This document shows positions 1 through 64,000 of a stretch of DNA of 64,000 bases, piece after piece (position 1 is the stretch's first letter; every line of letters begins with the position of its first letter). The stretch is from the NCBI GenBank assembly GCA_002010065.2, contig MTMD02000002.1:384001-448000 (forward strand), in the 5' to 3' direction. A program made the position numbers and the translations under genes. This DNA is from Candidatus Pyrohabitans jungbluthii. GTDB taxonomy: Archaea > Hydrothermarchaeota > Hydrothermarchaeia > Hydrothermarchaeales > BMS3B. The notes beneath the pieces are model-generated. The model did no database searches, was not told the origin of the DNA, and worked only from the letters and a program-made list of their open reading frames with translations.

Positions 1-1040
1 TTCTTCATCCTCTCCGTCTCAAAGCCGGAGATGTACCCCCTCTCAGAAGCGAGCTTCATGCAGTACTCAACTTCTCCCTCCCTGTCCTCCGGCACGAGCA
101 CAGAGATGTGCTTCCCTATTATCTCCTCCTCGGAGTAGCCGAAGAGTCTCTCTGCATAGGCGTTCCAGTAGGTTATCCTGCCTTCAAGGTCAATGCAACA
201 TATAGCCTCGGAGACGTTCTCCAGGATGCTCGCTAGCATCTTCAGTTTTTCCTGCGCCCTCTTGATGTCTGTAATGTCTATGAGATTCCCCTGCACCGCT
301 GGCTTGCCCTTGTATATTATTGGCACAGAGTAAACTAGGGCATCGCGCACCTCGCCATCCTTGCGCAACCCTTTGAACTCGAAGCGTGCAGCACCCGCCT
401 CGCCGCGCTGCCTCTTAAGGGACCCCTCGATTACATGGCTGCTCTCCGGTGCTATTAACCTGCGGAAATCCATGCCGATAAGCTCTTCCTTAGAGTAGCC
501 GGTTATCTCGCACAGCTTCTGGTTGACGAACTTGTAAACACCATCCTGGATTATGTATATGCCGGTGTGGGAGTTCTCCACCAGTGAGCGATACTTCTCT
601 TCACTCTCGCGTAGTGCCTCCTCGGCGCGCTTCCGCTGGGTGATGTCTCGCATTATTACCTGTATCCCCACCACTTTACCAGCTTTGATGATAGGTCTCC
701 CTCTAGCCTCAACCCAGAATGTCTCGCCCTTCGCATCCACAACCTGGTACTCCTCGAAGCTCTCTGGTGACATCTTTGTTTCCAATATTTGGGCTATTCT
801 CTCCCTGAGCTTCTGGTGAAAGCTGGGGTGGATAAACTCCTCTACCCGCCTCCCCACAATCTTATCTCTGCTCAGCCCTATCCTTTCCTCAACGGCGCGG
901 TTTACCTCCTCTATAACCCCCTCCATGTTAAAAACAAGGATTAAATCATTTGCATTCTCAAATAAATCCCTGTACTTCTGCTCAGATTCTCTAAGTTTTT
1001 CGATGAGCTTTTTCAACTCCTGGCTATCCTCGCAAGCCAT
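1..1040 (-). CDS. Multi-PAS (PAS S-box) sensor protein, 3' end runs off the window (likely histidine kinase or similar)
   Basis: Not in the ORF track. Manual translation from ATG 1040: MACEDSQELKKLIEKLRESEQKYRDLFENANDLI...RDITQRKRAEEALRESEEKYRSLVENS...ITGYSKEELIG...DITDIKRAQ...YWNAYAERLFGYSEEEIIG, giving three tandem PAS/PAC repeats. Confidence 0.9.
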   Translation of the reverse strand, partial: MACEDSQELKKLIEKLRESEQKYRDLFENANDLILVFNMEGVIEEVNRAVEERIGLSRDKIVGRRVEEFIHPSFHQKLRERIAQILETKMSPESFEEYQVVDAKGETFWVEARGRPIIKAGKVVGIQVIMRDITQRKRAEEALRESEEKYRSLVENSHTGIYIIQDGVYKFVNQKLCEITGYSKEELIGMDFRRLIAPESSHVIEGSLKRQRGEAGAARFEFKGLRKDGEVRDALVYSVPIIYKGKPAVQGNLIDITDIKRAQEKLKMLASILENVSEAICCIDLEGRITYWNAYAERLFGYSEEEIIGKHISVLVPEDREGEVEYCMKLASERGYISGFETERMK

Positions 1041-1061
1041 CGCCCACGCCTATCCAAAAAT

Positions 1062-1643
1062 TTACCTCTCAAGCTTTTTAAATATTAAGTAGTAAAGGCA
1101 CAGGAAGGCAGCGAGGGCGAACACCACGGGGAGGCGCATTTCAAGAGGCATGCCTACACCACCCGGATGAAGCTGCCACGTATCGAGGCTTCGCATGCGC
1201 AGGTATAACGCCAAGTTAACCGCTATGAGGAGCGCAGAAACAGAGGCAAGAAGTCTGCGCTCCTTGAGCGAGTGTAGGAGTAGTAAAAGCAGGAGCATCC
1301 CGTAGCTAAGCGCAAGGAAATAGAAGCGTGGCTCGCTTACAATGAAAGCGCCCCAGGTGGCGCGTTCAAAGAAGTAGATGACCACCAAGTTAGCCAGAGC
1401 GAAGGGTAGTGCGGTTACCGCAAACTTAAAAGAGATTCCTATATACCTCTCCTCTCTTGCGGAGAAAATCCCCAGCAGGGCAGAGATATAAAGAGAGCCC
1501 AGGGAGATGTAAAGCAGAGGCAGGTGCAGGTAGAGCAGTTTGTAGCTCCCTCCCAGGAACTCCTCCTCGGGAGCGAGGTACGCAAGTACAGCTGCTATAC
1601 TCGCGAAAGCAAAGAATGCCACGACACATCGCCTTTCAGCCAT
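1062..1643 (-). CDS. Cytochrome c biogenesis CcmC/CcsA-like membrane protein (divergent)
   Basis: Multi-TM protein with LYLHLP, TWGAF..EPR and a C-terminal LHP, matching the CcmC layout. The Trp-rich motif is degenerate. Confidence 0.65.
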   Translation of the reverse strand: MAERRCVVAFFAFASIAAVLAYLAPEEEFLGGSYKLLYLHLPLLYISLGSLYISALLGIFSAREERYIGISFKFAVTALPFALANLVVIYFFERATWGAFIVSEPRFYFLALSYGMLLLLLLLHSLKERRLLASVSALLIAVNLALYLRMRSLDTWQLHPGGVGMPLEMRLPVVFALAAFLCLYYLIFKKLER

Positions 1644-2751
1644 GCTTAGCCCTCTTGAAGTTTTGCTTGAATTCCTTCAAAAATTCGGCGAACTCGCCCG
1701 CGGCTATCGCCTTTCTCGCTTCGCGCATCAAAGCCTGCATGAAGTGGAGGTTGTGCAGCGTTACCAGGCGCATTCCCAGAGTCTCGCCTGCTCGCATGAG
1801 GTGGCTCACGTAGGCTCTGGTATAGTTGCGGCAGGTGTAGCAGGTGCAGCCCTCTTCAAGCGGCGCAAAGCTGCGCAGGTGCTTTGCCTTGGTGATGCTG
1901 TATTTCCCAGCATGCGTGTAGACTGCACTGTGCCTTGCATTTCGGGTGGGAAATGCGGAGTCGAATATATCCACACCCCGCGCTATAGCTTCGAGCACCT
2001 CAATAGGCGAGCCCAGACCCATGAGATACCGCGGCTTTTCCTCCGGCAGGGCGGAGATGCTCACCTCAAGCATCTCGAGCATTACATCATGAGGTTCGCC
2101 TATGCTAAGCCCGCCTATGCCGTAGCCGTCAAACTCAAGCGCTGCAAGCTGTGCAGCGCTCTCCCGGCGAAGGTCTGCGAAGGTTCCGCCCTGCGCAATT
2201 GCAAAGAGCAGCTGGTCATCGCAGGTGTGCGCAGCTTTGCACGCCCTCGCCCACCGCGTTGTCCTTGCGACGCTCTCTACGTATCGCTCCTTTGCCTCGC
2301 CATATGGCGGGCAGTCGTCCAGCGTCATTGCTATATCGCTCCCAAGAGCTTCCTGCACCGCCACGCAAAGCTCTGGTGTGAACACGTGCCTCGAGTTGTC
2401 AAAGGGGGAGCGAAAGGCTATCCCTCGCTTTGTGAACTCAGGCTTAAACTCTCGGCGCAGGGCTTGGAAGCCTCCTGAGTCGGTGAAGATTACGCGCGGG
2501 AAGTTCATAAATTTGTGAAGCCCTCCAGCGGCGGAGATAACCTCGACGCCAGGCTTGAGGTAGAGCAGCAGCGCGTTGGAAATTATCGCCTCCACGCCGA
2601 GACCGAGGAGCTCTTCGCTTGCTAAGGTTTTGACGCTCGCCTTCGTCGCTACGGGCATGAAGCAAGGTGTAGCTACCACGCCATGCGCTGTGCGCAGCTT
2701 TCCTACCCTTGCCTTTGTGGCTATGTCCTCGCAGGAGATGGAAAAAACCAT
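1636..2751 (-). CDS. tgt: tRNA-guanine transglycosylase, bacterial (queuosine) type
   Basis: Motifs [46 protein letters not shown], Zn site CTCYTC...HN; no PUA domain. Start moved to ATG 2751 (MVFSI). Confidence 0.9.
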
Positions 2752-2803
2752 GGTATTTAATTTTGCAGAGGATATAAAAAGTTGCTTAGCAGGAGGCATG
2801 GTT

Positions 2804-3979
2804 ATGAAGGCTGTTCTTGCATATTCCGGCGGGCTCGATACAAGCGTTTGTGTGAAGCTGCTTCAGGAGAAGTACGGCTGCGAGGTTATTACTGTTACTG
2901 TGGATGTAGGTTTAGACCAGGAGGAGCTGCATGAGGTTGAGGAAAAAGCCCGCTCACTGGGCGTGGTGGAGCACTATACCATAGATGCGAGGGAGGAGTT
3001 TGCCCGCGATTATATCTTCAGGGCGATAAAGGCAAACGCTAACTACGAAGGCTACCCGTTAAGTACAGCATTAGCTAGGCCCCTTATTGCTGAGAAGGTG
3101 GTGGAAATAGCGAAGCGCGAGGGCGCCGAGGCGTTAGCGCATGGCGCCACCGGCAAGGGCAATGATCAGTTCCGCTTTGAGGCGGTTTTCAGAACCCTCG
3201 CGCCCGAGAAGAGGATAATCGCTCCCATTCGCGAGTTTAACCTCACCCGTAAGGAAAGCATCTCCTACGCAAAGAAGCACGGCATCGCTATACCTGTGGA
3301 CGTGGACAAACCCTACAGCATAGACGAGAACCTGTGGGGCAGGAGCATCGAAGGGGGCGCTCTGGAAGACCCCTCTTTCATACCCCCGGAGGAGATCTAC
3401 GAGTGGACAAAACTGCGCAGGCATGAGCCCGAGCTGGTTGATGTGGAGTTCGCTCAAGGCACGCCGGTGAAGCTGAATGGCAAAGCTCTGCCCCCGGTAG
3501 AGCTTATCATGGAGGCGAACCGCCTCGCTGGCGAGCACGGCGTTGGCAGGATAGACATGATAGAAGATAGAATCCTCGGCTTAAAGGCGAGAGAGAACTA
3601 CGAGTGCCCGGCGGCGGCACTTCTGATCACAGCCCATAAAGCGCTTGAGTCTCTGGTTTTAACCCGTCGGGAGCTTGCGTTTAAGGCGCAGGTGGAAGCG
3701 AAGTGGAGCGAACTGGTTTACTTCGGGCTATGGAATGAACCTCTGCGCCTAGCCCTTGACGCCTTCATCGAGGCAACGCAAGAGCGGGTCTCAGGAAAGG
3801 TGAAGGTAAAGATGCACAACGGCAGCTGCGCCGTGGTTGCAAGGGAGTCTGAGAACGCCCTCTACTCCCTTGAGGCGGTCTCCTTCGACGACAAGAGCAT
3901 AGACCAGCGAAGCGTTGAAGGGATGCTGCGCTACCACTCCCTTCAGGCGGAGATGTACTGGAGGTTACCCAGAGAGTAG
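2804..3979 (+). CDS. argG: Argininosuccinate synthase
   Basis: [41 protein letters not shown]; AGGAGG RBS at 2791-2796 supports ATG 2804. Confidence 0.97.
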
Positions 3980-3999
3980 CTCTGGATGACAAAGAAGCG

Positions 4000-5052
4000 C
4001 TAACCCTCGCCTTTAACGAAGATACGAATAAACCCAAGAGCAGCGAATATAATCACCGGCCCAAGCAAAATGCCCTTCGCGCCAAGGCTTGCGGTGCCCG
4101 CGATAAAGCCCACGAGGAGAGGCACCACAGACATCCTGCCGGAGAAGCTCGCAACCACAGGGCGGATCACTATATCTGGCAGCACACTAAGGAGCGCAGC
4201 GCAGGTGATGAAGAAGAAGGCCGCCTTGGTCGCGCCATGAGCAAAGTAGAGGTAGCCTGTCATTGGGAGGTACACCATCCATCCGCCCACGATGGGTATC
4301 AAGGTTAGCACACCCGTTAGAGCGCTGAGCAAGCCTGCGAAGGGAAGGGCGAAGGCAGAGTAAACACCGTAGGAGAGCAAACCCGTGAAGAGCGCCGTGA
4401 GAAAGATGCTGTAAACTATCTGCCTGAGCAGGGCATCGAGATATCTGAAGTAAGCAACTATGCGGGCGTCAGCGATGCTGGATGCAAAGCTCTTAATACC
4501 CTCTGCTTTTGCCACGAGGTAGAGAGCTATCAATGCTCCAAGAAAGAACTGGAAGAATGCTCCACCCAGAGCCTTGAAAAGGCCCAGCACGCCCCCAAAG
4601 ACAGCTTGGAGCAGGATTTCGTAGCCCTTGACGCTGGTGAGCAGCTGGGGAATGTCCTTCAGGCTGAGCTTTGCGAGGCTTTCCAATTCCTGCTGAAGCA
4701 CTGCGATGTACCCCTGGGCATTTATACCAACCACCGCTAGTGCCTCCCTCGCCTCCGGTGTGCTCAGCAGGGAGAGCATCTCCACTGCAACCCTGTATAT
4801 TACGTAGAAAAAGAAGATGAATCCTGGAAGGAGCACGAAGATGATTGTGAGCAGCATCGCCAGCCACCTGCGCTTAACCAGCGCTTCAAGGCGTGCCTCT
4901 ATGGGGTAAAGGAGGTAAAATACCACCAGGGAGATGGTCAGCGCAGGATAAATTGGTTTGAGCACGTAGAGCAGAAGCAGAAAGCCGAGGAGGATAAAAC
5001 CTGCGAGAAGGATTCCCTTCACCTGCCTCTGGGTCAGAGCTTCTCCAGCCAC
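4000..5052 (-). CDS. AI-2E family transporter (PerM-like)
   Basis: About 8 TM helices; LIPIVGG, DIVIRP and G..GILLGP motifs. Confidence 0.85.
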   Translation of the reverse strand: MAGEALTQRQVKGILLAGFILLGFLLLLYVLKPIYPALTISLVVFYLLYPIEARLEALVKRRWLAMLLTIIFVLLPGFIFFFYVIYRVAVEMLSLLSTPEAREALAVVGINAQGYIAVLQQELESLAKLSLKDIPQLLTSVKGYEILLQAVFGGVLGLFKALGGAFFQFFLGALIALYLVAKAEGIKSFASSIADARIVAYFRYLDALLRQIVYSIFLTALFTGLLSYGVYSAFALPFAGLLSALTGVLTLIPIVGGWMVYLPMTGYLYFAHGATKAAFFFITCAALLSVLPDIVIRPVVASFSGRMSVVPLLVGFIAGTASLGAKGILLGPVIIFAALGFIRIFVKGEG

Positions 5053-5234
5053 TCCTCCACAGCCTCCATTGTCTGGTTGAGGATCATCTCTGTGCTGTTC
5101 ATGAACGCCATACCTGCACTCTTCACAATCTCCGTATATGTCCAGAGTACGACAATTACAATAACAATTATTCCCCCTAGGATAAGTATGTACTCCAGGG
5201 ATGCCTGAGCATCTCTTTCTTCAAGCGGATTCAT
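5034..5234 (-). CDS. Small class III signal peptide (type IV pilin-like) protein
   Basis: RDAQASLEYILILGGIIVIV matches the prepilin cleavage motif (A/G|Q..LE) followed by a hydrophobic helix. Confidence 0.75.
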   Translation of the reverse strand: MNPLEERDAQASLEYILILGGIIVIVIVVLWTYTEIVKSAGMAFMNSTEMILNQTMEAVEEWLEKL

Positions 5235-5329
5235 ATGAAACAATAAGATTATTTAAAGTCTCTTTAAAAAAGCTTTCTGAGTTTATTATTGCAAACAATA
5301 TTTTTCCTTTCTGCAACGACTGGTACATA

Positions 5330-6211
5330 TTAATCCAATCCCACCTCTATATTTAAAAACCCCCTTATAAGGAACCCTATACTAAACGTGAGAGCTGCTA
5401 TTCCAAGGCTAATTAGTGCCATTTCGAAAAATCTTTTCCTGAATGAGATATCTCTTGCGACAGAGATATAAAATGTGAAAATGAAGATGACTAAGATTGC
5501 ATTAAAAATTGTTATGCTCAGGCAGAAGTATAAGTTTGTGAAAATCAGATATGGGAGGATTAAGAATAAAACCGTCAGCACGTAGGTGATGCCGGTATAA
5601 ACCGCCGCCTTAAATGGATTCTGGGCACCGCCTTCAGATTTTACTGACAGGTACTCGGATGCAGCCATTGAGAGGCTTGCGGCTATGCCAGTGATTAGAC
5701 CTGTTACTGCTATAAGTTGTGTATTTTGAAGAGCAAAGGTAAACCCTGCGAGGGCGCCGGTGAGTTCCACCAGGGCGTCGTTAAGGCCAAGAACCATGGA
5801 GCCGATGTATCTCAGCCGCTCCTCATCTATCAGATTTATGAGCTGCCTTTCATGCTCATTTTCATCCTTAATTACGCTCTGCGCCTCCGGCAGAGACTTG
5901 GAGATTTCTTCGTATGTGAGCTGCGCCTGCTTTTCTCCCCTCTCCAGCAGCTTTATCCCAAATGTTATTCCGAATATTTTTGAAATTAAAAAGTACTTCC
6001 AAATCTTCAATTTGTCAGGATTTACATCCATGCGAGTGTGTCTTTTCCAGAAATTATAGTGTTTAAGTTCATCCTGTGATATTCGCTGTAAAATATTTCT
6101 ATTATGAGGGTCTTTTACCGATTGGGATAGTTTTTTATATATAAAATGCTCTGTGATTTCGTTCTTCTGAACCGTCAGCAATTTTTCCCTGTCTGGTGAC
6201 CCTGCCTTCAT
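5330..6211 (-). CDS. VIT1/CCC1 family iron transporter with N-terminal ferritin/rubrerythrin-like domain
   Basis: E..EH, DELKH and DENEH diiron motifs; VLGLNDALVE and ASLSMAASEYLS. More AT-rich than its neighbours. Confidence 0.9.
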   Translation of the reverse strand: MKAGSPDREKLLTVQKNEITEHFIYKKLSQSVKDPHNRNILQRISQDELKHYNFWKRHTRMDVNPDKLKIWKYFLISKIFGITFGIKLLERGEKQAQLTYEEISKSLPEAQSVIKDENEHERQLINLIDEERLRYIGSMVLGLNDALVELTGALAGFTFALQNTQLIAVTGLITGIAASLSMAASEYLSVKSEGGAQNPFKAAVYTGITYVLTVLFLILPYLIFTNLYFCLSITIFNAILVIFIFTFYISVARDISFRKRFFEMALISLGIAALTFSIGFLIRGFLNIEVGLD

Positions 6212-6271
6212 GCTAAGACCATATTAGCTGCCTGATATTTAACTTCTGTTGTTATCTTACCGGCTTTTTAT

Positions 6272-6535
6272 ATGAGGCTGAAAGGCATCGCCTGCATCTC
6301 CGGGATGTGCAGCGGTGCGACGAGCAGGGTTAAAATTTACTTTGAGGAGAGGGGTAAAACATTCTACTGGGATGAGCTTTTCCCGCGCAGAGTGAAGCGC
6401 TCACCTACGGGGGAGGTTGAGGAGGCTGATGTTAAAAAGGTAATTTCGACGCTGAAGCGCGAGCTTTCAAGGCGCCGCTTCACCAGCGAGGCGTACTACC
6501 TGCGCAAGGCGCTTCATGCACTTACGGGGAGGTAG
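6272..6535 (+). CDS. Hypothetical protein
   Basis: 87-aa ORF filling the intergenic space with host-like codon usage. Confidence 0.55.
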   Translation: MRLKGIACISGMCSGATSRVKIYFEERGKTFYWDELFPRRVKRSPTGEVEEADVKKVISTLKRELSRRRFTSEAYYLRKALHALTGR

Positions 6536-6589
6536 CCAAGAAAAGTATTTATACCACCAACCCCAGTCTTAAAAATTGGAGGTAGTAAT

Positions 6590-6718
6590 ATGGGACAGTA
6601 TTACCACTGTGCAAGGTGTAACAGCATCTTTGAGCACACCGAGGGTGCCTGGGCCAAGTGCCTGAGCTGCGGAGCTATGGCGGTGACCCAGGTAGAGGTC
6701 ACCGGTAGGCACGGCTAA
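6590..6718 (+). CDS. 42-aa Zn-ribbon microprotein (CxxC...CxxC)
   Basis: GGAGGT RBS at about 6578-6583, then MGQYYHCARCNSIFEHTEGAWAKCLSCGAMAVTQVEVTGRHG*, then a T-rich tract. Below the ORF track cutoff. Confidence 0.75.
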   Translation: MGQYYHCARCNSIFEHTEGAWAKCLSCGAMAVTQVEVTGRHG

Positions 6719-6730
6719 ACCTTTCACCCT

Positions 6731-6744
6731 CTTTTTTATTTTTG
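6731..6744 (+). terminator. Oligo-T archaeal terminator after the Zn-ribbon ORF
   Basis: cttttttatttttg just downstream of the TAA at 6718. Confidence 0.45.
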
Positions 6745-6813
6745 TGTTACACCATACGTAACAAAAGGTTTATATTGTACTGGGGGTATTCTCTATTTGC
6801 TGTGTGATGTGAC

Positions 6814-7251
6814 ATGACAGTAACGCTTTCCAGGATTGAGGAGGTGTTTGAGAGGCTTGTTGAGGAGATTGGCGGCAGGGTGGTTGCTTCTCCAGAGCCG
6901 GGGAAGTATCTGAAAGAGCTGAGAGAGGGTGCTGGAGTAACCCAGGAGGAGCTTGCTAGGCTCCTCGGCCTGCGCAGAGAGAGCATCTCCAGAATAGAGA
7001 ACGGCACAATAACGCCTACGCTGAGCTATGTGCGCAGGTTTGCCCGGGTGATAGCGGCGCTGAAGATAGTGCGCGAGCTTTTGGCTCAGGAAGAGGCGTC
7101 GATGCTCGCAGGGCAGCGTAGTGCAAGCTTTTCACTACGCCTTCTCAGGCTGTGCTTGGACTTCTCTGCGCAGGAGCTTAAGCAGATCTCTGAGCTTGGG
7201 GTTAGGGGTTATCAACGCACAAAGAAAAAAGCGCTAAGGAGGATAAAATGA
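6814..7251 (+). CDS. XRE-family HTH transcriptional regulator
   Basis: LKELREGAGVTQEELARLLGLRRESISRIENG; stop overlaps the ppsA start. Confidence 0.85.
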   Translation: MTVTLSRIEEVFERLVEEIGGRVVASPEPGKYLKELREGAGVTQEELARLLGLRRESISRIENGTITPTLSYVRRFARVIAALKIVRELLAQEEASMLAGQRSASFSLRLLRLCLDFSAQELKQISELGVRGYQRTKKKALRRIK

Positions 7252-9518
7252 TGAACATAGCATGGTTTGAAGACCTGGGTAAGGACGACGTAGGTATCGC
7301 CGGTGGTAAAGGCGCAAACCTCGGTGAGCTTGTGAGAGCGGGCTTACCTGTGCCGCCTGGCTTTGTTGTGACTGCGCAGGCGTACTCCTACTTCTTAAAG
7401 GAGAGTGGCCTCGCTGATAAGATAATGGAGATTCTGCGCAGCACCGACGTGGACAACAATGAGGAGCTTACAAAGGCTTCGCAGGAGATACGCGAGCTGA
7501 TAACCTCCTCGCCAATGCCAGAAGCTCTGGCAAAGGAGATACTTGAGAGCTACCGCAAGCTATCGCAGAGGGTGGGCAAAGAGGAGGAGTTCGTCGCCGT
7601 GAGAAGCTCTGCCACGGCTGAAGATTTACCGGGGGCGAGCTTCGCGGGGCAGCAGGAGACCTTTCTAAACGTAAAGGGCGACGAGGTAATAGAGTACGTG
7701 CGCCGGTGCTGGAGTTCGCTGTTCACCCCCCGCGCCATCTTCTACCGTGAGAAAAAGGGCTTCGCCCACGAGCGCGTCGCTATAGCCGTCGTAGTTCAGA
7801 AGATGGTCAACGCAGACAAGGCTGGGGTTATGTTTTCTGTTCATCCCGCAACGGGGGAGAAGGACAAGATTGTGATAGAGGCTGCGTGGGGGCTTGGCGA
7901 GGGTGTGGTCTCGGGCACAGTTACGCCGGACCACTACGTGGTTGACAAGGCAAGCAATAAGCTCCTGCACAAGGAGATTGCAGTGAAGGAGATAATGTTC
8001 ACTAAGGATGAGAAGACGGGCAAGACGGTTAAGGTCAAGCTCTCGCCGGAGCGCGCCAAGGCACAGGTGCTTACCGAGGAAGAGCTTGCCCAGCTTGCTG
8101 AGCTCGGGAAGCGGGTGGAGGAGCACTTCGGCTCACCTCAAGATATTGAGTGGGCGTATGAAGCGGGAGAGCTTTACCTACTGCAGTCGAGGCCCATAAC
8201 TGTGCTCTACGAAAAGGAGGCTGAGGAAGAGGAAGTAAGCGAAGCCAAGGAAGTGCTCGTTAAGGGCCTAGCCGCTAGCCCCGGAATAGGCTCCGGTAAG
8301 GTTAAGGTGATATTCAGCGTGGATGAGCTGGACAAGATAAAGGAGGGCGACGTGCTTGTCACGACAATGACAAACCCGGACATGGTGCCTGCGATGAAGC
8401 GCGCCTCTGCCATAGTCACAGACGAGGGTGGGATGACCTGCCATGCCGCGATCGTCTCGAGAGAGCTTGGCATACCCTGCGTCGTGGGCACAGGTGAGGC
8501 AACAAAGGTGCTTCAGGACGGCATGGAGGTAACCGTCGATGGTACAAGGGGCGTAGTCTACCGCGGGCTAACAAAGGTTAAGGAGGAGAAGCGCGAAGAG
8601 GCTGCGATTGTAGCTACGCCAAAGATTATAACCGCCACTGAAGTAAAGGTGAACATCAGCATACCCGAAGTCGCGCCTAGGGTTGCGCCTATCGCGGACG
8701 GCGTGGGCTTGTTACGCGTGGAGCACCTTATTTTAGGCATAGGGAAGCATCCCATGAAGTTCATCCGCGAGGGCCGGGAGGAGGAGTTGATAGAGAAGAT
8801 TGCAGAGGGTGTGCGCAAGGTGGCGCAGCCCTTCTACCCAAAGCCGGTGTGGTACCGCACCCTCGACGCGCCCACTGACGAATTCCGTGGCTTGGAGGGC
8901 GGCGAAGACGAGCCGGTGGAGCACAACCCCATGCTGGGCTGGCGGGGTGTTCGCCGCGCCATAGACCAGCCGGAGCTTCTTCGGGCTGAGTTTAAGGCGA
9001 TTAAGAAGCTCGTAGACGAGGGCTACAACAACATCGGTGTTATGATACCCCTGGTGCAGCACCCTGAGGAGCTTCGCAGAGCAAAGGAGATCGCCCGCGA
9101 AGTGGGACTTGAGCCCCACCGCGACGTCAAGTTCGGTATAATGGTGGAGATACCTGCAGCGGCGCTTATAATCGAGGAGTTCATCCGCGAGGGCATAGAC
9201 TTCATAAGCTTCGGCACCAACGACCTTACACAGTACACCTTGGCAGTGGATAGAAACAACGAACGCGTGGCGAAGCTCTACACCGAGAAGCACCCCGCTG
9301 TGATGAAGCTCATAGAAATGGTGATCAAAGCGTGCCGCAAGGCTGGCGTCGAGACCAGCATCTGCGGGCAGGCGGGCAGCGATCCAGAAGTGGCGAAGAA
9401 GCTGGTGGAGTTCGGCATCTCCAGCATCTCCGCCAACCCGGATGCGGTGCAGAGCATTCGCGAGATGGTAGCAAGGACAGAGATGAGGCTTCTGCTGGAC
9501 AAGGCACGGGAGGGGTAA
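7248..9518 (+). CDS. ppsA: Phosphoenolpyruvate synthase
   Basis: GGKGANLGEL, VRSSATAEDLPGASFAGQQET, phospho-His GGMTCHAAIVSRELG, SFGTNDLTQY. Confidence 0.97.
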   Translation: MMNIAWFEDLGKDDVGIAGGKGANLGELVRAGLPVPPGFVVTAQAYSYFLKESGLADKIMEILRSTDVDNNEELTKASQEIRELITSSPMPEALAKEILESYRKLSQRVGKEEEFVAVRSSATAEDLPGASFAGQQETFLNVKGDEVIEYVRRCWSSLFTPRAIFYREKKGFAHERVAIAVVVQKMVNADKAGVMFSVHPATGEKDKIVIEAAWGLGEGVVSGTVTPDHYVVDKASNKLLHKEIAVKEIMFTKDEKTGKTVKVKLSPERAKAQVLTEEELAQLAELGKRVEEHFGSPQDIEWAYEAGELYLLQSRPITVLYEKEAEEEEVSEAKEVLVKGLAASPGIGSGKVKVIFSVDELDKIKEGDVLVTTMTNPDMVPAMKRASAIVTDEGGMTCHAAIVSRELGIPCVVGTGEATKVLQDGMEVTVDGTRGVVYRGLTKVKEEKREEAAIVATPKIITATEVKVNISIPEVAPRVAPIADGVGLLRVEHLILGIGKHPMKFIREGREEELIEKIAEGVRKVAQPFYPKPVWYRTLDAPTDEFRGLEGGEDEPVEHNPMLGWRGVRRAIDQPELLRAEFKAIKKLVDEGYNNIGVMIPLVQHPEELRRAKEIAREVGLEPHRDVKFGIMVEIPAAALIIEEFIREGIDFISFGTNDLTQYTLAVDRNNERVAKLYTEKHPAVMKLIEMVIKACRKAGVETSICGQAGSDPEVAKKLVEFGISSISANPDAVQSIREMVARTEMRLLLDKAREG

Positions 9519-9557
9519 CCTCCCTATTTTTTAAATCTTTTTCCTCTGGCGAGGGAC

Positions 9558-10148
9558 ATGCATCGAATTTTCCCAGAGAGGCGGAGCTTCATCGAAGGCT
9601 TGGCGCTGCTCGCCCTCGGAAGCGTTGCAGGTAGCGTGTTCATAACCCTGCTCTACCTCGCACATCCCAAGGCGGCCCCCACTGTGGCTAAAGCCGCAAC
9701 ACAGGTGATTACCACAAAGGTGGAGGTGGTGAAGAGCGCCGGTCTTGGAATGGAGGCAGGCATTTTTTTAGCAAACGTGCTGGCGCTGAGCATAATCCTC
9801 CTGTTCCCCCCTTTTGCATATCGCGTTGAGAGGGACAAGAAGTTCGCCTATTCCACTGTGCCAAAGCTGATGATGGTGCTCATAGGCTTTGAGAGTATCG
9901 GCTTAACCTCACCGCCGCTCTTAGACCTCAAGCTCTACCTGCTCTTCCTCTTCTACCTCTTCCCCCATGGTATACTTGAGTTCAGCTCCATCGCTCTCGC
10001 ATACACCATAGCAAGAGAGGGAGGCTTTTCACGAAGCGCTGGAGCAAGAGCGCTCATTGCCTTTCTGCTTCTCATCCCAGCAGCTTATATAGAGGTGCAC
10101 ATCTCTCTGAGCTTCGCGCTGCAGGCGATGCAGGCGCTCTTCAGCTAG
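9558..10148 (+). CDS. SpoIIM (DUF95)-like membrane protein
   Basis: IFLAN, FPHGILEFSSI and AAYIE motifs. Confidence 0.75.
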   Translation: MHRIFPERRSFIEGLALLALGSVAGSVFITLLYLAHPKAAPTVAKAATQVITTKVEVVKSAGLGMEAGIFLANVLALSIILLFPPFAYRVERDKKFAYSTVPKLMMVLIGFESIGLTSPPLLDLKLYLLFLFYLFPHGILEFSSIALAYTIAREGGFSRSAGARALIAFLLLIPAAYIEVHISLSFALQAMQALFS

Positions 10149-10906
10149 TCCACCTGATTCAGCCTTATCCTTACCGTTGCCACAGGGTCAATGGGATCGT
10201 TGGACTGAATGTACACCTCGCGGATAACATAGCCTCGTAGGTCAGGGTGAACAGTGGGGTCGTAGTAAACTTTTAAGATGGCGGTTTCGCCAGGCGCGAG
10301 CTTCGCAGCCAAGCGAGAAGGATTGCTGCCGTCGCCCATATCCATTCCAAACCTCGGTCCCTCGACGCCCTTCACCACAAGCGAAGCGGTGGTGCATCCA
10401 CAGGAGGTGGCTAAGCTGGTGATGACAAGCTCCTTCTTGCCCTCGTTCTTGATGTGGAATATGGTTTCAACCACGCCGCCGCGAACACTAACATTGCCCA
10501 GGTCAGCGCTGACCGGGAACACGCTTATCTGTGGTCTATCTTTGGGTGCGTTTTTGATCAGGTATGCCCTGAACTCGGCTTTTGCAGCCTCATCCCTGAA
10601 GGAGTCCATGCCGTACCGCGCTACATACTTGGTCATCACCTGCATTTTATCCAGGCCGGCGTCGATTAGGCCGTCAGCATAAGCCTTGCGCTCTATCGCA
10701 AGCTCACAGCACTCTGCGCTTATCGGCTCACCGCAGCATGGGCACTGAAAGGTATTGTAAATCTCATCGTAGGCAACCTGAACCCCATTGCTAGAAGGTA
10801 AAGCTGAAAATTTGGCCGCCGCGAGCCCGCTTGCGCCCCCGAGAAGAAAAACCACCGTGAGGAGGGCGGCAAGGTATATTCTATCACCGAGGATTCTTAT
10901 CATCAA
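10145..10906 (-). CDS. Membrane-anchored protein with CcmH-like CPCC domain and C-terminal DUF1573-like Ig domain
   Basis: N-terminal TM; FQCPCCG..I...CC...G.....VARYG resembles the CcmH N-domain; KNEGKKELVI...TSCGCT...LAPGE is the DUF1573 pattern. Confidence 0.65.
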   Translation of the reverse strand: MMIRILGDRIYLAALLTVVFLLGGASGLAAAKFSALPSSNGVQVAYDEIYNTFQCPCCGEPISAECCELAIERKAYADGLIDAGLDKMQVMTKYVARYGMDSFRDEAAKAEFRAYLIKNAPKDRPQISVFPVSADLGNVSVRGGVVETIFHIKNEGKKELVITSLATSCGCTTASLVVKGVEGPRFGMDMGDGSNPSRLAAKLAPGETAILKVYYDPTVHPDLRGYVIREVYIQSNDPIDPVATVRIRLNQVD

Positions 10907-10957
10907 TAACTCTTTGCCAGTGCCTTTTATTTCCTTTTTCCCAAATCTCTACCAATT

Positions 10958-11488
10958 TTACTCCTGGGTTAATTCCAGGCTGCAGGTGGAGTGAAGTCCA
11001 GATTTAATAAGGTGGTGTCTTGCTGCATAGAGGACTATAAACCCAATGGTATACGCAAGCACATTCACCCCAATGTTGCTTGCCCCCACTTCCCTGAACT
11101 CGTAGGGCAGGAGAATCACTGCCATCAGAATCACAATCAGCGAGACCTCCAGAACCTCGCTCAGAAGGGCACCCATTCGTTTGCAGGCGTATCTGTGGTA
11201 CTGCCTCAGTATCCTGAAAAGCTCCAGCATTATCAGAGAGGTGCCAAAGTGCTGGAAAAATATCTTCTGCTCCTCGACCTTATGGATCGGCGGGTTAAAG
11301 TTGTAGGTGATTATCCAAACATCATAGATGTACCTCAGAAAGTGATAAAGGGAGATGGTTGCGGATGTTCCAACCGCTATCAGCAGGATTATTATAAAGA
11401 GCCTGAAAGGTCTCCTTATATCCTCCTTAACCCCCTTAACAAAGTCAGAGAACACACCTCTAATGACCTTATCAGCATTTTCTTTCAT
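10958..11488 (-). CDS. PsiE-like membrane protein
   Basis: 4 TM helices with LIMLELFRIL..Y and EVSLIVIL..VIL. Confidence 0.55.
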   Translation of the reverse strand: MKENADKVIRGVFSDFVKGVKEDIRRPFRLFIIILLIAVGTSATISLYHFLRYIYDVWIITYNFNPPIHKVEEQKIFFQHFGTSLIMLELFRILRQYHRYACKRMGALLSEVLEVSLIVILMAVILLPYEFREVGASNIGVNVLAYTIGFIVLYAARHHLIKSGLHSTCSLELTQE

Positions 11489-11562
11489 TTACCCACCCAT
11501 TCTTTAAACTTTTGAAGAAAATTTGCTCATCCATGACATATAAAAATAGCGGGGCAGTAATA

Positions 11563-12813
11563 CTATATTTTGTGCATTTCCCTCCTAATGCCTATGGTCG
11601 ACACAACACCTGCGAAAGCCAGGCTTAGCGACGAGGCGATGGCGGCGCCGGTTATTCCAAAGCCAGGAATGAGGAGGAGGTTGAGAAGCACATCCAGGGT
11701 TGCGGCAGCGCCGAGAATTTTCATTGGTAGCGAGGGCTTGCCCAAGCCCTGAAATATCCCCGAATTCACTGTGAAGAACCCGTAGAAGAAGCTGCCCACC
11801 GTTAGAATCCTGAAGGGGTATGCCGCCTCTGCGTAAGCGGAGCCGAAGAGCAGGGTTATTATCGGCTTGGCGAAAAGCAGGGCTATAGCGGTGGCAACGC
11901 CCAGGATTGGAAAGAGCAGCCTGTAGGACTTCTCCACCTGCGTTCTCAACGCTGCCCTGTCGCTTTTTGCGCTCAGGGCGGCTACGCTCGGGAGCAACGC
12001 TGCGGTGAGCGCCGAGGCGAAGGCTAAGCCGAGCCTTGCGGTGGGCGAAGCAGCGCTGTAGATGCCCACCTCCTGGGGCGGGAGGTAAACGCCGAGCAGG
12101 AGGATGTCCACATAGGCGAGGGCAAAGGCTGCGACGGAAGTCAGGGAGACGGGTATGGAGAAAATGAAAACCCCCTTAAAGGCGGCAAGGCTTCTCCTTG
12201 CGCTGGAGATTCCAAGGCTGCGGAAGAGGAGGTACGCGAGAAGCATCGCTACAGCGAAGCCCAGAGTTGAGCCCAGAATTGCGCTGTTTGCAGTGGCTGA
12301 GATGAACACCACTAGCACGAGGGCAAACGCTATCCTCAGCGCCTGCTGTGCAGCGAGGGTTAAAGAGAGGGTGCCGAACCTTCTCAACCCCTGAAACACA
12401 CCCGAGAGGGCCGCAAGGGCAAAGCCAAAGGGGAGCGCAATAGCTGAGATGCGCAGCGTGGTAACCAGCGAGGGCTCGCGGAAAACTTCAATGGCGAGGG
12501 GCGCTAAAGTAAAGAAAACAGCGCCGAGAAGCACCCCAGCTAGGGTGTAGTAGAGCAGCGAAGAGGCGGCAATTTCATCTCGCCTGCGAAGCTCACCCCT
12601 TGCGTGCTCCTCGGCGATGAACTTGGCCAAGCTGGGCGCTATTCCAGAGGAGGCGAGCACAACCACGAAGAACTGCAGGGGCAGAGCGAGGTTGAGGAGG
12701 CCAAACTCATAGGGGGAGAGCAACCTTCCCATTAAAATGCGGTATACGTAGCTTCCAAAGCGCACCACAAGGTTGCTCAGAGTGAGAGTTAGGCTTGACC
12801 TGAGGAGGCTCAT
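11563..12813 (-). CDS. Flippase (Wzx / polysaccharide biosynthesis, MOP superfamily)
   Basis: About 12 TM; RLLSPYEFG, VDILLLG, VGIYSAA, LNLLLIPGFGITGAAIAS. Confidence 0.9.
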   Translation of the reverse strand: MSLLRSSLTLTLSNLVVRFGSYVYRILMGRLLSPYEFGLLNLALPLQFFVVVLASSGIAPSLAKFIAEEHARGELRRRDEIAASSLLYYTLAGVLLGAVFFTLAPLAIEVFREPSLVTTLRISAIALPFGFALAALSGVFQGLRRFGTLSLTLAAQQALRIAFALVLVVFISATANSAILGSTLGFAVAMLLAYLLFRSLGISSARRSLAAFKGVFIFSIPVSLTSVAAFALAYVDILLLGVYLPPQEVGIYSAASPTARLGLAFASALTAALLPSVAALSAKSDRAALRTQVEKSYRLLFPILGVATAIALLFAKPIITLLFGSAYAEAAYPFRILTVGSFFYGFFTVNSGIFQGLGKPSLPMKILGAAATLDVLLNLLLIPGFGITGAAIASSLSLAFAGVVSTIGIRREMHKI

Positions 12814-12920
12814 CCTTTATGGTATAAGGGGCGTGGATAATAAGGGTTTTGATGGAAACAACAAAGTAGCCACTATATCCTATTATTTTAGAAAAGTGGA
12901 CTTCACCACTTTCGGCTGGT

Positions 12921-13322
12921 TTATTTGTTTAATTTTTCGATGTCTAATGGCGGAATTTCTTTATATGGTTTCTTTTCATCTGATTTTTTTATATCTTTTA
13001 CTAATTTGTTATATTCAATAATCTTTGACTGAAGTTCTACGAATTCTGATTGTAGTTTTATTATATCCCTCATCTGGCGGATCTCTTCTGATTTTTTCCA
13101 TCCTTCAATTCCTTTGAAAATTAAATAAATACCAATTATAGCAAATAAGAAATCAAAAAGAAATGCCTGGAAATAATTATTTTCAATCCAAGTATAAATA
13201 GTATTTCCTATAGTATGACCAATTAATACCCACAGATAAAACGAAAGAACAAATAAAGCGATTCCAAGAATAATAATAAATGTATGAAATCTTTTGAAAG
13301 TATCAGAAGGTATGAAATTCAT
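12921..13322 (-). CDS. AT-rich hypothetical membrane protein (2 TM + coiled coil)
   Basis: 133-aa ORF inside a visibly AT-rich patch (about 12850-13530). Confidence 0.6.
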   Translation of the reverse strand: MNFIPSDTFKRFHTFIIILGIALFVLSFYLWVLIGHTIGNTIYTWIENNYFQAFLFDFLFAIIGIYLIFKGIEGWKKSEEIRQMRDIIKLQSEFVELQSKIIEYNKLVKDIKKSDEKKPYKEIPPLDIEKLNK

Positions 13323-13530
13323 TTATTTCAACTCCTATCCCATGCCCCAGCATTTTTAGACTTTTGCTATATTTATGGTAAACCAGTTTTTATATTTTAT
13401 CACTCATATCCAAATCTTTTAAGCAAGTACTGAACAAAAAAGGGGATAAATATGCCCAGATCTGCAAAAAGATCTATGGTTTCTTGGGTCAACAGATAAG
13501 AGGATAAGATAATGCTATATTTGTAGATGT

Positions 13531-14910
13531 CTACTTCCCCATCAGATACTCATGAATCGCCTGCGCAGCACGCTTCCCGGCGCCCATGGCGGCGATTACA
13601 GTCGCCTGCCCGGTGGTTATATCTCCGCCAGCGAAGACCCCCTGCTTGGAGGTGCGCCCCCACTCATCTACAACGATAGTACCTCGCTTGGTGGTTTCAA
13701 TCTCCGGGTGCTTCATCGCTATTATTGGGTTGGGGCTCTGACCTATGGCTATGATTACCGTGTCCGCCTCAACCTCAAACTCAGACCCCTCCACCGGCAC
13801 AGGACTGCGGCGCCCGCTCGCATCTGGCTCGCCGAGCTCGCACCGCAAGCAACGCACCCTGCGAACCTCTCCGCGCTCATCGCCCACAAAGGCTACAGGC
13901 AGGGTGAGGAACATGAACTTAATACCCTCCTCGCGGGCGTGCTCCACCTCCTCCCTGCGGGCGGGCATCTCCTCCTCGCTCCTGCGGTAGATAATCGTAA
14001 CCTCTGCGCCCAGGCGGCGGGCGCAGCGTGCGGCGTCCATGGCTACGTTGCCCGCGCCTATAACAGCTACTTTCTCCCCCACTTTTATCGGGGTGTCGTA
14101 CTCTGGGAAGAGGTATGCCTTCATCAGGTTAACGCGGAAGAGGAACTCGTTGCCAGAGTATATGCCATTCAGATTCTCCCCGGGTATGCCAAGGAAGCGG
14201 GGCAAGCCGGCGCCCGTGCCCAAGAATACGGCGTCGTAGCCGAGCTCAAACAGCTCGTCTATGTCGTAGGTGGCGCCCACCAGCACGTTCGTCTCAATCT
14301 CAACGCCAAGGCTCTTAACGTACTCCACCTCCGCATCAAGCACCTCTCTGGGTAAGCGAAACTCGGGTATGCCATAGGCGAGCACACCTCCTGGCGAATG
14401 CAGCGCTTCAAAGATTGTAACGCTGTGCCCCCGCTCCGCCAGGTAGGCGGCGACAGTTAAGCCTGCGGGCCCTGAGCCCACGACAGCCACGCGCTTGCCG
14501 GTAGGCTCTGCTATTGCCGGCTTCCGCATTCCGCGGGAGCGCTCATAGTCTGCGGCGAAGCGTTCCAGCCTGCCTATCGCTAGGGGCTCAAAGCGCTTGC
14601 CCAGGGTGCACCTCGCCTCGCACTGCTTCTCCTGCGGGCACACTCTACCTGTGATTCCCGGCAGGTAGTTGCTCTCCCGTATAATCGCTATAGCCTTGTC
14701 GAAATCGCCATCGCGAATCGCGCGCACAAAAGAGGGGATGTCTATTCCAACGGGGCAGCCGCTCACGCAGGGTTTATCTTTGCACTGCAGACAGCGCTTT
14801 GCCTCCTGCACCGCTTCCTCCTCGGAGTAACCCAGAGCAACCTCAGCGAAGCTCTTCACCCTCTCCTCAGGGGCAAGTTCCCGCATAGGTACGCGCTTCT
14901 CCCGCTTCAT
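13531..14910 (-). CDS. nfnB: NfnB/SudA-type flavoprotein (GltD-like large subunit of electron-bifurcating transhydrogenase)
   Basis: RCLQC...CVSGCP, GRVCPQEKQC, VVGSGPAG, VIGAGNVAMD, FAGGDI; coupled to the nfnA-like gene. Confidence 0.88.
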   Translation of the reverse strand: MKREKRVPMRELAPEERVKSFAEVALGYSEEEAVQEAKRCLQCKDKPCVSGCPVGIDIPSFVRAIRDGDFDKAIAIIRESNYLPGITGRVCPQEKQCEARCTLGKRFEPLAIGRLERFAADYERSRGMRKPAIAEPTGKRVAVVGSGPAGLTVAAYLAERGHSVTIFEALHSPGGVLAYGIPEFRLPREVLDAEVEYVKSLGVEIETNVLVGATYDIDELFELGYDAVFLGTGAGLPRFLGIPGENLNGIYSGNEFLFRVNLMKAYLFPEYDTPIKVGEKVAVIGAGNVAMDAARCARRLGAEVTIIYRRSEEEMPARREEVEHAREEGIKFMFLTLPVAFVGDERGEVRRVRCLRCELGEPDASGRRSPVPVEGSEFEVEADTVIIAIGQSPNPIIAMKHPEIETTKRGTIVVDEWGRTSKQGVFAGGDITTGQATVIAAMGAGKRAAQAIHEYLMGK

Positions 14911-15734
14911 GTGCCTTCCTCATACAGCTCGAATGCAAGCCTCTCCTCTTCCTTAAAGAACTCCTGTCTGCGCTGGAGTTCGTCGAAGTCAACCTCAGTG
15001 GCGTCGAACTCTGGACCATCGACGCATGCAAACTTGGTGCTGCCTGCGACGGTAACGCGGCAAGCCCCGCACATGCCGGTGCCGTCCAGCATTATAGCAC
15101 CAAGGCTGGCGGTAGCCTTAATCCCATGCTTCTTTGCAATCTTGCCCACGGTTTTCATCATCTTCGTGGGACCTATAGCCAAGATGTAGTCCACATGGTT
15201 GTGCTTAAGGTACTCACGCAGCGCTGCCACGGCGTAGCCGCGCATGCCCGCGCTGCCGTCGTCCGTCGCTATAATAACTTCATCGCAAAGCCTGCGCATG
15301 CGCTCCTCAAAGATTATATAATCCTTGCTCTTCGCCCCCATTATCACCGTAACCCTATTGCCAGCCTGCTTGAGCGCCCTCACTATGGAGTACAGCGCAC
15401 CCGCGGTGCCCTGTCGGCAGATAGCGACGACGTTACCGTAGCGGCGGATCTCGCTTGGCTTGCCGAGGGGGCCCAAAAGGTCGAGGATAGCGTCGCCCTC
15501 CTTGAGGCTGGCGAGCATCTTGCTCGTTTTGCCCACCTCGTGCACCACCATTGTTAGGGTGCCAGCTTCGCGATCGAAGTCTGAGATGGTCATGGGTATG
15601 CGCTCGCCCTTCTCGTGCACCCTGACAATGACGAACTGCCCTGGCTGAATCTTCTTCGCAATCTGAGGCGAGCGTATGACAAAAAGCTTGTAACCTGGAG
15701 CTAACTCTGCCTTATGAACAATTTCGTGACGCAT
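14907..15734 (-). CDS. nfnA: NfnA/SudB-type FAD/[2Fe-2S] small subunit
   Basis: PGQFVIVR...GERIPMTI, GPLGKP, MLDGTGMCGACRV, ACVDGPEFD. Confidence 0.85.
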   Translation of the reverse strand: MRHEIVHKAELAPGYKLFVIRSPQIAKKIQPGQFVIVRVHEKGERIPMTISDFDREAGTLTMVVHEVGKTSKMLASLKEGDAILDLLGPLGKPSEIRRYGNVVAICRQGTAGALYSIVRALKQAGNRVTVIMGAKSKDYIIFEERMRRLCDEVIIATDDGSAGMRGYAVAALREYLKHNHVDYILAIGPTKMMKTVGKIAKKHGIKATASLGAIMLDGTGMCGACRVTVAGSTKFACVDGPEFDATEVDFDELQRRQEFFKEEERLAFELYEEGT

Positions 15735-15797
15735 TCTCGCAACCTCAGAGCTAAAGCTAACGCTGAAGCAATGCCTAACGAGGTAAAATTAGTAGGA

Positions 15798-16049
15798 CTA
15801 CTCGCCGCGAAGCGCCTTAAGCTTTTCGCTGCCCACACACTTCTCGGCGTACTCACACCAGTTTATGCACAGGTTTTCACGGGTTTTCCTAACAATGGTG
15901 CCGCACTCCTCACACTCTGCCTCCACTTCGTCTGTCCATATCTCAACCTCGCTCTTGCAGTTGGGGCAGAGCACATACTCCGGCTTGGGGCGCTTTATCT
16001 CCGCACTTCCCGGGCAGCTTGCCTTTATTGCACTAATGTCTTCAGCCAT
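15798..16049 (-). CDS. Small Cys-rich (Zn/Fe-S) protein
   Basis: CPG...CPNC...EIWTDE..ECEEC...CINWC...KC; lies upstream of nfnAB on the same strand. Confidence 0.8.
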   Translation of the reverse strand: MAEDISAIKASCPGSAEIKRPKPEYVLCPNCKSEVEIWTDEVEAECEECGTIVRKTRENLCINWCEYAEKCVGSEKLKALRGE

Positions 16050-16217
16050 GTCTCCTCGGGATTATTTTAAAAATTAACCTTAATTACATTATCGGCGAAA
16101 ATGTTCGATGGCGAAGAGGCAGGCGTTTCCCAGTGAAGTACAGGCTAAACGAAGTTGGGAGCAAGATGTTGAACTCATCAAAGAGATAGATGTAGTCTAC
16201 AACAACGGCTTCAAAGG

Positions 16218-16859
16218 TCAATGGAAAATATACCTCGCCTCAGCAATTTTTTCCACAAACTCAGTCTCGCTGACCTTTCCCTCAATGTTCAGCCTGTCGT
16301 TTATCACAACCTTGGGCACAGAGGTGACCTGGTACTTGACCACAAGCTTCGGAAATTCCAGCGTATCCACAACGTCCACACGGAAGTTTTCATTAAGCAG
16401 GGCGAAGCGGTTTGCTGTGCTTACAACTCCGGGACAATAAGGGCAGGTAGGCGTAGTAAAGATGCGAAGGTGAAAGGGCGAGGTTATCTTTGAGATTCTG
16501 CGCTTTGATTCTTCCTTTAGCTTGGGCGTCCTAAGAGAAGCTTCCACAAGGGTGTCAATGAAGGGCACAACCTCCTGCCCGGAGGGCGTGCCGTAGTAAA
16601 CTATCTTGTAACCATGAATCAGAAGCGCTGGCATGTATGCGATGCGGTGCCTCTTTGCTTCTTTGCTCTCAGGCGTCAAACCCTTAGTAACCTTAATTTT
16701 TGGAGAAAACCCCTGAAGCTCTGCGATAAACTCTTCCATCTCACGGCAGTAGAGGCAGGAAGAGGCGTGGGTAAAAAGCATGAGATGAACCTCCTCCCCA
16801 AGCTCTTTTAGGGCCTTCTCTGCATAGCTTCTCACATGTTCCTCGAACTTATATACCAT
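16218..16859 (-). CDS. Protein disulfide oxidoreductase (two thioredoxin folds)
   Basis: CLYC and CPYC motifs, YYGTPSGQE, VTSVPKVVIN. Confidence 0.9.
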   Translation of the reverse strand: MVYKFEEHVRSYAEKALKELGEEVHLMLFTHASSCLYCREMEEFIAELQGFSPKIKVTKGLTPESKEAKRHRIAYMPALLIHGYKIVYYGTPSGQEVVPFIDTLVEASLRTPKLKEESKRRISKITSPFHLRIFTTPTCPYCPGVVSTANRFALLNENFRVDVVDTLEFPKLVVKYQVTSVPKVVINDRLNIEGKVSETEFVEKIAEARYIFH

Positions 16860-16871
16860 AACTACCTCCTT

Positions 16872-17000
16872 CTACCTCCTCCCCACCCTGCAAGAGGTAC
16901 ACACACCAGCGACGTAGTGGTGCTCGCAAACTAAGCGACCACACAGCGAACAGGTGAAGCGAGCGGGTTTTCCACAAATGTGACACAAGCCAGCCAGCAT
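16872..17000 (-). CDS. 42-aa Cys/His Zn-finger microprotein
   Basis: GGAGG RBS, then MLAGLCHICGKPARFTCSLCGRLVCEHHYVAGVCTSCRVGRR*. Below the ORF track cutoff. Confidence 0.8.
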   Translation of the reverse strand: MLAGLCHICGKPARFTCSLCGRLVCEHHYVAGVCTSCRVGRR

Positions 17001-17094
17001 TCTAACCCTCCAAGTGCTCTCCCAGCACCTCTATTGCGGCGCGATACTCCTCGTAACTCTCCATGCTTATTGTTCTACCTACGAGAATAAAATA

Positions 17095-18309
17095 TTAACC
17101 CGCGTTATACACCAGACCGAGAACGCGATCGAGGTCGAGGAGAGCATGCCTCACCTCCTTTATTTCATCCTCGCTCAGCCTTGCCTCCCTCATTTCCGTG
17201 ATGAACTCCCAGTAGGCGGAGAGCGCTGTCTCCACATCCAAGTCGTCGTTCATCGCCTGAATAAACCTGCTCCGCATGCGCTGCACCGCGGCGCGTATCT
17301 CGCCCCTAACGCCTCCGCTGCGCTCAGGTGGCATGCTAAGGAGTTCATCAAGCGCTTTAAGCTTTGCCCTCGCCATGTCCAGCTTCTCAAAGGTGAAGTC
17401 AAGATGCCTACGGTAGTGCTCCTGGAGGAGCACCAGGCGAACCTCGCGAGGCGAGTAACCTTTTTTGATAATCTCGCCCAGGGTGTGGTAGTTTCTCAAC
17501 GTCTTTGACATCTTACGCCCATGCCACAGCAGGTGTTTTATGTGCACAAAGAACCTGACATAGGGTTCTCCTGCGATAGCCTCGCACAGCGCAAGGCTGT
17601 TCTCATGGTGGGGGAAGATTAAGTCTTCGCCTCCAGAGGCTATGTCCACGCGCTCACCTAAATAGCGCAGGCTGAGAGCGGCGCATTCCACGTGCCAGCC
17701 AGGGCGCCCCTTACCAAGGTTGCTCTCCCAGCAGACGTCTTCACCGCGCCTGCACGCAACCCACAGAGCGAAGTGCTTAGCCTCGTCGTAATCCTCGCGC
17801 ACCGTTTTTGCTCTCAGGCGATGCTTTGGGGTTTTGCCTGAGAGCCTTCCATAATTCGCCGCCTTAAGCACATTGAAAAACACGTCGTTACTCTCAGCTA
17901 TGAAGGCGTAACCCTTTTCCAGAAGCCTCTCTGCGAGCGTTGCCATTTCAGAGATGTGCTCGCTTGCAAATGGGTAATACTCCGCCCTTTCAATATTCAG
18001 AAGCTCAATATCACGGAAGAATGCGCGGGCGTACTTGCTGGTAATATCCTTCAAGCCTACGCGCTTGCGCTTCGCTCTCTCTATGGTTTTCTCATCCACA
18101 TCGGTGATGTTCATCACATGCACCACGCGGTAGCCAAGGTAGCAAAGCCACCGGCGCAGCAAATCCTGCGCCACAAAGGTGCGGAAGTTACCCACGTGGG
18201 CGTAGTCGTGCACCGTGGGTCCGCAGGTGTACATCCGCACCTCCCCCTCGCGGAAGGTGGTGAAAACTTCCTTTCGTTTAGTTAGAGTGTTGTAGAGCTT
18301 GAACGCCAT
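17095..18309 (-). CDS. cysS: Cysteinyl-tRNA synthetase-like protein, lacking the C-terminal anticodon-binding domain
   Basis: LYNTL, YTCGPTV, HVGN, GRPGWHVEC, FPHHEN, KMSKT, AMNDDLD; the ORF ends just after the DALR helices. Start moved to ATG 18309. Confidence 0.8.
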   Translation of the reverse strand: MAFKLYNTLTKRKEVFTTFREGEVRMYTCGPTVHDYAHVGNFRTFVAQDLLRRWLCYLGYRVVHVMNITDVDEKTIERAKRKRVGLKDITSKYARAFFRDIELLNIERAEYYPFASEHISEMATLAERLLEKGYAFIAESNDVFFNVLKAANYGRLSGKTPKHRLRAKTVREDYDEAKHFALWVACRRGEDVCWESNLGKGRPGWHVECAALSLRYLGERVDIASGGEDLIFPHHENSLALCEAIAGEPYVRFFVHIKHLLWHGRKMSKTLRNYHTLGEIIKKGYSPREVRLVLLQEHYRRHLDFTFEKLDMARAKLKALDELLSMPPERSGGVRGEIRAAVQRMRSRFIQAMNDDLDVETALSAYWEFITEMREARLSEDEIKEVRHALLDLDRVLGLVYNAG

Positions 18310-18388
18310 CCTTATAACCCAGCGATTTACCGTCGTAATCAGAAAGTTTATTAATCGCAAGCTTCCTTTTAACCCCTGAGGGAAGCGC

Positions 18389-19099
18389 ATGATTATCACA
18401 AGGCAGAAACCCCTGGAGGAGATAAAGGAGACGCTCTCCCGCTATAAGGGCGTAGCCCTGATAGGCTGCGGGGGCTGCGTCGCTTTCTACCAGACAGGCG
18501 GGACAAAGCAGACCAAGGAGATGGCAGCCAAGCTGAGAGAGGCAGGGGTAAACGTGGTCGCCCTCGGCGTCAGCAACAGGCAGTGCTACCTCTGCGAGGA
18601 AAAGGAAGTCGCCGATCTGAGCGATGCGGAGAGGATAAGAAAAGTTGCCCGAGAGCTTGAGGGCTTCTCCAAGCTTGAAGAGGCGGAGGCGGTGCTCAGC
18701 CTAGCCTGCGGCGTTGGGGTGCAGAACCTGGCGAATATCCTTGACATGCCGGTGCTTCCGGCGCAGAATACCCTGTTTATGGGACGTAGACGCGTGGAGG
18801 GTGACTTTGACCTGGAGCAGTGCATAGGCTGCGGCAACTGCATCCTCGCATTCACCGGCGGAATCTGCCCTGTGACGCGCTGCGCCAAGTCGCTGATGAA
18901 CGGCCCCTGCGGCGGTGTGTTCAACGGCATGTGTGAGGTGAGCAAGAGCAGAGTGAGCGAGCATCCAGTACCCTGTGCGTGGATAGAGATTTACAACAAG
19001 CTTAAAAAGCAGGGTCGCGTTGATGAGATGCGGAAGATACGCCCGCCTAAGGACTTCACCAAGGCGGCGCACATGCGCAAGGTTGCGTGGGGGTTATAG
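18389..19099 (+). CDS. metV: Methylenetetrahydrofolate reductase Fe-S subunit (MetV-like)
   Basis: GCGGC, ACGVGVQ, CIGCGNCIL...CPVTRCAKSLMNGPCGG...CEV...CAW; directly upstream of metF. Confidence 0.88.
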   Translation: MIITRQKPLEEIKETLSRYKGVALIGCGGCVAFYQTGGTKQTKEMAAKLREAGVNVVALGVSNRQCYLCEEKEVADLSDAERIRKVARELEGFSKLEEAEAVLSLACGVGVQNLANILDMPVLPAQNTLFMGRRRVEGDFDLEQCIGCGNCILAFTGGICPVTRCAKSLMNGPCGGVFNGMCEVSKSRVSEHPVPCAWIEIYNKLKKQGRVDEMRKIRPPKDFTKAAHMRKVAWGL

Positions 19100-19102
19100 G
19101 CT

Positions 19103-19993
19103 ATGGGAGAGGTGTACAGTAACTTTATGCGCAGCCTGCTGAGCAGTGAGTTTACCATAAGCGGGGAGATAGATCCGCCCAAGGATGCGAACCGCGCTGC
19201 CGTAGAAGAGCAGGTGAAGCACCTGAAGGACCATGTGGTCGCGGCTAACGTCACAGACAACCCCATCGGAGACGTGATAATGAACACCCTTGCACCCTGC
19301 GTGATAATGCAGGAGCTTGGGTTAGAGGCAATTTACCAGGCTACGTGCAGAGATCGCAACAGGATAGCGCTTCAGAGCGACATAATAGGTGCGGCTGCGC
19401 TGGGGATAAAGAATGTGCTCGCTCTCACAGGAGACCATACAAAGATGGGTAACCATCCCCAGGCGAAGCCGGTGTTTGACCTCGATTCTGTGCTGCTCAC
19501 CCAGACACTGCGCAGGCTTCGCGAAGGAGAAAACATGGCTGGCGAGAAGCTGGAGCACCCGCCCAAGGTGCACATAGGTGTGGGGCTAAGCCCTGGCGTT
19601 GAACCCCTGGAGCCTGAGATTATCAAGCTTGAGAAGAAGATCGAAGCAGGCGCAGAATTTGTGCAGACCCAGTGCATATACGATGAGAAGGTGCTGGAGC
19701 GCCTTAAAGAGGCGACGGCGCATCTCGACATTCCCATCCTCCCCGGCATAGCGCCCCTGCGAAGCGTGGGCATGGCAAAGTTCATGCAGGCAAACGTGCC
19801 AGGGATAAGCATCCCCGAGGAGATGCTGGCTAAGCTCGAGAAGAGCAAGGACCTTACAGAGACCGCCATAGATATAGCCGCCGAACTCATTGCCGCGGTT
19901 AAGGACTACGGCTTCCCCGGTGTGCACATAATGCCAGTAGGAATGGACCGCTATGTGGGGGAGATGATCGCTCGCAGCGGGGTGCGCAGGTAA
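19103..19993 (+). CDS. metF: Methylenetetrahydrofolate reductase
   Basis: EIDPPK, NVTDNP, CRDRNRIALQS, LALTGDH, KKIEAGAEFVQTQ. Confidence 0.93.
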   Translation: MGEVYSNFMRSLLSSEFTISGEIDPPKDANRAAVEEQVKHLKDHVVAANVTDNPIGDVIMNTLAPCVIMQELGLEAIYQATCRDRNRIALQSDIIGAAALGIKNVLALTGDHTKMGNHPQAKPVFDLDSVLLTQTLRRLREGENMAGEKLEHPPKVHIGVGLSPGVEPLEPEIIKLEKKIEAGAEFVQTQCIYDEKVLERLKEATAHLDIPILPGIAPLRSVGMAKFMQANVPGISIPEEMLAKLEKSKDLTETAIDIAAELIAAVKDYGFPGVHIMPVGMDRYVGEMIARSGVRR

Positions 19994-20108
19994 GCACCCC
20001 TTTAATTTATTATGACCTCAGCTTGCCTGCGCACGCAAAGGGCAAGGATGTTTATATTAAGGAGAGGAAGATATAACCCTGCCTTCGTTACCTTTTCTTC
20101 CTCGCCCT

Positions 20109-21251
20109 GTGCAGGAGAAGGGAAAGAGCGAGGCTGAGGTTAGGCGCCTTCTCAGGGAGGCGAGGAGGAGAGACTTAACTTACGCTAGCGGGCGCATTTT
20201 AAGCTCAATGTGTACCTCGCCTCTGCCCATCGCTTCCCGGGCTTTCTGCGAGTTTTTGGAGACCAACCTGGGCGATCCTGGCTTGTTCCAGGGTACCAAG
20301 CAGCTCGAGGAGCGCGCTGTTAAAGCGATAGGCTCGCTGCTGGGCAACCCTGAAGCTAAAGGCTTCATAGTGAGCGGGGGCACAGAGGCAAATATAACGG
20401 CACTTTTCGCTGCCCGCGAAGTAGCGAAAGTAGCCAGGCCAGAGGTGGTGCTCCCTTCCACAGCCCACTTCTCCTTCGAGAAGGCAGCGCGAATGCTGGG
20501 CTTGAGGCTGATAAAGGCTGAGGTAGGCGAGGACAACACCGTCGTGGTTGGCGATGTGGAGCGAAAGATAACCCCCAACACTGTCGCCATCGTAGGAATC
20601 GCAGGCAACACGGAGTACGGCGCTGTCGACGACATCGCGGCGCTTTCGGAGATTGCGCTTGAGCACGGGCTTTACCTGCACGTTGACGCCGCCTTCGGGG
20701 GCTTTGTCCTGCCCTTCCTTAAAGAACTGGGCTACCCTGCGCGGGATTTCGACTTTTCTCTCCGCGGGGTGTGCTCAATCACAGTGGACCCCCACAAGAT
20801 GGGCTTAGCCCCTGTACCAAGTGGAAGTGTGCTCTTCCGTGAGGCGAGCTACCTGGAGCTTCTGCAGGTGGAATCGCCCTACCTCACGCAGCCCAGGCAG
20901 TGCACCATTCTGGGTACAAGAAGCGGGGCAAGCGCCGCCGCAGTGTTTGCTGCTCTCACCTATCTCGGCAGGGAAGGGTATCGCAAAGTGGTTAAGGAGT
21001 GCATGGAGGTTACGCAGCTTCTGCGCCAGGGGCTAGAAGAGCTGGGGATGCGCGTACCTGAGCCCTGGATGAATATCTTGGTTTTCGACCATCCGCGAAG
21101 GGAGGAGATCGCCCAAGAATTGCGCAAGCGCGGCTGGGCGATATCGCGAACGCGTCGCGGAGAGATTCGCCTTGTGGTAATGCCCCACGTTAAGAGAGAG
21201 CATGCGGAGCAGTTTCTGCGCGATGTGGGGGAGGTTGTGAAGAAGCTATAG
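20109..21251 (+). CDS. mfnA: PLP-dependent tyrosine/aspartate decarboxylase
   Basis: ILSSMCT, TNLGDPGLF, SGGTEAN, HVDAAFGG, DPHKMG, GTRSG. Confidence 0.92.
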   Translation: MQEKGKSEAEVRRLLREARRRDLTYASGRILSSMCTSPLPIASRAFCEFLETNLGDPGLFQGTKQLEERAVKAIGSLLGNPEAKGFIVSGGTEANITALFAAREVAKVARPEVVLPSTAHFSFEKAARMLGLRLIKAEVGEDNTVVVGDVERKITPNTVAIVGIAGNTEYGAVDDIAALSEIALEHGLYLHVDAAFGGFVLPFLKELGYPARDFDFSLRGVCSITVDPHKMGLAPVPSGSVLFREASYLELLQVESPYLTQPRQCTILGTRSGASAAAVFAALTYLGREGYRKVVKECMEVTQLLRQGLEELGMRVPEPWMNILVFDHPRREEIAQELRKRGWAISRTRRGEIRLVVMPHVKREHAEQFLRDVGEVVKKL

Positions 21252-21252
21252 A

Positions 21253-22494
21253 CTACTCGTATATCCCCCGCAGCTCCCTCACTCTAGCCACACGCTCCAC
21301 AGCCAAGAGATAGGCCGCAAGGCGAAGGCTTACGCTCTCTTGCTCTGCCCGCTCCACCACCTCTATAAAGCTTCTGCTCATAACCCTTTCCAGCTCTGCA
21401 TTGAAGCGTTCCTCATCCCAGTAAAAGCCGTTCCTGTTCTGTACCCATTCAAAGTAGCTTCCCGTAACACCGCCAGCGTTGGCTAAAATGTCAGGAACCA
21501 CCAGAATGCTGCGCTCCTCCAGAATCCTGTCCGCTTCTGGCGTAACAGGGCCGTTCGCCCCTTCAACCACCATCTTCGCATTGACATTATCAGCGTTCGC
21601 GCTGGTTATCACCCTCTCAAGGGCAGCGGGCACAAGGATGTCCACCTCCAGCGAGAGAAGCTCCTCATTTGTTATCTCCTTGGCCCCGGGAAATCCCAGC
21701 ACGCTCCCATGCCTGCGCTTGTGCTCCAGCACAGCCTCCGGATCAAGACCGCTCTCCGAAAAAATCCCGCCCTTTGAGTCGCTCACAGCAAGTATGCGAT
21801 ACCCCATCTCGTGCAGGAACTTCGCAGCGTGGTAGCCCACATTACCAAAGCCCTGCACAGCAACGCATTTGCAGCTAAGGTTGAACCTCTCCGCCGCCTC
21901 TTTGGCCACTATCGCCACACCACGCCCTGTAGCCGCCTCCCTCCCAGGCGCGCCGCCTATCTCAACCGGCTTACCCGTAACTACGGCTGGCGTAGGATAG
22001 CCGAGATGTGCAGAGTAGGTGTCCATTATCCACGCCATCACCTGCGCATTGGTGTAAACGTCCGGCGCAGGTATGTCGCGTTCAGGCCCAATAAAGTCCA
22101 TTATTCGCGAGGTGTACGCTCTGGTTAAACGCTCGAGCTCCGCCTGGGAAAGCTCCTTCGGATTGCATACCACGCCACCCTTGGCTCCGCCAAAGGGGAT
22201 ATTCACCACCGCACACTTCCAGGTCATCCACATCGCCAGAGCCTTGACCTCGCCGAGAGTAAGCTCCGGATGGTAGCGGATGCCCCCCTTAAACGGCCCC
22301 CTTGCGTTGTTGTGCTGCACCCGGTAGCCGGTAAAGACACGAATCTCACCGCTGTCTAGGCGCACTGGAACAGATACTTGCACCACGCGCTGCGGCTGCT
22401 TAAGGACCTCGCATATCCCCCTCTCCAGCTGAAGCATGCGACAAGCTTCGGTAAGCTGCCTCACCGCCATTTCGTAGGAGTTGTTACCGCCCAT
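21253..22494 (-). CDS. gdhA: Glutamate dehydrogenase
   Basis: GPFKGGIRYH, GGAKGG, DIPAPDV, VQGFGNVG, EGANGP, PDILANAGGV. Confidence 0.95.
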   Translation of the reverse strand: MGGNNSYEMAVRQLTEACRMLQLERGICEVLKQPQRVVQVSVPVRLDSGEIRVFTGYRVQHNNARGPFKGGIRYHPELTLGEVKALAMWMTWKCAVVNIPFGGAKGGVVCNPKELSQAELERLTRAYTSRIMDFIGPERDIPAPDVYTNAQVMAWIMDTYSAHLGYPTPAVVTGKPVEIGGAPGREAATGRGVAIVAKEAAERFNLSCKCVAVQGFGNVGYHAAKFLHEMGYRILAVSDSKGGIFSESGLDPEAVLEHKRRHGSVLGFPGAKEITNEELLSLEVDILVPAALERVITSANADNVNAKMVVEGANGPVTPEADRILEERSILVVPDILANAGGVTGSYFEWVQNRNGFYWDEERFNAELERVMSRSFIEVVERAEQESVSLRLAAYLLAVERVARVRELRGIYE

Positions 22495-22640
22495 CCTCCT
22501 CTTCCTCAAGATTCCACAGTATTTCCTATTTATACCAAGTATCTATGGTCGCAGGAGGTAATAGGAACCCGCTGGTGGTTCCTATACACAGCAAAGTTTT
22601 TATCTTTTGTGGTTTAATAATCCAAGCGAGGAGGGAAGAG

Positions 22641-23018
22641 GTGGAAATACTACTCGTAGACGATGAAAGGGTGACAGGCAGACTGGTAAAGAAACTTCTG
22701 GAGAGGCATGGCTACAGCGTTAAGGTTGTTAATTCAGGCGACGAGGCGCTGGATTTGCTTAAGTCGGGATACAAACCTTCGCTCATCCTCATGGACGTTT
22801 TTATGCCGGAGATGAGCGGAATAGAGGTGAGCAAAAAGATAAAAGCCAACCCTGCCACCACCGGGATACCCCTGCTGCTTTTCACAGTCCTCGGCCTGGT
22901 GCCTGGAATCAGGCATGCAATTAAAGAAAGCGGTGCCGATGACTACGTGGCAAAACCCTTTGAGAAGGACACTCTCCTGGAGAAAATAAGGCACCATCTC
23001 GCTGAAACTACTTCCTGA
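22641..23018 (+). CDS. Single-domain response regulator (CheY-like)
   Basis: ILLVDDE, LMDVFMPEMSG, YVAKPF; GTG at 22641 follows a purine-rich RBS. Confidence 0.88.
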   Translation: MEILLVDDERVTGRLVKKLLERHGYSVKVVNSGDEALDLLKSGYKPSLILMDVFMPEMSGIEVSKKIKANPATTGIPLLLFTVLGLVPGIRHAIKESGADDYVAKPFEKDTLLEKIRHHLAETTS

Positions 23019-23439
23019 GAAGCTCTGTGTACTTCTTTAAATTCTTGCTGCTTTCAAAAGCCGAGGAGAGGCTCACAAGATACTCCCCATCCTCACCTGC
23101 GACGATTATCGGCTCCTTCATCATCAAGCTGGCAACGTCAATCTCGTACACACCATCTTTAACCTTAATGTTCCAGATGTCCTCCTCCTTCGGCTTTCTG
23201 GACATCTTCGCCTTAAGCTTCTGCCACCCACTCTTGCGCTTTTCCTCTGCCTCGCGTATTATCTCAGCAAACCTCTTACTCGCCACCCTCCTGAGCTTTT
23301 TCTCCTTGAGCTGAGTAGCTTCGCTAGAGGAGAGCTTCCTGAAATACAGGAACATGCGATTCCCGCATTCACACCCTCTTAAGATTCTTTCGTCGTCCTC
23401 CTGGTAGACTTTCCCGCACCGCGTGCACTTATGGGGCGT
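23008..23439 (-). CDS. oapC: OapC / DUF2072-type Zn-ribbon protein, apparent ACG start
   Basis: In-frame upstream extension of the listed ORF reads (ACG)PHKCTRCG...RGCECGNRMFLY; C-terminal GVYEIDVASLM...GEYLVSL. Confidence 0.75.
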   Translation of the reverse strand, partial: TPHKCTRCGKVYQEDDERILRGCECGNRMFLYFRKLSSSEATQLKEKKLRRVASKRFAEIIREAEEKRKSGWQKLKAKMSRKPKEEDIWNIKVKDGVYEIDVASLMMKEPIIVAGEDGEYLVSLSSAFESSKNLKKYTELLRK

Positions 23440-23832
23440 TTACTTCCCCTCCTTCTTCTTTTTCTCCTCCTGCGGGATATCCACCTTCGCGAGCATTGAG
23501 ATATAGTCAGGCTCCCGCTTTATCGCCTCTATCAAACGCGTTGGACCAACGATGGTTATTCCATGCCTTCTGCCAGCGATGTACTCAGCTATCTTCTCGC
23601 GTAGCCCCTTGGCTCTGGAGTCTATGCGGTAAAACTCTATGCCGTGAAATTCCTCGGCGTCTATCTCGCGCATCGTAGCCTCGATAAGCTCCGCCTCTTC
23701 CTGTGGCTCCAGCGCCTCCTCAAGCACCACGATGATGTTCCTCTTAATTTTGTCCAGGATGAAGCTTATCTTCTCGGCGCTGCCCTTCCTCGCAAGGGTT
23801 TCCGCACTGACGAAATCCAGCTGAATCTCCAT
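23440..23832 (-). CDS. oapB: OapB / DUF2073 family protein
   Basis: EKISFILD, IVVLEEAL.PQEEAELIEATM..ID, F.GIE, TIVGP; sits between the Era-like GTPase and the Zn-ribbon gene. Confidence 0.8.
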   Translation of the reverse strand: MEIQLDFVSAETLARKGSAEKISFILDKIKRNIIVVLEEALEPQEEAELIEATMREIDAEEFHGIEFYRIDSRAKGLREKIAEYIAGRRHGITIVGPTRLIEAIKREPDYISMLAKVDIPQEEKKKKEGK

Positions 23833-23841
23833 AGCTCCACC

Positions 23842-24471
23842 TCAGGTAAGGTGCTCCTGAATCGCCTCGTACAGCTTCTCTATGTTCTCCCCCGTGGCGG
23901 CGCTTATGGGCACAACCACATGCTGCGGAAAGGCGTTGGCTATTGAGTCGGGGTTAGCCTCGGGCAGGTCTATCTTGTTTGCTACAATTATCATTGGTAT
24001 CCCCCTCGCTTCCAGATTGCCAATAATCGTAACATTTACCTGAGTATAGGGATCCTGGGTGGAGTCCAGCACCACTAGCACGGCGTCGACGTTATCCAGC
24101 CACTTTATTGCCTCGATTACTCCCTTCGTCGCTTCTCTCGCTCTCGCCTTCGCCTCTTCCTCGCTCATCCCGAAAGCCTTGAAGCTCTTGTAGTCCACCT
24201 GCGTAGCTATTCCCGGCATGTCTACGATGTTCATCTTAAGCTCGCCGTTGTTCGTCGTAACGACGATGTTCTCAATCTTCTGCACATGCCTGGTCTCGTG
24301 GGGCACTTCTGAGACTGTGCCCACCTCCTTACCCAGCCAGTCGAGAGAGATGCGGTTCGCAAGCGTGGTCTTGCCCGCGTTGACTGGTCCATAAAAGCCG
24401 AGCTGTATCTGCTTCTTCCTCTTGAATATCTTCAGAAGTTTCCGGAGGCTCTTTTTGAGCTCGCTTAACAT
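23842..24471 (-). CDS. oapA: Era-like GTP-binding protein OapA
   Basis: [29 protein letters not shown]; [14 protein letters not shown]. Confidence 0.85.
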
Positions 24472-24535
24472 GGTGATACCTCTTTTCAATAGATTTTTAT
24501 TGTAGATTTATATAGGTTGTGGTAGAGGTGTTTGC

Positions 24536-25339
24536 ATGAGGCTCAACCCGGACGAAGAGGAGCTGGAGCGCGCAAGGCGGGAGATCATTAGCTTTATCCG
24601 TGAGGAGGTGGCTAACGCTGGAGCGCAGGGTGGTGTGGTGGGAATAAGCGGAGGGATAGACTCGGCGCTTACCGCAACTCTGGCAAAAGAAGCGCTGGGC
24701 GATAACCTTCTCGCCTTAATTATGCCTGAGCGCGGGGTTACCAGCGATGCAGATGTGAGGGACGCGAAAGAGCTAGCCTCAAGGCTTGAAATACCCTACC
24801 ACGTGGTGGAGATTTCCCCCGCCGTTGCTGAGGTTATGCGCAGCTTTCCTTTCGACGCATTCCCAGAGGAGCAGCAAAAGCTGGCGGTGGCGAATATTAA
24901 GCCAAGGCTGAGGATGATTAACCTCTACCTGGCAGCGAACCTCAAAAACCTCCTGGTTATAGGCACCGGGAATAAAACCGAGCTTCTTCTTGGCTACTTC
25001 ACAAAGTACGGCGATGGAGGCGTGGACCTCCTGCCAATAGCCGATCTCTACAAGACGCAGGTGCGCGCCCTTGCTAGGCACGTGGGCGTACCCGAGAAGA
25101 TAATCCACAAAACTCCAAGCGCGGGGCTGTGGCGCGGTCAAGCCGACGAGGCTGAGCTGGGAATGAGCTACTCCGAGCTTGATCGAATACTCTATGCGCT
25201 GTACGATGAGGAGCTTTCGCCTTCGCAGGCTGCAGAGAAGCTGAATATAAGCGTGGAGAAGGTGCGCGCCGTCGAAGCGAGGGTTAAGGCGAATGAGCAC
25301 AAGCGCAGAATGCCGAGGATAAAGGAGTTTGAGTGGTAG
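24536..25339 (+). CDS. nadE: NH3-dependent NAD+ synthetase
   Basis: GISGGIDS, NIKPRLRM, GTGNKTE, GYFTKYGDG, PSAGLW, HKR. Confidence 0.96.
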   Translation: MRLNPDEEELERARREIISFIREEVANAGAQGGVVGISGGIDSALTATLAKEALGDNLLALIMPERGVTSDADVRDAKELASRLEIPYHVVEISPAVAEVMRSFPFDAFPEEQQKLAVANIKPRLRMINLYLAANLKNLLVIGTGNKTELLLGYFTKYGDGGVDLLPIADLYKTQVRALARHVGVPEKIIHKTPSAGLWRGQADEAELGMSYSELDRILYALYDEELSPSQAAEKLNISVEKVRAVEARVKANEHKRRMPRIKEFEW

Positions 25340-25348
25340 TTTTTGATT

Positions 25349-25705
25349 GGTATCCACTGCTCCGGTGCGTTGCCACAGGCTTGCCTGTTTGTGATGTACC
25401 CACGGTAGCATTCGTCCGAGTACATGCCATATGGTAGCTTTACCTCCACCCATACATGTTCTACGAGGATTTTCTTGTTGGATAACTCAGCCGGTACATA
25501 ATTCTCCCATAATAGTTGTAGGGCTTCTTCCGTTGAGTTGACGCCCAGGACCATCTGCATGTACTCAGGTTCGACTTCTACTGTTCCAATCACAAACCTT
25601 GTTTGATATCCCGATGCCCTTAGTAAATCACTCAATAAGGCAGCCTGGTCGAAGTCGTTGCCTGCTTTCTCCCACATCGTCCACAGCGAGCCCTTCATGT
25701 AGCCG
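25349..25705 (-). pseudogene. Orphan fragment of the transglutaminase-like core of the 1188-aa toxin carrier
   Basis: Gap-free alignment to 34099-34455 (offset 8750): GYMKGSLW...GNDFDQAALL...HVWVEV...EQWIP. Differences are mostly third-position; there is an identical run at about 25448-25509. Confidence 0.9.
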
Positions 25706-25767
25706 CCACCTCTATTGCAATGTTAATATATTCATATTATTTTATTTAATTATCTGAAGAAAATCTC

Positions 25768-26238
25768 CTATTTTTCCAATAACCGTATAAAATAGATAGC
25801 TAGACCCATTATTACATAAAAAATACCCAATATTCCCACAATATCCAAATCTTCAGGTTTCAGTCCATATTGTAATGAATCATAAATAAAGAGCAGTGCC
25901 CAAGGAGACATAATAAATAAAAGTAATAATATCACTTTTTTTAATGTCCCGATTGCTTTTTTTACTTCTGGGTTCTCTCTTATGGGCTTTCTATAGTATT
26001 CTTCAAACTCTTCTGGATACTTTCGTGGAAAAATGAATGTTATGAATAACCCAAATAGCACCACAGTAATACCAATAGAAAATGTTAAAATATTATCCCA
26101 CCGATGAGTAAATTCTTCTCCTGTGATTATATGATATGAACTACTGAAAATAATCAAAACCATTAAAAAAACGAATAGAAAATAAGTCATTAAATATTGC
26201 CAGCTGACAAATTTTTCCATTGTTTTCTTTTTAATCAC
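25768..26238 (-). CDS. Putative immunity protein 4 (4 TM, FPRKYP motif)
   Basis: AT-rich; immediately downstream of the toxin-tip ORF; paralogous to the other three 4-TM genes. Confidence 0.75.
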   Translation of the reverse strand: MIKKKTMEKFVSWQYLMTYFLFVFLMVLIIFSSSYHIITGEEFTHRWDNILTFSIGITVVLFGLFITFIFPRKYPEEFEEYYRKPIRENPEVKKAIGTLKKVILLLLFIMSPWALLFIYDSLQYGLKPEDLDIVGILGIFYVIMGLAIYFIRLLEK

Positions 26239-26241
26239 TTG

Positions 26242-26496
26242 TTAGTCACCCCATCTACCTTTAGCCCATCTTGCCAGTCTATCAATACCTTTAGAGGCAA
26301 GATAGGCGCCACCGATTACCATTGCCCCGGCAGCAATCGCTGGTGCTGTAGCCAAACCAGCTCCTGCAATAGCTCCCATAGCCAGATACGAGCCCACCAC
26401 AACACCGTATTTTCCTGCTCCTGCAACAGCGTCAATAACTGCATTATTATATTGACCATTATCGAGGTCTCTTTTTTGAGGACAGCAGACAGACAT
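26242..26496 (-). CDS. Orphan toxin tip 4 (Gly/Ala-rich hydrophobic hairpin only)
   Basis: RDLDNGQYNNAVIDAVAGAGK...YLASKGIDRLARWAK aligns with the end of the 451-aa ORF (KDLEEGNKRNAAIDIAAGVAK...YAVDKGIDYATEWAK). Has a GGAGG RBS and ATG. Confidence 0.7.
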   Translation of the reverse strand: MSVCCPQKRDLDNGQYNNAVIDAVAGAGKYGVVVGSYLAMGAIAGAGLATAPAIAAGAMVIGGAYLASKGIDRLARWAKGRWGD

Positions 26497-26505
26497 TTAT
26501 CCTCC

Positions 26506-26994
26506 CTATTTTTCTATTTGATGAATATGATATAACCCCATTCCACAAATCACTGCAACTGCGATAATGTCAAATATTATATATCGGTCAATGTCTTTAA
26601 CCCCTTTTGGTGAAATGAGTAGTACAAATAGCACAAATCCTATGAGAATTAATGGCAGCCCCACCAGCGCTCTTTTTACACCTTTGAAGTCATAATTTTC
26701 TTTTACATGTTTTTTATATAATTCAAAATCTTCTGGGTATCTTTTAGGGAAAATCACGGTAAAAAAAAGTGCAAAAGAGAGAGCTATGACGTACAAAAAG
26801 TATGAGATCGTAGCTCTTATATCTAGCAAATAGTCACCAGTAAAACTATGATATGCCGCAAAAAAGCCGATGGAAAAAATTCCCAATGATATCAGAATTG
26901 GAGAGAGTCGTTTTTCTAATCTGATGAATTTATTTATATCTGATTTAGGATTTCGTTTATTTTTAGTTCTTCTATTTTGCACCATTTTAATCAC
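26506..26994 (-). CDS. Putative immunity protein 3 (4 TM, FPKRYP motif)
   Basis: AT-rich; starts within about 10 nt of the orphan toxin 3 stop; shares the motif of the other immunity-like genes. Confidence 0.75.
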   Translation of the reverse strand: MIKMVQNRRTKNKRNPKSDINKFIRLEKRLSPILISLGIFSIGFFAAYHSFTGDYLLDIRATISYFLYVIALSFALFFTVIFPKRYPEDFELYKKHVKENYDFKGVKRALVGLPLILIGFVLFVLLISPKGVKDIDRYIIFDIIAVAVICGMGLYHIHQIEK

Positions 26995-27002
26995 TCCATT
27001 AT

Positions 27003-28582
27003 CTAAGACTTAGCCCATTCCGTTGCATAATCAATCCCTTTATCAACGGCATAACTTGCCACTACAACTAATGCTACTGCTGGTAAACTGGATGCAGTTA
27101 TACCTGCCAAAACTGCAATTGCTCCTATTTTTGCAACGCCTGCAGCAATATCAATAGCTGCATTTCTCTTATTTCCTTCTTCAAGGTCCTTTTTTACCTT
27201 TACATATGTGTCATGTATAACTAACCCAGCAGCCAATAATCCAAGTCCTCTCTTTACCCACTTAGCTTTACTGGTGAACGACTCCAGGGACTTTGCTTCG
27301 CTGTATGCCGCCTTAGCTGCGCGGCTGCTTTCTTTAAACTTGGCAAGGTATTCCCTGCCCTTAGGTGTATCTCCATACCTGTTTGCCCACTTCTTGTATG
27401 CTCCTGCCCTACCCCTCTCGGAGAGGTATTCCTTCTTCTTTGCTATCGACTGAGAGTTAGACCTGAACTCTGCAGTAGAGACCATGAAGTCTGCAACACC
27501 CATGCCCAGCTCGTAGTCAGGCGAGGAGGTGTCGATAACCCTGTTGCCGTACCTGCTCAGCCTCCGCTTTAGCGCATCGCCATCGCTTGCCTGGTAGTTC
27601 CTCACGTAGTTTTCTACGCTGTTTGGCTGCCTGGACTCGTAGTACTCCTTCTGGGAGTACGTCTCCCCGCTGCCGCCGTGTATCACATTCCCCAGGTCGT
27701 CGCCGATCATCCAGGCGTTGGCGCCAGTGGTCGGGTCTATAACGAGCCAGCCAACGCCGGTCCAGTTGCCTATAACTAAAGAGCGAGCGGGGACCAAAAC
27801 CTCAAGCCCCTGGTTTACGGCGTTGCGGATCGCCTCTCTGGCGGTAGCAGGTATCTCAAGGGTTTCGATTTTATCGGCGTTGGCAGAGGTGATGCGGTAA
27901 ATCGGCACTCCACCCCTTGCTGCTATCTCGAAGATGTTTACGGTGGAAACGCCTGAGGCGTTGTAGAAGTACTCGAAGGCCTGCTTTTCCCACGATGAAG
28001 AGATACCGCCAGCCATGAGGGCGAAGGCTCTTCTTAAGTCTTTATCGCCCTGGAGGGAGAGCACATTCCTCGCCACGTCGATGTGCGCAAAGCTCGGCTC
28101 TATAGCTGTGGGTATGCTCCCGGCATAGGCGGTTTCAAATTTGTAGCCGAAGACCGCCACCGCCGGCGAGGAGCGCCACCACCTGACGCCCATGCTCTCT
28201 GCGAGCATCTGGTAGTTAAGGTCGCTCATGGAGAAGTAGGTAAGGGCATTTAGGGCAAGGTAGCCACCATAGCTCCTGTCAAGGAGCATGTCACCCAAAT
28301 CAAAGGCTATGGCATAGTAGTTGCCAACCTGTAGTGGAGAGGTCACCACCTCACGCATGTTGGGCGTGGTGATGGTGATTTGAAGCTCCTGCCTCGTGCC
28401 AAAGTGGAGGCGTTACCTATGGCTATGATTATGGAGTCAAACATGAGGATGGGCCTGAAGTCGAGGAGGTAAGCCGGAAGGTCGGTGAGGGAAGCCTGGG
28501 CGTTGACAAGCTCGGCAATGTCTTCATTGGCAGGGACGTAGTCGAGGGTTAGCTGCTTGCCAACGGTCTCCACTGCGGCCAT
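27003..28582 (-). pseudogene. Orphan toxin cassette 3: 5'-truncated, frameshifted carrier remnant with intact variable C-terminus (27003-27668)
   Basis: 28343-28582 and 27003-28358 are two frames of one paralog, with a 1-nt deletion near 28404 (NAST|FGTRQELQITITTPNMREVV). There is also an in-frame deletion of about 22 aa after FDLG. Junction reads DPTTGANAWM...IHGGS. Confidence 0.85.
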
Positions 28583-28612
28583 CGAGTATCAGCTCCGCTA
28601 AAGTCAAATGGT

Positions 28613-29095
28613 TCATTCTTCTAGTAATTTCTTTAAAAATCTTCGAGCTAGTAATAGCATAATAGTCCCAAAACCAGATTCAATGATAAGTCTGTCGTTT
28701 TTGCTTCCAATTATATCTCTAAAGAAAATATTAAGTATCACCAAAATAATAAAGCCCCCACCTATAATAACTAAAAGGAAATTTATTATTTTTATAGCAT
28801 TTTTGATACCCTCTTGTCCTTCAGGGCTACTTTTAACTAACGATACGTATTTTTTTGTAAGTCTTGGGAATTGCCTTGGAAAGACGAAATTCAAATATAA
28901 TAACAAAATTATCATAAAAATCAAGAAAATTAAAAGTATATTATCCGCCAATTCACTTTCAAATTTGCCGTGCTTGTAAACCTGGTAATTGTAAATTACA
29001 AGAACTAGTAGCCCAATAGTAGGAATAATCGTATTTAGAAAATCAAATAATGGCTCATATTTTTTCAATATCCTCTCTATTTTTTCCTCATTCAT
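28613..29095 (-). CDS. Putative immunity protein 2 (4 TM, FPRQFP motif)
   Basis: AT-rich; ATG overlaps the stop of the 668-aa ORF (ATGAATGA). Confidence 0.78.
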   Translation of the reverse strand: MNEEKIERILKKYEPLFDFLNTIIPTIGLLVLVIYNYQVYKHGKFESELADNILLIFLIFMIILLLYLNFVFPRQFPRLTKKYVSLVKSSPEGQEGIKNAIKIINFLLVIIGGGFIILVILNIFFRDIIGSKNDRLIIESGFGTIMLLLARRFLKKLLEE

Positions 29096-31229
29096 ATCTC
29101 AGTGCTCCATAAATGTCTTTTACACCATCAGCCAGTCCATCAATTATTTTATGTGCAAGATACTCACCTGCAGAAATAGCGGCACCAGCAGCTGGCCCAA
29201 CAGCTTTCCCTACACCTGGTATCTTTTTCACTTTTCTCGCTACCATTATATCTGCATAAAATGCAGCTCCTGTAATAGCTCCTTTAGCAACTCCAGCGCT
29301 AAAATCGACGCCAGCATTGAAATACTTACGTTCTTCTAGGTCAGCTATTACATTATCAGCTGTTTTCTGTGCAATTAAGCCAAGACCTGTGACAGTCAGA
29401 ACTTTATTGAAAACTTTTGCTCCTGTGCTCAACGCACCTTGTGCTCTTGCATTTTTTATTGCTCGGGTAGCTGCTTTTTCAAATTCTATAGCTTTATCTA
29501 TATATTTTTTAAAATCGTCGCCATAACTTCCTGCGATGTCTGCCATCCTTCTGTACTCGATGGCGTTGAGGGTATTGTCCACATAATCTTTAATGCTTGA
29601 GGCGAATCTATAATCCTCCACATAGGACATCGTCTTAAAATATATTCCTCCTCCAAGTAGGACCTCCTCAACAGGCAAATTTATTTGCTGGTCACCTTCG
29701 GGATTTACATCTTTTATCTTTTTGATAGTATTCTCCACTCCTTTTTCTTTCTCCTCTTGAACTCTTTTTTGTTGGTTTTTATTAGATTCGACGGTGCTGA
29801 ATTTTACTGTCTCTTGCCCGTGGTAAATATTTCCACTACCGCCGTTTATTATTGTGCCCAGTTCATCACTGAGCATCCATGCTGATGCTCCTGTAGCTGG
29901 ATCTATAACGAGCCAGCCAACACCTGTCCAGCCGTCACGAGTGATCTGGCGGGAGGGTACATATACTTCATACCCATTATTGACAAAGCTAAAAATTGAC
30001 TCACGTACCTTTTCAGGAAGATCAAGCTGGCTTATGACTTCTATGTTACCTGAGTTGAGATAGTAAATTGGAATTCCATTCTGGTTTGCAATTTCTAAAA
30101 TATTCGCTGTAGAAATTCCAGAGACGTTATAAAATAGCTCAAATATTTTGCTCTCCCAAATTGAAGAAAAACTACCTGCCTGAATAGCAAAAGCAAGTTT
30201 CATATCATTTCTGCCTTGAATTGACAAAATATTTCTAATCACATCAATGTGTGAATATCCTTCTGTTATCGTGGTGGGTATACTAACCACATACTCAATA
30301 TTGAAGGTATGCCCAAAGACTGCTATAGCAGGTGAATTTCTCCACCATCTCACGCCCAAGGCATCTGCGGCAATATCATTGCTGATATCCAACATTCCGA
30401 AGTAGTTGCTTAAGGTGAGGGACATGTAACCACCTATGTTGTGGTCAAGAACCATCGTTCCTCCTTCTATGATGCCTTCGAAGGTTCTATTCCAAAGCCT
30501 TTCTATGTGCTCTGAAGGCATTTTTCCCAGATCAACACCTATAGCGTAGTAATTCCCTACTGTCACCGGAGAAGAAACCACTTCTTTACTATTTGGGGTA
30601 ATTACCGTAATCTGAAGTTCCCCTTCTGCTCCAAACTGAGAAGGTTCACCAACCGCGATTGGAATGGAGTTGAGCATTAAAACAGGCCTAAAGTCGTAGA
30701 GATAGGCAGGGCTTTCATTTAGGAATTCCTGTACATTTGCCAGCTCCGCTATATCGGCATTAGCAGGCACATAATCAAGGGTCAGTTGATTTCCCGCTAA
30801 TATAACGGTGGGAATGTTTATGGAAAGAGTTGTTCTTTGATTTTCAACTACACTGACATTTAAGATGTGAAGGTAGTCGTCCGGAATCTCAGAGTAGCGC
30901 TCAAAGGCAACAAGCGAGTAGGGCAGAGTTCCGGGTATTATATCCGGCTTTACATCCGGCGGCCTGTCAGCGTAGAGTGCCTCTACCTCCTCCTCGGTCA
31001 TGTTCTCCAGCTTGGCACCAACGTTCTCGGCGTACCAAGCGTCGGTGAGGTTCATGAGCTCGCTCACGGCAAGGTCGAGGCCGCTGAAGTTCATGCCTGT
31101 GAAGTAATCCTCGCCGAAGGTGGCGTTCTAAAGGGTTTCGAGGAAGACGCCGGTAAGGTTGTAGTCAATAGCAGCAGCCGGGTAGGGTTTCTTCGGCTTA
31201 TAGGGTACGAAGGCAGGGTCAAGAAGCAT
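29088..31229 (-). pseudogene. Orphan toxin cassette 2: 5'-truncated carrier (668-aa ORF from 31094) with its own variable C-terminus (29088-29834)
   Basis: Paralogous to the 1188-aa protein. Homology extends upstream of the ORF (LDPAFVPYKPKKPYP) through an in-frame TAG at 31128-31130. No signal peptide or TGase core. Junction reads DPATGASAWM...INGGS. Confidence 0.85.
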
Positions 31230-31261
31230 CTTCTTAATCACCTAGTTAGGTATTCTTCTCT

Positions 31262-31311
31262 GTCCATAGTACCCTCCTAATCACCTAATTCGATCACCTG
31301 CTCGTCTTTTT
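31262..31311. repeat. 50-bp direct repeat, copy A
   Basis: gtccatagtaccctcctaatcacctaattcgatcacctgctcgtcttttt; 48/50 identical to 31848-31897. Confidence 0.92.
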
Positions 31312-31853
31312 GTATATGAGGCTTGTTCAGCGTCTTCTCTAAAGCCTGCTTTCTTAAACAGGAAATAATCAGCAACTAAAATTACTACTATTAATAGTAG
31401 ACCTACTGAGCGAAGCATATCAGCAGAAACTATCGGCAAACCTTCGGCTAATACTATAAAAAAATTTATTATAGCCACAACTAAGGCAAACGAAATCAAA
31501 AACGCAGTATTTTTTTTATGTTGTCTAAAATTCACACTTTTTTTTCTTTCTTGGACATATAAATAAAACCTCAGTGGATGTTTTTTAGGAAAGAAAAAAT
31601 AAAACCTTATCATGTCAAGAACTCCAATTAATAAAATTATTATTAAAAATTGTAGAAATTCAGGTGGTAAGAAAACTATTTTGCCAAAATGAATATGATA
31701 ATATGCCATAATTATGAAATAACCTGTAACAACTAACCTCCCCAAAAGCTTGTAATTGTAGTAGTTTTCCACCATTTTCTTTGCTTTGGCAAGTTCTTGC
31801 ATGTATTCTTCTTTTGTAACTCCGAATTTTTTCATTATCGCTTTCTCGTCCAT
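31281..31853 (-). CDS. Putative cognate immunity protein 1 (4 TM, FPKKHP motif)
   Basis: AT-rich; GGAGGG RBS; starts 9 nt after the toxin stop. Confidence 0.8.
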   Translation of the reverse strand: MDEKAIMKKFGVTKEEYMQELAKAKKMVENYYNYKLLGRLVVTGYFIIMAYYHIHFGKIVFLPPEFLQFLIIILLIGVLDMIRFYFFFPKKHPLRFYLYVQERKKSVNFRQHKKNTAFLISFALVVAIINFFIVLAEGLPIVSADMLRSVGLLLIVVILVADYFLFKKAGFREDAEQASYTKRRAGDRIR

Positions 31854-31897
31854 AGTACCCTCCTAGTCACCTAATTCAATCACCTGCTCGTCTTTTT
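31848..31897. repeat. 50-bp direct repeat, copy B (toxin 3' end + RBS + immunity start)
   Basis: gtccatagtaccctcctagtcacctaattcaatcacctgctcgtcttttt; encodes KDEQVIELGD* followed by GGAGGG and ATGGAC on the minus strand. Confidence 0.92.
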
Positions 31898-34800
31898 CTA
31901 CAGGTGGTTTGTCGAGTCTTGTTTTGATATACTCTGTACCTTTCTTAATAGTTTCATCAATAAATAGACTCGCACCTACTGTTACACCGGTTGCTAAAAA
32001 CCCAGAACCAATTTCCGCCACATCCCAAGCTATAGAATTTACGACCCTTACGTAACAAGAAGCCGTATCGACAACGAATTTATCCCACCTTCTATTGGCA
32101 AAATCATCTTCGATGTCAGCGGCGGCTTCGGATGCAACGACTAGGGCTCCTAAGCCTGTAATAGCTTTAGCTGCAGTTTTTTGAGTAACGAGTTTTGTTT
32201 CTTTATCAACCAAAATATCGGAGAGGTCATCCACAACGCTATCAAGGTTCATATATTTCTTCTCGGCTTCTATAGCCTTTTCTATATCTCCCATGTTGAT
32301 ATATCTTGTAACCCATCCCTTAAGCGTCCTGACGGAATTTTTAAGTGCATCTCTGATTCCTCTTATTTCTTCAACTTCCTGTTCGGTTTTCTTCGCTTGA
32401 GTCTTAATACGGTCGTTTACAATACCTCTTCCTATTGCAAATGGTGTCCTAAACCTATCCCAAAGGCTGAGGGAGTCTTCGACATCAGTATTGCCATCGG
32501 TTTCCACTGTACCTATTTCCTTAAGTGCATCATCCACGAACCTCTTTTCTTCCACGGTCAATTGCCTATTCTCCTCAATTGCACGCTGTATTGATTCGAT
32601 CATGGTGTCCCAGACACTTTCCTTTCCGAGATCTGTGAAAAATTCCTCAATATTTTTTTCTTTTGCCTTATCCAGTATCTCATTTAACTCCTGCTTTTCG
32701 GTGCTTCCACCGTTTATAACAGTTCCAAGCTCGTCGGCGATCATCCAAGCATTTGCACCAGTTGCGGGGTCTAAAACAAGCCAGCCATACATCTTTACTT
32801 TCCCTATTCTAATAAAGTTCATCGGCGCAAATACGGTATATCCCTGCTCTACAGCGTTTTTGATACTTCTCTCTATGTTCGGCTCAGAAATGTTTAGCTT
32901 GTCGATATTGTGCTGGTTAATATTGACGATAGGAACACCCAGCTCAGCTGCTCCTTTGAAAAGATTAATCGTAGAAACCCCGGTGGAATTGTAAAGGGTG
33001 TCGAAGAGTACATGCTCCCATGAGGAGGAGATTGCTCCGGCCATGAAGGCGAATTTTTTCTTCTCAGACGAGCTTCCCTGGATTGAGAGAATATTCCTAG
33101 CCAGGTCTATATGTGTATAGCCTGGCTCAATGGTTGTGGGGACACTTCCAAGATAATCGGTATCGAAAGTAACGCCCAATACAGCAACGGATGGGGAAGC
33201 TCTCCACCATCTTACCCCTTGCGCCTCCGCTAAGAGTTGAGAATTTAGGTCTGTCATTTCAAAGTAGCTAAGGAGACTGAGATACATCGACGCCCCGAGG
33301 GCGTGATCTATAAGGAGGTTCCCATTCAGATTTTCATAAATCCCATCTAATGTCCTTGCGGCCTGTTTCTTTATAACTTCAGAGGGCATTTTCCCCAGGT
33401 CAAAGGCCACCGCATAGTAGCCACCCACTTCCAAGGGAGAAGAAACCACATCTAGGTTATTTGGTGTTATTATGCTCACCCTAAGTTCTTGCTTAACTCC
33501 GAAGGAAGAAGCATTCCCCAAAGCGAAGGGTAGAGAATTAACTCTCAGTACAGGTCGATAATCAAGCATATAAGCGGGAATGTCTGTTAGCGACTCTTGA
33601 GAGTTGACGAATTCTGACATCGAGTCATCAGCTGGAATATAGTCAATGGTTATTTGGTTACCTAAAGTGTTTACTGAGGAGATGTTGAAGCTCAATACAG
33701 TTTTTCCTTCTTCAACTATCTCAATTTTAATAAGATGGACGAACTCTGCCGGGATTTTATTGTACCTTTCAGAAACTACTACTGAATATGGTAGGGTTCC
33801 TGGTATTATCTCCGGTCCTGTTTTAGGTGGTTTAGATGCATATAAAGCGTCAAATTCCTCCCATGTTAGATTCTTGTGCAGGAGGCCTATGTTCTCATAG
33901 TACCATTGGTCGCTCTGATTTTTGAGTTCTGCAGTTGAATTTGATATCATGGAAACGGTATCTTTGGAAAATATTGTATAGTCTTCTGTTATTTTAGTGC
34001 TATTGATTATGTACTCGAATAAATTATCTAGATCATAATCCAAGTCAGCAGTCGGATACGGCTCCTTAGGCTTATAGGGTACGAAGGTGGGGTCAAGAGG
34101 TATCCACTGCTCTGGAGCATTACCGCACGCCTCTCTATTTGCAATGTAGCCACGGTAGCATTCGTCCGAGTACATGCCGTAGGGTAGCTTTACCTCTACC
34201 CATACATGTTCTACGAGGATTTTCTTGTTGGATAACTCAGCCGGTACATAATTCTCCCAGAGGAGTTGAAGGGCTTCTTCAGTTGTGTTGACCCCGAGTA
34301 CCTGCATCATGTACTCTGGCTCTACCTCTACCGTTCCAATGACGAAGCGGGTCTGGTATCCCGCCGCCCTGAGCAGGTCGGATAGCAACGCAGCCTGGTC
34401 GAAGTCATTGCCTGCCTTCTCCCACATCGTCCACAGCGAGCCCTTCATGTAACCGTAGTAGGGGGTGTACTCTATTTCGTCCCTCACGTAGGCGTAGATT
34501 TTTGCTGGGTTGTGGTCGAGCTGGGCGGAAAGGTTGGCTATCTCGGGCGGCACAGGAGAAGCAGCGTCTCCCTGCTCCTCGGCGAAGGCGCTGGGCAGGA
34601 GCGTTGTGAGCTTCTCTATGAGTCTGCCGAGCAGGGGCTTCTCTTCCCGCGCTTCGGCGTGCTTCGGCAGCGGCTTTGGCTTCTCCTTGGGGAAGGTGGT
34701 GCGGGGTTTTATGGGCTTGCCCCCGCTGGGCCTGGTGGGAAGCTGCTCCGGTGCTTTAACCTTCACCGCAGGCTTTGCCGGCTTCTCGAGCAGAGGGGTG

Positions 34801-35429
34801 ATATCGCTGAGCAGAGGCTCAACCTGAGCAAGTGCGAGCATCGCCTCGGAGGTGTGGTTGCTCGCGATCTCCTCCCTGAGCCGGGTTAGGGCGGCTGAGA
34901 GGTTCTCAAGGCTGGAGAGGAGCCGCCGGTTTTCCTGCGTCACGAGGGCGACCACTTCTTCATGCTTCTCCAGCTTCTGCCTCGGGATGCGCTTCTTTAC
35001 CTTCTTCAGCTTCTTGGTGACGCTGTCGGCGGAGCTCCTGAACCTCTCGTCCGCCGTGGCGAGCTCGCTTTTTGATTGGTTGAGGACCGTGAGGTAGAAG
35101 TCGACCAACTTAAGCGCATCCTCGGTGTCGCCCTCCTCCAGCTCCATGCGTATGTCCTCGGTGAGCATGCGGAAGAGGGAAAGCTCACCCTTAAATCCCT
35201 GCTTCAGCCGGGAGAGCTCTTTAAGAGCATGAGTGTACTTGCCGCCCAGGGGTTCGAAGGGCGGATCCCTCAAACCGAGGGTTATAAGCATGAGGTTGAT
35301 AGCCTTCCCGAGGGGAGAATCCCCTCTGGGCTGAGAAGCCCCGCCTGGCAGTGCGCCGGCTGCGGCGTAGGCGGCTGGAACAGGGGAGAGGAGCATGAGG
35401 AGTATCATGAAAAGCGCTCTGCCGCTCAT
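31863..35429 (-). CDS. Secreted polymorphic toxin candidate: signal peptide, coiled coil, transglutaminase-like core, conserved carrier region, variable C-terminus (31863-32702)
   Basis: Signal MSGRALFMILLMLLSPVPAAYA; IYAYVRDEIEY.PY.G, GNDFDQAALL...LRAAG, HVWVEV, WIPLDPT. Paralogs diverge abruptly after INGGS. Confidence 0.82.
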   Translation of the reverse strand: MSGRALFMILLMLLSPVPAAYAAAGALPGGASQPRGDSPLGKAINLMLITLGLRDPPFEPLGGKYTHALKELSRLKQGFKGELSLFRMLTEDIRMELEEGDTEDALKLVDFYLTVLNQSKSELATADERFRSSADSVTKKLKKVKKRIPRQKLEKHEEVVALVTQENRRLLSSLENLSAALTRLREEIASNHTSEAMLALAQVEPLLSDITPLLEKPAKPAVKVKAPEQLPTRPSGGKPIKPRTTFPKEKPKPLPKHAEAREEKPLLGRLIEKLTTLLPSAFAEEQGDAASPVPPEIANLSAQLDHNPAKIYAYVRDEIEYTPYYGYMKGSLWTMWEKAGNDFDQAALLSDLLRAAGYQTRFVIGTVEVEPEYMMQVLGVNTTEEALQLLWENYVPAELSNKKILVEHVWVEVKLPYGMYSDECYRGYIANREACGNAPEQWIPLDPTFVPYKPKEPYPTADLDYDLDNLFEYIINSTKITEDYTIFSKDTVSMISNSTAELKNQSDQWYYENIGLLHKNLTWEEFDALYASKPPKTGPEIIPGTLPYSVVVSERYNKIPAEFVHLIKIEIVEEGKTVLSFNISSVNTLGNQITIDYIPADDSMSEFVNSQESLTDIPAYMLDYRPVLRVNSLPFALGNASSFGVKQELRVSIITPNNLDVVSSPLEVGGYYAVAFDLGKMPSEVIKKQAARTLDGIYENLNGNLLIDHALGASMYLSLLSYFEMTDLNSQLLAEAQGVRWWRASPSVAVLGVTFDTDYLGSVPTTIEPGYTHIDLARNILSIQGSSSEKKKFAFMAGAISSSWEHVLFDTLYNSTGVSTINLFKGAAELGVPIVNINQHNIDKLNISEPNIERSIKNAVEQGYTVFAPMNFIRIGKVKMYGWLVLDPATGANAWMIADELGTVINGGSTEKQELNEILDKAKEKNIEEFFTDLGKESVWDTMIESIQRAIEENRQLTVEEKRFVDDALKEIGTVETDGNTDVEDSLSLWDRFRTPFAIGRGIVNDRIKTQAKKTEQEVEEIRGIRDALKNSVRTLKGWVTRYINMGDIEKAIEAEKKYMNLDSVVDDLSDILVDKETKLVTQKTAAKAITGLGALVVASEAAADIEDDFANRRWDKFVVDTASCYVRVVNSIAWDVAEIGSGFLATGVTVGASLFIDETIKKGTEYIKTRLDKPPVEKDEQVIELGD

Positions 35430-38400
35430 TTCTTACCGCCTCCCTTCTTCGGCTCTATGGTTACATTCGAAACCAGCTCAACGGTCTCGTTCCCCTCAGG
35501 CGAGGAGTAGGTGATGAGCGTTTTGAGCGTGAAGGTGGTGGTCTCGCTCACCTCGGGGTTGAGGAGCACGTACTCCAGGGTTCTGCTGCTTCTTGGTTCG
35601 AGGGCGGTAAAGCTCCAGGTTATGCTGCTGTTCGCGGCGCTGCCGTCGCTGGAGTCTATCACAAACGCCTCCGGTATCTCCTCGGTTACGGTAACGTTCT
35701 CCGCCGACACGCTGCCCGTGCTGGAAATGCGTATGCTCACTCTGGTCTTAGCTGCCTTGCCCTCGTCCTGAGGCTTGAGCTCCTTGGTAGCGCTGAGGGA
35801 GGCGATGCTCTCGCATGCTTCGAGGCTCCACAGGAGAGCACGCTTTGTAATGTTGAGCCACACACTGGCGTTGTAGCCCTCGTAGGAGCTGAGCGCGATA
35901 TCCGGGGCGAAGAAGATGACCCTGCTTCCGTTGTAGTAGGAGAGGGTTAAGGCGGGGTAGCTCTCAGTCTCCTTTGTCGGCAGCATGTCCAGGGCATAGG
36001 CAAGCACCCTGTAGGTGTATTCCGGCTCAATCTTCGCGAGCCATCCCACCGTGGTGAGGTTCGCTCCCACATAGCCAGCGGTAAGGTGGTGCTCCTCCGT
36101 TATGGTCAGATTCCTGGGCTGATACGGCTCGCCCATCGGCAGGCTGCCGAGGTACTTGAAGCCGGCGATGTCTCCAAGGCCGGGATTGGCCTTGAGGGTG
36201 TAGTCGGAGAATATCAGCTCCCTGGTGAGGCTTCCCCGCTCACTCAGCCATGCCTTTATCTCCTCTATTTCGGTGCTATTCAGCTCCCCTTCTTCAGTGC
36301 AGTCGTACTCGCAGTGCCCCATGTTCAGGAGCCACAGCACGGTGTAGTAGCTGCTCCGAAGCTCGTGCATCAGCTCCTGCGTGGTGTTCACCTTCTTCAC
36401 GTAGGCTATCTCTTTAGCGGCTTCGTCGATGAACCACTCGTCGCTGGCATCGCCACTCCAGGCAAGCACCAGGATGGGGATTACTGTTACATTCGCCGAG
36501 GAGGAGTTGTAGTAGGCATAGCCGTCCTCGTCGTAGTAGGTGATGTTCAGGTTAAGGGTTATGTTGCGGATTTCGGGTATGAGCTGCGCCTCTGCAGAGA
36601 AGTTCAGGAGCACGCCATCCTTTGGCGGAAGCTCGAGGCTCCAGGTTACTGTGCCGGTGCTGGCGTTGAAGGATGCGTTTTCCAAGGTGTTCTCCAGCAC
36701 CCTGAGCTCCTCGGGTACTGTCAGGAGAGCGGTAATATTGACTGCGTCGTCGTAGCCGAGGTTGGTGATGTTCACCGCCACCGCAATGCTGTGGCCGCTG
36801 TAGGCTGCGCTGGGTGTGATTATCTCCCCTTTCAGCAGGGGTATCGGCTTGACCAGGAGCGTTTTCTCCACGCTGGAGACGTATGTTCTGCCGTAGTAGT
36901 CGAGGTAGAAGGCCTTCGCTCTGAGGGTGTAGTTTACGGGGTCGAAGCTGTGGATGAAGGGTGTGAGGAAGGTGTAGGCGACGCCTGCGCTTCCTTCGCT
37001 GGTGATGTCGCCCAGCTGCCAGGTTATGGTGGTGGTACCGCCATTGTAGTCGCCGGAGTAGCTAAGGGCGGTGAAGTTCTCCGGCAGAAGTGCGACGAGG
37101 GAGGTGTTGACAGCGGTGTTCTCCCCGGTGTTCCTCACTGTTAGGTTCGCATTTACCACCTTCAGGGCCCTTGTAGCGTAGGTGCTGAGGCTCTCCTCTA
37201 CTACCAGGTGGGGCACCTCAACGACCCTGAAGGATTTGGAGGCGGCCGCAAGGGCGGTGCCGTTCCTCAGCCTTAGAGTGGCATTAAGGAGGTACTCACC
37301 GCTTCCGTTGCGCGGGGTGAAGTAGTTGTGCACGTATTTTACCTCTCCAGGAGCTATTGCCGGGACATTGAGCACCCACCTGCTCAGGGTGGAGTTCCTC
37401 TTCGTCAGCAGGAATTCCACATAGGAGTCTTCTAGGGGCGTGTTCGGGCTGGTGTTGTTTATCTTCACGTAGGAGTCGACGATCTCGCCCAGCCTGTAGA
37501 CACCCCTATCGGTGAACAGGTTCATCTCCGCGCCTATTGCGCTGGCCATCTCGAAGAACGTGGTGGCGTTGGCCAGGGTGACGTTCAGCTCTCCTATGAG
37601 GGTACAAGCAACGGTGTAGTTCCCGGGCGCAAGTAGAGAGGTGTTGTTCAGAGGCAGAGAGAAGCTCAGGTTGCTCGATGGTGGAAGCACCGCTATCTCC
37701 ATGGGCTGCGCAGAAACTCTCGCGCCGGTGGGTGTGTCGATAAACGTGCGCAGGGTGAGGTTGCCCAGCGTCTGGTTGCCGTTGTTGCTCACCGTGCCGA
37801 CAAGCTCTATGGTGTCGTAGGGTGAATATACCCGCCTGCTCGTATTTATGCTGAGGCTCACCACATTCAGAGCTTCCACCTGCAGGGGCGGGAACTCTCT
37901 GACGACGCTGGCTGAGGTTACGCCGTCGACGTAGCTTATTCTCGCCTTTGAGATGTTCCTCTTCTCAAGGGCGGAGAGGACGAAGGAGACGTTGTACAGG
38001 ATGTTTATGGTCTCCCCGTTCTGTATCTCGGGGAATATCCATACAAGGGTGTTGTTGGCTGTATAGTTGGGAGGAGTGATGGGCTCCGCCTCGCCGTAAA
38101 GCACCTCCTCCTCGTAAGTGACGTTTATTCCAGCCAGTAGGTGGGTGCCGTCCAGGATTTCACGTTGATAGTTCATGGCTTCAACCAGCTCCTCATAGCT
38201 GGTGGTGAAGTTGAATAAACCGCTGGTTACACCCGTTACGGAGCCTGTAGTGGTGGAAGGAGTGGTGGGAGCTTCTCCGGGTTCTTCGGCAGCAGGCGGA
38301 GGAGGCTGAGGAATGAACACCGGTATGTAATAGTATACTACGATGGACGCTTCGGCGATATTACCACTGGTGTCAACGGCTCTGACGGTTATCCTGTTTG

Positions 38401-41400
38401 CTCCGTAGCGGAGGGTTAGGGGCTTACCCCAAGAAGTTGTGCCGTCCGCCGGTTCCCAATCTCCGTAATTCAGCCTTACTTTCACCTCCCTAATCCCCCT
38501 GTTGTCCGAGGCATTGCCTTGCAGCACTATACTGCTCGTCTCAAAACTCTGATATGTCTCCGGATATAAAATGGTCACATTGGGCGGAGTAGTATCCGGG
38601 GCACCTCTGATTACGGTGATAGAAGCATTAGCCGCAACACCCAACGTGTTGGTGGCCCTCACCACAATCACATTGGGACCTGGACGGAGGGTTACCACTT
38701 TCTCCCAGTGAGCAGTCCCGGAAGCTGGCTCATACGGCTCACCGTTAACACTCACCTCCACTCTGGAGATTCCTCTCTCATCATATGCAGTGCCATTAAC
38801 CACCACAGTCTCAGTGTAAACCGTTTCGTTGTTCTTTGGATAGGCAATCTCTATAGACGGCTGGATGTATTCCAGGGGATAGCATCCGCCATCGGAGGCG
38901 CAGATTGTACCCGAGGGGCAGAATTCACGTGTTATGCTGTATCCCTTTGGATATGAGGAGGAGAGGATACAAACCACATCATAGGGGTCGGAGTTTGTGT
39001 CCGCTGCAATGCATTCGTCACTCAGCTTAGCATAACAGCCCATATTCTCAGCCAAGCATAGAGCACTGTACTGGTAATTGGCACAGAAAGAAACAGCTTC
39101 TTCGCCATTCTTACCGCATGCTTTGTAGCCAGCAGGACCATACCACCGTTCATTAGTTTGACGCCAGTACTCTAATATAGGTAGTTCGTACTTATTATCA
39201 GAGTGATAATGCTCATAAATGTATTGCCTATAGAAGAAATCGGTGACGCTGCACTCAACACCAACTAAATTGACAGGATATTCTTCTATTTTTTCATAAT
39301 AATCGTAATTTGTTAATAGCCGATAATATTCATACCTACATGGTCCCCTTTTCTTGGTAAATGTATAAATGTTTAAATATCTTGGGGTAGAATAAGCGGG
39401 TATCTCGCCCTCATATGCTTTAACTGATATCATATCGCCGGTATCTGGGGATACCAGCCCAAACATTGAAGCGGGAGCCCAGCATTCTACAATAAAAGTC
39501 TCACCAGCATCAAACACACCATTGTTATTCGGGTCGCTTACAAGCGTGCAGTTCTGACTGCTGTTTTTACTGACCCATGCAGAAGCGCTTTCCTTTACCT
39601 CAAGGTAGTCTCCAATTTTAAGGAATTTAACTCCAATCTTCCACTCCCTCTTGGAGGAATCCAGATTCTTGGCATTTACTTTCACCCTTATCTCCTTCGT
39701 TGGCAGCACAAATATGTCGCCATAATCAATCCATGCGTTCCTGCTGGTATCATATATTTTAAAAGAGACCTCCATGGTCGGTTCTGGGAGATATGGGCAG
39801 TAGCCACCTCTTGCTATGTCAGTGGAGGTGCATTGTAACCCAGAAGCATCGAGGGCAGATCCGCCAAGTGGGTCCGCGCAGTATCTTATTCTGGCGGTAT
39901 TACAGGAGATTTTTCCAAGATAGGTGGTATTCAAAATAAGGTCCACTGCCCCAGAAGAGTGTATAAAACCCTGATTGGAAAATGCGATATTGGATGAGAT
40001 ACTTATGTTTGCTGAGAGGGGGTTGCCATCAGCACACTTATCATCACCCACACCTCCTGTGCCGATTAAAGAAGAAATGTTTCCTTTGCTGGTTATGATG
40101 AGTAAATCGGCAGATATGGCTACTTTTCCGGCATCACCGCCTCTTGCATTCTTATAGCAGCCACAGCTAATTTCGCTGCTAAATCTCCCCCCATTCCCAC
40201 CGTTCGCTGCAATAGAAGTGTTTACTATAACCATGGCTGCCTGAATATCAACCACTCCACCGTTGCCTCCTGGTCCGCCCTGTGCGTCGCCCCTTCCCTT
40301 ACCTCCCCGGGCGCCGTTCACATAAATCGGGAAATTAATGCTCACATTTGTGCCTCTGAGTATCACGCTTCCGCCGTTTCCACCTTTGCCGCCAAAACCG
40401 GTACAGGCATCGTCATCGCTGCTTTCATATCCACTTCCACCCCGTCCGCCAACCGCCTTCAGGTAACCATTGACAGTTATTTCCGAATTGGATTTAATAT
40501 AGATTTTTCCAGCATTTCCGCCGTCTCCACCGTCCCTGCCGAATCCTCCGTTTGCGGTTATGCTACCGCTAACAACTGTTTTATCGGAATTGATAGTTAT
40601 CGTACCTCCAGGACCGGCACTCCCACTATGGCGATACGCATCCCCCGAATTCCCACCTGCAGCAAAAATATCCCTCCTTATATAAACCTCACCAGCATCT
40701 ATACTTATTGAACCTGCTGTTCCTCCACCGCCACCGAAACCATAGCCCTTACCATTTCCGCCATTTCCACCATTTGCAGAGACGACCGAGTTAATTAACA
40801 CTTTTGATGCTTTGAAATAAATCGAACCTCCGCTTCCTCCTCTCCCACCATCCGAATCGGTACCACCACCTCTCCCGCCGTCCCCGCCTCGTGTGGATAG
40901 GGGGGCATACACTCTTATCTCAGTTGCTTTAAAATTAATTAGACCTGCACTACCTCCGGTTCCGCCAGTTCTGTAACTTCCACCTATTCCACCAATTCCA
41001 CCATTCGCGGAAACTGCTCCATAGATGTTAATTTTTTCTGCCTTAACAAAGATTGAACCACCATGCCCACCGCTTCCACCATTCTGCAACCATCCTCCAT
41101 TTCTCCCTCCTCCCCCATTCGCAGAAAGACTTGCACCAGCGTTTATTTGGAAAAGATTGTTCGCATAAAATCTAACATTTCTCGAATTCCTGCCCTCTTT
41201 TGGCACCACTACTGTACCGGTGATGTAGATGTTTGGAGCTTCACAGACGTAGGTTTGGGCATCAAGATTGCATTTTTCTTCAATATCTGCTGCTGAAGAA
41301 ATGTACAAATCAGATTCTAAAGCATAAGAAGAATGGGTAAAGAATATTAAAACGAAAATGCCTAATAAAGAAATTCTCTTAAACCATATGAATGGAATTC

Positions 41401-41428
41401 TTACAATAGGGAGGATTATCTTATTCAT
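35426..41428 (-). CDS. 2000-aa secreted surface protein: Gly-rich repeats, Cys-rich region, two bacterial Ig-like domains, Pro/Thr linker, CARDB/DUF11-like Ig domains
   Basis: N-terminal signal-like stretch; two PxIxIxxP...GxAxDxxGI..V.V...GT..W...L..G.N.I.VRA repeats; many N-x-S/T sequons; stop overlaps the toxin start (ATGA). Confidence 0.85.
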   Translation of the reverse strand: MNKIILPIVRIPFIWFKRISLLGIFVLIFFTHSSYALESDLYISSAADIEEKCNLDAQTYVCEAPNIYITGTVVVPKEGRNSRNVRFYANNLFQINAGASLSANGGGGRNGGWLQNGGSGGHGGSIFVKAEKINIYGAVSANGGIGGIGGSYRTGGTGGSAGLINFKATEIRVYAPLSTRGGDGGRGGGTDSDGGRGGSGGSIYFKASKVLINSVVSANGGNGGNGKGYGFGGGGGTAGSISIDAGEVYIRRDIFAAGGNSGDAYRHSGSAGPGGTITINSDKTVVSGSITANGGFGRDGGDGGNAGKIYIKSNSEITVNGYLKAVGGRGGSGYESSDDDACTGFGGKGGNGGSVILRGTNVSINFPIYVNGARGGKGRGDAQGGPGGNGGVVDIQAAMVIVNTSIAANGGNGGRFSSEISCGCYKNARGGDAGKVAISADLLIITSKGNISSLIGTGGVGDDKCADGNPLSANISISSNIAFSNQGFIHSSGAVDLILNTTYLGKISCNTARIRYCADPLGGSALDASGLQCTSTDIARGGYCPYLPEPTMEVSFKIYDTSRNAWIDYGDIFVLPTKEIRVKVNAKNLDSSKREWKIGVKFLKIGDYLEVKESASAWVSKNSSQNCTLVSDPNNNGVFDAGETFIVECWAPASMFGLVSPDTGDMISVKAYEGEIPAYSTPRYLNIYTFTKKRGPCRYEYYRLLTNYDYYEKIEEYPVNLVGVECSVTDFFYRQYIYEHYHSDNKYELPILEYWRQTNERWYGPAGYKACGKNGEEAVSFCANYQYSALCLAENMGCYAKLSDECIAADTNSDPYDVVCILSSSYPKGYSITREFCPSGTICASDGGCYPLEYIQPSIEIAYPKNNETVYTETVVVNGTAYDERGISRVEVSVNGEPYEPASGTAHWEKVVTLRPGPNVIVVRATNTLGVAANASITVIRGAPDTTPPNVTILYPETYQSFETSSIVLQGNASDNRGIREVKVRLNYGDWEPADGTTSWGKPLTLRYGANRITVRAVDTSGNIAEASIVVYYYIPVFIPQPPPPAAEEPGEAPTTPSTTTGSVTGVTSGLFNFTTSYEELVEAMNYQREILDGTHLLAGINVTYEEEVLYGEAEPITPPNYTANNTLVWIFPEIQNGETINILYNVSFVLSALEKRNISKARISYVDGVTSASVVREFPPLQVEALNVVSLSINTSRRVYSPYDTIELVGTVSNNGNQTLGNLTLRTFIDTPTGARVSAQPMEIAVLPPSSNLSFSLPLNNTSLLAPGNYTVACTLIGELNVTLANATTFFEMASAIGAEMNLFTDRGVYRLGEIVDSYVKINNTSPNTPLEDSYVEFLLTKRNSTLSRWVLNVPAIAPGEVKYVHNYFTPRNGSGEYLLNATLRLRNGTALAAASKSFRVVEVPHLVVEESLSTYATRALKVVNANLTVRNTGENTAVNTSLVALLPENFTALSYSGDYNGGTTTITWQLGDITSEGSAGVAYTFLTPFIHSFDPVNYTLRAKAFYLDYYGRTYVSSVEKTLLVKPIPLLKGEIITPSAAYSGHSIAVAVNITNLGYDDAVNITALLTVPEELRVLENTLENASFNASTGTVTWSLELPPKDGVLLNFSAEAQLIPEIRNITLNLNITYYDEDGYAYYNSSSANVTVIPILVLAWSGDASDEWFIDEAAKEIAYVKKVNTTQELMHELRSSYYTVLWLLNMGHCEYDCTEEGELNSTEIEEIKAWLSERGSLTRELIFSDYTLKANPGLGDIAGFKYLGSLPMGEPYQPRNLTITEEHHLTAGYVGANLTTVGWLAKIEPEYTYRVLAYALDMLPTKETESYPALTLSYYNGSRVIFFAPDIALSSYEGYNASVWLNITKRALLWSLEACESIASLSATKELKPQDEGKAAKTRVSIRISSTGSVSAENVTVTEEIPEAFVIDSSDGSAANSSITWSFTALEPRSSRTLEYVLLNPEVSETTTFTLKTLITYSSPEGNETVELVSNVTIEPKKGGGKK
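40110..41130 (-). repeat. About nine Gly-rich protein repeats (xANGGxGG...GGxGGxIxIxA) within the 2000-aa ORF
   Basis: Counted from the translation; units are about 30-45 aa and diverged at DNA level. Confidence 0.8.
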
Positions 41429-43502
41429 TCTCCCCCTCCTTAGAGTAAATTATCATATAAACAGGAATCCCATTTTCAGCTGCCCACTCGATAGCGCTCA
41501 GGGGATCGTCATAGCTAGGAGCCCTCACCACAGTGAAGATGTACCAGTTTTTGTCCCCCCTACCGTTTTCCAGTAAGATTTCGACGCTTCTGTTTATCCC
41601 CTCTCCGAGTTTGAGTATCGGTGCTCCTATCGTTATGCTCGAAATTGCACTCAGCGCTGCATCTCTGTCTGTTGATAGATTCAATAAGACTGTGGTGGTG
41701 TTTGAGACAGCGACCACGGCAACTCTGTCTCCCACGGCAAGGGAAGTGACGAAGGAATTCAGAGCGGTTTTCACATCCTCTAAGGCAGAAGTGGAGAGGT
41801 TGGTGCAGTCCACTAAAATAACGACATCTGCCGGGGGCTTGCCAGTTTTGCCCTGGATTGTGACGTTTATGGTGGCAGTGACTCTTCCAGGTGGGAAGGT
41901 TTCTGAGCTTATCCTCCTTTCCACCCTAATCCTAGGCCCGATGGATAGTGCTGAATACGTTGTCCCCCCTTCCACAAGTGCTCCATCTTTATAGACCCTA
42001 GCAATGACCGGGTAGGTTCCGTAGGCAAGGTTTCCGGTATAGAGGGTACCCACCTTAATGTATCCCCTCTTCCCGACGTTGAGGGTGGCGGTGGTGTTGC
42101 TGGACCAGAAGACCGTCTGATTGGGAGATAAAAGTTCAACCTCTATAAAAGCATCGCTGATGTTCCTGTTGCCGATGTTTTCCACATCTAGATAGAAATT
42201 CACCAGCGATTTTATGTCGGCATGGGACGGAATTATCTCCAGCCTGTGAATCCTAACCTTTTGCGTTGGAAGGACGTTCAACTCCGTCTGATTCGCGTGA
42301 ATCACGCGGCCTTCGCCATCTCTAATTTCCACAATCAAGTATGCAGCACCAGGCATGAGATGGTCGGTGACAAAGTAGGAGGAATAGCCCACCACAGAAC
42401 CCGCTGTGAAATCTCGTATGAGCTTGGGTGGGAGAATTTTTACGATTTTCTTTTCCTGAACCACCTTGCCCACAATTATTATATTTTTCTGATTTTCTCC
42501 CAAATTGGAAATCTGGGTAAATAGCGAATATTCCTCACCAGCTGGTATTGAGAAATTCGCAAGGGTGGAGTTGTCTTTTTTTATAATTAGGTTCCCCATC
42601 CTCAGGGCGATGCTCGATTTCAGATACTCCTGCAGGGCAAGCAGGCATTGTGATGTCGTATATGCCCTTCCTGAAGCATCAAGTCCCCAGCTTCCATCAG
42701 GGTTCTGACTATTTATCAGTGCTGTGACAAGATTCTCTTTCTCATCAGCAAAATGGCCATTATAAACTAAGGCTTGTAGAGCATTTGCTAATTCGAGTTC
42801 GCCAGAAAGTGTCCCCAAATTCTCCGAAAGATGAGCTGCGGATTTGTAGCCAGCCTTGTAGGCGTCCTCATTGAATATCAGCTCATTGTCAGTTAAAACG
42901 AAGGATAATTTTCCAAGTGTCTGAGAAGCCAAGGCTGTGTAAAGATTATCTGGCGCAAAAGAGCCATCTTGTTGCTGGATTTTCTCCAAGTAGGCGATTC
43001 CCCTTCGCAGAGAAGTGGAATTTGGGCTGGATTTTTTTAGCGCCTCCAATGCGAGGGAGGTATCAATTATGTTGCTTGAGAAAAACGTTGAATATCCCCA
43101 GCCACCGTCTGAGTTCTGGAAAGAGACCAACGATGAGGCATTTGCCCCAATTAGGAGGACTTTTCGGGAGAGGAAATCAGTCCCCTCTATATTGGCAAAA
43201 GAAATCCAGGATTTGCCATTTTCAATGGTGTCTGAAGCATCTATGTAATCTTGATTCTCAAGGGCTAATATGGCTTCGGCTGTACTCCATGGCAGACCTC
43301 CATCCCAGCTGCCATCGGCATTCTGGTTAAGGACCAACCAAGATGCTCCTTTTTCGATGCTATCCTGGACAGATAACCCAAACACCGGGCTTATGCATAG
43401 TGATAAGACCAGAAAAAGTCCACTGAAATGTAATAATCCCTGTATTATGTTTCCATCTGGAAATTGGCAGGCCAAACCTTTTAGCATGGTCCCTGCATCC
43501 AT
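41421..43502 (-). CDS. Secreted protein: prenyltransferase/squalene-cyclase-like (QW) repeats, Ig-like domains, incomplete vWA domain
   Basis: QNADGSW, QNSDGGWG, QQQDGSF, QNPDGSWG; ADVVILVD...DRVAVV...GIPVYMI. Start probably ATG 43502 or 43487, because the listed upstream part is AT-rich promoter DNA. Confidence 0.8.
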   Translation of the reverse strand: MDAGTMLKGLACQFPDGNIIQGLLHFSGLFLVLSLCISPVFGLSVQDSIEKGASWLVLNQNADGSWDGGLPWSTAEAILALENQDYIDASDTIENGKSWISFANIEGTDFLSRKVLLIGANASSLVSFQNSDGGWGYSTFFSSNIIDTSLALEALKKSSPNSTSLRRGIAYLEKIQQQDGSFAPDNLYTALASQTLGKLSFVLTDNELIFNEDAYKAGYKSAAHLSENLGTLSGELELANALQALVYNGHFADEKENLVTALINSQNPDGSWGLDASGRAYTTSQCLLALQEYLKSSIALRMGNLIIKKDNSTLANFSIPAGEEYSLFTQISNLGENQKNIIIVGKVVQEKKIVKILPPKLIRDFTAGSVVGYSSYFVTDHLMPGAAYLIVEIRDGEGRVIHANQTELNVLPTQKVRIHRLEIIPSHADIKSLVNFYLDVENIGNRNISDAFIEVELLSPNQTVFWSSNTTATLNVGKRGYIKVGTLYTGNLAYGTYPVIARVYKDGALVEGGTTYSALSIGPRIRVERRISSETFPPGRVTATINVTIQGKTGKPPADVVILVDCTNLSTSALEDVKTALNSFVTSLAVGDRVAVVAVSNTTTVLLNLSTDRDAALSAISSITIGAPILKLGEGINRSVEILLENGRGDKNWYIFTVVRAPSYDDPLSAIEWAAENGIPVYMIIYSKEGENE

Positions 43503-43514
43503 TAAATATTTGAA

Positions 43515-43560
43515 AAATTTTTTATAAAGCGCGTATTTTTTAAAACCTATATATAATTTT
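43515..43560 (-). promoter_or_regulatory. Probable TATA-box promoter of the toxin operon
   Basis: TTTATAAA on the minus strand about 20-27 nt upstream of ATG 43502, within an AT-rich stretch. Confidence 0.45.
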
Positions 43561-43690
43561 TTAGAAATTTCTTTCAAATAAAATCGATGATTTGCATTTA
43601 GTAACTTTTTGTTATTGAACACGCCTTCAAAAAATGGCAATGCCTATTTTCATCCCTCATGGCCATAAGTGAAGTATCTCCAAGGTTTAA

Positions 43691-44278
43691 CTATTCAATC
43701 GTCGCATGCCTGGTGCGCATCTCCTCCTCTGTTTTTCCAAGCCTCACCATGAGCTCTACTATTAGCGCATCAAGGAAGATAAGAACTGAAATTTCAAAAA
43801 GTGTGCCGAGGGGTGCGAGAGGATAATGTTCCCCCTTTATCTGGCGCATCACAAAGTCCTTCTCTCCGCGAAGCTTCGTCCTGCCCTCTACCACAACCAC
43901 AATGTCCGCTAACCTCCCTAGGGAAGAGTTGGGATAGGTGGTGATAAGCGCCACCTTTGCGCCTATATTCTTCGCTATTTTTGCAGCGTTCACCACGCTT
44001 GTGGTCTCACCCGAGCCTGAGATGGTTATGAGCAGGTCTTCGCGTTCAATCGCCGGCGTTATAATCTCCCCCACCACAAATACGTTTATACCCAGGTGCA
44101 TGAGGCGCATCGCAAACGCCTTGGCTACGAGCCCACTTCTGCCGGCACCGTACACAAACACCTTCTTAGAAGAGAGTATCGCATCAATGAGGGCCTCCAC
44201 CTCTTCCTCACCCAGCCCTTCAGCCACATCCTCTACATGCTTCGTTATAGTAAAAATCGCCTCCTTCAGAACTTCCAT
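43691..44278 (-). CDS. hxlB: 6-phospho-3-hexuloisomerase
   Basis: VYGAGRSGLVAKAFAMRLMHLG, ISGSGET, APLGTLFE, RHATIE. Confidence 0.93.
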   Translation of the reverse strand: MEVLKEAIFTITKHVEDVAEGLGEEEVEALIDAILSSKKVFVYGAGRSGLVAKAFAMRLMHLGINVFVVGEIITPAIEREDLLITISGSGETTSVVNAAKIAKNIGAKVALITTYPNSSLGRLADIVVVVEGRTKLRGEKDFVMRQIKGEHYPLAPLGTLFEISVLIFLDALIVELMVRLGKTEEEMRTRHATIE

Positions 44279-44352
44279 GCATGCAAGTTGCGTTTCGCCA
44301 TATAAATTTTTTCCGGGCGAAAGGTTACATTGTTAAGATTGTCTTATAATAT

Positions 44353-44496
44353 GGCTCGGCCAAACCGGAGGGCGTGAGAAGCATGATCGCCCTTGACTTA
44401 GCCGAGCTACAGGGCTGCAGAGCAATCCTCGCTCTCGCGCTTGGGTGAGCAAGCATGATCCCAAGTCGGTTAGCGGGGGGACATCTGCAGCCCTTT
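44353..44496 (+). ncRNA. Two-hairpin archaeal box H/ACA guide RNA
   Basis: Hairpin 1: GGCUCGGC/GCCGAGCU lower stem, pocket, GAGGGCG/CGCCCUU upper stem, K-loop GUGA..AUGAU, ACA at 44409. Hairpin 2: CCUCGCU/AGCGGGG, CUUGGG/CCCAAG, same K-loop, ACA at 44481. Each ACA is 14-15 nt from the top of its pocket. Confidence 0.85.
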
Positions 44497-44507
44497 CTAC
44501 AACTGAG

Positions 44508-44803
44508 TTAAATTGGAGGTGGCTGTCAATACACTTTGCCCTTGGCTTGGTCGGACTCATTTTAGTGTTGATTCATGCCTGTTTCCCCTTTGAATTCAGG
44601 TATATGACCTAAAGGTGGCGGTCTTGGAGTGGATCCACCTACCTCATGCTCTTAACTGTTGCCAGCAGCTTCCTGAGACCTCCAAAGGAGGCTTGACGCA
44701 TAGATGAGGGCATAGTTCAGGCACTGGCGCACGCACATATGCAGTTTGCTGTGCTCTTCTTCACCACCCTCCTGCACATCCTCTTTTCCCTTGGAGAGGA
44801 TTG
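44508..44803 (+). pseudogene. Decayed membrane protein with four His (heme-b / ferric reductase-like)
   Basis: Broken frames: WLSIHFALGLVGLILVLIH...*, STYLMLLTVASSFLR...*, FRHWR|HMQFAVLFFTTLLHIL; no start codon. Confidence 0.5.
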
Positions 44804-44998
44804 AATAGCCAATCACCGTAAAATTTATATATGCGGATTGCATGATGGAAAAATGCCCTTGGAGTGTTAGATCTGCTTTTTCTTCTAATCTCCAAGGGCC
44901 CCCCTCCCCAACACCTCCCTCCCCCCTTTTTTGTTATACCGCATGTTGGCTGGTATGCATTTTTATATCAGCACAGGCAATTTTCTAGTGGTGGTTAA

Positions 44999-46471
44999 AT
45001 GCTCAGGGAAGGTCGCCTTGGAAAAAGCGTTGACGCTGAGTTTGCACGCTACACATCTTCGCTAGCCTTTGACAGGAATATCCTCGAATATGACATCCTG
45101 GGGAGTATGGCTCATGCGCTTATGCTTGGGAGGAGGGGAATTATCCAAGAGGAGGAGATGAAGAGAATTTTAGCCGGGCTGCTCAAAATTTACAGGAGCA
45201 GAAGCGTTAGCCTCGACCACGCGCTTGAGGATGTGCACGTTGCTGTGGAGGCGAGGCTCTTCGAGGAGATTGGCGAGACCGCGGGAAAGCTGCACACCGC
45301 TCGGTCGCGAAATGATCAAGTCGCTTTAGACCTGCGCATGCTTGCCCGCGACAGAATAAACCGCATCTCCCGCGCCTTGCTTGCCCTTGAGGAGGTGCTG
45401 CTTAAGATTTCAGGGGAGAATAAGGAGACGCCTATGCCAGGCTATACGCATCTTCAGCGTGCTCAACCAACCACGCTGGCGCATCATATGTTAGCGCACT
45501 TCTGGAGCTTTGCGAGAGACCTTGAGAGGCTGGAGGACGCCTACAGGAGGGTTAACCTCAGCCCCCTCGGGGCGTGCGCTCTCGCGGGGACGAGCTTCCC
45601 CATAGATCGCACTGAGGTGGCTCGCCTTCTAGGCTTCTCCGGCATAGTGGAGAACTCTCAGGACGCGGTCGCCTCGCGCGACTTTCTGTTGGAACCACTT
45701 TCAGCGCTTGCGATTCTCGCAGTTAACCTGAGCCGCCTTGCGGAGGAACTTATCCTGTGGAGTACCGCCGAGTTCGGCTTCGTGGAGCTAAGCGATGAGC
45801 TTTCCTCGACCTCCAGCATAATGCCCCAAAAGAAGAACCCAGACGCTCTGGAGATAATGCGCGCCCGTGTAGCGCGCGCTATAGGAAATCTCACCTCAGC
45901 TTTTGCGCTTGTTAAAGCCCTTCCCCTCGCCTACAACCGTGACCTTCAGGAGCTTTCGCCTGTTGCTCTTGACTCCTTTGAGATTCTTGAAGCCTCTGTC
46001 TCTATGCTCAGCAGGATTTTAAGCACTGCTGAATTTAAGCACGAGAGGATGCGCGCCACCTGTGAGGGCGACTTTCTCACCGCGACTGAGCTTGCGGACT
46101 ATCTTGTGAGGGAGAAAGGCTTAGCCTTCAGAACAGCCCATCGCATCGTGGGCAGACTCGTGGCGGGGGCTGTTAAAGCGGGCATTTCTCCTGACAAGAT
46201 TACTCCAGAGATGCTCGACGATGCAGCGCTTGAGGTAATCGGAAAACCTCTGGGGTTAAGCAAAGAGGAACTGGAGTGCTGCTTGTCGCTGGAGAAGAGC
46301 ATCGCCGGCAAGCGTTCAACTGGAGCGCCCTCTCCACCTGCTGTGGAGGAGTCCATAAGTAGAGGCGAAGCTAAGCTGGCTGAATTCAGGGCAAGGCTCG
46401 AGGATAGGGAGCGGAAGGTTAAAGAAGCCTTCGAGGCACTCTTGAAAGAGGTAGAGAGGCTCGCGGGGTAG
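44999..46471 (+). CDS. argH: Argininosuccinate lyase
   Basis: EDVH, LHTARSRNDQ, MPGYTHLQRAQP, SSIMPQKKNPD. Confidence 0.97.
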   Translation: MLREGRLGKSVDAEFARYTSSLAFDRNILEYDILGSMAHALMLGRRGIIQEEEMKRILAGLLKIYRSRSVSLDHALEDVHVAVEARLFEEIGETAGKLHTARSRNDQVALDLRMLARDRINRISRALLALEEVLLKISGENKETPMPGYTHLQRAQPTTLAHHMLAHFWSFARDLERLEDAYRRVNLSPLGACALAGTSFPIDRTEVARLLGFSGIVENSQDAVASRDFLLEPLSALAILAVNLSRLAEELILWSTAEFGFVELSDELSSTSSIMPQKKNPDALEIMRARVARAIGNLTSAFALVKALPLAYNRDLQELSPVALDSFEILEASVSMLSRILSTAEFKHERMRATCEGDFLTATELADYLVREKGLAFRTAHRIVGRLVAGAVKAGISPDKITPEMLDDAALEVIGKPLGLSKEELECCLSLEKSIAGKRSTGAPSPPAVEESISRGEAKLAEFRARLEDRERKVKEAFEALLKEVERLAG

Positions 46472-46475
46472 TGGC

Positions 46476-47762
46476 ATGTATAGAGGCGAAGCTGCAAAGG
46501 TGCTTGGTGAAGCTAGGGTTGGCGACAGGATACGCGTGCTCAAGGGCGGTAGGAGCTACGAGGGCATTTTAATGCCCAGGAGCGAACTCGGAGATGATAG
46601 GCATGTGGTCATAAAGCTGGACAACGGCTACAATATAGGCGTAGAGGTTAGCAACGCTAGGGTGGAGAGGCTCGCCCCCGCGGAAGAGCCTTATTCGCGA
46701 GCCTTCCCAGAGCCAGAGTTTTCGCCAGAGAAGCCAGAGATAACCATCCTGGGCACAGGAGGAACAATAGCTTCGAAGATAGACTACAAAACGGGAGCGG
46801 TGCACCCCTCCTTCACCGCCGCTGAGATTATAAACGCCGTACCCGAGCTTGCTGATGTGGCGAGGGTGAAGACAAAGCTTCTCTTCAACATCCTCAGCGA
46901 GAACATGACGCCGGAGCACTGGAAGAAGATTGCTAGCGAGGTTGCCAAGGAGCTTAACGGCGACGCCTATGGCGTGGTAGTGGCTCATGGCACTGACACC
47001 ATGAGCTTCACGGCGAGCGCTCTCGCATTCATGCTCAAAAACCTTACTAAACCTGTGATATTCGTTGGCTCGCAGCGCTCCAGCGACAGACCGAGCAGCG
47101 ACGCAGCGCTGAACCTAATCGCCGCCGCAAAGGTGGCATGTAGTGAGCTTGCGGAGGTGGTTGTGGTTATGCATGCGCAGAGCAGCGACACCACCTGCGC
47201 AATACACAGGGCGACGAAGGTCAGGAAGATGCACTCCTCGCGCAGAGATGCCTTCAAGAGCATAAACGCTTTACCTTTGGGTGAGGTTGGCGAGGATGTG
47301 AGGCTCTTCGGGAGCTATAGAAGGCGAAGTGAGGGCGAGGTTTACGCTGACACCCGCCTGGAAGAGCGCGTTGCTCTGTTTAAGGTTTACCCAGGTGTGA
47401 GCGAGGAGCTTCTGGAGTACTGCGTGGATAGGTACAAGGGGATAGTGCTGGAAGGTACCGGCTTGGGGCACGTGCCAGAGAATCTGCTGCCAGCGATTGA
47501 GCGCGCTCGCGAGGAAGGTGTTGCTGTGGTGATGACCACCACCACGCTCTACGGCAGGGTAGACATGAAAGTATACTCCACGGGAAGGAGGCTTTTAAAC
47601 CTTGGCGTAATCCCGGGCGAGGACATGCTTCCCGAGGTGGCGTACGTCAAGCTCATGCACGTGCTTGGGATAACCCAGAACTACGAAGAGGTTCGTGGGC
47701 TAATGCTGCGCAGCCTCGCCGGCGAAATTACAGAGCGCAGCTTGGCGGATGCCTTCTACTGA
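46476..47762 (+). CDS. gatD: Glu-tRNA(Gln) amidotransferase subunit D
   Basis: KLDNGYNIG, TGGTIASKIDY, HGTDTM, SQRSSDRPSSD. Confidence 0.96.
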   Translation: MYRGEAAKVLGEARVGDRIRVLKGGRSYEGILMPRSELGDDRHVVIKLDNGYNIGVEVSNARVERLAPAEEPYSRAFPEPEFSPEKPEITILGTGGTIASKIDYKTGAVHPSFTAAEIINAVPELADVARVKTKLLFNILSENMTPEHWKKIASEVAKELNGDAYGVVVAHGTDTMSFTASALAFMLKNLTKPVIFVGSQRSSDRPSSDAALNLIAAAKVACSELAEVVVVMHAQSSDTTCAIHRATKVRKMHSSRRDAFKSINALPLGEVGEDVRLFGSYRRRSEGEVYADTRLEERVALFKVYPGVSEELLEYCVDRYKGIVLEGTGLGHVPENLLPAIERAREEGVAVVMTTTTLYGRVDMKVYSTGRRLLNLGVIPGEDMLPEVAYVKLMHVLGITQNYEEVRGLMLRSLAGEITERSLADAFY

Positions 47763-47771
47763 GGTGGAGCT

Positions 47772-49661
47772 ATGGAAGGGCTAAGGGTAGGGTTTGAAAT
47801 ACACCAGCAACTGGCTACGAGAAAGCTTTTCTGCAACTGTGAGAGTGAGCTTCGGGAAGAGGAGCCTGAACTGAAAATTCTCCGCCGCCTGAGACCGACG
47901 CAGAGCGAGCTGGGCGAGATTGACCGCGCTGCTTTAGAGGAGTACCTGAAGGGGAGGTGCTACGAATACGAGGTGCCTGGCGACGTTTCTTGCCTAGTGG
48001 AGATGGACGAGGAGCCGCCGCACAACGTTAATATCGACGCCGTCAAGGCCGCGCTTGAGGTTGCTCTCCTCCTTAACGCCCAGCCTGTTGATGAAATCCA
48101 CTTCATGCGCAAGATTGTGATAGACGGGAGCAACACATCTGGTTTTCAGCGCACTGCAGTAATAGCCATGGACGGCTATGTGAAAACCGCCAAAGGGAAG
48201 GTGCGCATTCCTACTATCTGCCTTGAGGAGGAGGCTGCGAGAAAGATACGCGAGGAGGGGAGTAAGACAGTGTACCGCCTCGATCGCCTGGGTATACCGC
48301 TGATAGAGATAAGCACCTCTCCGGATATAACCTCTCCCGAAGAGGCACGGGAGGTTGCGCTTAAGATAGGCGAGATTCTCCGTGCCACAGGTAAGGTTAA
48401 GCGCGGCATAGGTACGATACGCCAGGATATAAACGTCTCCATCGCTGGTGGAGCGAGAGTTGAGATTAAGGGTGTGCAGGACTTAAACCTGATACCCAAG
48501 ATAATTGAGAAGGAGGCGGAGAGGCAGAGGAAGCTTATAGAAATTGCGCAGGAGCTGAAAAGGCGCGGGGTTGAGGAAGTCCATCTCGAGTTTTCGCCTG
48601 TTGATGTCTCAGAAATCTTCGCTTCCACGGAGTCAAAGCTGGTGGCGAAGGTGATGAAGAGAGGCGGAGTCGTTCTCGCCGTGAAGCTGCCCGGCTTTAG
48701 GGGTTTGATTGGCGGTGCAAAGGAGGAGCCCCGTCTGGGAAGTGAGCTTGCCCAGTACGCGCGTATAAAGGCAGGGGTTGGCGGGATATTCCACTCCGAC
48801 GAGCTTCCAAGCTATGGCATCTCCGCCAGCGAGGTTGAAGCTGTAGCGGATAAGCTGAGTCTGTCTGAGATTGACGCCTTTGTGCTCGTGGCTGAGGAGC
48901 GGGAGAAGGCGCTTAAAGCTCTGCAAGCTGTGCTGGAGCGCGCAAAGCTTGCGCTGAAAGGCGTACCTGAGGAGACGCGTGTGGCGCAGAGCGACGCCAC
49001 GACGCGCTACATGCGCCCCTTACCCGGGGCGGCGAGGATGTACCCCGAGACAGACCTGGCACCCTTTGTTGTTGATGAGAAGCTTATCGCCGAGCTCCGA
49101 GCCTCGCTGCCCGAGCTGTACGAGGAGAAAATCGCGAGATTTCTGAAGCAGTACAACCTGAGCCAGGAGCTTGCAACACAGGTGGTTAAAAGTGAGCGTG
49201 CACAGCTATTCGAGGAGCTGGTCGCGAGCGGTGCTTCTCCTAAGCTTGTGGCGACGACGCTTGTTTCCACGCTTCGGGAGCTTCGCCGCGAGGGCTACGC
49301 GGTGGAAAATATAAAGGATGAGAGATTCAGGGAGATGTTTGCCCTTGTGGCTGAGCAGAAGCTTGCGAAGGAGGCTATTCCCGAGGTTATTAAAGCGCTG
49401 AGCAGGACACCTGAGAGGAGTTGTGAGGAGATACTGGCAGAGCTTGGGCTAAAGGGCTTTTCAGAAGCGGATGTACGTGGGCTGGTGAGGAGGGTTATAA
49501 AGGAGAGGGCAGAGTTTGTGAGAGAGCGCGGTGAGGGCGCAGTGAAGCCACTCATGGGCGTGCTTATGAAGGAGCTGCGCGGCAGGGTGGAGGGTAGGGT
49601 GGTGATGAAAATCCTCGAGGAAGAGCTGAGGGGTTACCTGAAGGATGGCTTCCAAGGTTAG
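47772..49661 (+). CDS. gatE: Glu-tRNA(Gln) amidotransferase subunit E
   Basis: GFEIHQQL..KLFC, DGSNTSGFQRT, IRQDINVSI, PLPGAARMYPETD. Confidence 0.96.
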   Translation: MEGLRVGFEIHQQLATRKLFCNCESELREEEPELKILRRLRPTQSELGEIDRAALEEYLKGRCYEYEVPGDVSCLVEMDEEPPHNVNIDAVKAALEVALLLNAQPVDEIHFMRKIVIDGSNTSGFQRTAVIAMDGYVKTAKGKVRIPTICLEEEAARKIREEGSKTVYRLDRLGIPLIEISTSPDITSPEEAREVALKIGEILRATGKVKRGIGTIRQDINVSIAGGARVEIKGVQDLNLIPKIIEKEAERQRKLIEIAQELKRRGVEEVHLEFSPVDVSEIFASTESKLVAKVMKRGGVVLAVKLPGFRGLIGGAKEEPRLGSELAQYARIKAGVGGIFHSDELPSYGISASEVEAVADKLSLSEIDAFVLVAEEREKALKALQAVLERAKLALKGVPEETRVAQSDATTRYMRPLPGAARMYPETDLAPFVVDEKLIAELRASLPELYEEKIARFLKQYNLSQELATQVVKSERAQLFEELVASGASPKLVATTLVSTLRELRREGYAVENIKDERFREMFALVAEQKLAKEAIPEVIKALSRTPERSCEEILAELGLKGFSEADVRGLVRRVIKERAEFVRERGEGAVKPLMGVLMKELRGRVEGRVVMKILEEELRGYLKDGFQG

Positions 49662-50706
49662 GGTTAAGGATAGGTTAAGGAAGCTGCTGGAAACGCGAAG
49701 CGAGAGTGGTGGCGAGGGCGAGGTCAGAGAGCTTCTGAAGGAGTGGCTGGAGGACGACGCCGGGCTACATACACAGGTGGACAGCGAGGGCAACCTTATT
49801 GCAGGGCGAGACGAGGGCAGAGGCAAAGCGGTGGTGCTCAATGGACACATGGACACTGTGCCAGGCTACTACGGCGTCGCCGAGGAGGGTGACATCCTCC
49901 TTGCAAGGGGAGCGGTGGACATGAAGGCTGGTTTAGCAGGCATAGTGGAAGCTCTGAAGGAGCTTCGTAACGGGGAGCTGAAGTACAACGTTGAGGTGCA
50001 CTTCGTCGTAAAGGAAGAGGCGCCGCAACCTTCGGGTACCTCTGTGCTCGCGAAGCGCTGCAGAGCAAGCCTGGCAATAGTTGCGGAGCCCACCAGTCTT
50101 GAGCTCTACCTGGGGCAGCGGGGCAGGGTTACCATGGAGGTGAGCGTCCGCGGCAGGGCGGCGCATGCAAGCAGGGCTGAGAAGGGGATAAATGCGATTT
50201 ACAAAGCTATCGACGCTATAGAGAGGCTTCGTCTCTTACCACTGCCAGAGCACCCGGTGGTGGGTAAAGCCAGCCTCGAGATTACGGCTATAGAGGCAGG
50301 GGTGGCTGCAAATGTGGTGCCTGAGGTGTGCACCTTTACCATAGACAGGAGGCTAACCCTTGGGGAGACTCCCGAGGAGACGATGAAGCAGGTTCACAGG
50401 GCGCTGGCAGGTATGGAGTACACCGCCAGGCTTATAAATGGCGACACCTTTTCCAAACCCTTTCTCGTGGATGAAGATGAGCCCCTCGTTAGGGAGCTTT
50501 CCGGCGCGATTTCGCGGCGACGTGAGCTGCGCTACGGTGTTAGCAGGGCTACTACCGACGCCTCCTACTACCACAGCGCAGGCATACCTGCGGTGATCTT
50601 TGGTCCCGGCGATCCATCGCTTGCCCACACAAGAGAGGAGCGAATAGATATAAATGAGGTTGTTGAGTTTGCGGATATAATTGTTGATTTCCTGAGGTTA
50701 TGCTGA
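49645..50706 (+). CDS. M20 family metallohydrolase (ArgE/LysK-like deacylase)
   Basis: NGHMDTVP, RGAVDMKAG, KEE, AEPT, GRAAHAS, GPGD..LAHTREE. Confidence 0.88.
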   Translation: MASKVRVKDRLRKLLETRSESGGEGEVRELLKEWLEDDAGLHTQVDSEGNLIAGRDEGRGKAVVLNGHMDTVPGYYGVAEEGDILLARGAVDMKAGLAGIVEALKELRNGELKYNVEVHFVVKEEAPQPSGTSVLAKRCRASLAIVAEPTSLELYLGQRGRVTMEVSVRGRAAHASRAEKGINAIYKAIDAIERLRLLPLPEHPVVGKASLEITAIEAGVAANVVPEVCTFTIDRRLTLGETPEETMKQVHRALAGMEYTARLINGDTFSKPFLVDEDEPLVRELSGAISRRRELRYGVSRATTDASYYHSAGIPAVIFGPGDPSLAHTREERIDINEVVEFADIIVDFLRLC

Positions 50707-52484
50707 TGTGCGGGATAGTTGGCTACGTAGGCAAGAGAAACGCTGGCAAAGTGATATTTCAGGGCTTAAAGCGCTTGGAATACAGAGGTTACGACTCCTG
50801 CGGCATCGCGAGCATAGATGGCGAGCTAATGGTAAAGAAAGACGTGGGCATGATAGATGAGATTGAGCGCAGGCTCAGGCTGAGCGACATTAAGGGCAGC
50901 ATTGGAGTAGGTCACACGCGCTGGGCGACCCATGGAGGCGTGACTAGGGATAACGCCCACCCCCACTTAGACTGCAAAGGTGAGATTGCTGTAGTGCACA
51001 ATGGAATAATCTCCAACCATGAGGAGCTTAGGAAGCGCCTCGAGGCGAAGGGGCACGTTTTTGCTTCAGAGACAGACACCGAGGTTGTACCCCACCTTAT
51101 CGAAGAGTATTACACCACCAGCCTCGAGGAGGCGGTGCGGCGAGCGCTGTCAGATGTGGAGGGAACCTACGCCCTGCTGGTTATCTCTACGAGGGAGCCG
51201 GAAAAGATAATCGCTGCCCGCAGGGAGTCTCCGCTGGTGCTGGGAGTAGGCGAGGGCGAGATGTTCGTTGCTTCTGATATATTTTCCTTTCTGAAGCACA
51301 CGCGCACAGCTTTGCCCTTGGACGATGGGGAGTACGCTGTTATCACCGCCCACGGCTACGTGGTCAAAGAGCTTGCGACAGGTAAGGAGAAGCGCAAGCA
51401 GGTTATAAACGTGGACTGGAGCGATGAGGAGGCGAGGAAGGAAGGTTATGCTCATTTTATGTTAAAAGAGATTCACGAGCAGCCTCGCACAGTGGCAAGC
51501 GCTCTTAATATATACCACGAGGACGTTGAAAAGCTTGCGGAGATGATAGACGCCACTGAAAGGGTTTACATCACAGGCGCTGGCACGAGTTTGCACGCCG
51601 CAATGGTGGCTGAGTACTGGTTTGCGAGCCTGGCTGAGAAGGTGGTCATCGCCATCGATTCTTCTGAGCTGAAAAACAAGGGCGTGGTGGATGAGAACAC
51701 CCTTGTGATTGGCATAACCCAGAGCGGGGAGACCTACGACACCCTGGCAGCGCTGCGCTACGCCAAGCAGAGGCAAGCGCGTACCGCGGCGATAGTGAAC
51801 GTAATAGGCTCCACCGCCACTAGGTTAGTGGACCACGTGCTCATGCAGGGCTCTGGAATAGAAATCGCCGTGTGCGCCACCAAGACCTACACCTCGCAGC
51901 TAACGCTTCTCCTTCGCGTTGCCCTTGAGCTTGCTGAGAGACGTGGCAGAGATGTGAGCAGACTTAAAGAAGAGCTTCAGAGGCTTCCTGAGAAGATGAG
52001 CGAAGTACTTGAGCTTGAGCCAGAGATTAAGCGCGTTGCCGAGGAGTACTTCAACGTTAAAAACTACCTCTTCATAGGCAAGGGCATAAACCACCCCACT
52101 GCCCTTGAGGGCGCGCTTAAGCTCAAGGAGATTTCCTACCTCCATGCCGAGGGCATGAGTTCTGGCTTGCTCAAGCACGGGACCATCTCGCTGATAGATG
52201 AGGACATGCACACCGTCGCCTTCGTCCCCGCGGAGGGAGAGAACAGGAAGCGGATAATGAGCAACATTCAGGAAGTTAAGGCAAGGCAGGGCGTGGTTAT
52301 AGCCATAGCCTCGGACGAACCCGTGGCAAGCGACGCGTGCATAAGCATTGCAAAATGCAGCGAGGAGGTATCGCCCATCATGTTCGCCCCTGTTTTCCAG
52401 CTCCTCGCATACTACGTCGCCCTTAAGCTCGGTCGTAATGTGGACAAGCCGCGAGCCCTCGCCAAGTCGGTGACTGTGGAGTGA
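50706..52484 (+). CDS. glmS: Glutamine-fructose-6-phosphate transaminase (isomerizing)
   Basis: MCGIVG, LEYRGYDS, GHTRWATHG, TQSGET, LAKSVTVE. Confidence 0.97.
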   Translation: MCGIVGYVGKRNAGKVIFQGLKRLEYRGYDSCGIASIDGELMVKKDVGMIDEIERRLRLSDIKGSIGVGHTRWATHGGVTRDNAHPHLDCKGEIAVVHNGIISNHEELRKRLEAKGHVFASETDTEVVPHLIEEYYTTSLEEAVRRALSDVEGTYALLVISTREPEKIIAARRESPLVLGVGEGEMFVASDIFSFLKHTRTALPLDDGEYAVITAHGYVVKELATGKEKRKQVINVDWSDEEARKEGYAHFMLKEIHEQPRTVASALNIYHEDVEKLAEMIDATERVYITGAGTSLHAAMVAEYWFASLAEKVVIAIDSSELKNKGVVDENTLVIGITQSGETYDTLAALRYAKQRQARTAAIVNVIGSTATRLVDHVLMQGSGIEIAVCATKTYTSQLTLLLRVALELAERRGRDVSRLKEELQRLPEKMSEVLELEPEIKRVAEEYFNVKNYLFIGKGINHPTALEGALKLKEISYLHAEGMSSGLLKHGTISLIDEDMHTVAFVPAEGENRKRIMSNIQEVKARQGVVIAIASDEPVASDACISIAKCSEEVSPIMFAPVFQLLAYYVALKLGRNVDKPRALAKSVTVE

Positions 52485-52582
52485 CAAACCTTAAATATAA
52501 GTATTTGCTATTTATATTAAGCAGAAAATAGCAGCAAATTTTTTAAATAAAAGGAGGAAGTCCCATTAGGGAATGGCTAGAC

Positions 52583-53140
52583 TTGGATGAAAAGGACAAA
52601 AAGATAATCTCCCTTCTGGAGGAAAATCCTGACCTCTCCCAGAGTGAGATTGCAGCCCAGGTTGGCATCTCTCAGCCCAGCGTCGGCGTGAGGCTTCGGA
52701 AGCTGAAGGAGAAGGGGGCTCTCTCCTTTCTTATAGGCATGAACTTCAAGAAGATTGACCTCTTTCTGGTTAACGTGGAGATGACAGCCGAGAACTCTAC
52801 GGAAATTCTTAAAAAATTCCGTGGATGCCCCTACTTCCTCAACGGCTTTGTGGTTTCAGGCAAAAAGAATCTCTCCCTCTTCTTTGTGAGCGAAGACCTG
52901 ACGACAATCGACTCCCTTGTGGATGCGCACCTCAGAAACAGGGAGGACGTGAAAGATGTGGAGGTAAACATTGTGATTACCTCCTACAAGGATCTAATTT
53001 TCCCTGTAAGGATGAAGATGGAGAAGTCCGACTCGCCACCATGTGGCAGCAAGGGCAGTTGCGGCGAGTGTAGGTACTATCAGATTGGTCACTGCCTCGG
53101 GTGCCCAGTGACGGGTCACTACCGGGGCAAGTTCTGGTGA
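52583..53140 (+). CDS. Lrp/AsnC family regulator with C-terminal Cys cluster
   Basis: DEKDKKII..L...SQSEIA..VGISQPSV..RL; tail C...CGEC...CLGCP. Confidence 0.85.
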   Translation: MDEKDKKIISLLEENPDLSQSEIAAQVGISQPSVGVRLRKLKEKGALSFLIGMNFKKIDLFLVNVEMTAENSTEILKKFRGCPYFLNGFVVSGKKNLSLFFVSEDLTTIDSLVDAHLRNREDVKDVEVNIVITSYKDLIFPVRMKMEKSDSPPCGSKGSCGECRYYQIGHCLGCPVTGHYRGKFW

Positions 53141-53349
53141 AGTAGCCACACTGTATATGAATCACATTAAAACGTTCAGAGTGATGCCGAGAAGGGCTAT
53201 GGTGTTTGCCAGAATGTACTTCTTCGCCTTTCGCTGGCTCACAATGGAGGGAAGCGAGTATTAAAGCAAGAATTATGGCTACCACATTTATCTCCCCCGG
53301 GAGCTACTGTCCACCCAGCGAGAACAGCGCAGCTTCTGAGGCTCCGCCC

Positions 53350-53931
53350 TTAATTAGCCCTCTTGCCGGACTGCCATCTGAGCAGTGCCCTTGCGAGCAG
53401 GCGCGCCACCTTGAGTGGCTCTGGTACGGAGCCCTGGAGTGTGAAGAGGTTGAGGGCATGCCTAACCTCGTGCAGCGAGAGCCCGCGGTAGCGTACGAAT
53501 ACCCTGTAACCTGTGCTGAGCCTAACTTCGCTGCGCTCACCGAGGCGGCGGTATATCTCCAGCCTCGCTTCTGCGTCGCTGAACTCGCGCAGGTACTTCT
53601 CCAAGCCAGTACTCTCCTCGTAGGTGACGCAGATTACAGGCGTGGAGAGGGTTTCATAAACCTCGTCTAAGTCGATGAGGTTGAAAAGGCTTATCACGCA
53701 GCCGTTGAGCAGGATTAGGTTGATGTCCCGCCGCCCAAGCTGGTTGTAAATCTCAAACACGCCCTGCGTAGCGTCTAAACCGCGAAGAGTTATCTCAGCA
53801 AACCCAAAGCCGTCTATCTGCAGGTCGCCGCGCATAACCACGCCTGCCAGAATAGCTTTGTTGCGCTGCTTGACAAAGCTCTCCGCTATGCCCAGAGCGC
53901 GAAGCCCGCGCTTGAAGAAGTGCAGCGGCAT
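53350..53931 (-). CDS. DUF99 family (endonuclease V-like) protein
   Basis: RALGIAESF, LAGVVMRGD, GLDAT, FNLIDL, VPEPLKVARL. Confidence 0.85.
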   Translation of the reverse strand: MPLHFFKRGLRALGIAESFVKQRNKAILAGVVMRGDLQIDGFGFAEITLRGLDATQGVFEIYNQLGRRDINLILLNGCVISLFNLIDLDEVYETLSTPVICVTYEESTGLEKYLREFSDAEARLEIYRRLGERSEVRLSTGYRVFVRYRGLSLHEVRHALNLFTLQGSVPEPLKVARLLARALLRWQSGKRAN

Positions 53932-53969
53932 GAGTTTTAGTTTGTTTGAGGGTTTATATACTCCTTGCC

Positions 53970-54749
53970 TTACTTCCACCCAGCGAACTGGCGGAGGTAC
54001 TCCTCCTCCATGAAGTGGAGCTCCCCCGGAATTATAATCGTATGCGGCAGAGCGCCAAGCTCAGCTTTCAAAAGTTCACTGATTTTCCCTGCCTTCACTC
54101 TTGTCTGGGGAGCGCCCGCAGCTGAGACCACTACCGCAAGAGTATCGCCGCTCACAACGCCTTCGCCCCGTTTTTTTTCCAGAGTAAGGAGTATCTCCAG
54201 AGCCTCCTTCGCGGACATCATGTACACCTCGTCCTTGCCAACCTTTATGTCCAGAAAGAGCAGGGTGTGCAGCCCCCGGGAGAGGTTTTCCTTAATCACA
54301 TCGTAGGGAGTCTCGGGAAAAAAGTCACCCTCAGGCTTTGCAACGGTTGCGCTCCTGCCGAACTTGTAGTTGTGCAGACCCGTAAGCGATGGCACGGCGG
54401 AGATTATCGAAGCGTTGTGCACCACACGGGTGGGTATCCCGCGCTTCTCTGCCTCAAGGCGAAGTGCTGCATGCGTCGTCGACACCATTGCGTCGCCGGG
54501 CACGAGCAGAGCTACATTGCGCTCCTTCGCTGGCTTTAAAATAACCTCCTCGGCTCGCTCCTCTACATCGCCCCTGCTCAGCAGCTGTATGCGCTTGCCT
54601 GAAAGCTTCTCCAGGCGTTCAAGGCTCAGCCCGGGCATGCGGGAGGTGTACAACTCCACAAAGGCTAAGTCGCACCGCTTAAGCTCCTCCAAGCCGCGCA
54701 AGGTTATGTCCATCTCGTCGTATAACCCCAAGCCTATGAATATGAGCAT
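53970..54749 (-). CDS. dph5: Diphthine synthase
   Basis: FIGLGLYD, ELYTS, LLVPGD..STTH, NYKFG, GLHTLLFLD. Confidence 0.95.
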   Translation of the reverse strand: MLIFIGLGLYDEMDITLRGLEELKRCDLAFVELYTSRMPGLSLERLEKLSGKRIQLLSRGDVEERAEEVILKPAKERNVALLVPGDAMVSTTHAALRLEAEKRGIPTRVVHNASIISAVPSLTGLHNYKFGRSATVAKPEGDFFPETPYDVIKENLSRGLHTLLFLDIKVGKDEVYMMSAKEALEILLTLEKKRGEGVVSGDTLAVVVSAAGAPQTRVKAGKISELLKAELGALPHTIIIPGELHFMEEEYLRQFAGWK

Positions 54750-54782
54750 AAATAAATACTCGCATGGGTTATAAAAAAGGGT

Positions 54783-55796
54783 ATGCTGGGCGTGCGTGTT
54801 CCTGCGAGGGAGGCGGAAAAGGCAAGGCGAGCGCTTCTTGCAGCGGGGGCGCTGGCAAAGGAGTATAGGATTAAGAGGCAGGGGAGTTATGTGATTCTCC
54901 CTGTTAAGGAGGAGGCACGAGACCTTTTGCAGGGCTACGAGGTGGTGGAGACTGAGTTCGAGTCTCTGGAAAAGCGTAAAAGCTTTGAGGACAGGCTGAG
55001 GGAACTTTTAAGCCCTCAAGAGTTTGTGCTGGTGAGGCGAAGCTTTGACATAATTGGAGACCTCGCCATTCTTGAAGTTCCCGATGAACTGTTCCACAGG
55101 AAGCATGAAATTGCGAGGGCACTCATGGAGGCACATAAAAACATTAAGGCGGTGTTCTGCAAGCGCAGTGAGGTTAAGGGCGAAGCTAGGGTGCGTGAGC
55201 TTGAGCACCTCGCCGGGGAGCGCAGGAGTGAAACGGTGCATCGGGAACATGGTCTAAGGCTCAAGCTGGACATTGCAAAAGTCTACTTCTCCCCCCGTCT
55301 TGCCTACGAGAGGCAGCGTGTGCTCAAGCAGGTGCAGGATGGCGAGGTTATAGTTGACCTATTCGCCGGCGTTGGTCCCTTTGCGCTCCTCTTCGCGAGG
55401 CATCGAAGGGTCAGGGTTTACGCCATAGATATAAACCCTGAGGCGGTGAGGTATCTTAGGGAGAACATCGCGCTTAACAAGCTAAAGGGTGAGGTTATAC
55501 CCCTGCTGGGCGATGCCCGCGAGGTGGCGCCACGAGGCGTAGCCTCGCGCGTAATAATGAACTTGCCAAAGAGCAGCGACGCATTCCTAGACCTTGCCTT
55601 TGAGGTTTTGAAACCCGAAGGAGGGGTGGTACACTTCTACACCATTGCACCCGAGGAGAACCTCTGGGGCAAGGCTGAGCTTGCTCGTAGTGTAGCGAAG
55701 CGCATGGGAAAGAGACTAGAGGTCCTGGAAAAGCGGGTGGTGCGCACCTACTCGCCGCGAAATTATCACGTGGTTTTTGACCTCAGGGTCTCCTGA
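54783..55796 (+). CDS. trm5: Trm5-family tRNA (guanine37-N1) methyltransferase
   Basis: SFDIIGDLA, VYFSPRL..ER, DLFAGVGPF, IDINP, IMNLP. Confidence 0.85.
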   Translation: MLGVRVPAREAEKARRALLAAGALAKEYRIKRQGSYVILPVKEEARDLLQGYEVVETEFESLEKRKSFEDRLRELLSPQEFVLVRRSFDIIGDLAILEVPDELFHRKHEIARALMEAHKNIKAVFCKRSEVKGEARVRELEHLAGERRSETVHREHGLRLKLDIAKVYFSPRLAYERQRVLKQVQDGEVIVDLFAGVGPFALLFARHRRVRVYAIDINPEAVRYLRENIALNKLKGEVIPLLGDAREVAPRGVASRVIMNLPKSSDAFLDLAFEVLKPEGGVVHFYTIAPEENLWGKAELARSVAKRMGKRLEVLEKRVVRTYSPRNYHVVFDLRVS

Positions 55797-56259
55797 AAAA
55801 GCTCCGCCTGCGCAGGGTTTCGAAGTTAAGAGGTAAAAGCTCTGGCTTATAGGCAGCGAGGAATAAAAGCATGCCTATCGCGTCGGTGCCAATTCCAAAG
55901 AAAGCTAAGTAGTGGTCGAATATGCTGTAGCTCTCCACTACCGGAAAATCGTAGTCAATAAACGGGTAAAACCAGGGTATAAAGGAGTAGGCGTCCTCTA
56001 TGAGATGGGCGACGCAGCCTAGGGCGAGGGCTACGCCAGCCCGTCTTCCGCGAAGCAGGGCAAGCGCGCCTCCTGCAATGGCAGCGAAGGCGAGGGTGTG
56101 AGCGATGAAGCGCCCAGATCCGATGCCGAAGAAAATCAGCAGGATTTTATCCACTAGGTCGGGGAGAAGTACGCCCAGGGCGAGAAAGCCAAGGCTGAGT
56201 TTAAGCTTCCTGCCAAAAAGCAGAGTGAAGGTCACGTGACCAAGGGGATACATAATCAA
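55783..56259 (-). CDS. Membrane metal-dependent hydrolase (YdjM-like)
   Basis: GH...LPDLVDK...R.IAHTL...HLIED. Confidence 0.8.
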   Translation of the reverse strand: MIMYPLGHVTFTLLFGRKLKLSLGFLALGVLLPDLVDKILLIFFGIGSGRFIAHTLAFAAIAGGALALLRGRRAGVALALGCVAHLIEDAYSFIPWFYPFIDYDFPVVESYSIFDHYLAFFGIGTDAIGMLLFLAAYKPELLPLNFETLRRRSFFRRP

Positions 56260-56295
56260 AAACCCTTTTTTACGGGGTATATATAAGTTAACCCT

Positions 56296-57282
56296 ATGAA
56301 ACTCTCACAGCTTGGCGAGCGCAGGGTAATTGAGATTTTCGCGGAGGTTTTCGGAGGCTGCGATATTGCTGAGGTGGGAATAGGCGATGATGCAAGCGTG
56401 TTGAGAGTCGGTGACGCCCTGATTGTGGTTTCTACTGACATGATTCGCGAAGGCACGCACATCCCCAGAGAGATGACGCCGGAGCAAGCTGGAGGATACG
56501 CGGTCAATGTTAACCTCAGTGACCTCGCAGCCATGGGTGCAAAGCCTTTAGCGATGCTCTTTTCCTTTGGCTTGCCGGGCAGCAAGGATGAGGAGTTTGT
56601 GAGGAGGCTTGCGCGGGGTATAAGGGAAGCCTGCGATTCTCACGGCGTTTGCGTTATAGGAGGCGATACCAAGGAGCATGAGGAGATGGTAATCTCAGGC
56701 GTTGCCCTGGGTATCGCTGGGAGCGGGAGATACCTCACGCGTGGCGGAGCCAGGGCAGGGGATGTGCTCTGCGTTACAGGTAGCATAGGCAGCGCTGCCG
56801 CTGGCTTTTACTGCCTTACGAAGAATATAGAGCATCCCAAGAGGGAGGAGTTCATCAAAGCTGCGCTTGAGCCTAAAGCCAGGGTTAAAGAGGGGCTCGC
56901 ACTCGCAGGCGTTGCTAGTGCCTGCATGGACATAAGCGATGGGCTTGCTTTTAGTTTGAGCGAAATTGCGCGCAAGAGCGGTGTGGGCTTCGAGGTTTAC
57001 GAGGAGCGCGTACCGCGAGATAAAGCGGTTAAGGAAATAGCTGCTCTTGCGAAGGTGGATGAGAGGGAGATAATCTTCCACAAGGGCGGAGACTTCGAGC
57101 TTCTTTTCACCATAAGCGAAGAGTCGCTGCCCGCATTGCGTGCTGAGTTCAGAAGAAAAAAGCTGGCGCCGATTGCGGAGATAGGCAGGGTTGTCGAGGA
57201 AGGGTGCTGGCTGATAACAAAAGAGGGCCAGAGGATAGAGCTTCCAGCGCGGGGATATGAGGCATTCAAAAGCAGGTTTTAA
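56296..57282 (+). CDS. thiL: Thiamine-monophosphate kinase
   Basis: GIGDDA, STD, NLSDLAAMGAKP, GGDT, DISDGL, GGDFELLFT. Confidence 0.95.
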   Translation: MKLSQLGERRVIEIFAEVFGGCDIAEVGIGDDASVLRVGDALIVVSTDMIREGTHIPREMTPEQAGGYAVNVNLSDLAAMGAKPLAMLFSFGLPGSKDEEFVRRLARGIREACDSHGVCVIGGDTKEHEEMVISGVALGIAGSGRYLTRGGARAGDVLCVTGSIGSAAAGFYCLTKNIEHPKREEFIKAALEPKARVKEGLALAGVASACMDISDGLAFSLSEIARKSGVGFEVYEERVPRDKAVKEIAALAKVDEREIIFHKGGDFELLFTISEESLPALRAEFRRKKLAPIAEIGRVVEEGCWLITKEGQRIELPARGYEAFKSRF

Positions 57283-57572
57283 ACCCCTATCAACCCCAGA
57301 TCCCAGATGCCCCACAGAATGGCGATTAAGCCGGCGATGCGCAGCGCAGCCTCTGCCATGCTCTTCCCGACAAAGATTATCACCAGACCTATAACCACTG
57401 GGAATATCGCTTCCAGGTTTATCGCAAAGCCGCTCAGGTAGTATTTCACCCCTCCGATGAGAATGAAGCCCACGCCTATGATGTTGAGAATCATGCCCAC
57501 AACGCGGGGGGCGATGAGTATAAGCACGAGACCAATGGCAATTTTAATCAGAGGCTCTGCTCCCAGGTTCAT
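57279..57572 (-). CDS. Small membrane protein
   Basis: 97 aa, almost entirely hydrophobic helices, with an internal duplication (IGLVLILI / IGLVIIFV). Confidence 0.65.
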   Translation of the reverse strand: MNLGAEPLIKIAIGLVLILIAPRVVGMILNIIGVGFILIGGVKYYLSGFAINLEAIFPVVIGLVIIFVGKSMAEAALRIAGLIAILWGIWDLGLIGV

Positions 57573-57651
57573 GTATATATTTTTTCCTGCGGGGGAGTTA
57601 AATAGCTTTCGCAGGACAAGCTTTATTAGCCACCCTGCGAATACCCTTGCG

Positions 57652-58401
57652 ATGATTGAGGCAGAGTTTCTGATTGAAGCTCAGGGTAACGATAGGGATG
57701 CCGTAGCCAGGTCGCTTCGCGAGCTGGAGGAGAAGATAAAGGCTGAAGATGGGGTCAGGCTTCGCAAGGCGGAGTATGGTGATGTGGTGAAGGAGGAGCT
57801 GTTCTACTCTGCGGTTGCCGAATTTCAGTTGGAATTTGCTAACCTTCAGAGCTATCTCAATGCGGCGATAAGGTATGGTCCCTCCGCGATATACGTGCTC
57901 AGCCCGGAGAGGCTCACCCTCACCGCAGAGGAATTTCTCCTAACCCTTGGTGAGATAATCAAGCTGGCGCGGAAGTTTTACCAGAGCTACCACGTGGGGT
58001 TTGAGTTTGAGCCAGAGGAAGAGGTGAGCGTTGGTATCGAGGATTACGAGATAGAGGAACTGCTTAAAGAGGGAGCGATTCACGTCAAGCTCGTTGCTGA
58101 GGTCATGGCTGAGAGCGAGGCAGAGGCGGTGAGAATCCTTGTGGGGGATATTAAAGATGAGGCACCGGTAAATAAGGTGAAGAGCACCTTTAATGAGGAG
58201 AGCGGAGCCTACCTCGTTGCAGTGGATGCTTTCGCCTTGGATGCGAGGGCGCTGTTTAGCATAGCACTGCGCCATGTCCCTGTGCTCATAGAAATCCTTG
58301 AGCCAAAGGAGATAACACTGAGCATGCTCGACCTTCAGGACATTGCCCTCGACATCGCAGGTGTGTTTTTTGAAGCCTCTCAAAGGCTGGCGCTGAGCTG
58401 A
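57652..58401 (+). CDS. Hypothetical archaeal protein with two similar halves
   Basis: AIRYGPSAIYVLSPERLTL vs ALRHVPVLIEILEPKEITL; start moved to ATG 57652. Confidence 0.7.
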   Translation: MIEAEFLIEAQGNDRDAVARSLRELEEKIKAEDGVRLRKAEYGDVVKEELFYSAVAEFQLEFANLQSYLNAAIRYGPSAIYVLSPERLTLTAEEFLLTLGEIIKLARKFYQSYHVGFEFEPEEEVSVGIEDYEIEELLKEGAIHVKLVAEVMAESEAEAVRILVGDIKDEAPVNKVKSTFNEESGAYLVAVDAFALDARALFSIALRHVPVLIEILEPKEITLSMLDLQDIALDIAGVFFEASQRLALS

Positions 58402-58439
58402 GCCAAAAGGTTAAATATGGCAACGCCCACCTCAGTGGC

Positions 58440-59708
58440 ATGGAAGCTCTTCTTAAAAGGCTGGAGGAGCATTTTAGGAGGAAGGAGTGGAAGGAGCTTG
58501 AGGAGGTGAGCAGTGAGCTACTTGCCTCCAACCCAGAGGGTAAGCTCAAGGCACTGGCAGAGGGTTTTAGAAGCTATGCACGCGCGAGGCAGGAGAGTGA
58601 GCCCGCGAAGATAATTCCCGAGCTTGAGAGAGCTGTGTCCGCCTTTAAAGGTGTGGACGAGCTTTTGTACTCGATGGCAACTACAGAGAGGCTCCTGCTT
58701 CTCTCTGTCTTTGATGAGGCTAACAGGGGGCGGCATCTCAAGGCTCTGGGGGAGTTCTCCCTCAATCGCTTCATGAGAACCCAGAGCGAGGGCGACATTC
58801 GGCTTGCGATTGAGGCGCTGGAGCGTGCAAGAGAGCACCTCACGGGGAGAGAGCTTGCGGAAGCTGAGCTCAACCTCACCTTCTGCTATGGGTGCTGCGC
58901 GGCGGTCAGCGATAATCCAAAGCGCGAGTATGAGAGGGTGATAAGTCTATGCGAGGAGCTGGAGGAGCGCTACCAAGAGGACAAAGCCACGCTTGCAAGG
59001 CTCAGGATGAACCATGCAACAGCACTTCAGAGCCTTGCGCAAGTCTCGGGCTCAGAGGCGGTGGCGCTGCTTGAGAAGGCAGCTACATTAAGCCGCGAGG
59101 CAGCTGACATTTTCAGTGAGCTTGGTGCGAAGGTTGAGGAGGTGAGGGCGCTTCAGAGCCTTGCGAATATCTACAGGGACGCTGCAACCCTGGCAGAGGA
59201 GGGCGAGGGCTACCTTGAAAGGTTTATTAAGGTTAAGAAGGAGATAGCAAAGCTCTTCAGCGAGGCTGAGTACACAGCAAAGGCTGCCATTGAGGAGCTT
59301 GAGGCAGGCGTGGCAAGGCTTGAGCTCGCAGCCAAGCGTGGGGTGAGGGCTGAGATTGAGACAGCGCTTAAGGAGATTGCAAAAGTGTCAGAGGTCTTCA
59401 GGGAAGAAGGTCTTAAGGAGGAGCTTGCACATTCCCTCGCTGCTATGGGCGCTGCTTACAGGAGCCTCGCATCCTTCAGCGACGACGCAACGGAGCTTCT
59501 CGGCAGAGCGGTTGAGAGTTACGGGGAAGCGATAGGCATATTCTCGAGGAGTGGGAAGCAGGCATACCTTGGCGCGGCGAAGGCGGCACTCGCACAGGTT
59601 TACCGTGACTTAGCTGCGCTCTCCTCAGACGCCGCCCATAAAGAAAAAGCTGAGAAGCTTGAGAGAGAAGCAAGAGAAATCCTTGAGCAGAGCAGTAAAA
59701 ATGAATAA
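58440..59708 (+). CDS. TPR-like alpha-helical repeat protein
   Basis: Repeated A...LA..YR.LA helices. Confidence 0.7.
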   Translation: MEALLKRLEEHFRRKEWKELEEVSSELLASNPEGKLKALAEGFRSYARARQESEPAKIIPELERAVSAFKGVDELLYSMATTERLLLLSVFDEANRGRHLKALGEFSLNRFMRTQSEGDIRLAIEALERAREHLTGRELAEAELNLTFCYGCCAAVSDNPKREYERVISLCEELEERYQEDKATLARLRMNHATALQSLAQVSGSEAVALLEKAATLSREAADIFSELGAKVEEVRALQSLANIYRDAATLAEEGEGYLERFIKVKKEIAKLFSEAEYTAKAAIEELEAGVARLELAAKRGVRAEIETALKEIAKVSEVFREEGLKEELAHSLAAMGAAYRSLASFSDDATELLGRAVESYGEAIGIFSRSGKQAYLGAAKAALAQVYRDLAALSSDAAHKEKAEKLEREAREILEQSSKNE

Positions 59709-59728
59709 AAACAGAAGAAAGAGAGGGT

Positions 59729-59929
59729 TTACTTTGCAGCCAGCTTTATATCGCTCGCCTTAACGGTCTTCCTGCCAGCATGCTTTGCAAGGGCACCTGC
59801 CTCTCTGGCTATCTCGGTGCCTATTTCCTCAAGAATTTCCGCAAGGTACTCTGCAGCATCCCTGCCAACACGCAGTCCTGTTGCATTTCTTATTATCCTG
59901 TCGCACGCAGAAATAGGTAGTTCACCCAT
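59729..59929 (-). CDS. Archaeal histone (HMf family)
   Basis: MGELPI...RIIR...RV..DA...[18 protein letters not shown]. Confidence 0.95.
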
Positions 59930-60261
59930 TATATCACCTCTTTTTTGAAATTTTTATACATTTTCCCGACTGTTCTGTGTAAACCTTATTATATATAAAT
60001 CTTACTGTGGTTATACGTCAAGAAGTCGATTCTTTCAGGCAATCAGATTTTTACGGAGAAGGGTTAGCACCCTTATTTACCAGTTGTGATGAGCTTCGGG
60101 TTCCATGAGCCCCTTCTCGAATCGTTGAGGCAGCGCACATAGTGCTACCACTTACAAGTATAATCTTTTTTAATCATAAATACTATGTGCGGAAAACCTT
60201 TGGTGGTTCAGCATCAGAATGTGTCCGCTAAAATTAAATACCCCCGCTTCCACTCAAAATC

Positions 60262-61299
60262 ATGGAATTCGTTGAAGGCGTGGTAGAAGCGCTGAAACGC
60301 CCTGAGGCTTATCCCCACGAAGTGAGGAGCATAACCCTCATTCAGACCCACATCTCCTTCGTGTTTCTGACGGGAGATTATGTATATAAGGTGAAGAAGC
60401 CCGTGGATTTTGGCTTTCTGGATTTCACCACCCTTGAGAAGCGCCGCTACTACTGCAACGAGGAGATTCGGGTTAACCGTGCCCTTGCAGGTGAGCTATA
60501 CTTAGGCGTTGTTCCAATAACGCGCGATGATAAGGGTGAAATTAAGGTGGAGGGCGAGGGTGATGTGGTGGAGTATGCGGTTAAGATGGTGCAGCTCCCC
60601 CAAGAGGCGATGATGAAGTCCCTCCTCGAGAGGGGCGAGGTTCAGCTAAGCGATGTCAAGGAGATAGCTGCGAGAGTGGCGAAGTTTCACGCTGGTGCTG
60701 CGAGGGGTGCTGAGATTACCCGCTGGGGGGCCTACGAGCAGGTGGTCAAAAACTGGGAGCAGAACTTCGAGCAGACAGCGCAGCTCAAGGCCAAAGAGGT
60801 TGATGAGCAAGAGTATGAGACCCTTGAGACGAGGGTGAGACGCTTCCTCAGAGAGAAAGAGGAACTTTTCAGGGCTAGAGAGAGGGCGGAGAAGATACGC
60901 GAATGCCACGGCGACCTGCACAGCGGCAACATATTTATCGTGAGAGAGCCGGGAAAGCTGTACCGCGAGGGGATTTATATTTTTGACGCCATAGAGTTTT
61001 TTAAGGGCTTCAGCTGCAGCGATGTGCTCGCTGACGTTGCCTTCTTCGCCATGGACCTGGACTTCCACCGTAGGCAAGAGCTTAGCGAAGCCTTTGTCGA
61101 GGCTTACGTCGCTGCGAGTGGGGAGAGCTTTCCCGAGGAACTCCTGGAGTTCTACAAGTGCTACCGCGCCTTTGTGAGGATGAAGGTGGAGAGCTTCAAG
61201 CTTTTTGATGCCCATGTAACAAAAGAGGAAAAGGAAGTAACGCGGAAGTTGGTGGAAGAGTACTTTAACCTCGCCTGCCGCTACGCCTCGCAGCTTTAG
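60262..61299 (+). CDS. Aminoglycoside-phosphotransferase-like kinase-fold protein
   Basis: IQTHIS.VFL, YKVKKPVDFGFLDFTT, ECHGDLHSGNI, FDAIEF. Confidence 0.85.
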   Translation: MEFVEGVVEALKRPEAYPHEVRSITLIQTHISFVFLTGDYVYKVKKPVDFGFLDFTTLEKRRYYCNEEIRVNRALAGELYLGVVPITRDDKGEIKVEGEGDVVEYAVKMVQLPQEAMMKSLLERGEVQLSDVKEIAARVAKFHAGAARGAEITRWGAYEQVVKNWEQNFEQTAQLKAKEVDEQEYETLETRVRRFLREKEELFRARERAEKIRECHGDLHSGNIFIVREPGKLYREGIYIFDAIEFFKGFSCSDVLADVAFFAMDLDFHRRQELSEAFVEAYVAASGESFPEELLEFYKCYRAFVRMKVESFKLFDAHVTKEEKEVTRKLVEEYFNLACRYASQL

Positions 61300-61801
61300 T
61301 TCTGCTCCTTATGTAGCGCATAATCTCGGCAAGGTTCTCCTCCAGAGGGTTGCTGGTGTCCACTATAACCCGAGGTCTCTGCAGAGGCTCAAACTGGTCG
61401 CGTATCTTCTTGTACACCTCGAAGTCGGCGTCGGTGGGAATGTTCTTCTTTTTTGCACGCATCTCCATCCTCTGCTTAACTACCGCCTCAGGAGCGCAGC
61501 ACTCCACGATTATGAGCTTTGTTTTCATCGCCTTTGCGAGCTGGTAAACGCGCTCACGCAGACTGCGCTTGTAGAAGGTTCCGTCGAGGATTACGTTCCT
61601 CTCTGCTCTTAGAAGGTACTCTGCTATTAGGAAGGTTACCCTGTAGACAAGCTCCTTCTCTTCCTCCGTGTACTTCGGCTCAGGGAAGAGCTGTTTACGT
61701 ATTACGTCGGTGCGCAGCACAGTGGCGCGAAGCCTTCTCGCCAGGTGCATGGCGATGGTGCTCTTTCCGGTGCCGGGTAAGCCTGCGATTAGCACCAGCA
61801 T
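61265..61801 (-). CDS. P-loop kinase (AAA_33 / gluconate kinase-like)
   Basis: GLPGTGKST, TDVIRK, VILDGTF. Confidence 0.85.
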   Translation of the reverse strand: MLVLIAGLPGTGKSTIAMHLARRLRATVLRTDVIRKQLFPEPKYTEEEKELVYRVTFLIAEYLLRAERNVILDGTFYKRSLRERVYQLAKAMKTKLIIVECCAPEAVVKQRMEMRAKKKNIPTDADFEVYKKIRDQFEPLQRPRVIVDTSNPLEENLAEIMRYIRSRTKAARRSGRRG

Positions 61802-61890
61802 GGGGTAAAATACGCGAAGGTGTTATAAAAAGGCTTCCAGCGGTAACTATATAACTCTCCCCCACCCACTTTCTAATTCTGGTGCATTGA

Positions 61891-62943
61891 ATGCGGATAT
61901 ACTTTGTAAGCAATGGCTTCGGCTACGGGCATGTGAGCAGGGATGTGGAGCTTGCGAAGGCGCTGCGCGAGCGCGGGCACGAGGTGATCTTCTCCACCTA
62001 CGGCGATGGCTTGGTATTCCTGCGCAACTATGACTTTGAGGTAATCGAGGTGGAGGAGTTCGGCGAGGTCTCTTTTACCTCGACTGAGATTGAAGTCTTC
62101 AAGACGGTGCTCAACACGCTGCGCAGCGTTAAGCCGGGTATGCTCCTCGAGGCGAGGCGCATACTGCGCGACGTTTCGCCTGATGTGATGGTCGTCGATG
62201 GTTACGTGCCTGCGATGGTCTCGAAGATTCTGCGCTCATGGCGCAAGATGCGGATTTTTCTTATAACCAACGAAACAATACAGTGGAAGAAGCTGGAAGG
62301 CAACCTCAGCTTACCTATAAAAAAGCTGGGCGAGGTTGCAGAGGCTGCGCTTGTGTACCTCGCAGATGAGATAATAGTGCCCGACTTTCCGCCGCCCTAC
62401 ACGGTTTGCCTGGAAAACCTCGCCTTCTATGACCAGAAGCGCAAATTCCACTTTGTTGGTCCCATGCTTCCGGAACTCGAGAGCAGGGGCGAGGGGAAGG
62501 TAGTGGTGAACTTTGGCGGCTCTGGTGTGAATCCAGACGTTACCGAAGCTCTCTCTAAAGCAGAGGAGATTCTCGGCGAAAGTTTTATTGTAGCCAAAGG
62601 AATGCGCCGCGAGCGCTACCTGGAGCACCTTTCGCGCGCTCGTGTGCTGATAACCCACGGCGGGCACAACAGCATAATGGAGGCAATAGCGTGCGCCAAG
62701 CCTATAGTGGGCATACCAATTAAAAACTACCCCGAGCGGGAGGGTAACCTGCGCGGGGTTGAGAGGCTCGGCGTGGGGAGGATGCTGGATGCGGAGTGGA
62801 TAACCGGAGATAGCCTTGCTACGGCGATACAGGAGGTCTCCCTTCCAGAGTTCAGGCGTCGCCTTGATATTTTCAGTGCCCTCGCCAGGCGCACCAACGG
62901 CGTGGCGAAGGCTGTTGAGATAATTGAGAATGGGACGCACTAG
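61891..62943 (+). CDS. GT-B glycosyltransferase (MurG/MJ1255-like)
   Basis: GFGYGHVSR, VPDFPPPYT, ITHGGHNSIMEA. Confidence 0.85.
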   Translation: MRIYFVSNGFGYGHVSRDVELAKALRERGHEVIFSTYGDGLVFLRNYDFEVIEVEEFGEVSFTSTEIEVFKTVLNTLRSVKPGMLLEARRILRDVSPDVMVVDGYVPAMVSKILRSWRKMRIFLITNETIQWKKLEGNLSLPIKKLGEVAEAALVYLADEIIVPDFPPPYTVCLENLAFYDQKRKFHFVGPMLPELESRGEGKVVVNFGGSGVNPDVTEALSKAEEILGESFIVAKGMRRERYLEHLSRARVLITHGGHNSIMEAIACAKPIVGIPIKNYPEREGNLRGVERLGVGRMLDAEWITGDSLATAIQEVSLPEFRRRLDIFSALARRTNGVAKAVEIIENGTH

Positions 62944-63953
62944 CCGCGCTCCTGCACGAAGCGAGGAACAGCGTCTTTGAGAGGGTCGAAGCGCTCTATG
63001 TTTTTAATGTACATGCACTTCATGCTCACCTTGCTGTGCAGCGAACTTGGCAGGCGGAGGATGCGCTTTACATCGACGGTAACCTTTGCGTCAAGCATCT
63101 CAGCGTTAATTCTACGCACCAGCTCTAAGAACTTCGCAAAACCAGTGCTTCCCAGGATTTCCTTGAGGGTGGTAAACTTCGCCTCCTCCAGCTCGTTCGC
63201 CACCCTTCTAAGCATCTTGGGGTTGAGAAGGGCATCAGCACGCTTTAGGCTAATGCCTCCGCTGCGCAGGGTTTCAAGGTTGAGCAGAGACAGCAAGCGC
63301 AGCACGCGCATGCGGAAGACGCGCGGGTAGCCGCGGCGAAGCTCCAAAAGTTCGGGCTCAGGTATCACTCCTCCCGCAACGTAGTCCAAGAGGCTCCCCC
63401 TCTCTGGGCTCTGCATATGCAGCACATCCTTGTCGAGCACGCGCAGGTGGTACCCCCTGCCTGAGTACACGAAGTGAAGCTCCTTCAGGGCGAAATCCTC
63501 ACGAAGTATCTCTGCGACTTCGATAATGTACTCCTTGGCTTCGCCTAAGCAGAGTTCGCACACCTCTCCAGGCGAGCATGAGCAGGGGCGAAGAGGCAAG
63601 TCCTTGGCATCGACGTCAAAAACCAGCTCCGCGCCTAACCAGCCCTCTCGCTTCTCAGGCCTCTCATAGAAGGAGATGCTTGCATACGCTGCATAGGGTG
63701 CTGCGTTTATGAGCACGCCCTCAAGCTGGGTCGGTGTTGAGATTCGATTGTAGCGGTCGTTTGGTCCCTCACCACGGTGGTCAAAGCCGAACTCCCGCTG
63801 CGCAATCGTCGCAAGAATGAACTCCGGCACATCGTTCAGCTTCCACTCCTCGCGGTAGTAGCGTCGTCGCTCCTCAAGCGTAGCCTCGCGGAAAACTTGC
63901 AACTCTCTTCGAGAGTTGCTTCGATTTCCCTCACTGGCGTTCGGGAAATGCAT
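62940..63953 (-). CDS. priS: DNA primase small (catalytic) subunit
   Basis: REFGFD, ELVFDVDAKD, Zn motif C.C...CELC, YSGRGYH, D..RILRLPSSLH. Confidence 0.95.
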   Translation of the reverse strand: MHFPNASEGNRSNSRRELQVFREATLEERRRYYREEWKLNDVPEFILATIAQREFGFDHRGEGPNDRYNRISTPTQLEGVLINAAPYAAYASISFYERPEKREGWLGAELVFDVDAKDLPLRPCSCSPGEVCELCLGEAKEYIIEVAEILREDFALKELHFVYSGRGYHLRVLDKDVLHMQSPERGSLLDYVAGGVIPEPELLELRRGYPRVFRMRVLRLLSLLNLETLRSGGISLKRADALLNPKMLRRVANELEEAKFTTLKEILGSTGFAKFLELVRRINAEMLDAKVTVDVKRILRLPSSLHSKVSMKCMYIKNIERFDPLKDAVPRFVQERG

Positions 63954-64000
63954 CACTTATCCTCCTTGGCGAAGCGCTTTCTGGTGTAGTAAACTAGGGG
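63953..64000 (-). CDS. priL: 3' end of probable DNA primase large subunit (partial)
   Basis: PLVYYTRKRFAKEDK* overlapping the priS start (TGATG); PLxYY is typical of the PriL C-terminus. Confidence 0.55.
   Translation of the reverse strand, partial: PLVYYTRKRFAKEDK

Follow-up and report, generated by a model that had tools for sequence, protein, structure and literature searches.

The window analysed here, a 64,000-nt stretch of the genome of Candidatus Pyrohabitans jungbluthii, contains an island between an NAD synthase gene and a SIS-domain gene in which every gene lies on the minus strand, as read from the open reading frame (ORF) list. The features are given in the direction of the island's genes.

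43691-44278, minus strand: SIS-domain gene, one flank of the island
41421..43640, minus strand: 739-aa secreted accessory protein with an N-terminal hydrophobic segment, alpha/alpha-toroid (squalene-cyclase/prenyltransferase-like) repeats and a C-terminal vWA domain
35426..41428, minus strand: 2000-aa secreted accessory protein with Gly-rich N-terminal repeats, then Ig-like, DUF11 and CARDB domains
31863..35429, minus strand: full-length 1188-aa carrier with a signal peptide (aa 1-23), a coiled-coil and a Pro/Lys-rich linker
34089-34508, minus strand: transglutaminase-like core of the carrier (aa 308-447; Pfam Transglut_core), catalytic Cys absent
32700-34043, minus strand: unannotated middle domain of the carrier, ~450 aa (aa 463-910)
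32703..32771, minus strand: conserved junction motif (DPATGANAWMIADELGTVINGGS), beyond which paralogs and homologs diverge
31866-32699, minus strand: tip 1, helical, 278 aa (carrier aa 911-1188)
31281..31853, minus strand: 190-aa polytopic membrane protein, putative cognate immunity protein of tip 1, GC 31%
31262..31326, minus strand: scar, an 89% identical copy of the last tip 1 codons, the ribosome-binding site and the 4-TM gene start (compare 31848-31912)
29088..31230, minus strand: orphan 1, a carrier copy from aa 463 on with an in-frame TAG; ORF 29088-31094, 668 aa
28613..29095, minus strand: 160-aa polytopic membrane protein, putative immunity protein of the orphan 1 tip, GC 29%
27003..28570, minus strand: orphan 2, which copies the carrier starting at about aa 590 and is frameshifted by 1 nt; ORF 27003-28358, 451 aa
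26506..26994, minus strand: 162-aa four-TM protein, putative immunity protein of the orphan 2 tip
26242..26496, minus strand: tip-only remnant, 84 aa, 40% identical to the orphan 2 tip end
25768..26238, minus strand: 156-aa four-TM protein, putatively conferring immunity to the tip-only remnant; identity to the 162-aa protein, 32%
25349..25705, minus strand: terminal fragment of the transglutaminase core, corresponding to carrier aa 326-462 (protein identity to aa 326-445, 94%)
24536-25339, plus strand: NAD synthase gene, other flank of the island

The order runs from the vWA/toroid-repeat gene through the 2000-aa Ig-rich gene and the 1188-aa carrier to a 4-TM gene, followed by decayed 3' ends of the carrier gene with 4-TM genes of their own. 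The 739- and 2000-aa genes overlap by 8 nt, the 2000- and 1188-aa genes by 4 nt and the 668- and 160-aa genes by 8 nt, and the remaining gaps in the ORF list are 3-9 nt, in agreement with the original description of a single co-oriented operon with overlapping stop and start codons. None of the three large genes (739, 2000 and 1188 aa) or of the four 4-TM genes is disrupted, and their junctions are coupled. Repeats within the locus include 300 nt at 82% and 99 nt in three copies; because they are long and the same architecture recurs in other genomes, the pattern exceeds what chance would give. The operon is genuine and is organised like a polymorphic toxin locus. Operon, domains and junction stood as originally described, and the pair count, the extent of truncation and the unrelatedness of the tips had to be corrected. 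Instead of three pairs of truncated paralog and 4-TM gene, there are two long 5'-truncated copies (the 668- and 451-aa ORFs) and the 84-aa tip-only remnant, each followed by a 4-TM gene, and the terminal fragment, after which there is none. The long copies, truncated as first described, reach further upstream in broken frames (orphan 1 to 31230, orphan 2 to about 28570).

Pfam matches of the 739-aa protein (VWA, E 3.4e-9; SQHop_cyclase_C, 30.6 bits), the 2000-aa protein (DUF11, Big_7, Glucodextran_B and CARDB) and the 1188-aa protein fit the domains first described for them. Giant Ig/CARDB/MG2/FG-GAP surface proteins are conserved neighbours of the carrier; of 13 other loci mapped, 8 have a relative of the 739-aa protein's N-terminal domain inside a giant protein adjoining the carrier, and the corresponding gene of a same-genus locus, L016, is 79% identical to the 2000-aa protein. 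Rhs, HINT, LXG and T6SS parts, which had been reported as not visible, were not found by Pfam in the window's ten proteins either. In the carrier's transglutaminase-like core, the position of the Cys of 3isr_A, a solved transglutaminase-like protein ('GVCRDFAHL'), which we take to be the nucleophile, is occupied by D, and by A, S or N in relatives. The conserved motifs 'EHVWVE' and 'PLD', presumably the catalytic His and Asp, are retained. Loss of the nucleophile suggests that the domain probably binds rather than catalyses.

The GC content of the carrier gene changes from 52-62% to about 40-46% at about 34100, and the junction motif has the family consensus DPxTGAGAYMISGGxxGG. The paralogs were first described as matching up to a fixed point and then diverging. 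The point is indeed fixed, immediately beyond '...DELGTVINGGS' (carrier aa 909), with matching limited to 49-56% identity before it and 21-27% after it. Since identity beyond the junction is still 21-27%, the tips are divergent relatives, not unrelated domains. The four tips and the four 4-TM proteins each form a divergent family, and the closest pair is the same in both (orphan 2 tip and remnant, 40%; 162- and 156-aa proteins, 32%). The four small genes are mutually homologous, encode 3-4 hydrophobic segments each by a crude hydropathy scan and are AT-rich as first noted (GC 29-32% vs 51.7% for the window).

The C-terminal tail of the 190-aa protein runs into the scar. In orphan 1, the initial ~375 nt are 80-95% identical to a same-genus allele and the low-GC remainder is foreign, with its own tip. 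The DNA of orphan 2 matches the intact L016 carrier, in its 3' part, at 88% identity, and contigs of four public runs (X5-X8) carry an extra G after 28403. The terminal fragment abuts the NAD synthase stop codon and ends 2 nt short of the carrier position at which orphan 1 starts. With paralogs ~50% identical upstream of the junction, and DNA identity at best 69-74%, the orphans look like fossils, not a recombination-ready reservoir. Downstream, the tips have decayed and their partner genes remain intact, as immunity predicts.

Comparison with the same genus revealed how the locus varies. The same-genus allele (L010 of genome G007; also L016), an uninterrupted carrier gene, is 84% identical to the window's carrier over the N-terminal 300 aa and 92% over aa 301-462. 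Beyond aa 462 it continues with orphan 1's initial piece and then orphan 2, and its final tip is that of orphan 2 (89%). The DNA of L016 is colinear with window positions 43633-34036, then 31223 to about 30850, then 28570-27347, and the two intervening blocks have a GC content of about 40-43% vs 55-58% for the resident pieces. By this comparison the window's carrier gene is split by two low-GC modules, each of a middle domain, a tip and a 4-TM gene. The second carrier locus of the same-genus genome has its own orphan, identical through 'YMISGG' and different thereafter. The C-termini of homologous loci are therefore not invariant: the tip differs behind N-terminal 462 aa that are 84-92% identical, and the 25 carrier tails of 21 other loci diverge immediately after the conserved motif.

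Close relatives lack 12 kb of the locus, one inserted module or the entire 18-kb island. In a 26.7-kb public contig of run X5, position 31311 is joined to 43366 with 12,054 nt missing, so this strain has the orphans and three 4-TM genes but no carrier, 2000-aa gene or 190-aa gene and little of the 739-aa gene; the same joint occurs in X6 and X7. Runs X6 and X7 also join 28551 to 30919 (X8, 28570 to 30919), which is the uninterrupted allele without the orphan 1 insert, and 25336 to 43688, which is an empty site.

Searching with a profile of the middle domain yielded 6019 representatives at E<=0.001, of which 2490 reached E<=1e-30. The carrier scaffold also occurs commonly in bacteria, where it is unstudied. 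Most family tails are short and made of 2-4 hydrophobic segments, with at least two in 20 of 25 tails (21 loci) and in 68 of 92 tails from representatives. Of seven long-tailed representatives, three carry PT-HINT+AHH, AHH or Tox-REase-5, one long tail is terminated by CBM9, a carbohydrate-binding module, and further relatives carry NlpC/P60 (1.9e-13) or XOO_2897 deaminase (1.2e-12) tails by Pfam; the source name of one Clostridium relative is 'HNH endonuclease'. Truncated extra copies lie downstream in six loci, and in five the gene after the carrier is small and encodes TM segments. In bacterial relatives with a nuclease or deaminase, hydrophobic segments sit between the hinge and the enzyme, so the hydrophobic part could be an anchor or translocation element and not the toxin.

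The window's own tips gave no toxin family match in Pfam (best E 0.017, below its cut-off), no Pfam Colicin match at E<=1, no Pfam Ig domain and no match in PDB sequence searches at E<0.2. The sole colicin hint is one ESM Atlas cluster carrying Colicin at a score of 0.75, below the tool's meaningful level, and the AlphaFold tip model is unreliable (mean pLDDT 45). Tip 1 and the orphan 1 tip, in which a crude hydropathy scan found no strongly hydrophobic 19-mer, are amphipathic and Gly/Ala-rich, unlike classic TM helices. The co-fold proposed for tip and immunity proteins was run for one pair, the last 125 aa of the orphan 2 tip with the 162-aa 4-TM protein, and was confident, with an ipSAE of 0.88-0.89 in three runs vs 0.00 for the best of three controls. 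The runs shared at least 97% of their contacts, partner pLDDT was at least 84, and the modelled interface passes through the hydrophobic hairpin of the tip. Of 80 solved complexes, 58 attained this ipSAE mark, as did 2 of 110 mismatched pairs; these counts are only roughly valid because our own alignments were used, and co-folds of hydrophobic helices can be over-confident.

Taken together, we favour, with a probability of roughly 0.65, a Sec-exported polymorphic toxin/immunity locus of an uncultured hydrothermal archaeon, as originally proposed; the varying C-termini and the relatives ending in established polymorphic-toxin domains support this reading. The carrier would be exported by way of its signal peptide and stay attached to the cell surface, probably alongside the two giant surface proteins co-transcribed with it; its transglutaminase-like domain would probably have a binding role. 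The ~450-aa middle domain would end in the conserved Gly-rich hinge, with an exchangeable all-helical tip of ~225-280 aa behind it. Delivered on cell contact, the tip's C-terminal Gly/Ala-rich hydrophobic hairpin may enter the neighbour's cytoplasmic membrane and damage it, most likely by depolarisation or pore formation; within the producer's membrane, the small polytopic protein encoded downstream would grip the hairpin and neutralise it. New modules of middle domain, tip and immunity gene would be acquired horizontally and enter the carrier gene by recombination. With each arrival the old 3' end would be displaced downstream, its toxin part decaying and its immunity gene surviving intact. 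If so, this strain-variable island would be an archaeal cell-surface weapon with an exchangeable tip and a protecting membrane protein.

The same parallel divergence of tips and partners, and the strong variation between strains, would be expected if the system served non-lethal recognition of kin, with the polymorphic tip passed to, or touching, a neighbour's membrane and being read by the neighbour's polytopic partner, and a matching pair meaning 'self' without killing, analogous to IdsD/IdsE of Proteus. Both the polymorphic part and its partner are membrane proteins whose modelled contact lies inside the membrane, the tips have no enzymatic domain, and Makarova et al. (2021, PMC8416519) brought up self/non-self discrimination for a different hypervariable surface module of archaea. 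We nevertheless consider recognition unlikely, as nuclease, deaminase and cell-wall hydrolase domains are found at the ends of relatives with the same carrier, which points to killing as the family's ancestral use, and the retention of orphan partner genes beside decaying tips is a prediction of immunity.

Ranked after it, and also improbable, is a surface adhesin or envelope complex in which the hydrophobic C-terminus is a membrane anchor docked to the small polytopic partner, with variation due to drift, horizontal transfer or virus pressure and no part played by a toxin. The short hydrophobic family tails, the giant surface proteins next door, the CBM9 tail and the lack of a detectable toxin family in the tips all fit an anchor, which leaves unexplained why hypervariability starts exactly at the hinge, why replacement is serial with orphan pairs and intact partners of decayed tips, and why known toxin domains sit on the same scaffold; virus pressure would be expected to diversify the exposed part, not the membrane part. 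Least credible is a functionless, decaying remnant (horizontally acquired junk or a chimeric assembly), to which the stop codon of orphan 1, the frameshift of orphan 2, the fragments, the scar and the absence of 12 kb or the whole island in close relatives could be attributed, but not the intact genes with coupled junctions, the about 80% conservation of the upstream three genes (739-, 2000- and 1188-aa) in L016, the presence of 98-99% of sampled words in four runs (among which the source sample may be) or the independent 26.7-kb contig that reproduces 24500-31311, low-GC junctions included.

The preferred reading, a toxin/immunity locus, has several counterparts among known systems. Pore-forming and ionophoric toxins with small integral-membrane immunity proteins include pore-forming colicins with Cai/Cei-type immunity proteins, CdiA-CT(EC93)/CdiI and TspA/TsaI of S. 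aureus. The two-helix toxin domain W-TIP (PMC3482391) is a further counterpart of this kind. Like these, the locus has a C-terminal domain that is helical, measures about 200-280 aa and carries a hydrophobic hairpin close to the end, with a polytopic, putative immunity protein encoded beside it and with tip and partner diverging in parallel; unlike colicins, it has no receptor-binding or translocation domains of colicin type, and no Pfam Colicin or solved-chain match. As in Rhs, CdiA and MafB arrays, the full-length gene and its putative immunity gene are followed by copies that are truncated at the 5' end and have different tips, each with a putative immunity gene of its own, and one strain's orphan is another strain's main tip. 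In contrast to those arrays, Pfam finds no RHS, FHA, VENN or DUF1020 parts here, the orphans match the main gene at only about 50% identity in their conserved regions, and about 1.3 kb of middle domain came with the tip in each replacement.

VARTIG of Thermococcales, which Makarova et al. (2021, PMC8416519) likened to polymorphic toxin systems, is likewise an archaeal, strain-variable island with a large secreted upstream protein whose C-terminus recombines, and with small membrane proteins after it. Its variable part is the C-terminal Ig domain of arCOG07710, whereas here it is a helical tip, proposed to be membrane-active, and a text search of that paper returned neither 'transglutaminase' nor 'vWA'. 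The original remark that transglutaminase-like carriers occur in bacterial surveys proved correct: Zhang, de Souza, Anantharaman, Iyer and Aravind (2012, PMC3482391) described Sec-dependent polymorphic toxins with an inactive transglutaminase domain. Their systems share with this locus the signal peptide, a transglutaminase-like domain from which a catalytic residue is missing, toxin domains that vary at the C-terminus, an immunity gene encoded downstream, and cassettes, and AHH, REase-5, XOO_2897 deaminase and PT-HINT, found on the carrier's relatives, are toxin domains of their catalogue. The present locus differs in its archaeal host, in the ~280-aa coiled-coil/linker that precedes the transglutaminase-like core, in the unannotated ~450-aa domain, without RHS, that follows it, and in tails that are mostly hydrophobic hairpins, not enzymes.

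The locus is an 18.3-kb block between an NAD synthase gene (24536-25339, plus strand) and a SIS-domain gene (43691-44278, minus strand). All of its genes lie on the minus strand, and their junctions overlap or almost touch.

Genes of the block in transcription order
Gene 1, minus strand: 739 aa, squalene-cyclase/prenyltransferase-like toroid repeats and a vWA domain
Gene 2, minus strand: 2000 aa, Gly-rich repeats with DUF11, Big_7 and CARDB domains
Gene 3 (the carrier), 31863-35429, minus strand: 1188 aa, sole Pfam match Transglut_core at aa 308-447
Gene 4, minus strand: 190-aa hydrophobic protein, directly after the carrier
Genes 5 and 6, minus strand: 668-aa ORF, then a 160-aa hydrophobic protein
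Genes 7 and 8, minus strand: 451-aa ORF, then a 162-aa hydrophobic protein
Genes 9 and 10, minus strand: 84-aa ORF, then a 156-aa hydrophobic protein
Gene 11, minus strand: 168-aa ORF that starts as a copy of the transglutaminase core

An N-terminal hydrophobic segment is present in all three large proteins (739, 2000 and 1188 aa), and that of the carrier reads as a signal peptide ending AYA/A, by our own inspection rather than by a predictor. GC content dips to 31-39% at 39200-39499, 41300-41599 and 43400-43699, within or between the 2000-aa and 739-aa genes. Since most of the 2000-aa gene has a GC content of 51-60%, these short stretches suggest that the accessory genes may be mosaics too. 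Outside the locus, low-GC patches at 5001-6000 (42.8%) and 13001-14000 (43.9%), compared to 51.7% for the window, may be other acquired DNA.

Aligned to the carrier, the 668-aa ORF begins at about aa 490 and the 451-aa ORF at about aa 660, and both copies run on further upstream when other frames are read. Read in this way, the first (orphan 1) starts at 31230 with 'LDPAFVPYKP', equivalent to carrier aa 463, and contains an in-frame TAG, and the second (orphan 2) starts near 28570, at about carrier aa 590, and carries a 1-nt frameshift. Contigs of four other sequencing runs have an extra G after 28403, where the orphan 2 frame shifts, and the frameshift therefore looks particular to the window sequence. 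The 84-aa ORF is a tip-only remnant with 40% identity to the end of the orphan 2 tip. Behind the 190-aa gene, 31262-31326 is an 89% copy of 31848-31912, the segment that runs from the carrier's last codons over the ribosome-binding site into the start of the small membrane protein gene. The original prediction described paralogs that match up to a fixed junction and then diverge. The three long copies are 49-56% identical to each other as far as '...VINGGS' (carrier aa 909), and beyond this point identity drops to 21-27%, so the junction is real; the match before it is only partial, and a distant relationship among the tips remains recognisable. Downstream of the carrier, each of the two long orphans and the tip-only remnant has its own small membrane protein gene (4-TM gene), and this is a cassette arrangement by which Zhang et al. 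2012 recognise polymorphic toxins; the head/tip variation that they also use is present as well.

An uninterrupted carrier gene was found in another genome of the same genus (G007, locus L010) and in the record Candidatus Pyrohabitans sp. JdFR-17 (locus L016). The first 462 aa of this allele are 84-92% identical to the window carrier; the middle follows the beginning of orphan 1 and continues as orphan 2, and the tip is that of orphan 2 (89%). At the DNA level, L016 is colinear with three stretches of the window.

Window stretches colinear with L016
43633-34036: 79-82% identity
31223 to about 30850: 80-95% identity in most 60-nt windows, about 60% beyond
28570-27347: 88% identity

Each of the two intervening blocks encodes a middle domain with its tip and includes a 4-TM gene; their GC content is about 40-43%, and that of the resident pieces is 55-58%. 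We read this as two successive replacements, each bringing a new 3' half of the carrier and shifting the old one downstream. Within the present carrier gene, both GC content and identity switch at about 34430-34040.

In L016, the counterpart of the terminal transglutaminase fragment (25349-25705) is the stretch 10975-11331. The left end of the fragment lies within about 30 nt of the point where the present carrier loses its 95-97% identity to L016, and its right end is 2 nt short of the position where orphan 1 starts (L016 position 11333). The fragment looks like the piece of the resident gene that was replaced by the incoming module carrying tip 1 (carrier aa 911-1188) and that now lies 6 kb downstream. 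Bounded in this way, the block from orphan 1 to the fragment looks like a circularly permuted cassette, and excision by recombination between two transglutaminase copies, followed by re-insertion, may have yielded the arrangement. Against a site-specific or circular-cassette origin, the distal fragment of L028, also in the JdFR-17 record, crosses the same boundary instead of stopping there.

Carrier debris was also seen elsewhere. At about 12060-12700 of L028, beyond its orphan and small membrane genes, there is a decayed, frameshifted carrier piece that includes the last part of the transglutaminase core and reaches into the middle domain, so arrays in relatives also end in carrier debris. 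A contig of run X8, from an organism 90-95% similar, joins 25659 to 34420, positions in the two transglutaminase copies, and skips 8760 nt with 10 other letters at the joint (side 38); a second joint leads back from 34547 to 27664. That organism has either a core pieced together from both copies or carriers arranged in tandem. The window's own genome holds an isolated second transglutaminase-core fragment (G000:C14:13113-13406, L005), 45% identical to carrier aa 321-418 and within a 140-aa open frame; the ORF downstream of it reads like a PIN/VapC-type toxin.

Public sequencing runs (X1-X8), none of them recorded as RNA, were surveyed as contigs, with no raw reads, placed on 24500-44000 at a likeness of at least 90%. 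Of the sampled words, 98-99% occur in runs X1-X4, among which the source sample may be included. In X5, a contig of 26.7 kb that is about 99% identical where it covers the window runs from 24500 to 31311 and resumes at 43366, with 12,054 nt missing and 60 other letters instead. Of the first four genes, this strain has only a minor part of the 739-aa gene and none of the 2000-aa gene, the carrier or the 190-aa gene; it retains the orphans and three 4-TM genes. The same joint occurs in contigs of X6 and X7. In X6 and X7, 28551 is joined to 30919 with 134 other letters between (sides 93-101 letters), and in X8 28570 is joined to 30919; these joints are the uninterrupted arrangement, without the foreign part of orphan 1 and the 160-aa gene. 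A further joint in X6 and X7, from 25336 to 43688 (sides 35-36 letters; intervening letters undefined), is the empty site with the flanking genes adjacent. A 2269-nt contig of X6 that covers the NAD synthase gene, not necessarily the one with the empty-site joint, has 42 mismatches to the window in 707 letters. As the contig joints fall at breakpoints inferred from sequence, these breakpoints recur as real polymorphisms.

A small polytopic gene follows every tip in the window. The four small proteins are homologous (17-32% identity to the 162-aa one), have a common motif, FP[KR]x[YFH]P, and contain 3-4 hydrophobic segments each in a crude hydropathy scan; the GC content of their genes is 29-32%, far below that of the window. 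A profile of these proteins found them in one of 38 genomes of the phylum (many incomplete), the window's own, with four copies that all lie in the locus, and among 5.8 billion proteins it gave four matches, three of them the window's own. Tip 1 was likewise found in one of the 38 genomes, again the window's own, many of the 38 being incomplete.

The tips end in a Gly/Ala-rich hydrophobic stretch flanked by conserved acidic and 'KGID' positions. They are predicted, with low confidence, to be all-helical, and the AlphaFold2 model of the orphan 2 tip (6-row alignment), with a mean pLDDT of 45, is too poor for a fold search. No toxin family in Pfam matched the window tips, and none of the four matched Pfam Colicin (PF01024) at E<=1. 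PDB sequence searches with the tip profile and with tip 1 gave nothing below E 0.24. In the ESM Atlas, the best score for tip 1 was 0.76 and a Colicin-bearing cluster scored 0.75, under the tool's meaningful range, and a search for tip 1 homologues among longer proteins gave no match, which is weak evidence.

The closest pair coincides for the tips and for the 4-TM proteins. When the C-terminal 125 aa of the orphan 2 tip were co-folded with the 162-aa protein, the ipSAE was 0.88-0.89 in three runs, and the best of three controls reached 0.00. Among solved complexes, 58 of 80 attain this mark, compared with 2 of 110 mismatched pairs; these counts are rough here given our own 4-row alignments. 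The runs share at least 97% of contacts with a partner pLDDT of at least 84, and the interface pairs tip residues 90-123, a hydrophobic hairpin, with helices of the partner. The model supports, rather than shows, binding of the tip and the 162-aa protein inside the membrane.

A pattern scan for the carrier was run on one genome per prokaryotic species and returned 30 loci. By title, five are archaeal (two Candidatus Pyrohabitans, two Geoglobus and one Candidatus Hydrothermarchaeum), and the remainder are bacterial, including Geobacter and relatives, Nitrospinota, Candidatus Magnetocorallium, Lachnospiraceae, Acidovorax and Alkanindiges. 'P[EAT]TGAGAYMISGG' ends the conserved part in all carriers of the 21 loci parsed, and all 25 tails in these loci differ after the motif, 20 of them having at least two hydrophobic segments. 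The expectation that C-termini vary between homologous loci is thus borne out, here and in the same-genus allele, which shares the head and carries another tip. Additional truncated copies lie downstream of the carrier in L017, L028, L029, L043, L018 and L020, and the next gene after the carrier in L019, L023, L027, L035 and L045 encodes a small polytopic protein.

Of 1.84 billion representatives, 6019 matched a profile of the middle domain (carrier aa 463-910) at E<=0.001, and 2490 did so at E<=1e-30. Tails were surveyed in 155 proteins, including 150 listed representatives; the strict pattern matched 93, and the 62 misses reflect the strictness of the pattern, not absence of the motif. Tail length was 100-199 aa in 61 of the 93, and at least two hydrophobic segments were present in 68 of the 92 tails that reach 40 aa. 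Recognised toxin domains occur on some tails: NlpC/P60 in L017 (E 1.9e-13) and an XOO_2897-like deaminase in L033 (E 1.2e-12). Seven long-tailed representatives comprised one with PT-HINT and AHH, one with AHH, one with Tox-REase-5, one with CBM9 and three with nothing except the transglutaminase core. A Clostridium bornimense relative, named 'HNH endonuclease' by its source, has PF14414 and PF12639, which we take to be WHH and colicin-DNase.

The middle domain occurs in scattered members of the window's phylum, 7 of 38 genomes if the window's own is counted and 6 of the 21 of good quality. It has no Pfam or NCBIfam model, and neither the carrier nor the 4-TM proteins belong to an NCBIfam family. 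Its structure model is confident (pLDDT 83.3, pTM 0.76, 488 residues). Foldseek found no PDB match at E<=0.001, and TM did not exceed 0.13 among the rows shown; the best hit of a wide VIA-align search (Z 6.9) covered only helical hairpins. The whole 488-residue model was searched rather than single domains, so the lack of a match is no proof of a new fold. The carrier sequence had 0 matches in the PDB at E<=1. In a genome of the same class, a middle domain (G035:C39:48701-49822, L049; profile 78-461, E 1.3e-81) lies within a 4299-aa open frame, possibly a carrier fused to a giant surface protein.

In an alignment of the nine-member family profile with 3isr_A, a solved transglutaminase-like protein (E 5.3e-4), the 3isr_A Cys in 'GVCRDFAHL' stands opposite D in the window carrier ('GNDFDQA') and opposite A, S or N in relatives, and the 'EHVWVE' and 'PLD' motifs are retained. 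We take this Cys of 'GVCRD' to be the nucleophile and the two motifs to hold the catalytic His and Asp. With these catalytic roles, the alignment indicates that at least one residue of the Cys-His-Asp triad is lost, as in the inactive-transglutaminase class. Adjoining the carrier in 8 of 13 mapped loci is a giant protein that begins with a relative of the 739-aa toroid domain; two of the five remaining loci are contigs under 5 kb. The giants are 1500-2400 aa where complete, and four of them have combinations of SQHop/prenyltransferase/TED-like, CarboxypepD_reg, CARDB, FG-GAP and MG2 domains. We infer that they form a surface structure presenting the carrier.

These observations can be arranged into a mechanism. 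The putative signal peptide suggests that the carrier would be exported by Sec, and the conserved linkage that it would be displayed on the surface together with the two giant proteins. By analogy to pore-forming toxins, the tip hairpin would enter a neighbour's membrane and cause depolarisation or leakage; pore-forming colicins, CdiA-CT(EC93) and TspA are analogues for such action. The cognate polytopic protein would protect the producer, as gene position, parallel divergence and the co-fold suggest. New modules would recombine into the carrier gene and displace old ones, with the immunity genes of the latter retained; the comparison with L016 and L010 and the contig joints show this acquisition, displacement and retention. 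The retained 162-aa gene would then protect against the uninterrupted allele with its orphan 2 tip, an allele also present in X6 and X7, and this match makes the immunity idea ecologically testable.

The same modules could also make up a non-lethal recognition system, and nothing here separates that main rival from true killing. The other main rival, a plain membrane anchor with a docking partner, fits poorly with the toxin domains found on the same scaffold and with the orphan pattern. Tentatively, with a probability of roughly 0.4, we propose an antagonistic function in which bacteria and archaea share a widespread, unnamed Sec-dependent surface weapon made of a nucleophile-less transglutaminase-like carrier, a giant partner, membrane-hairpin cargo and polytopic immunity. 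The carrier would combine a domain of about 450 aa, without a clear match among solved structures, with a Gly-rich hinge, and the partner would be a giant surface protein with a TED-like toroid, MG2 and Ig-like domains. The usual cargo would be a hypervariable membrane-inserting hairpin rather than an enzyme, and the immunity protein would act inside the membrane.

If this is true, archaea without a contractile injection system wage strain-level, membrane-targeted warfare, and the locus, a candidate that would rely on Sec only and comes from a lineage of the deep subsurface or of hydrothermal systems, is the first archaeal case of a surface-weapon family in which successive tip displacement can be read from co-occurring strains. 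The evolutionary record is unusually legible, with an ancestral gene, two nested replacements, kept immunity genes and natural deletion variants. The very large uncharacterised carrier family (the 6019 representative clusters) is a possible source of new membrane-active toxins and immunity proteins.

Polymorphic toxin systems in general, including the inactive transglutaminase module, are already known. In the accessible text of Zhang et al. 2012 (PMC3482391), polymorphic toxins with an 'inactive transglutaminase' are described, and RHS repeats follow in the examples given there. The carrier resembles that class in its transglutaminase-like domain without the catalytic residue and differs from it in the array, as no Pfam RHS occurs in the carrier, the orphans or the seven long relatives. 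More broadly, the hallmarks of Rhs, CdiA, MafB and LXG toxins (RHS/YD repeats, TPS with FHA repeats, MafB-N (DUF1020) and LXG) are absent from ten window proteins; the original prediction had seen no Rhs or LXG parts, in agreement with the Pfam matches (E<=0.01) of these proteins and with NCBIfam. In VARTIG of Thermococcales, hypervariability resides in the C-terminal Ig domain of an arCOG07710 protein, whereas the variable region in the window has no Ig-type Pfam match and is predicted, with low confidence, to be all-helical; the two are set apart by description rather than by sequence comparison. According to a 2021 account (PMC8416519), archaeal polymorphic toxin systems had been predicted and none characterised experimentally by then, and a study of haloarchaeal antagonism (PMC11566945) depends on a T6SS-like contractile injection system. 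The carrier family was not found in the searched literature on polymorphic toxins with transglutaminase, which covered titles and abstract openings, with supplements and the 2019 archaeal survey (Makarova et al., mBio) outside its scope. In that literature, descriptions of four features of the system were not found: the carrier architecture, its linkage to TED/MG2-like giant proteins, the mostly hydrophobic hairpin tails with polytopic immunity genes, and an archaeal case with a readable displacement history.
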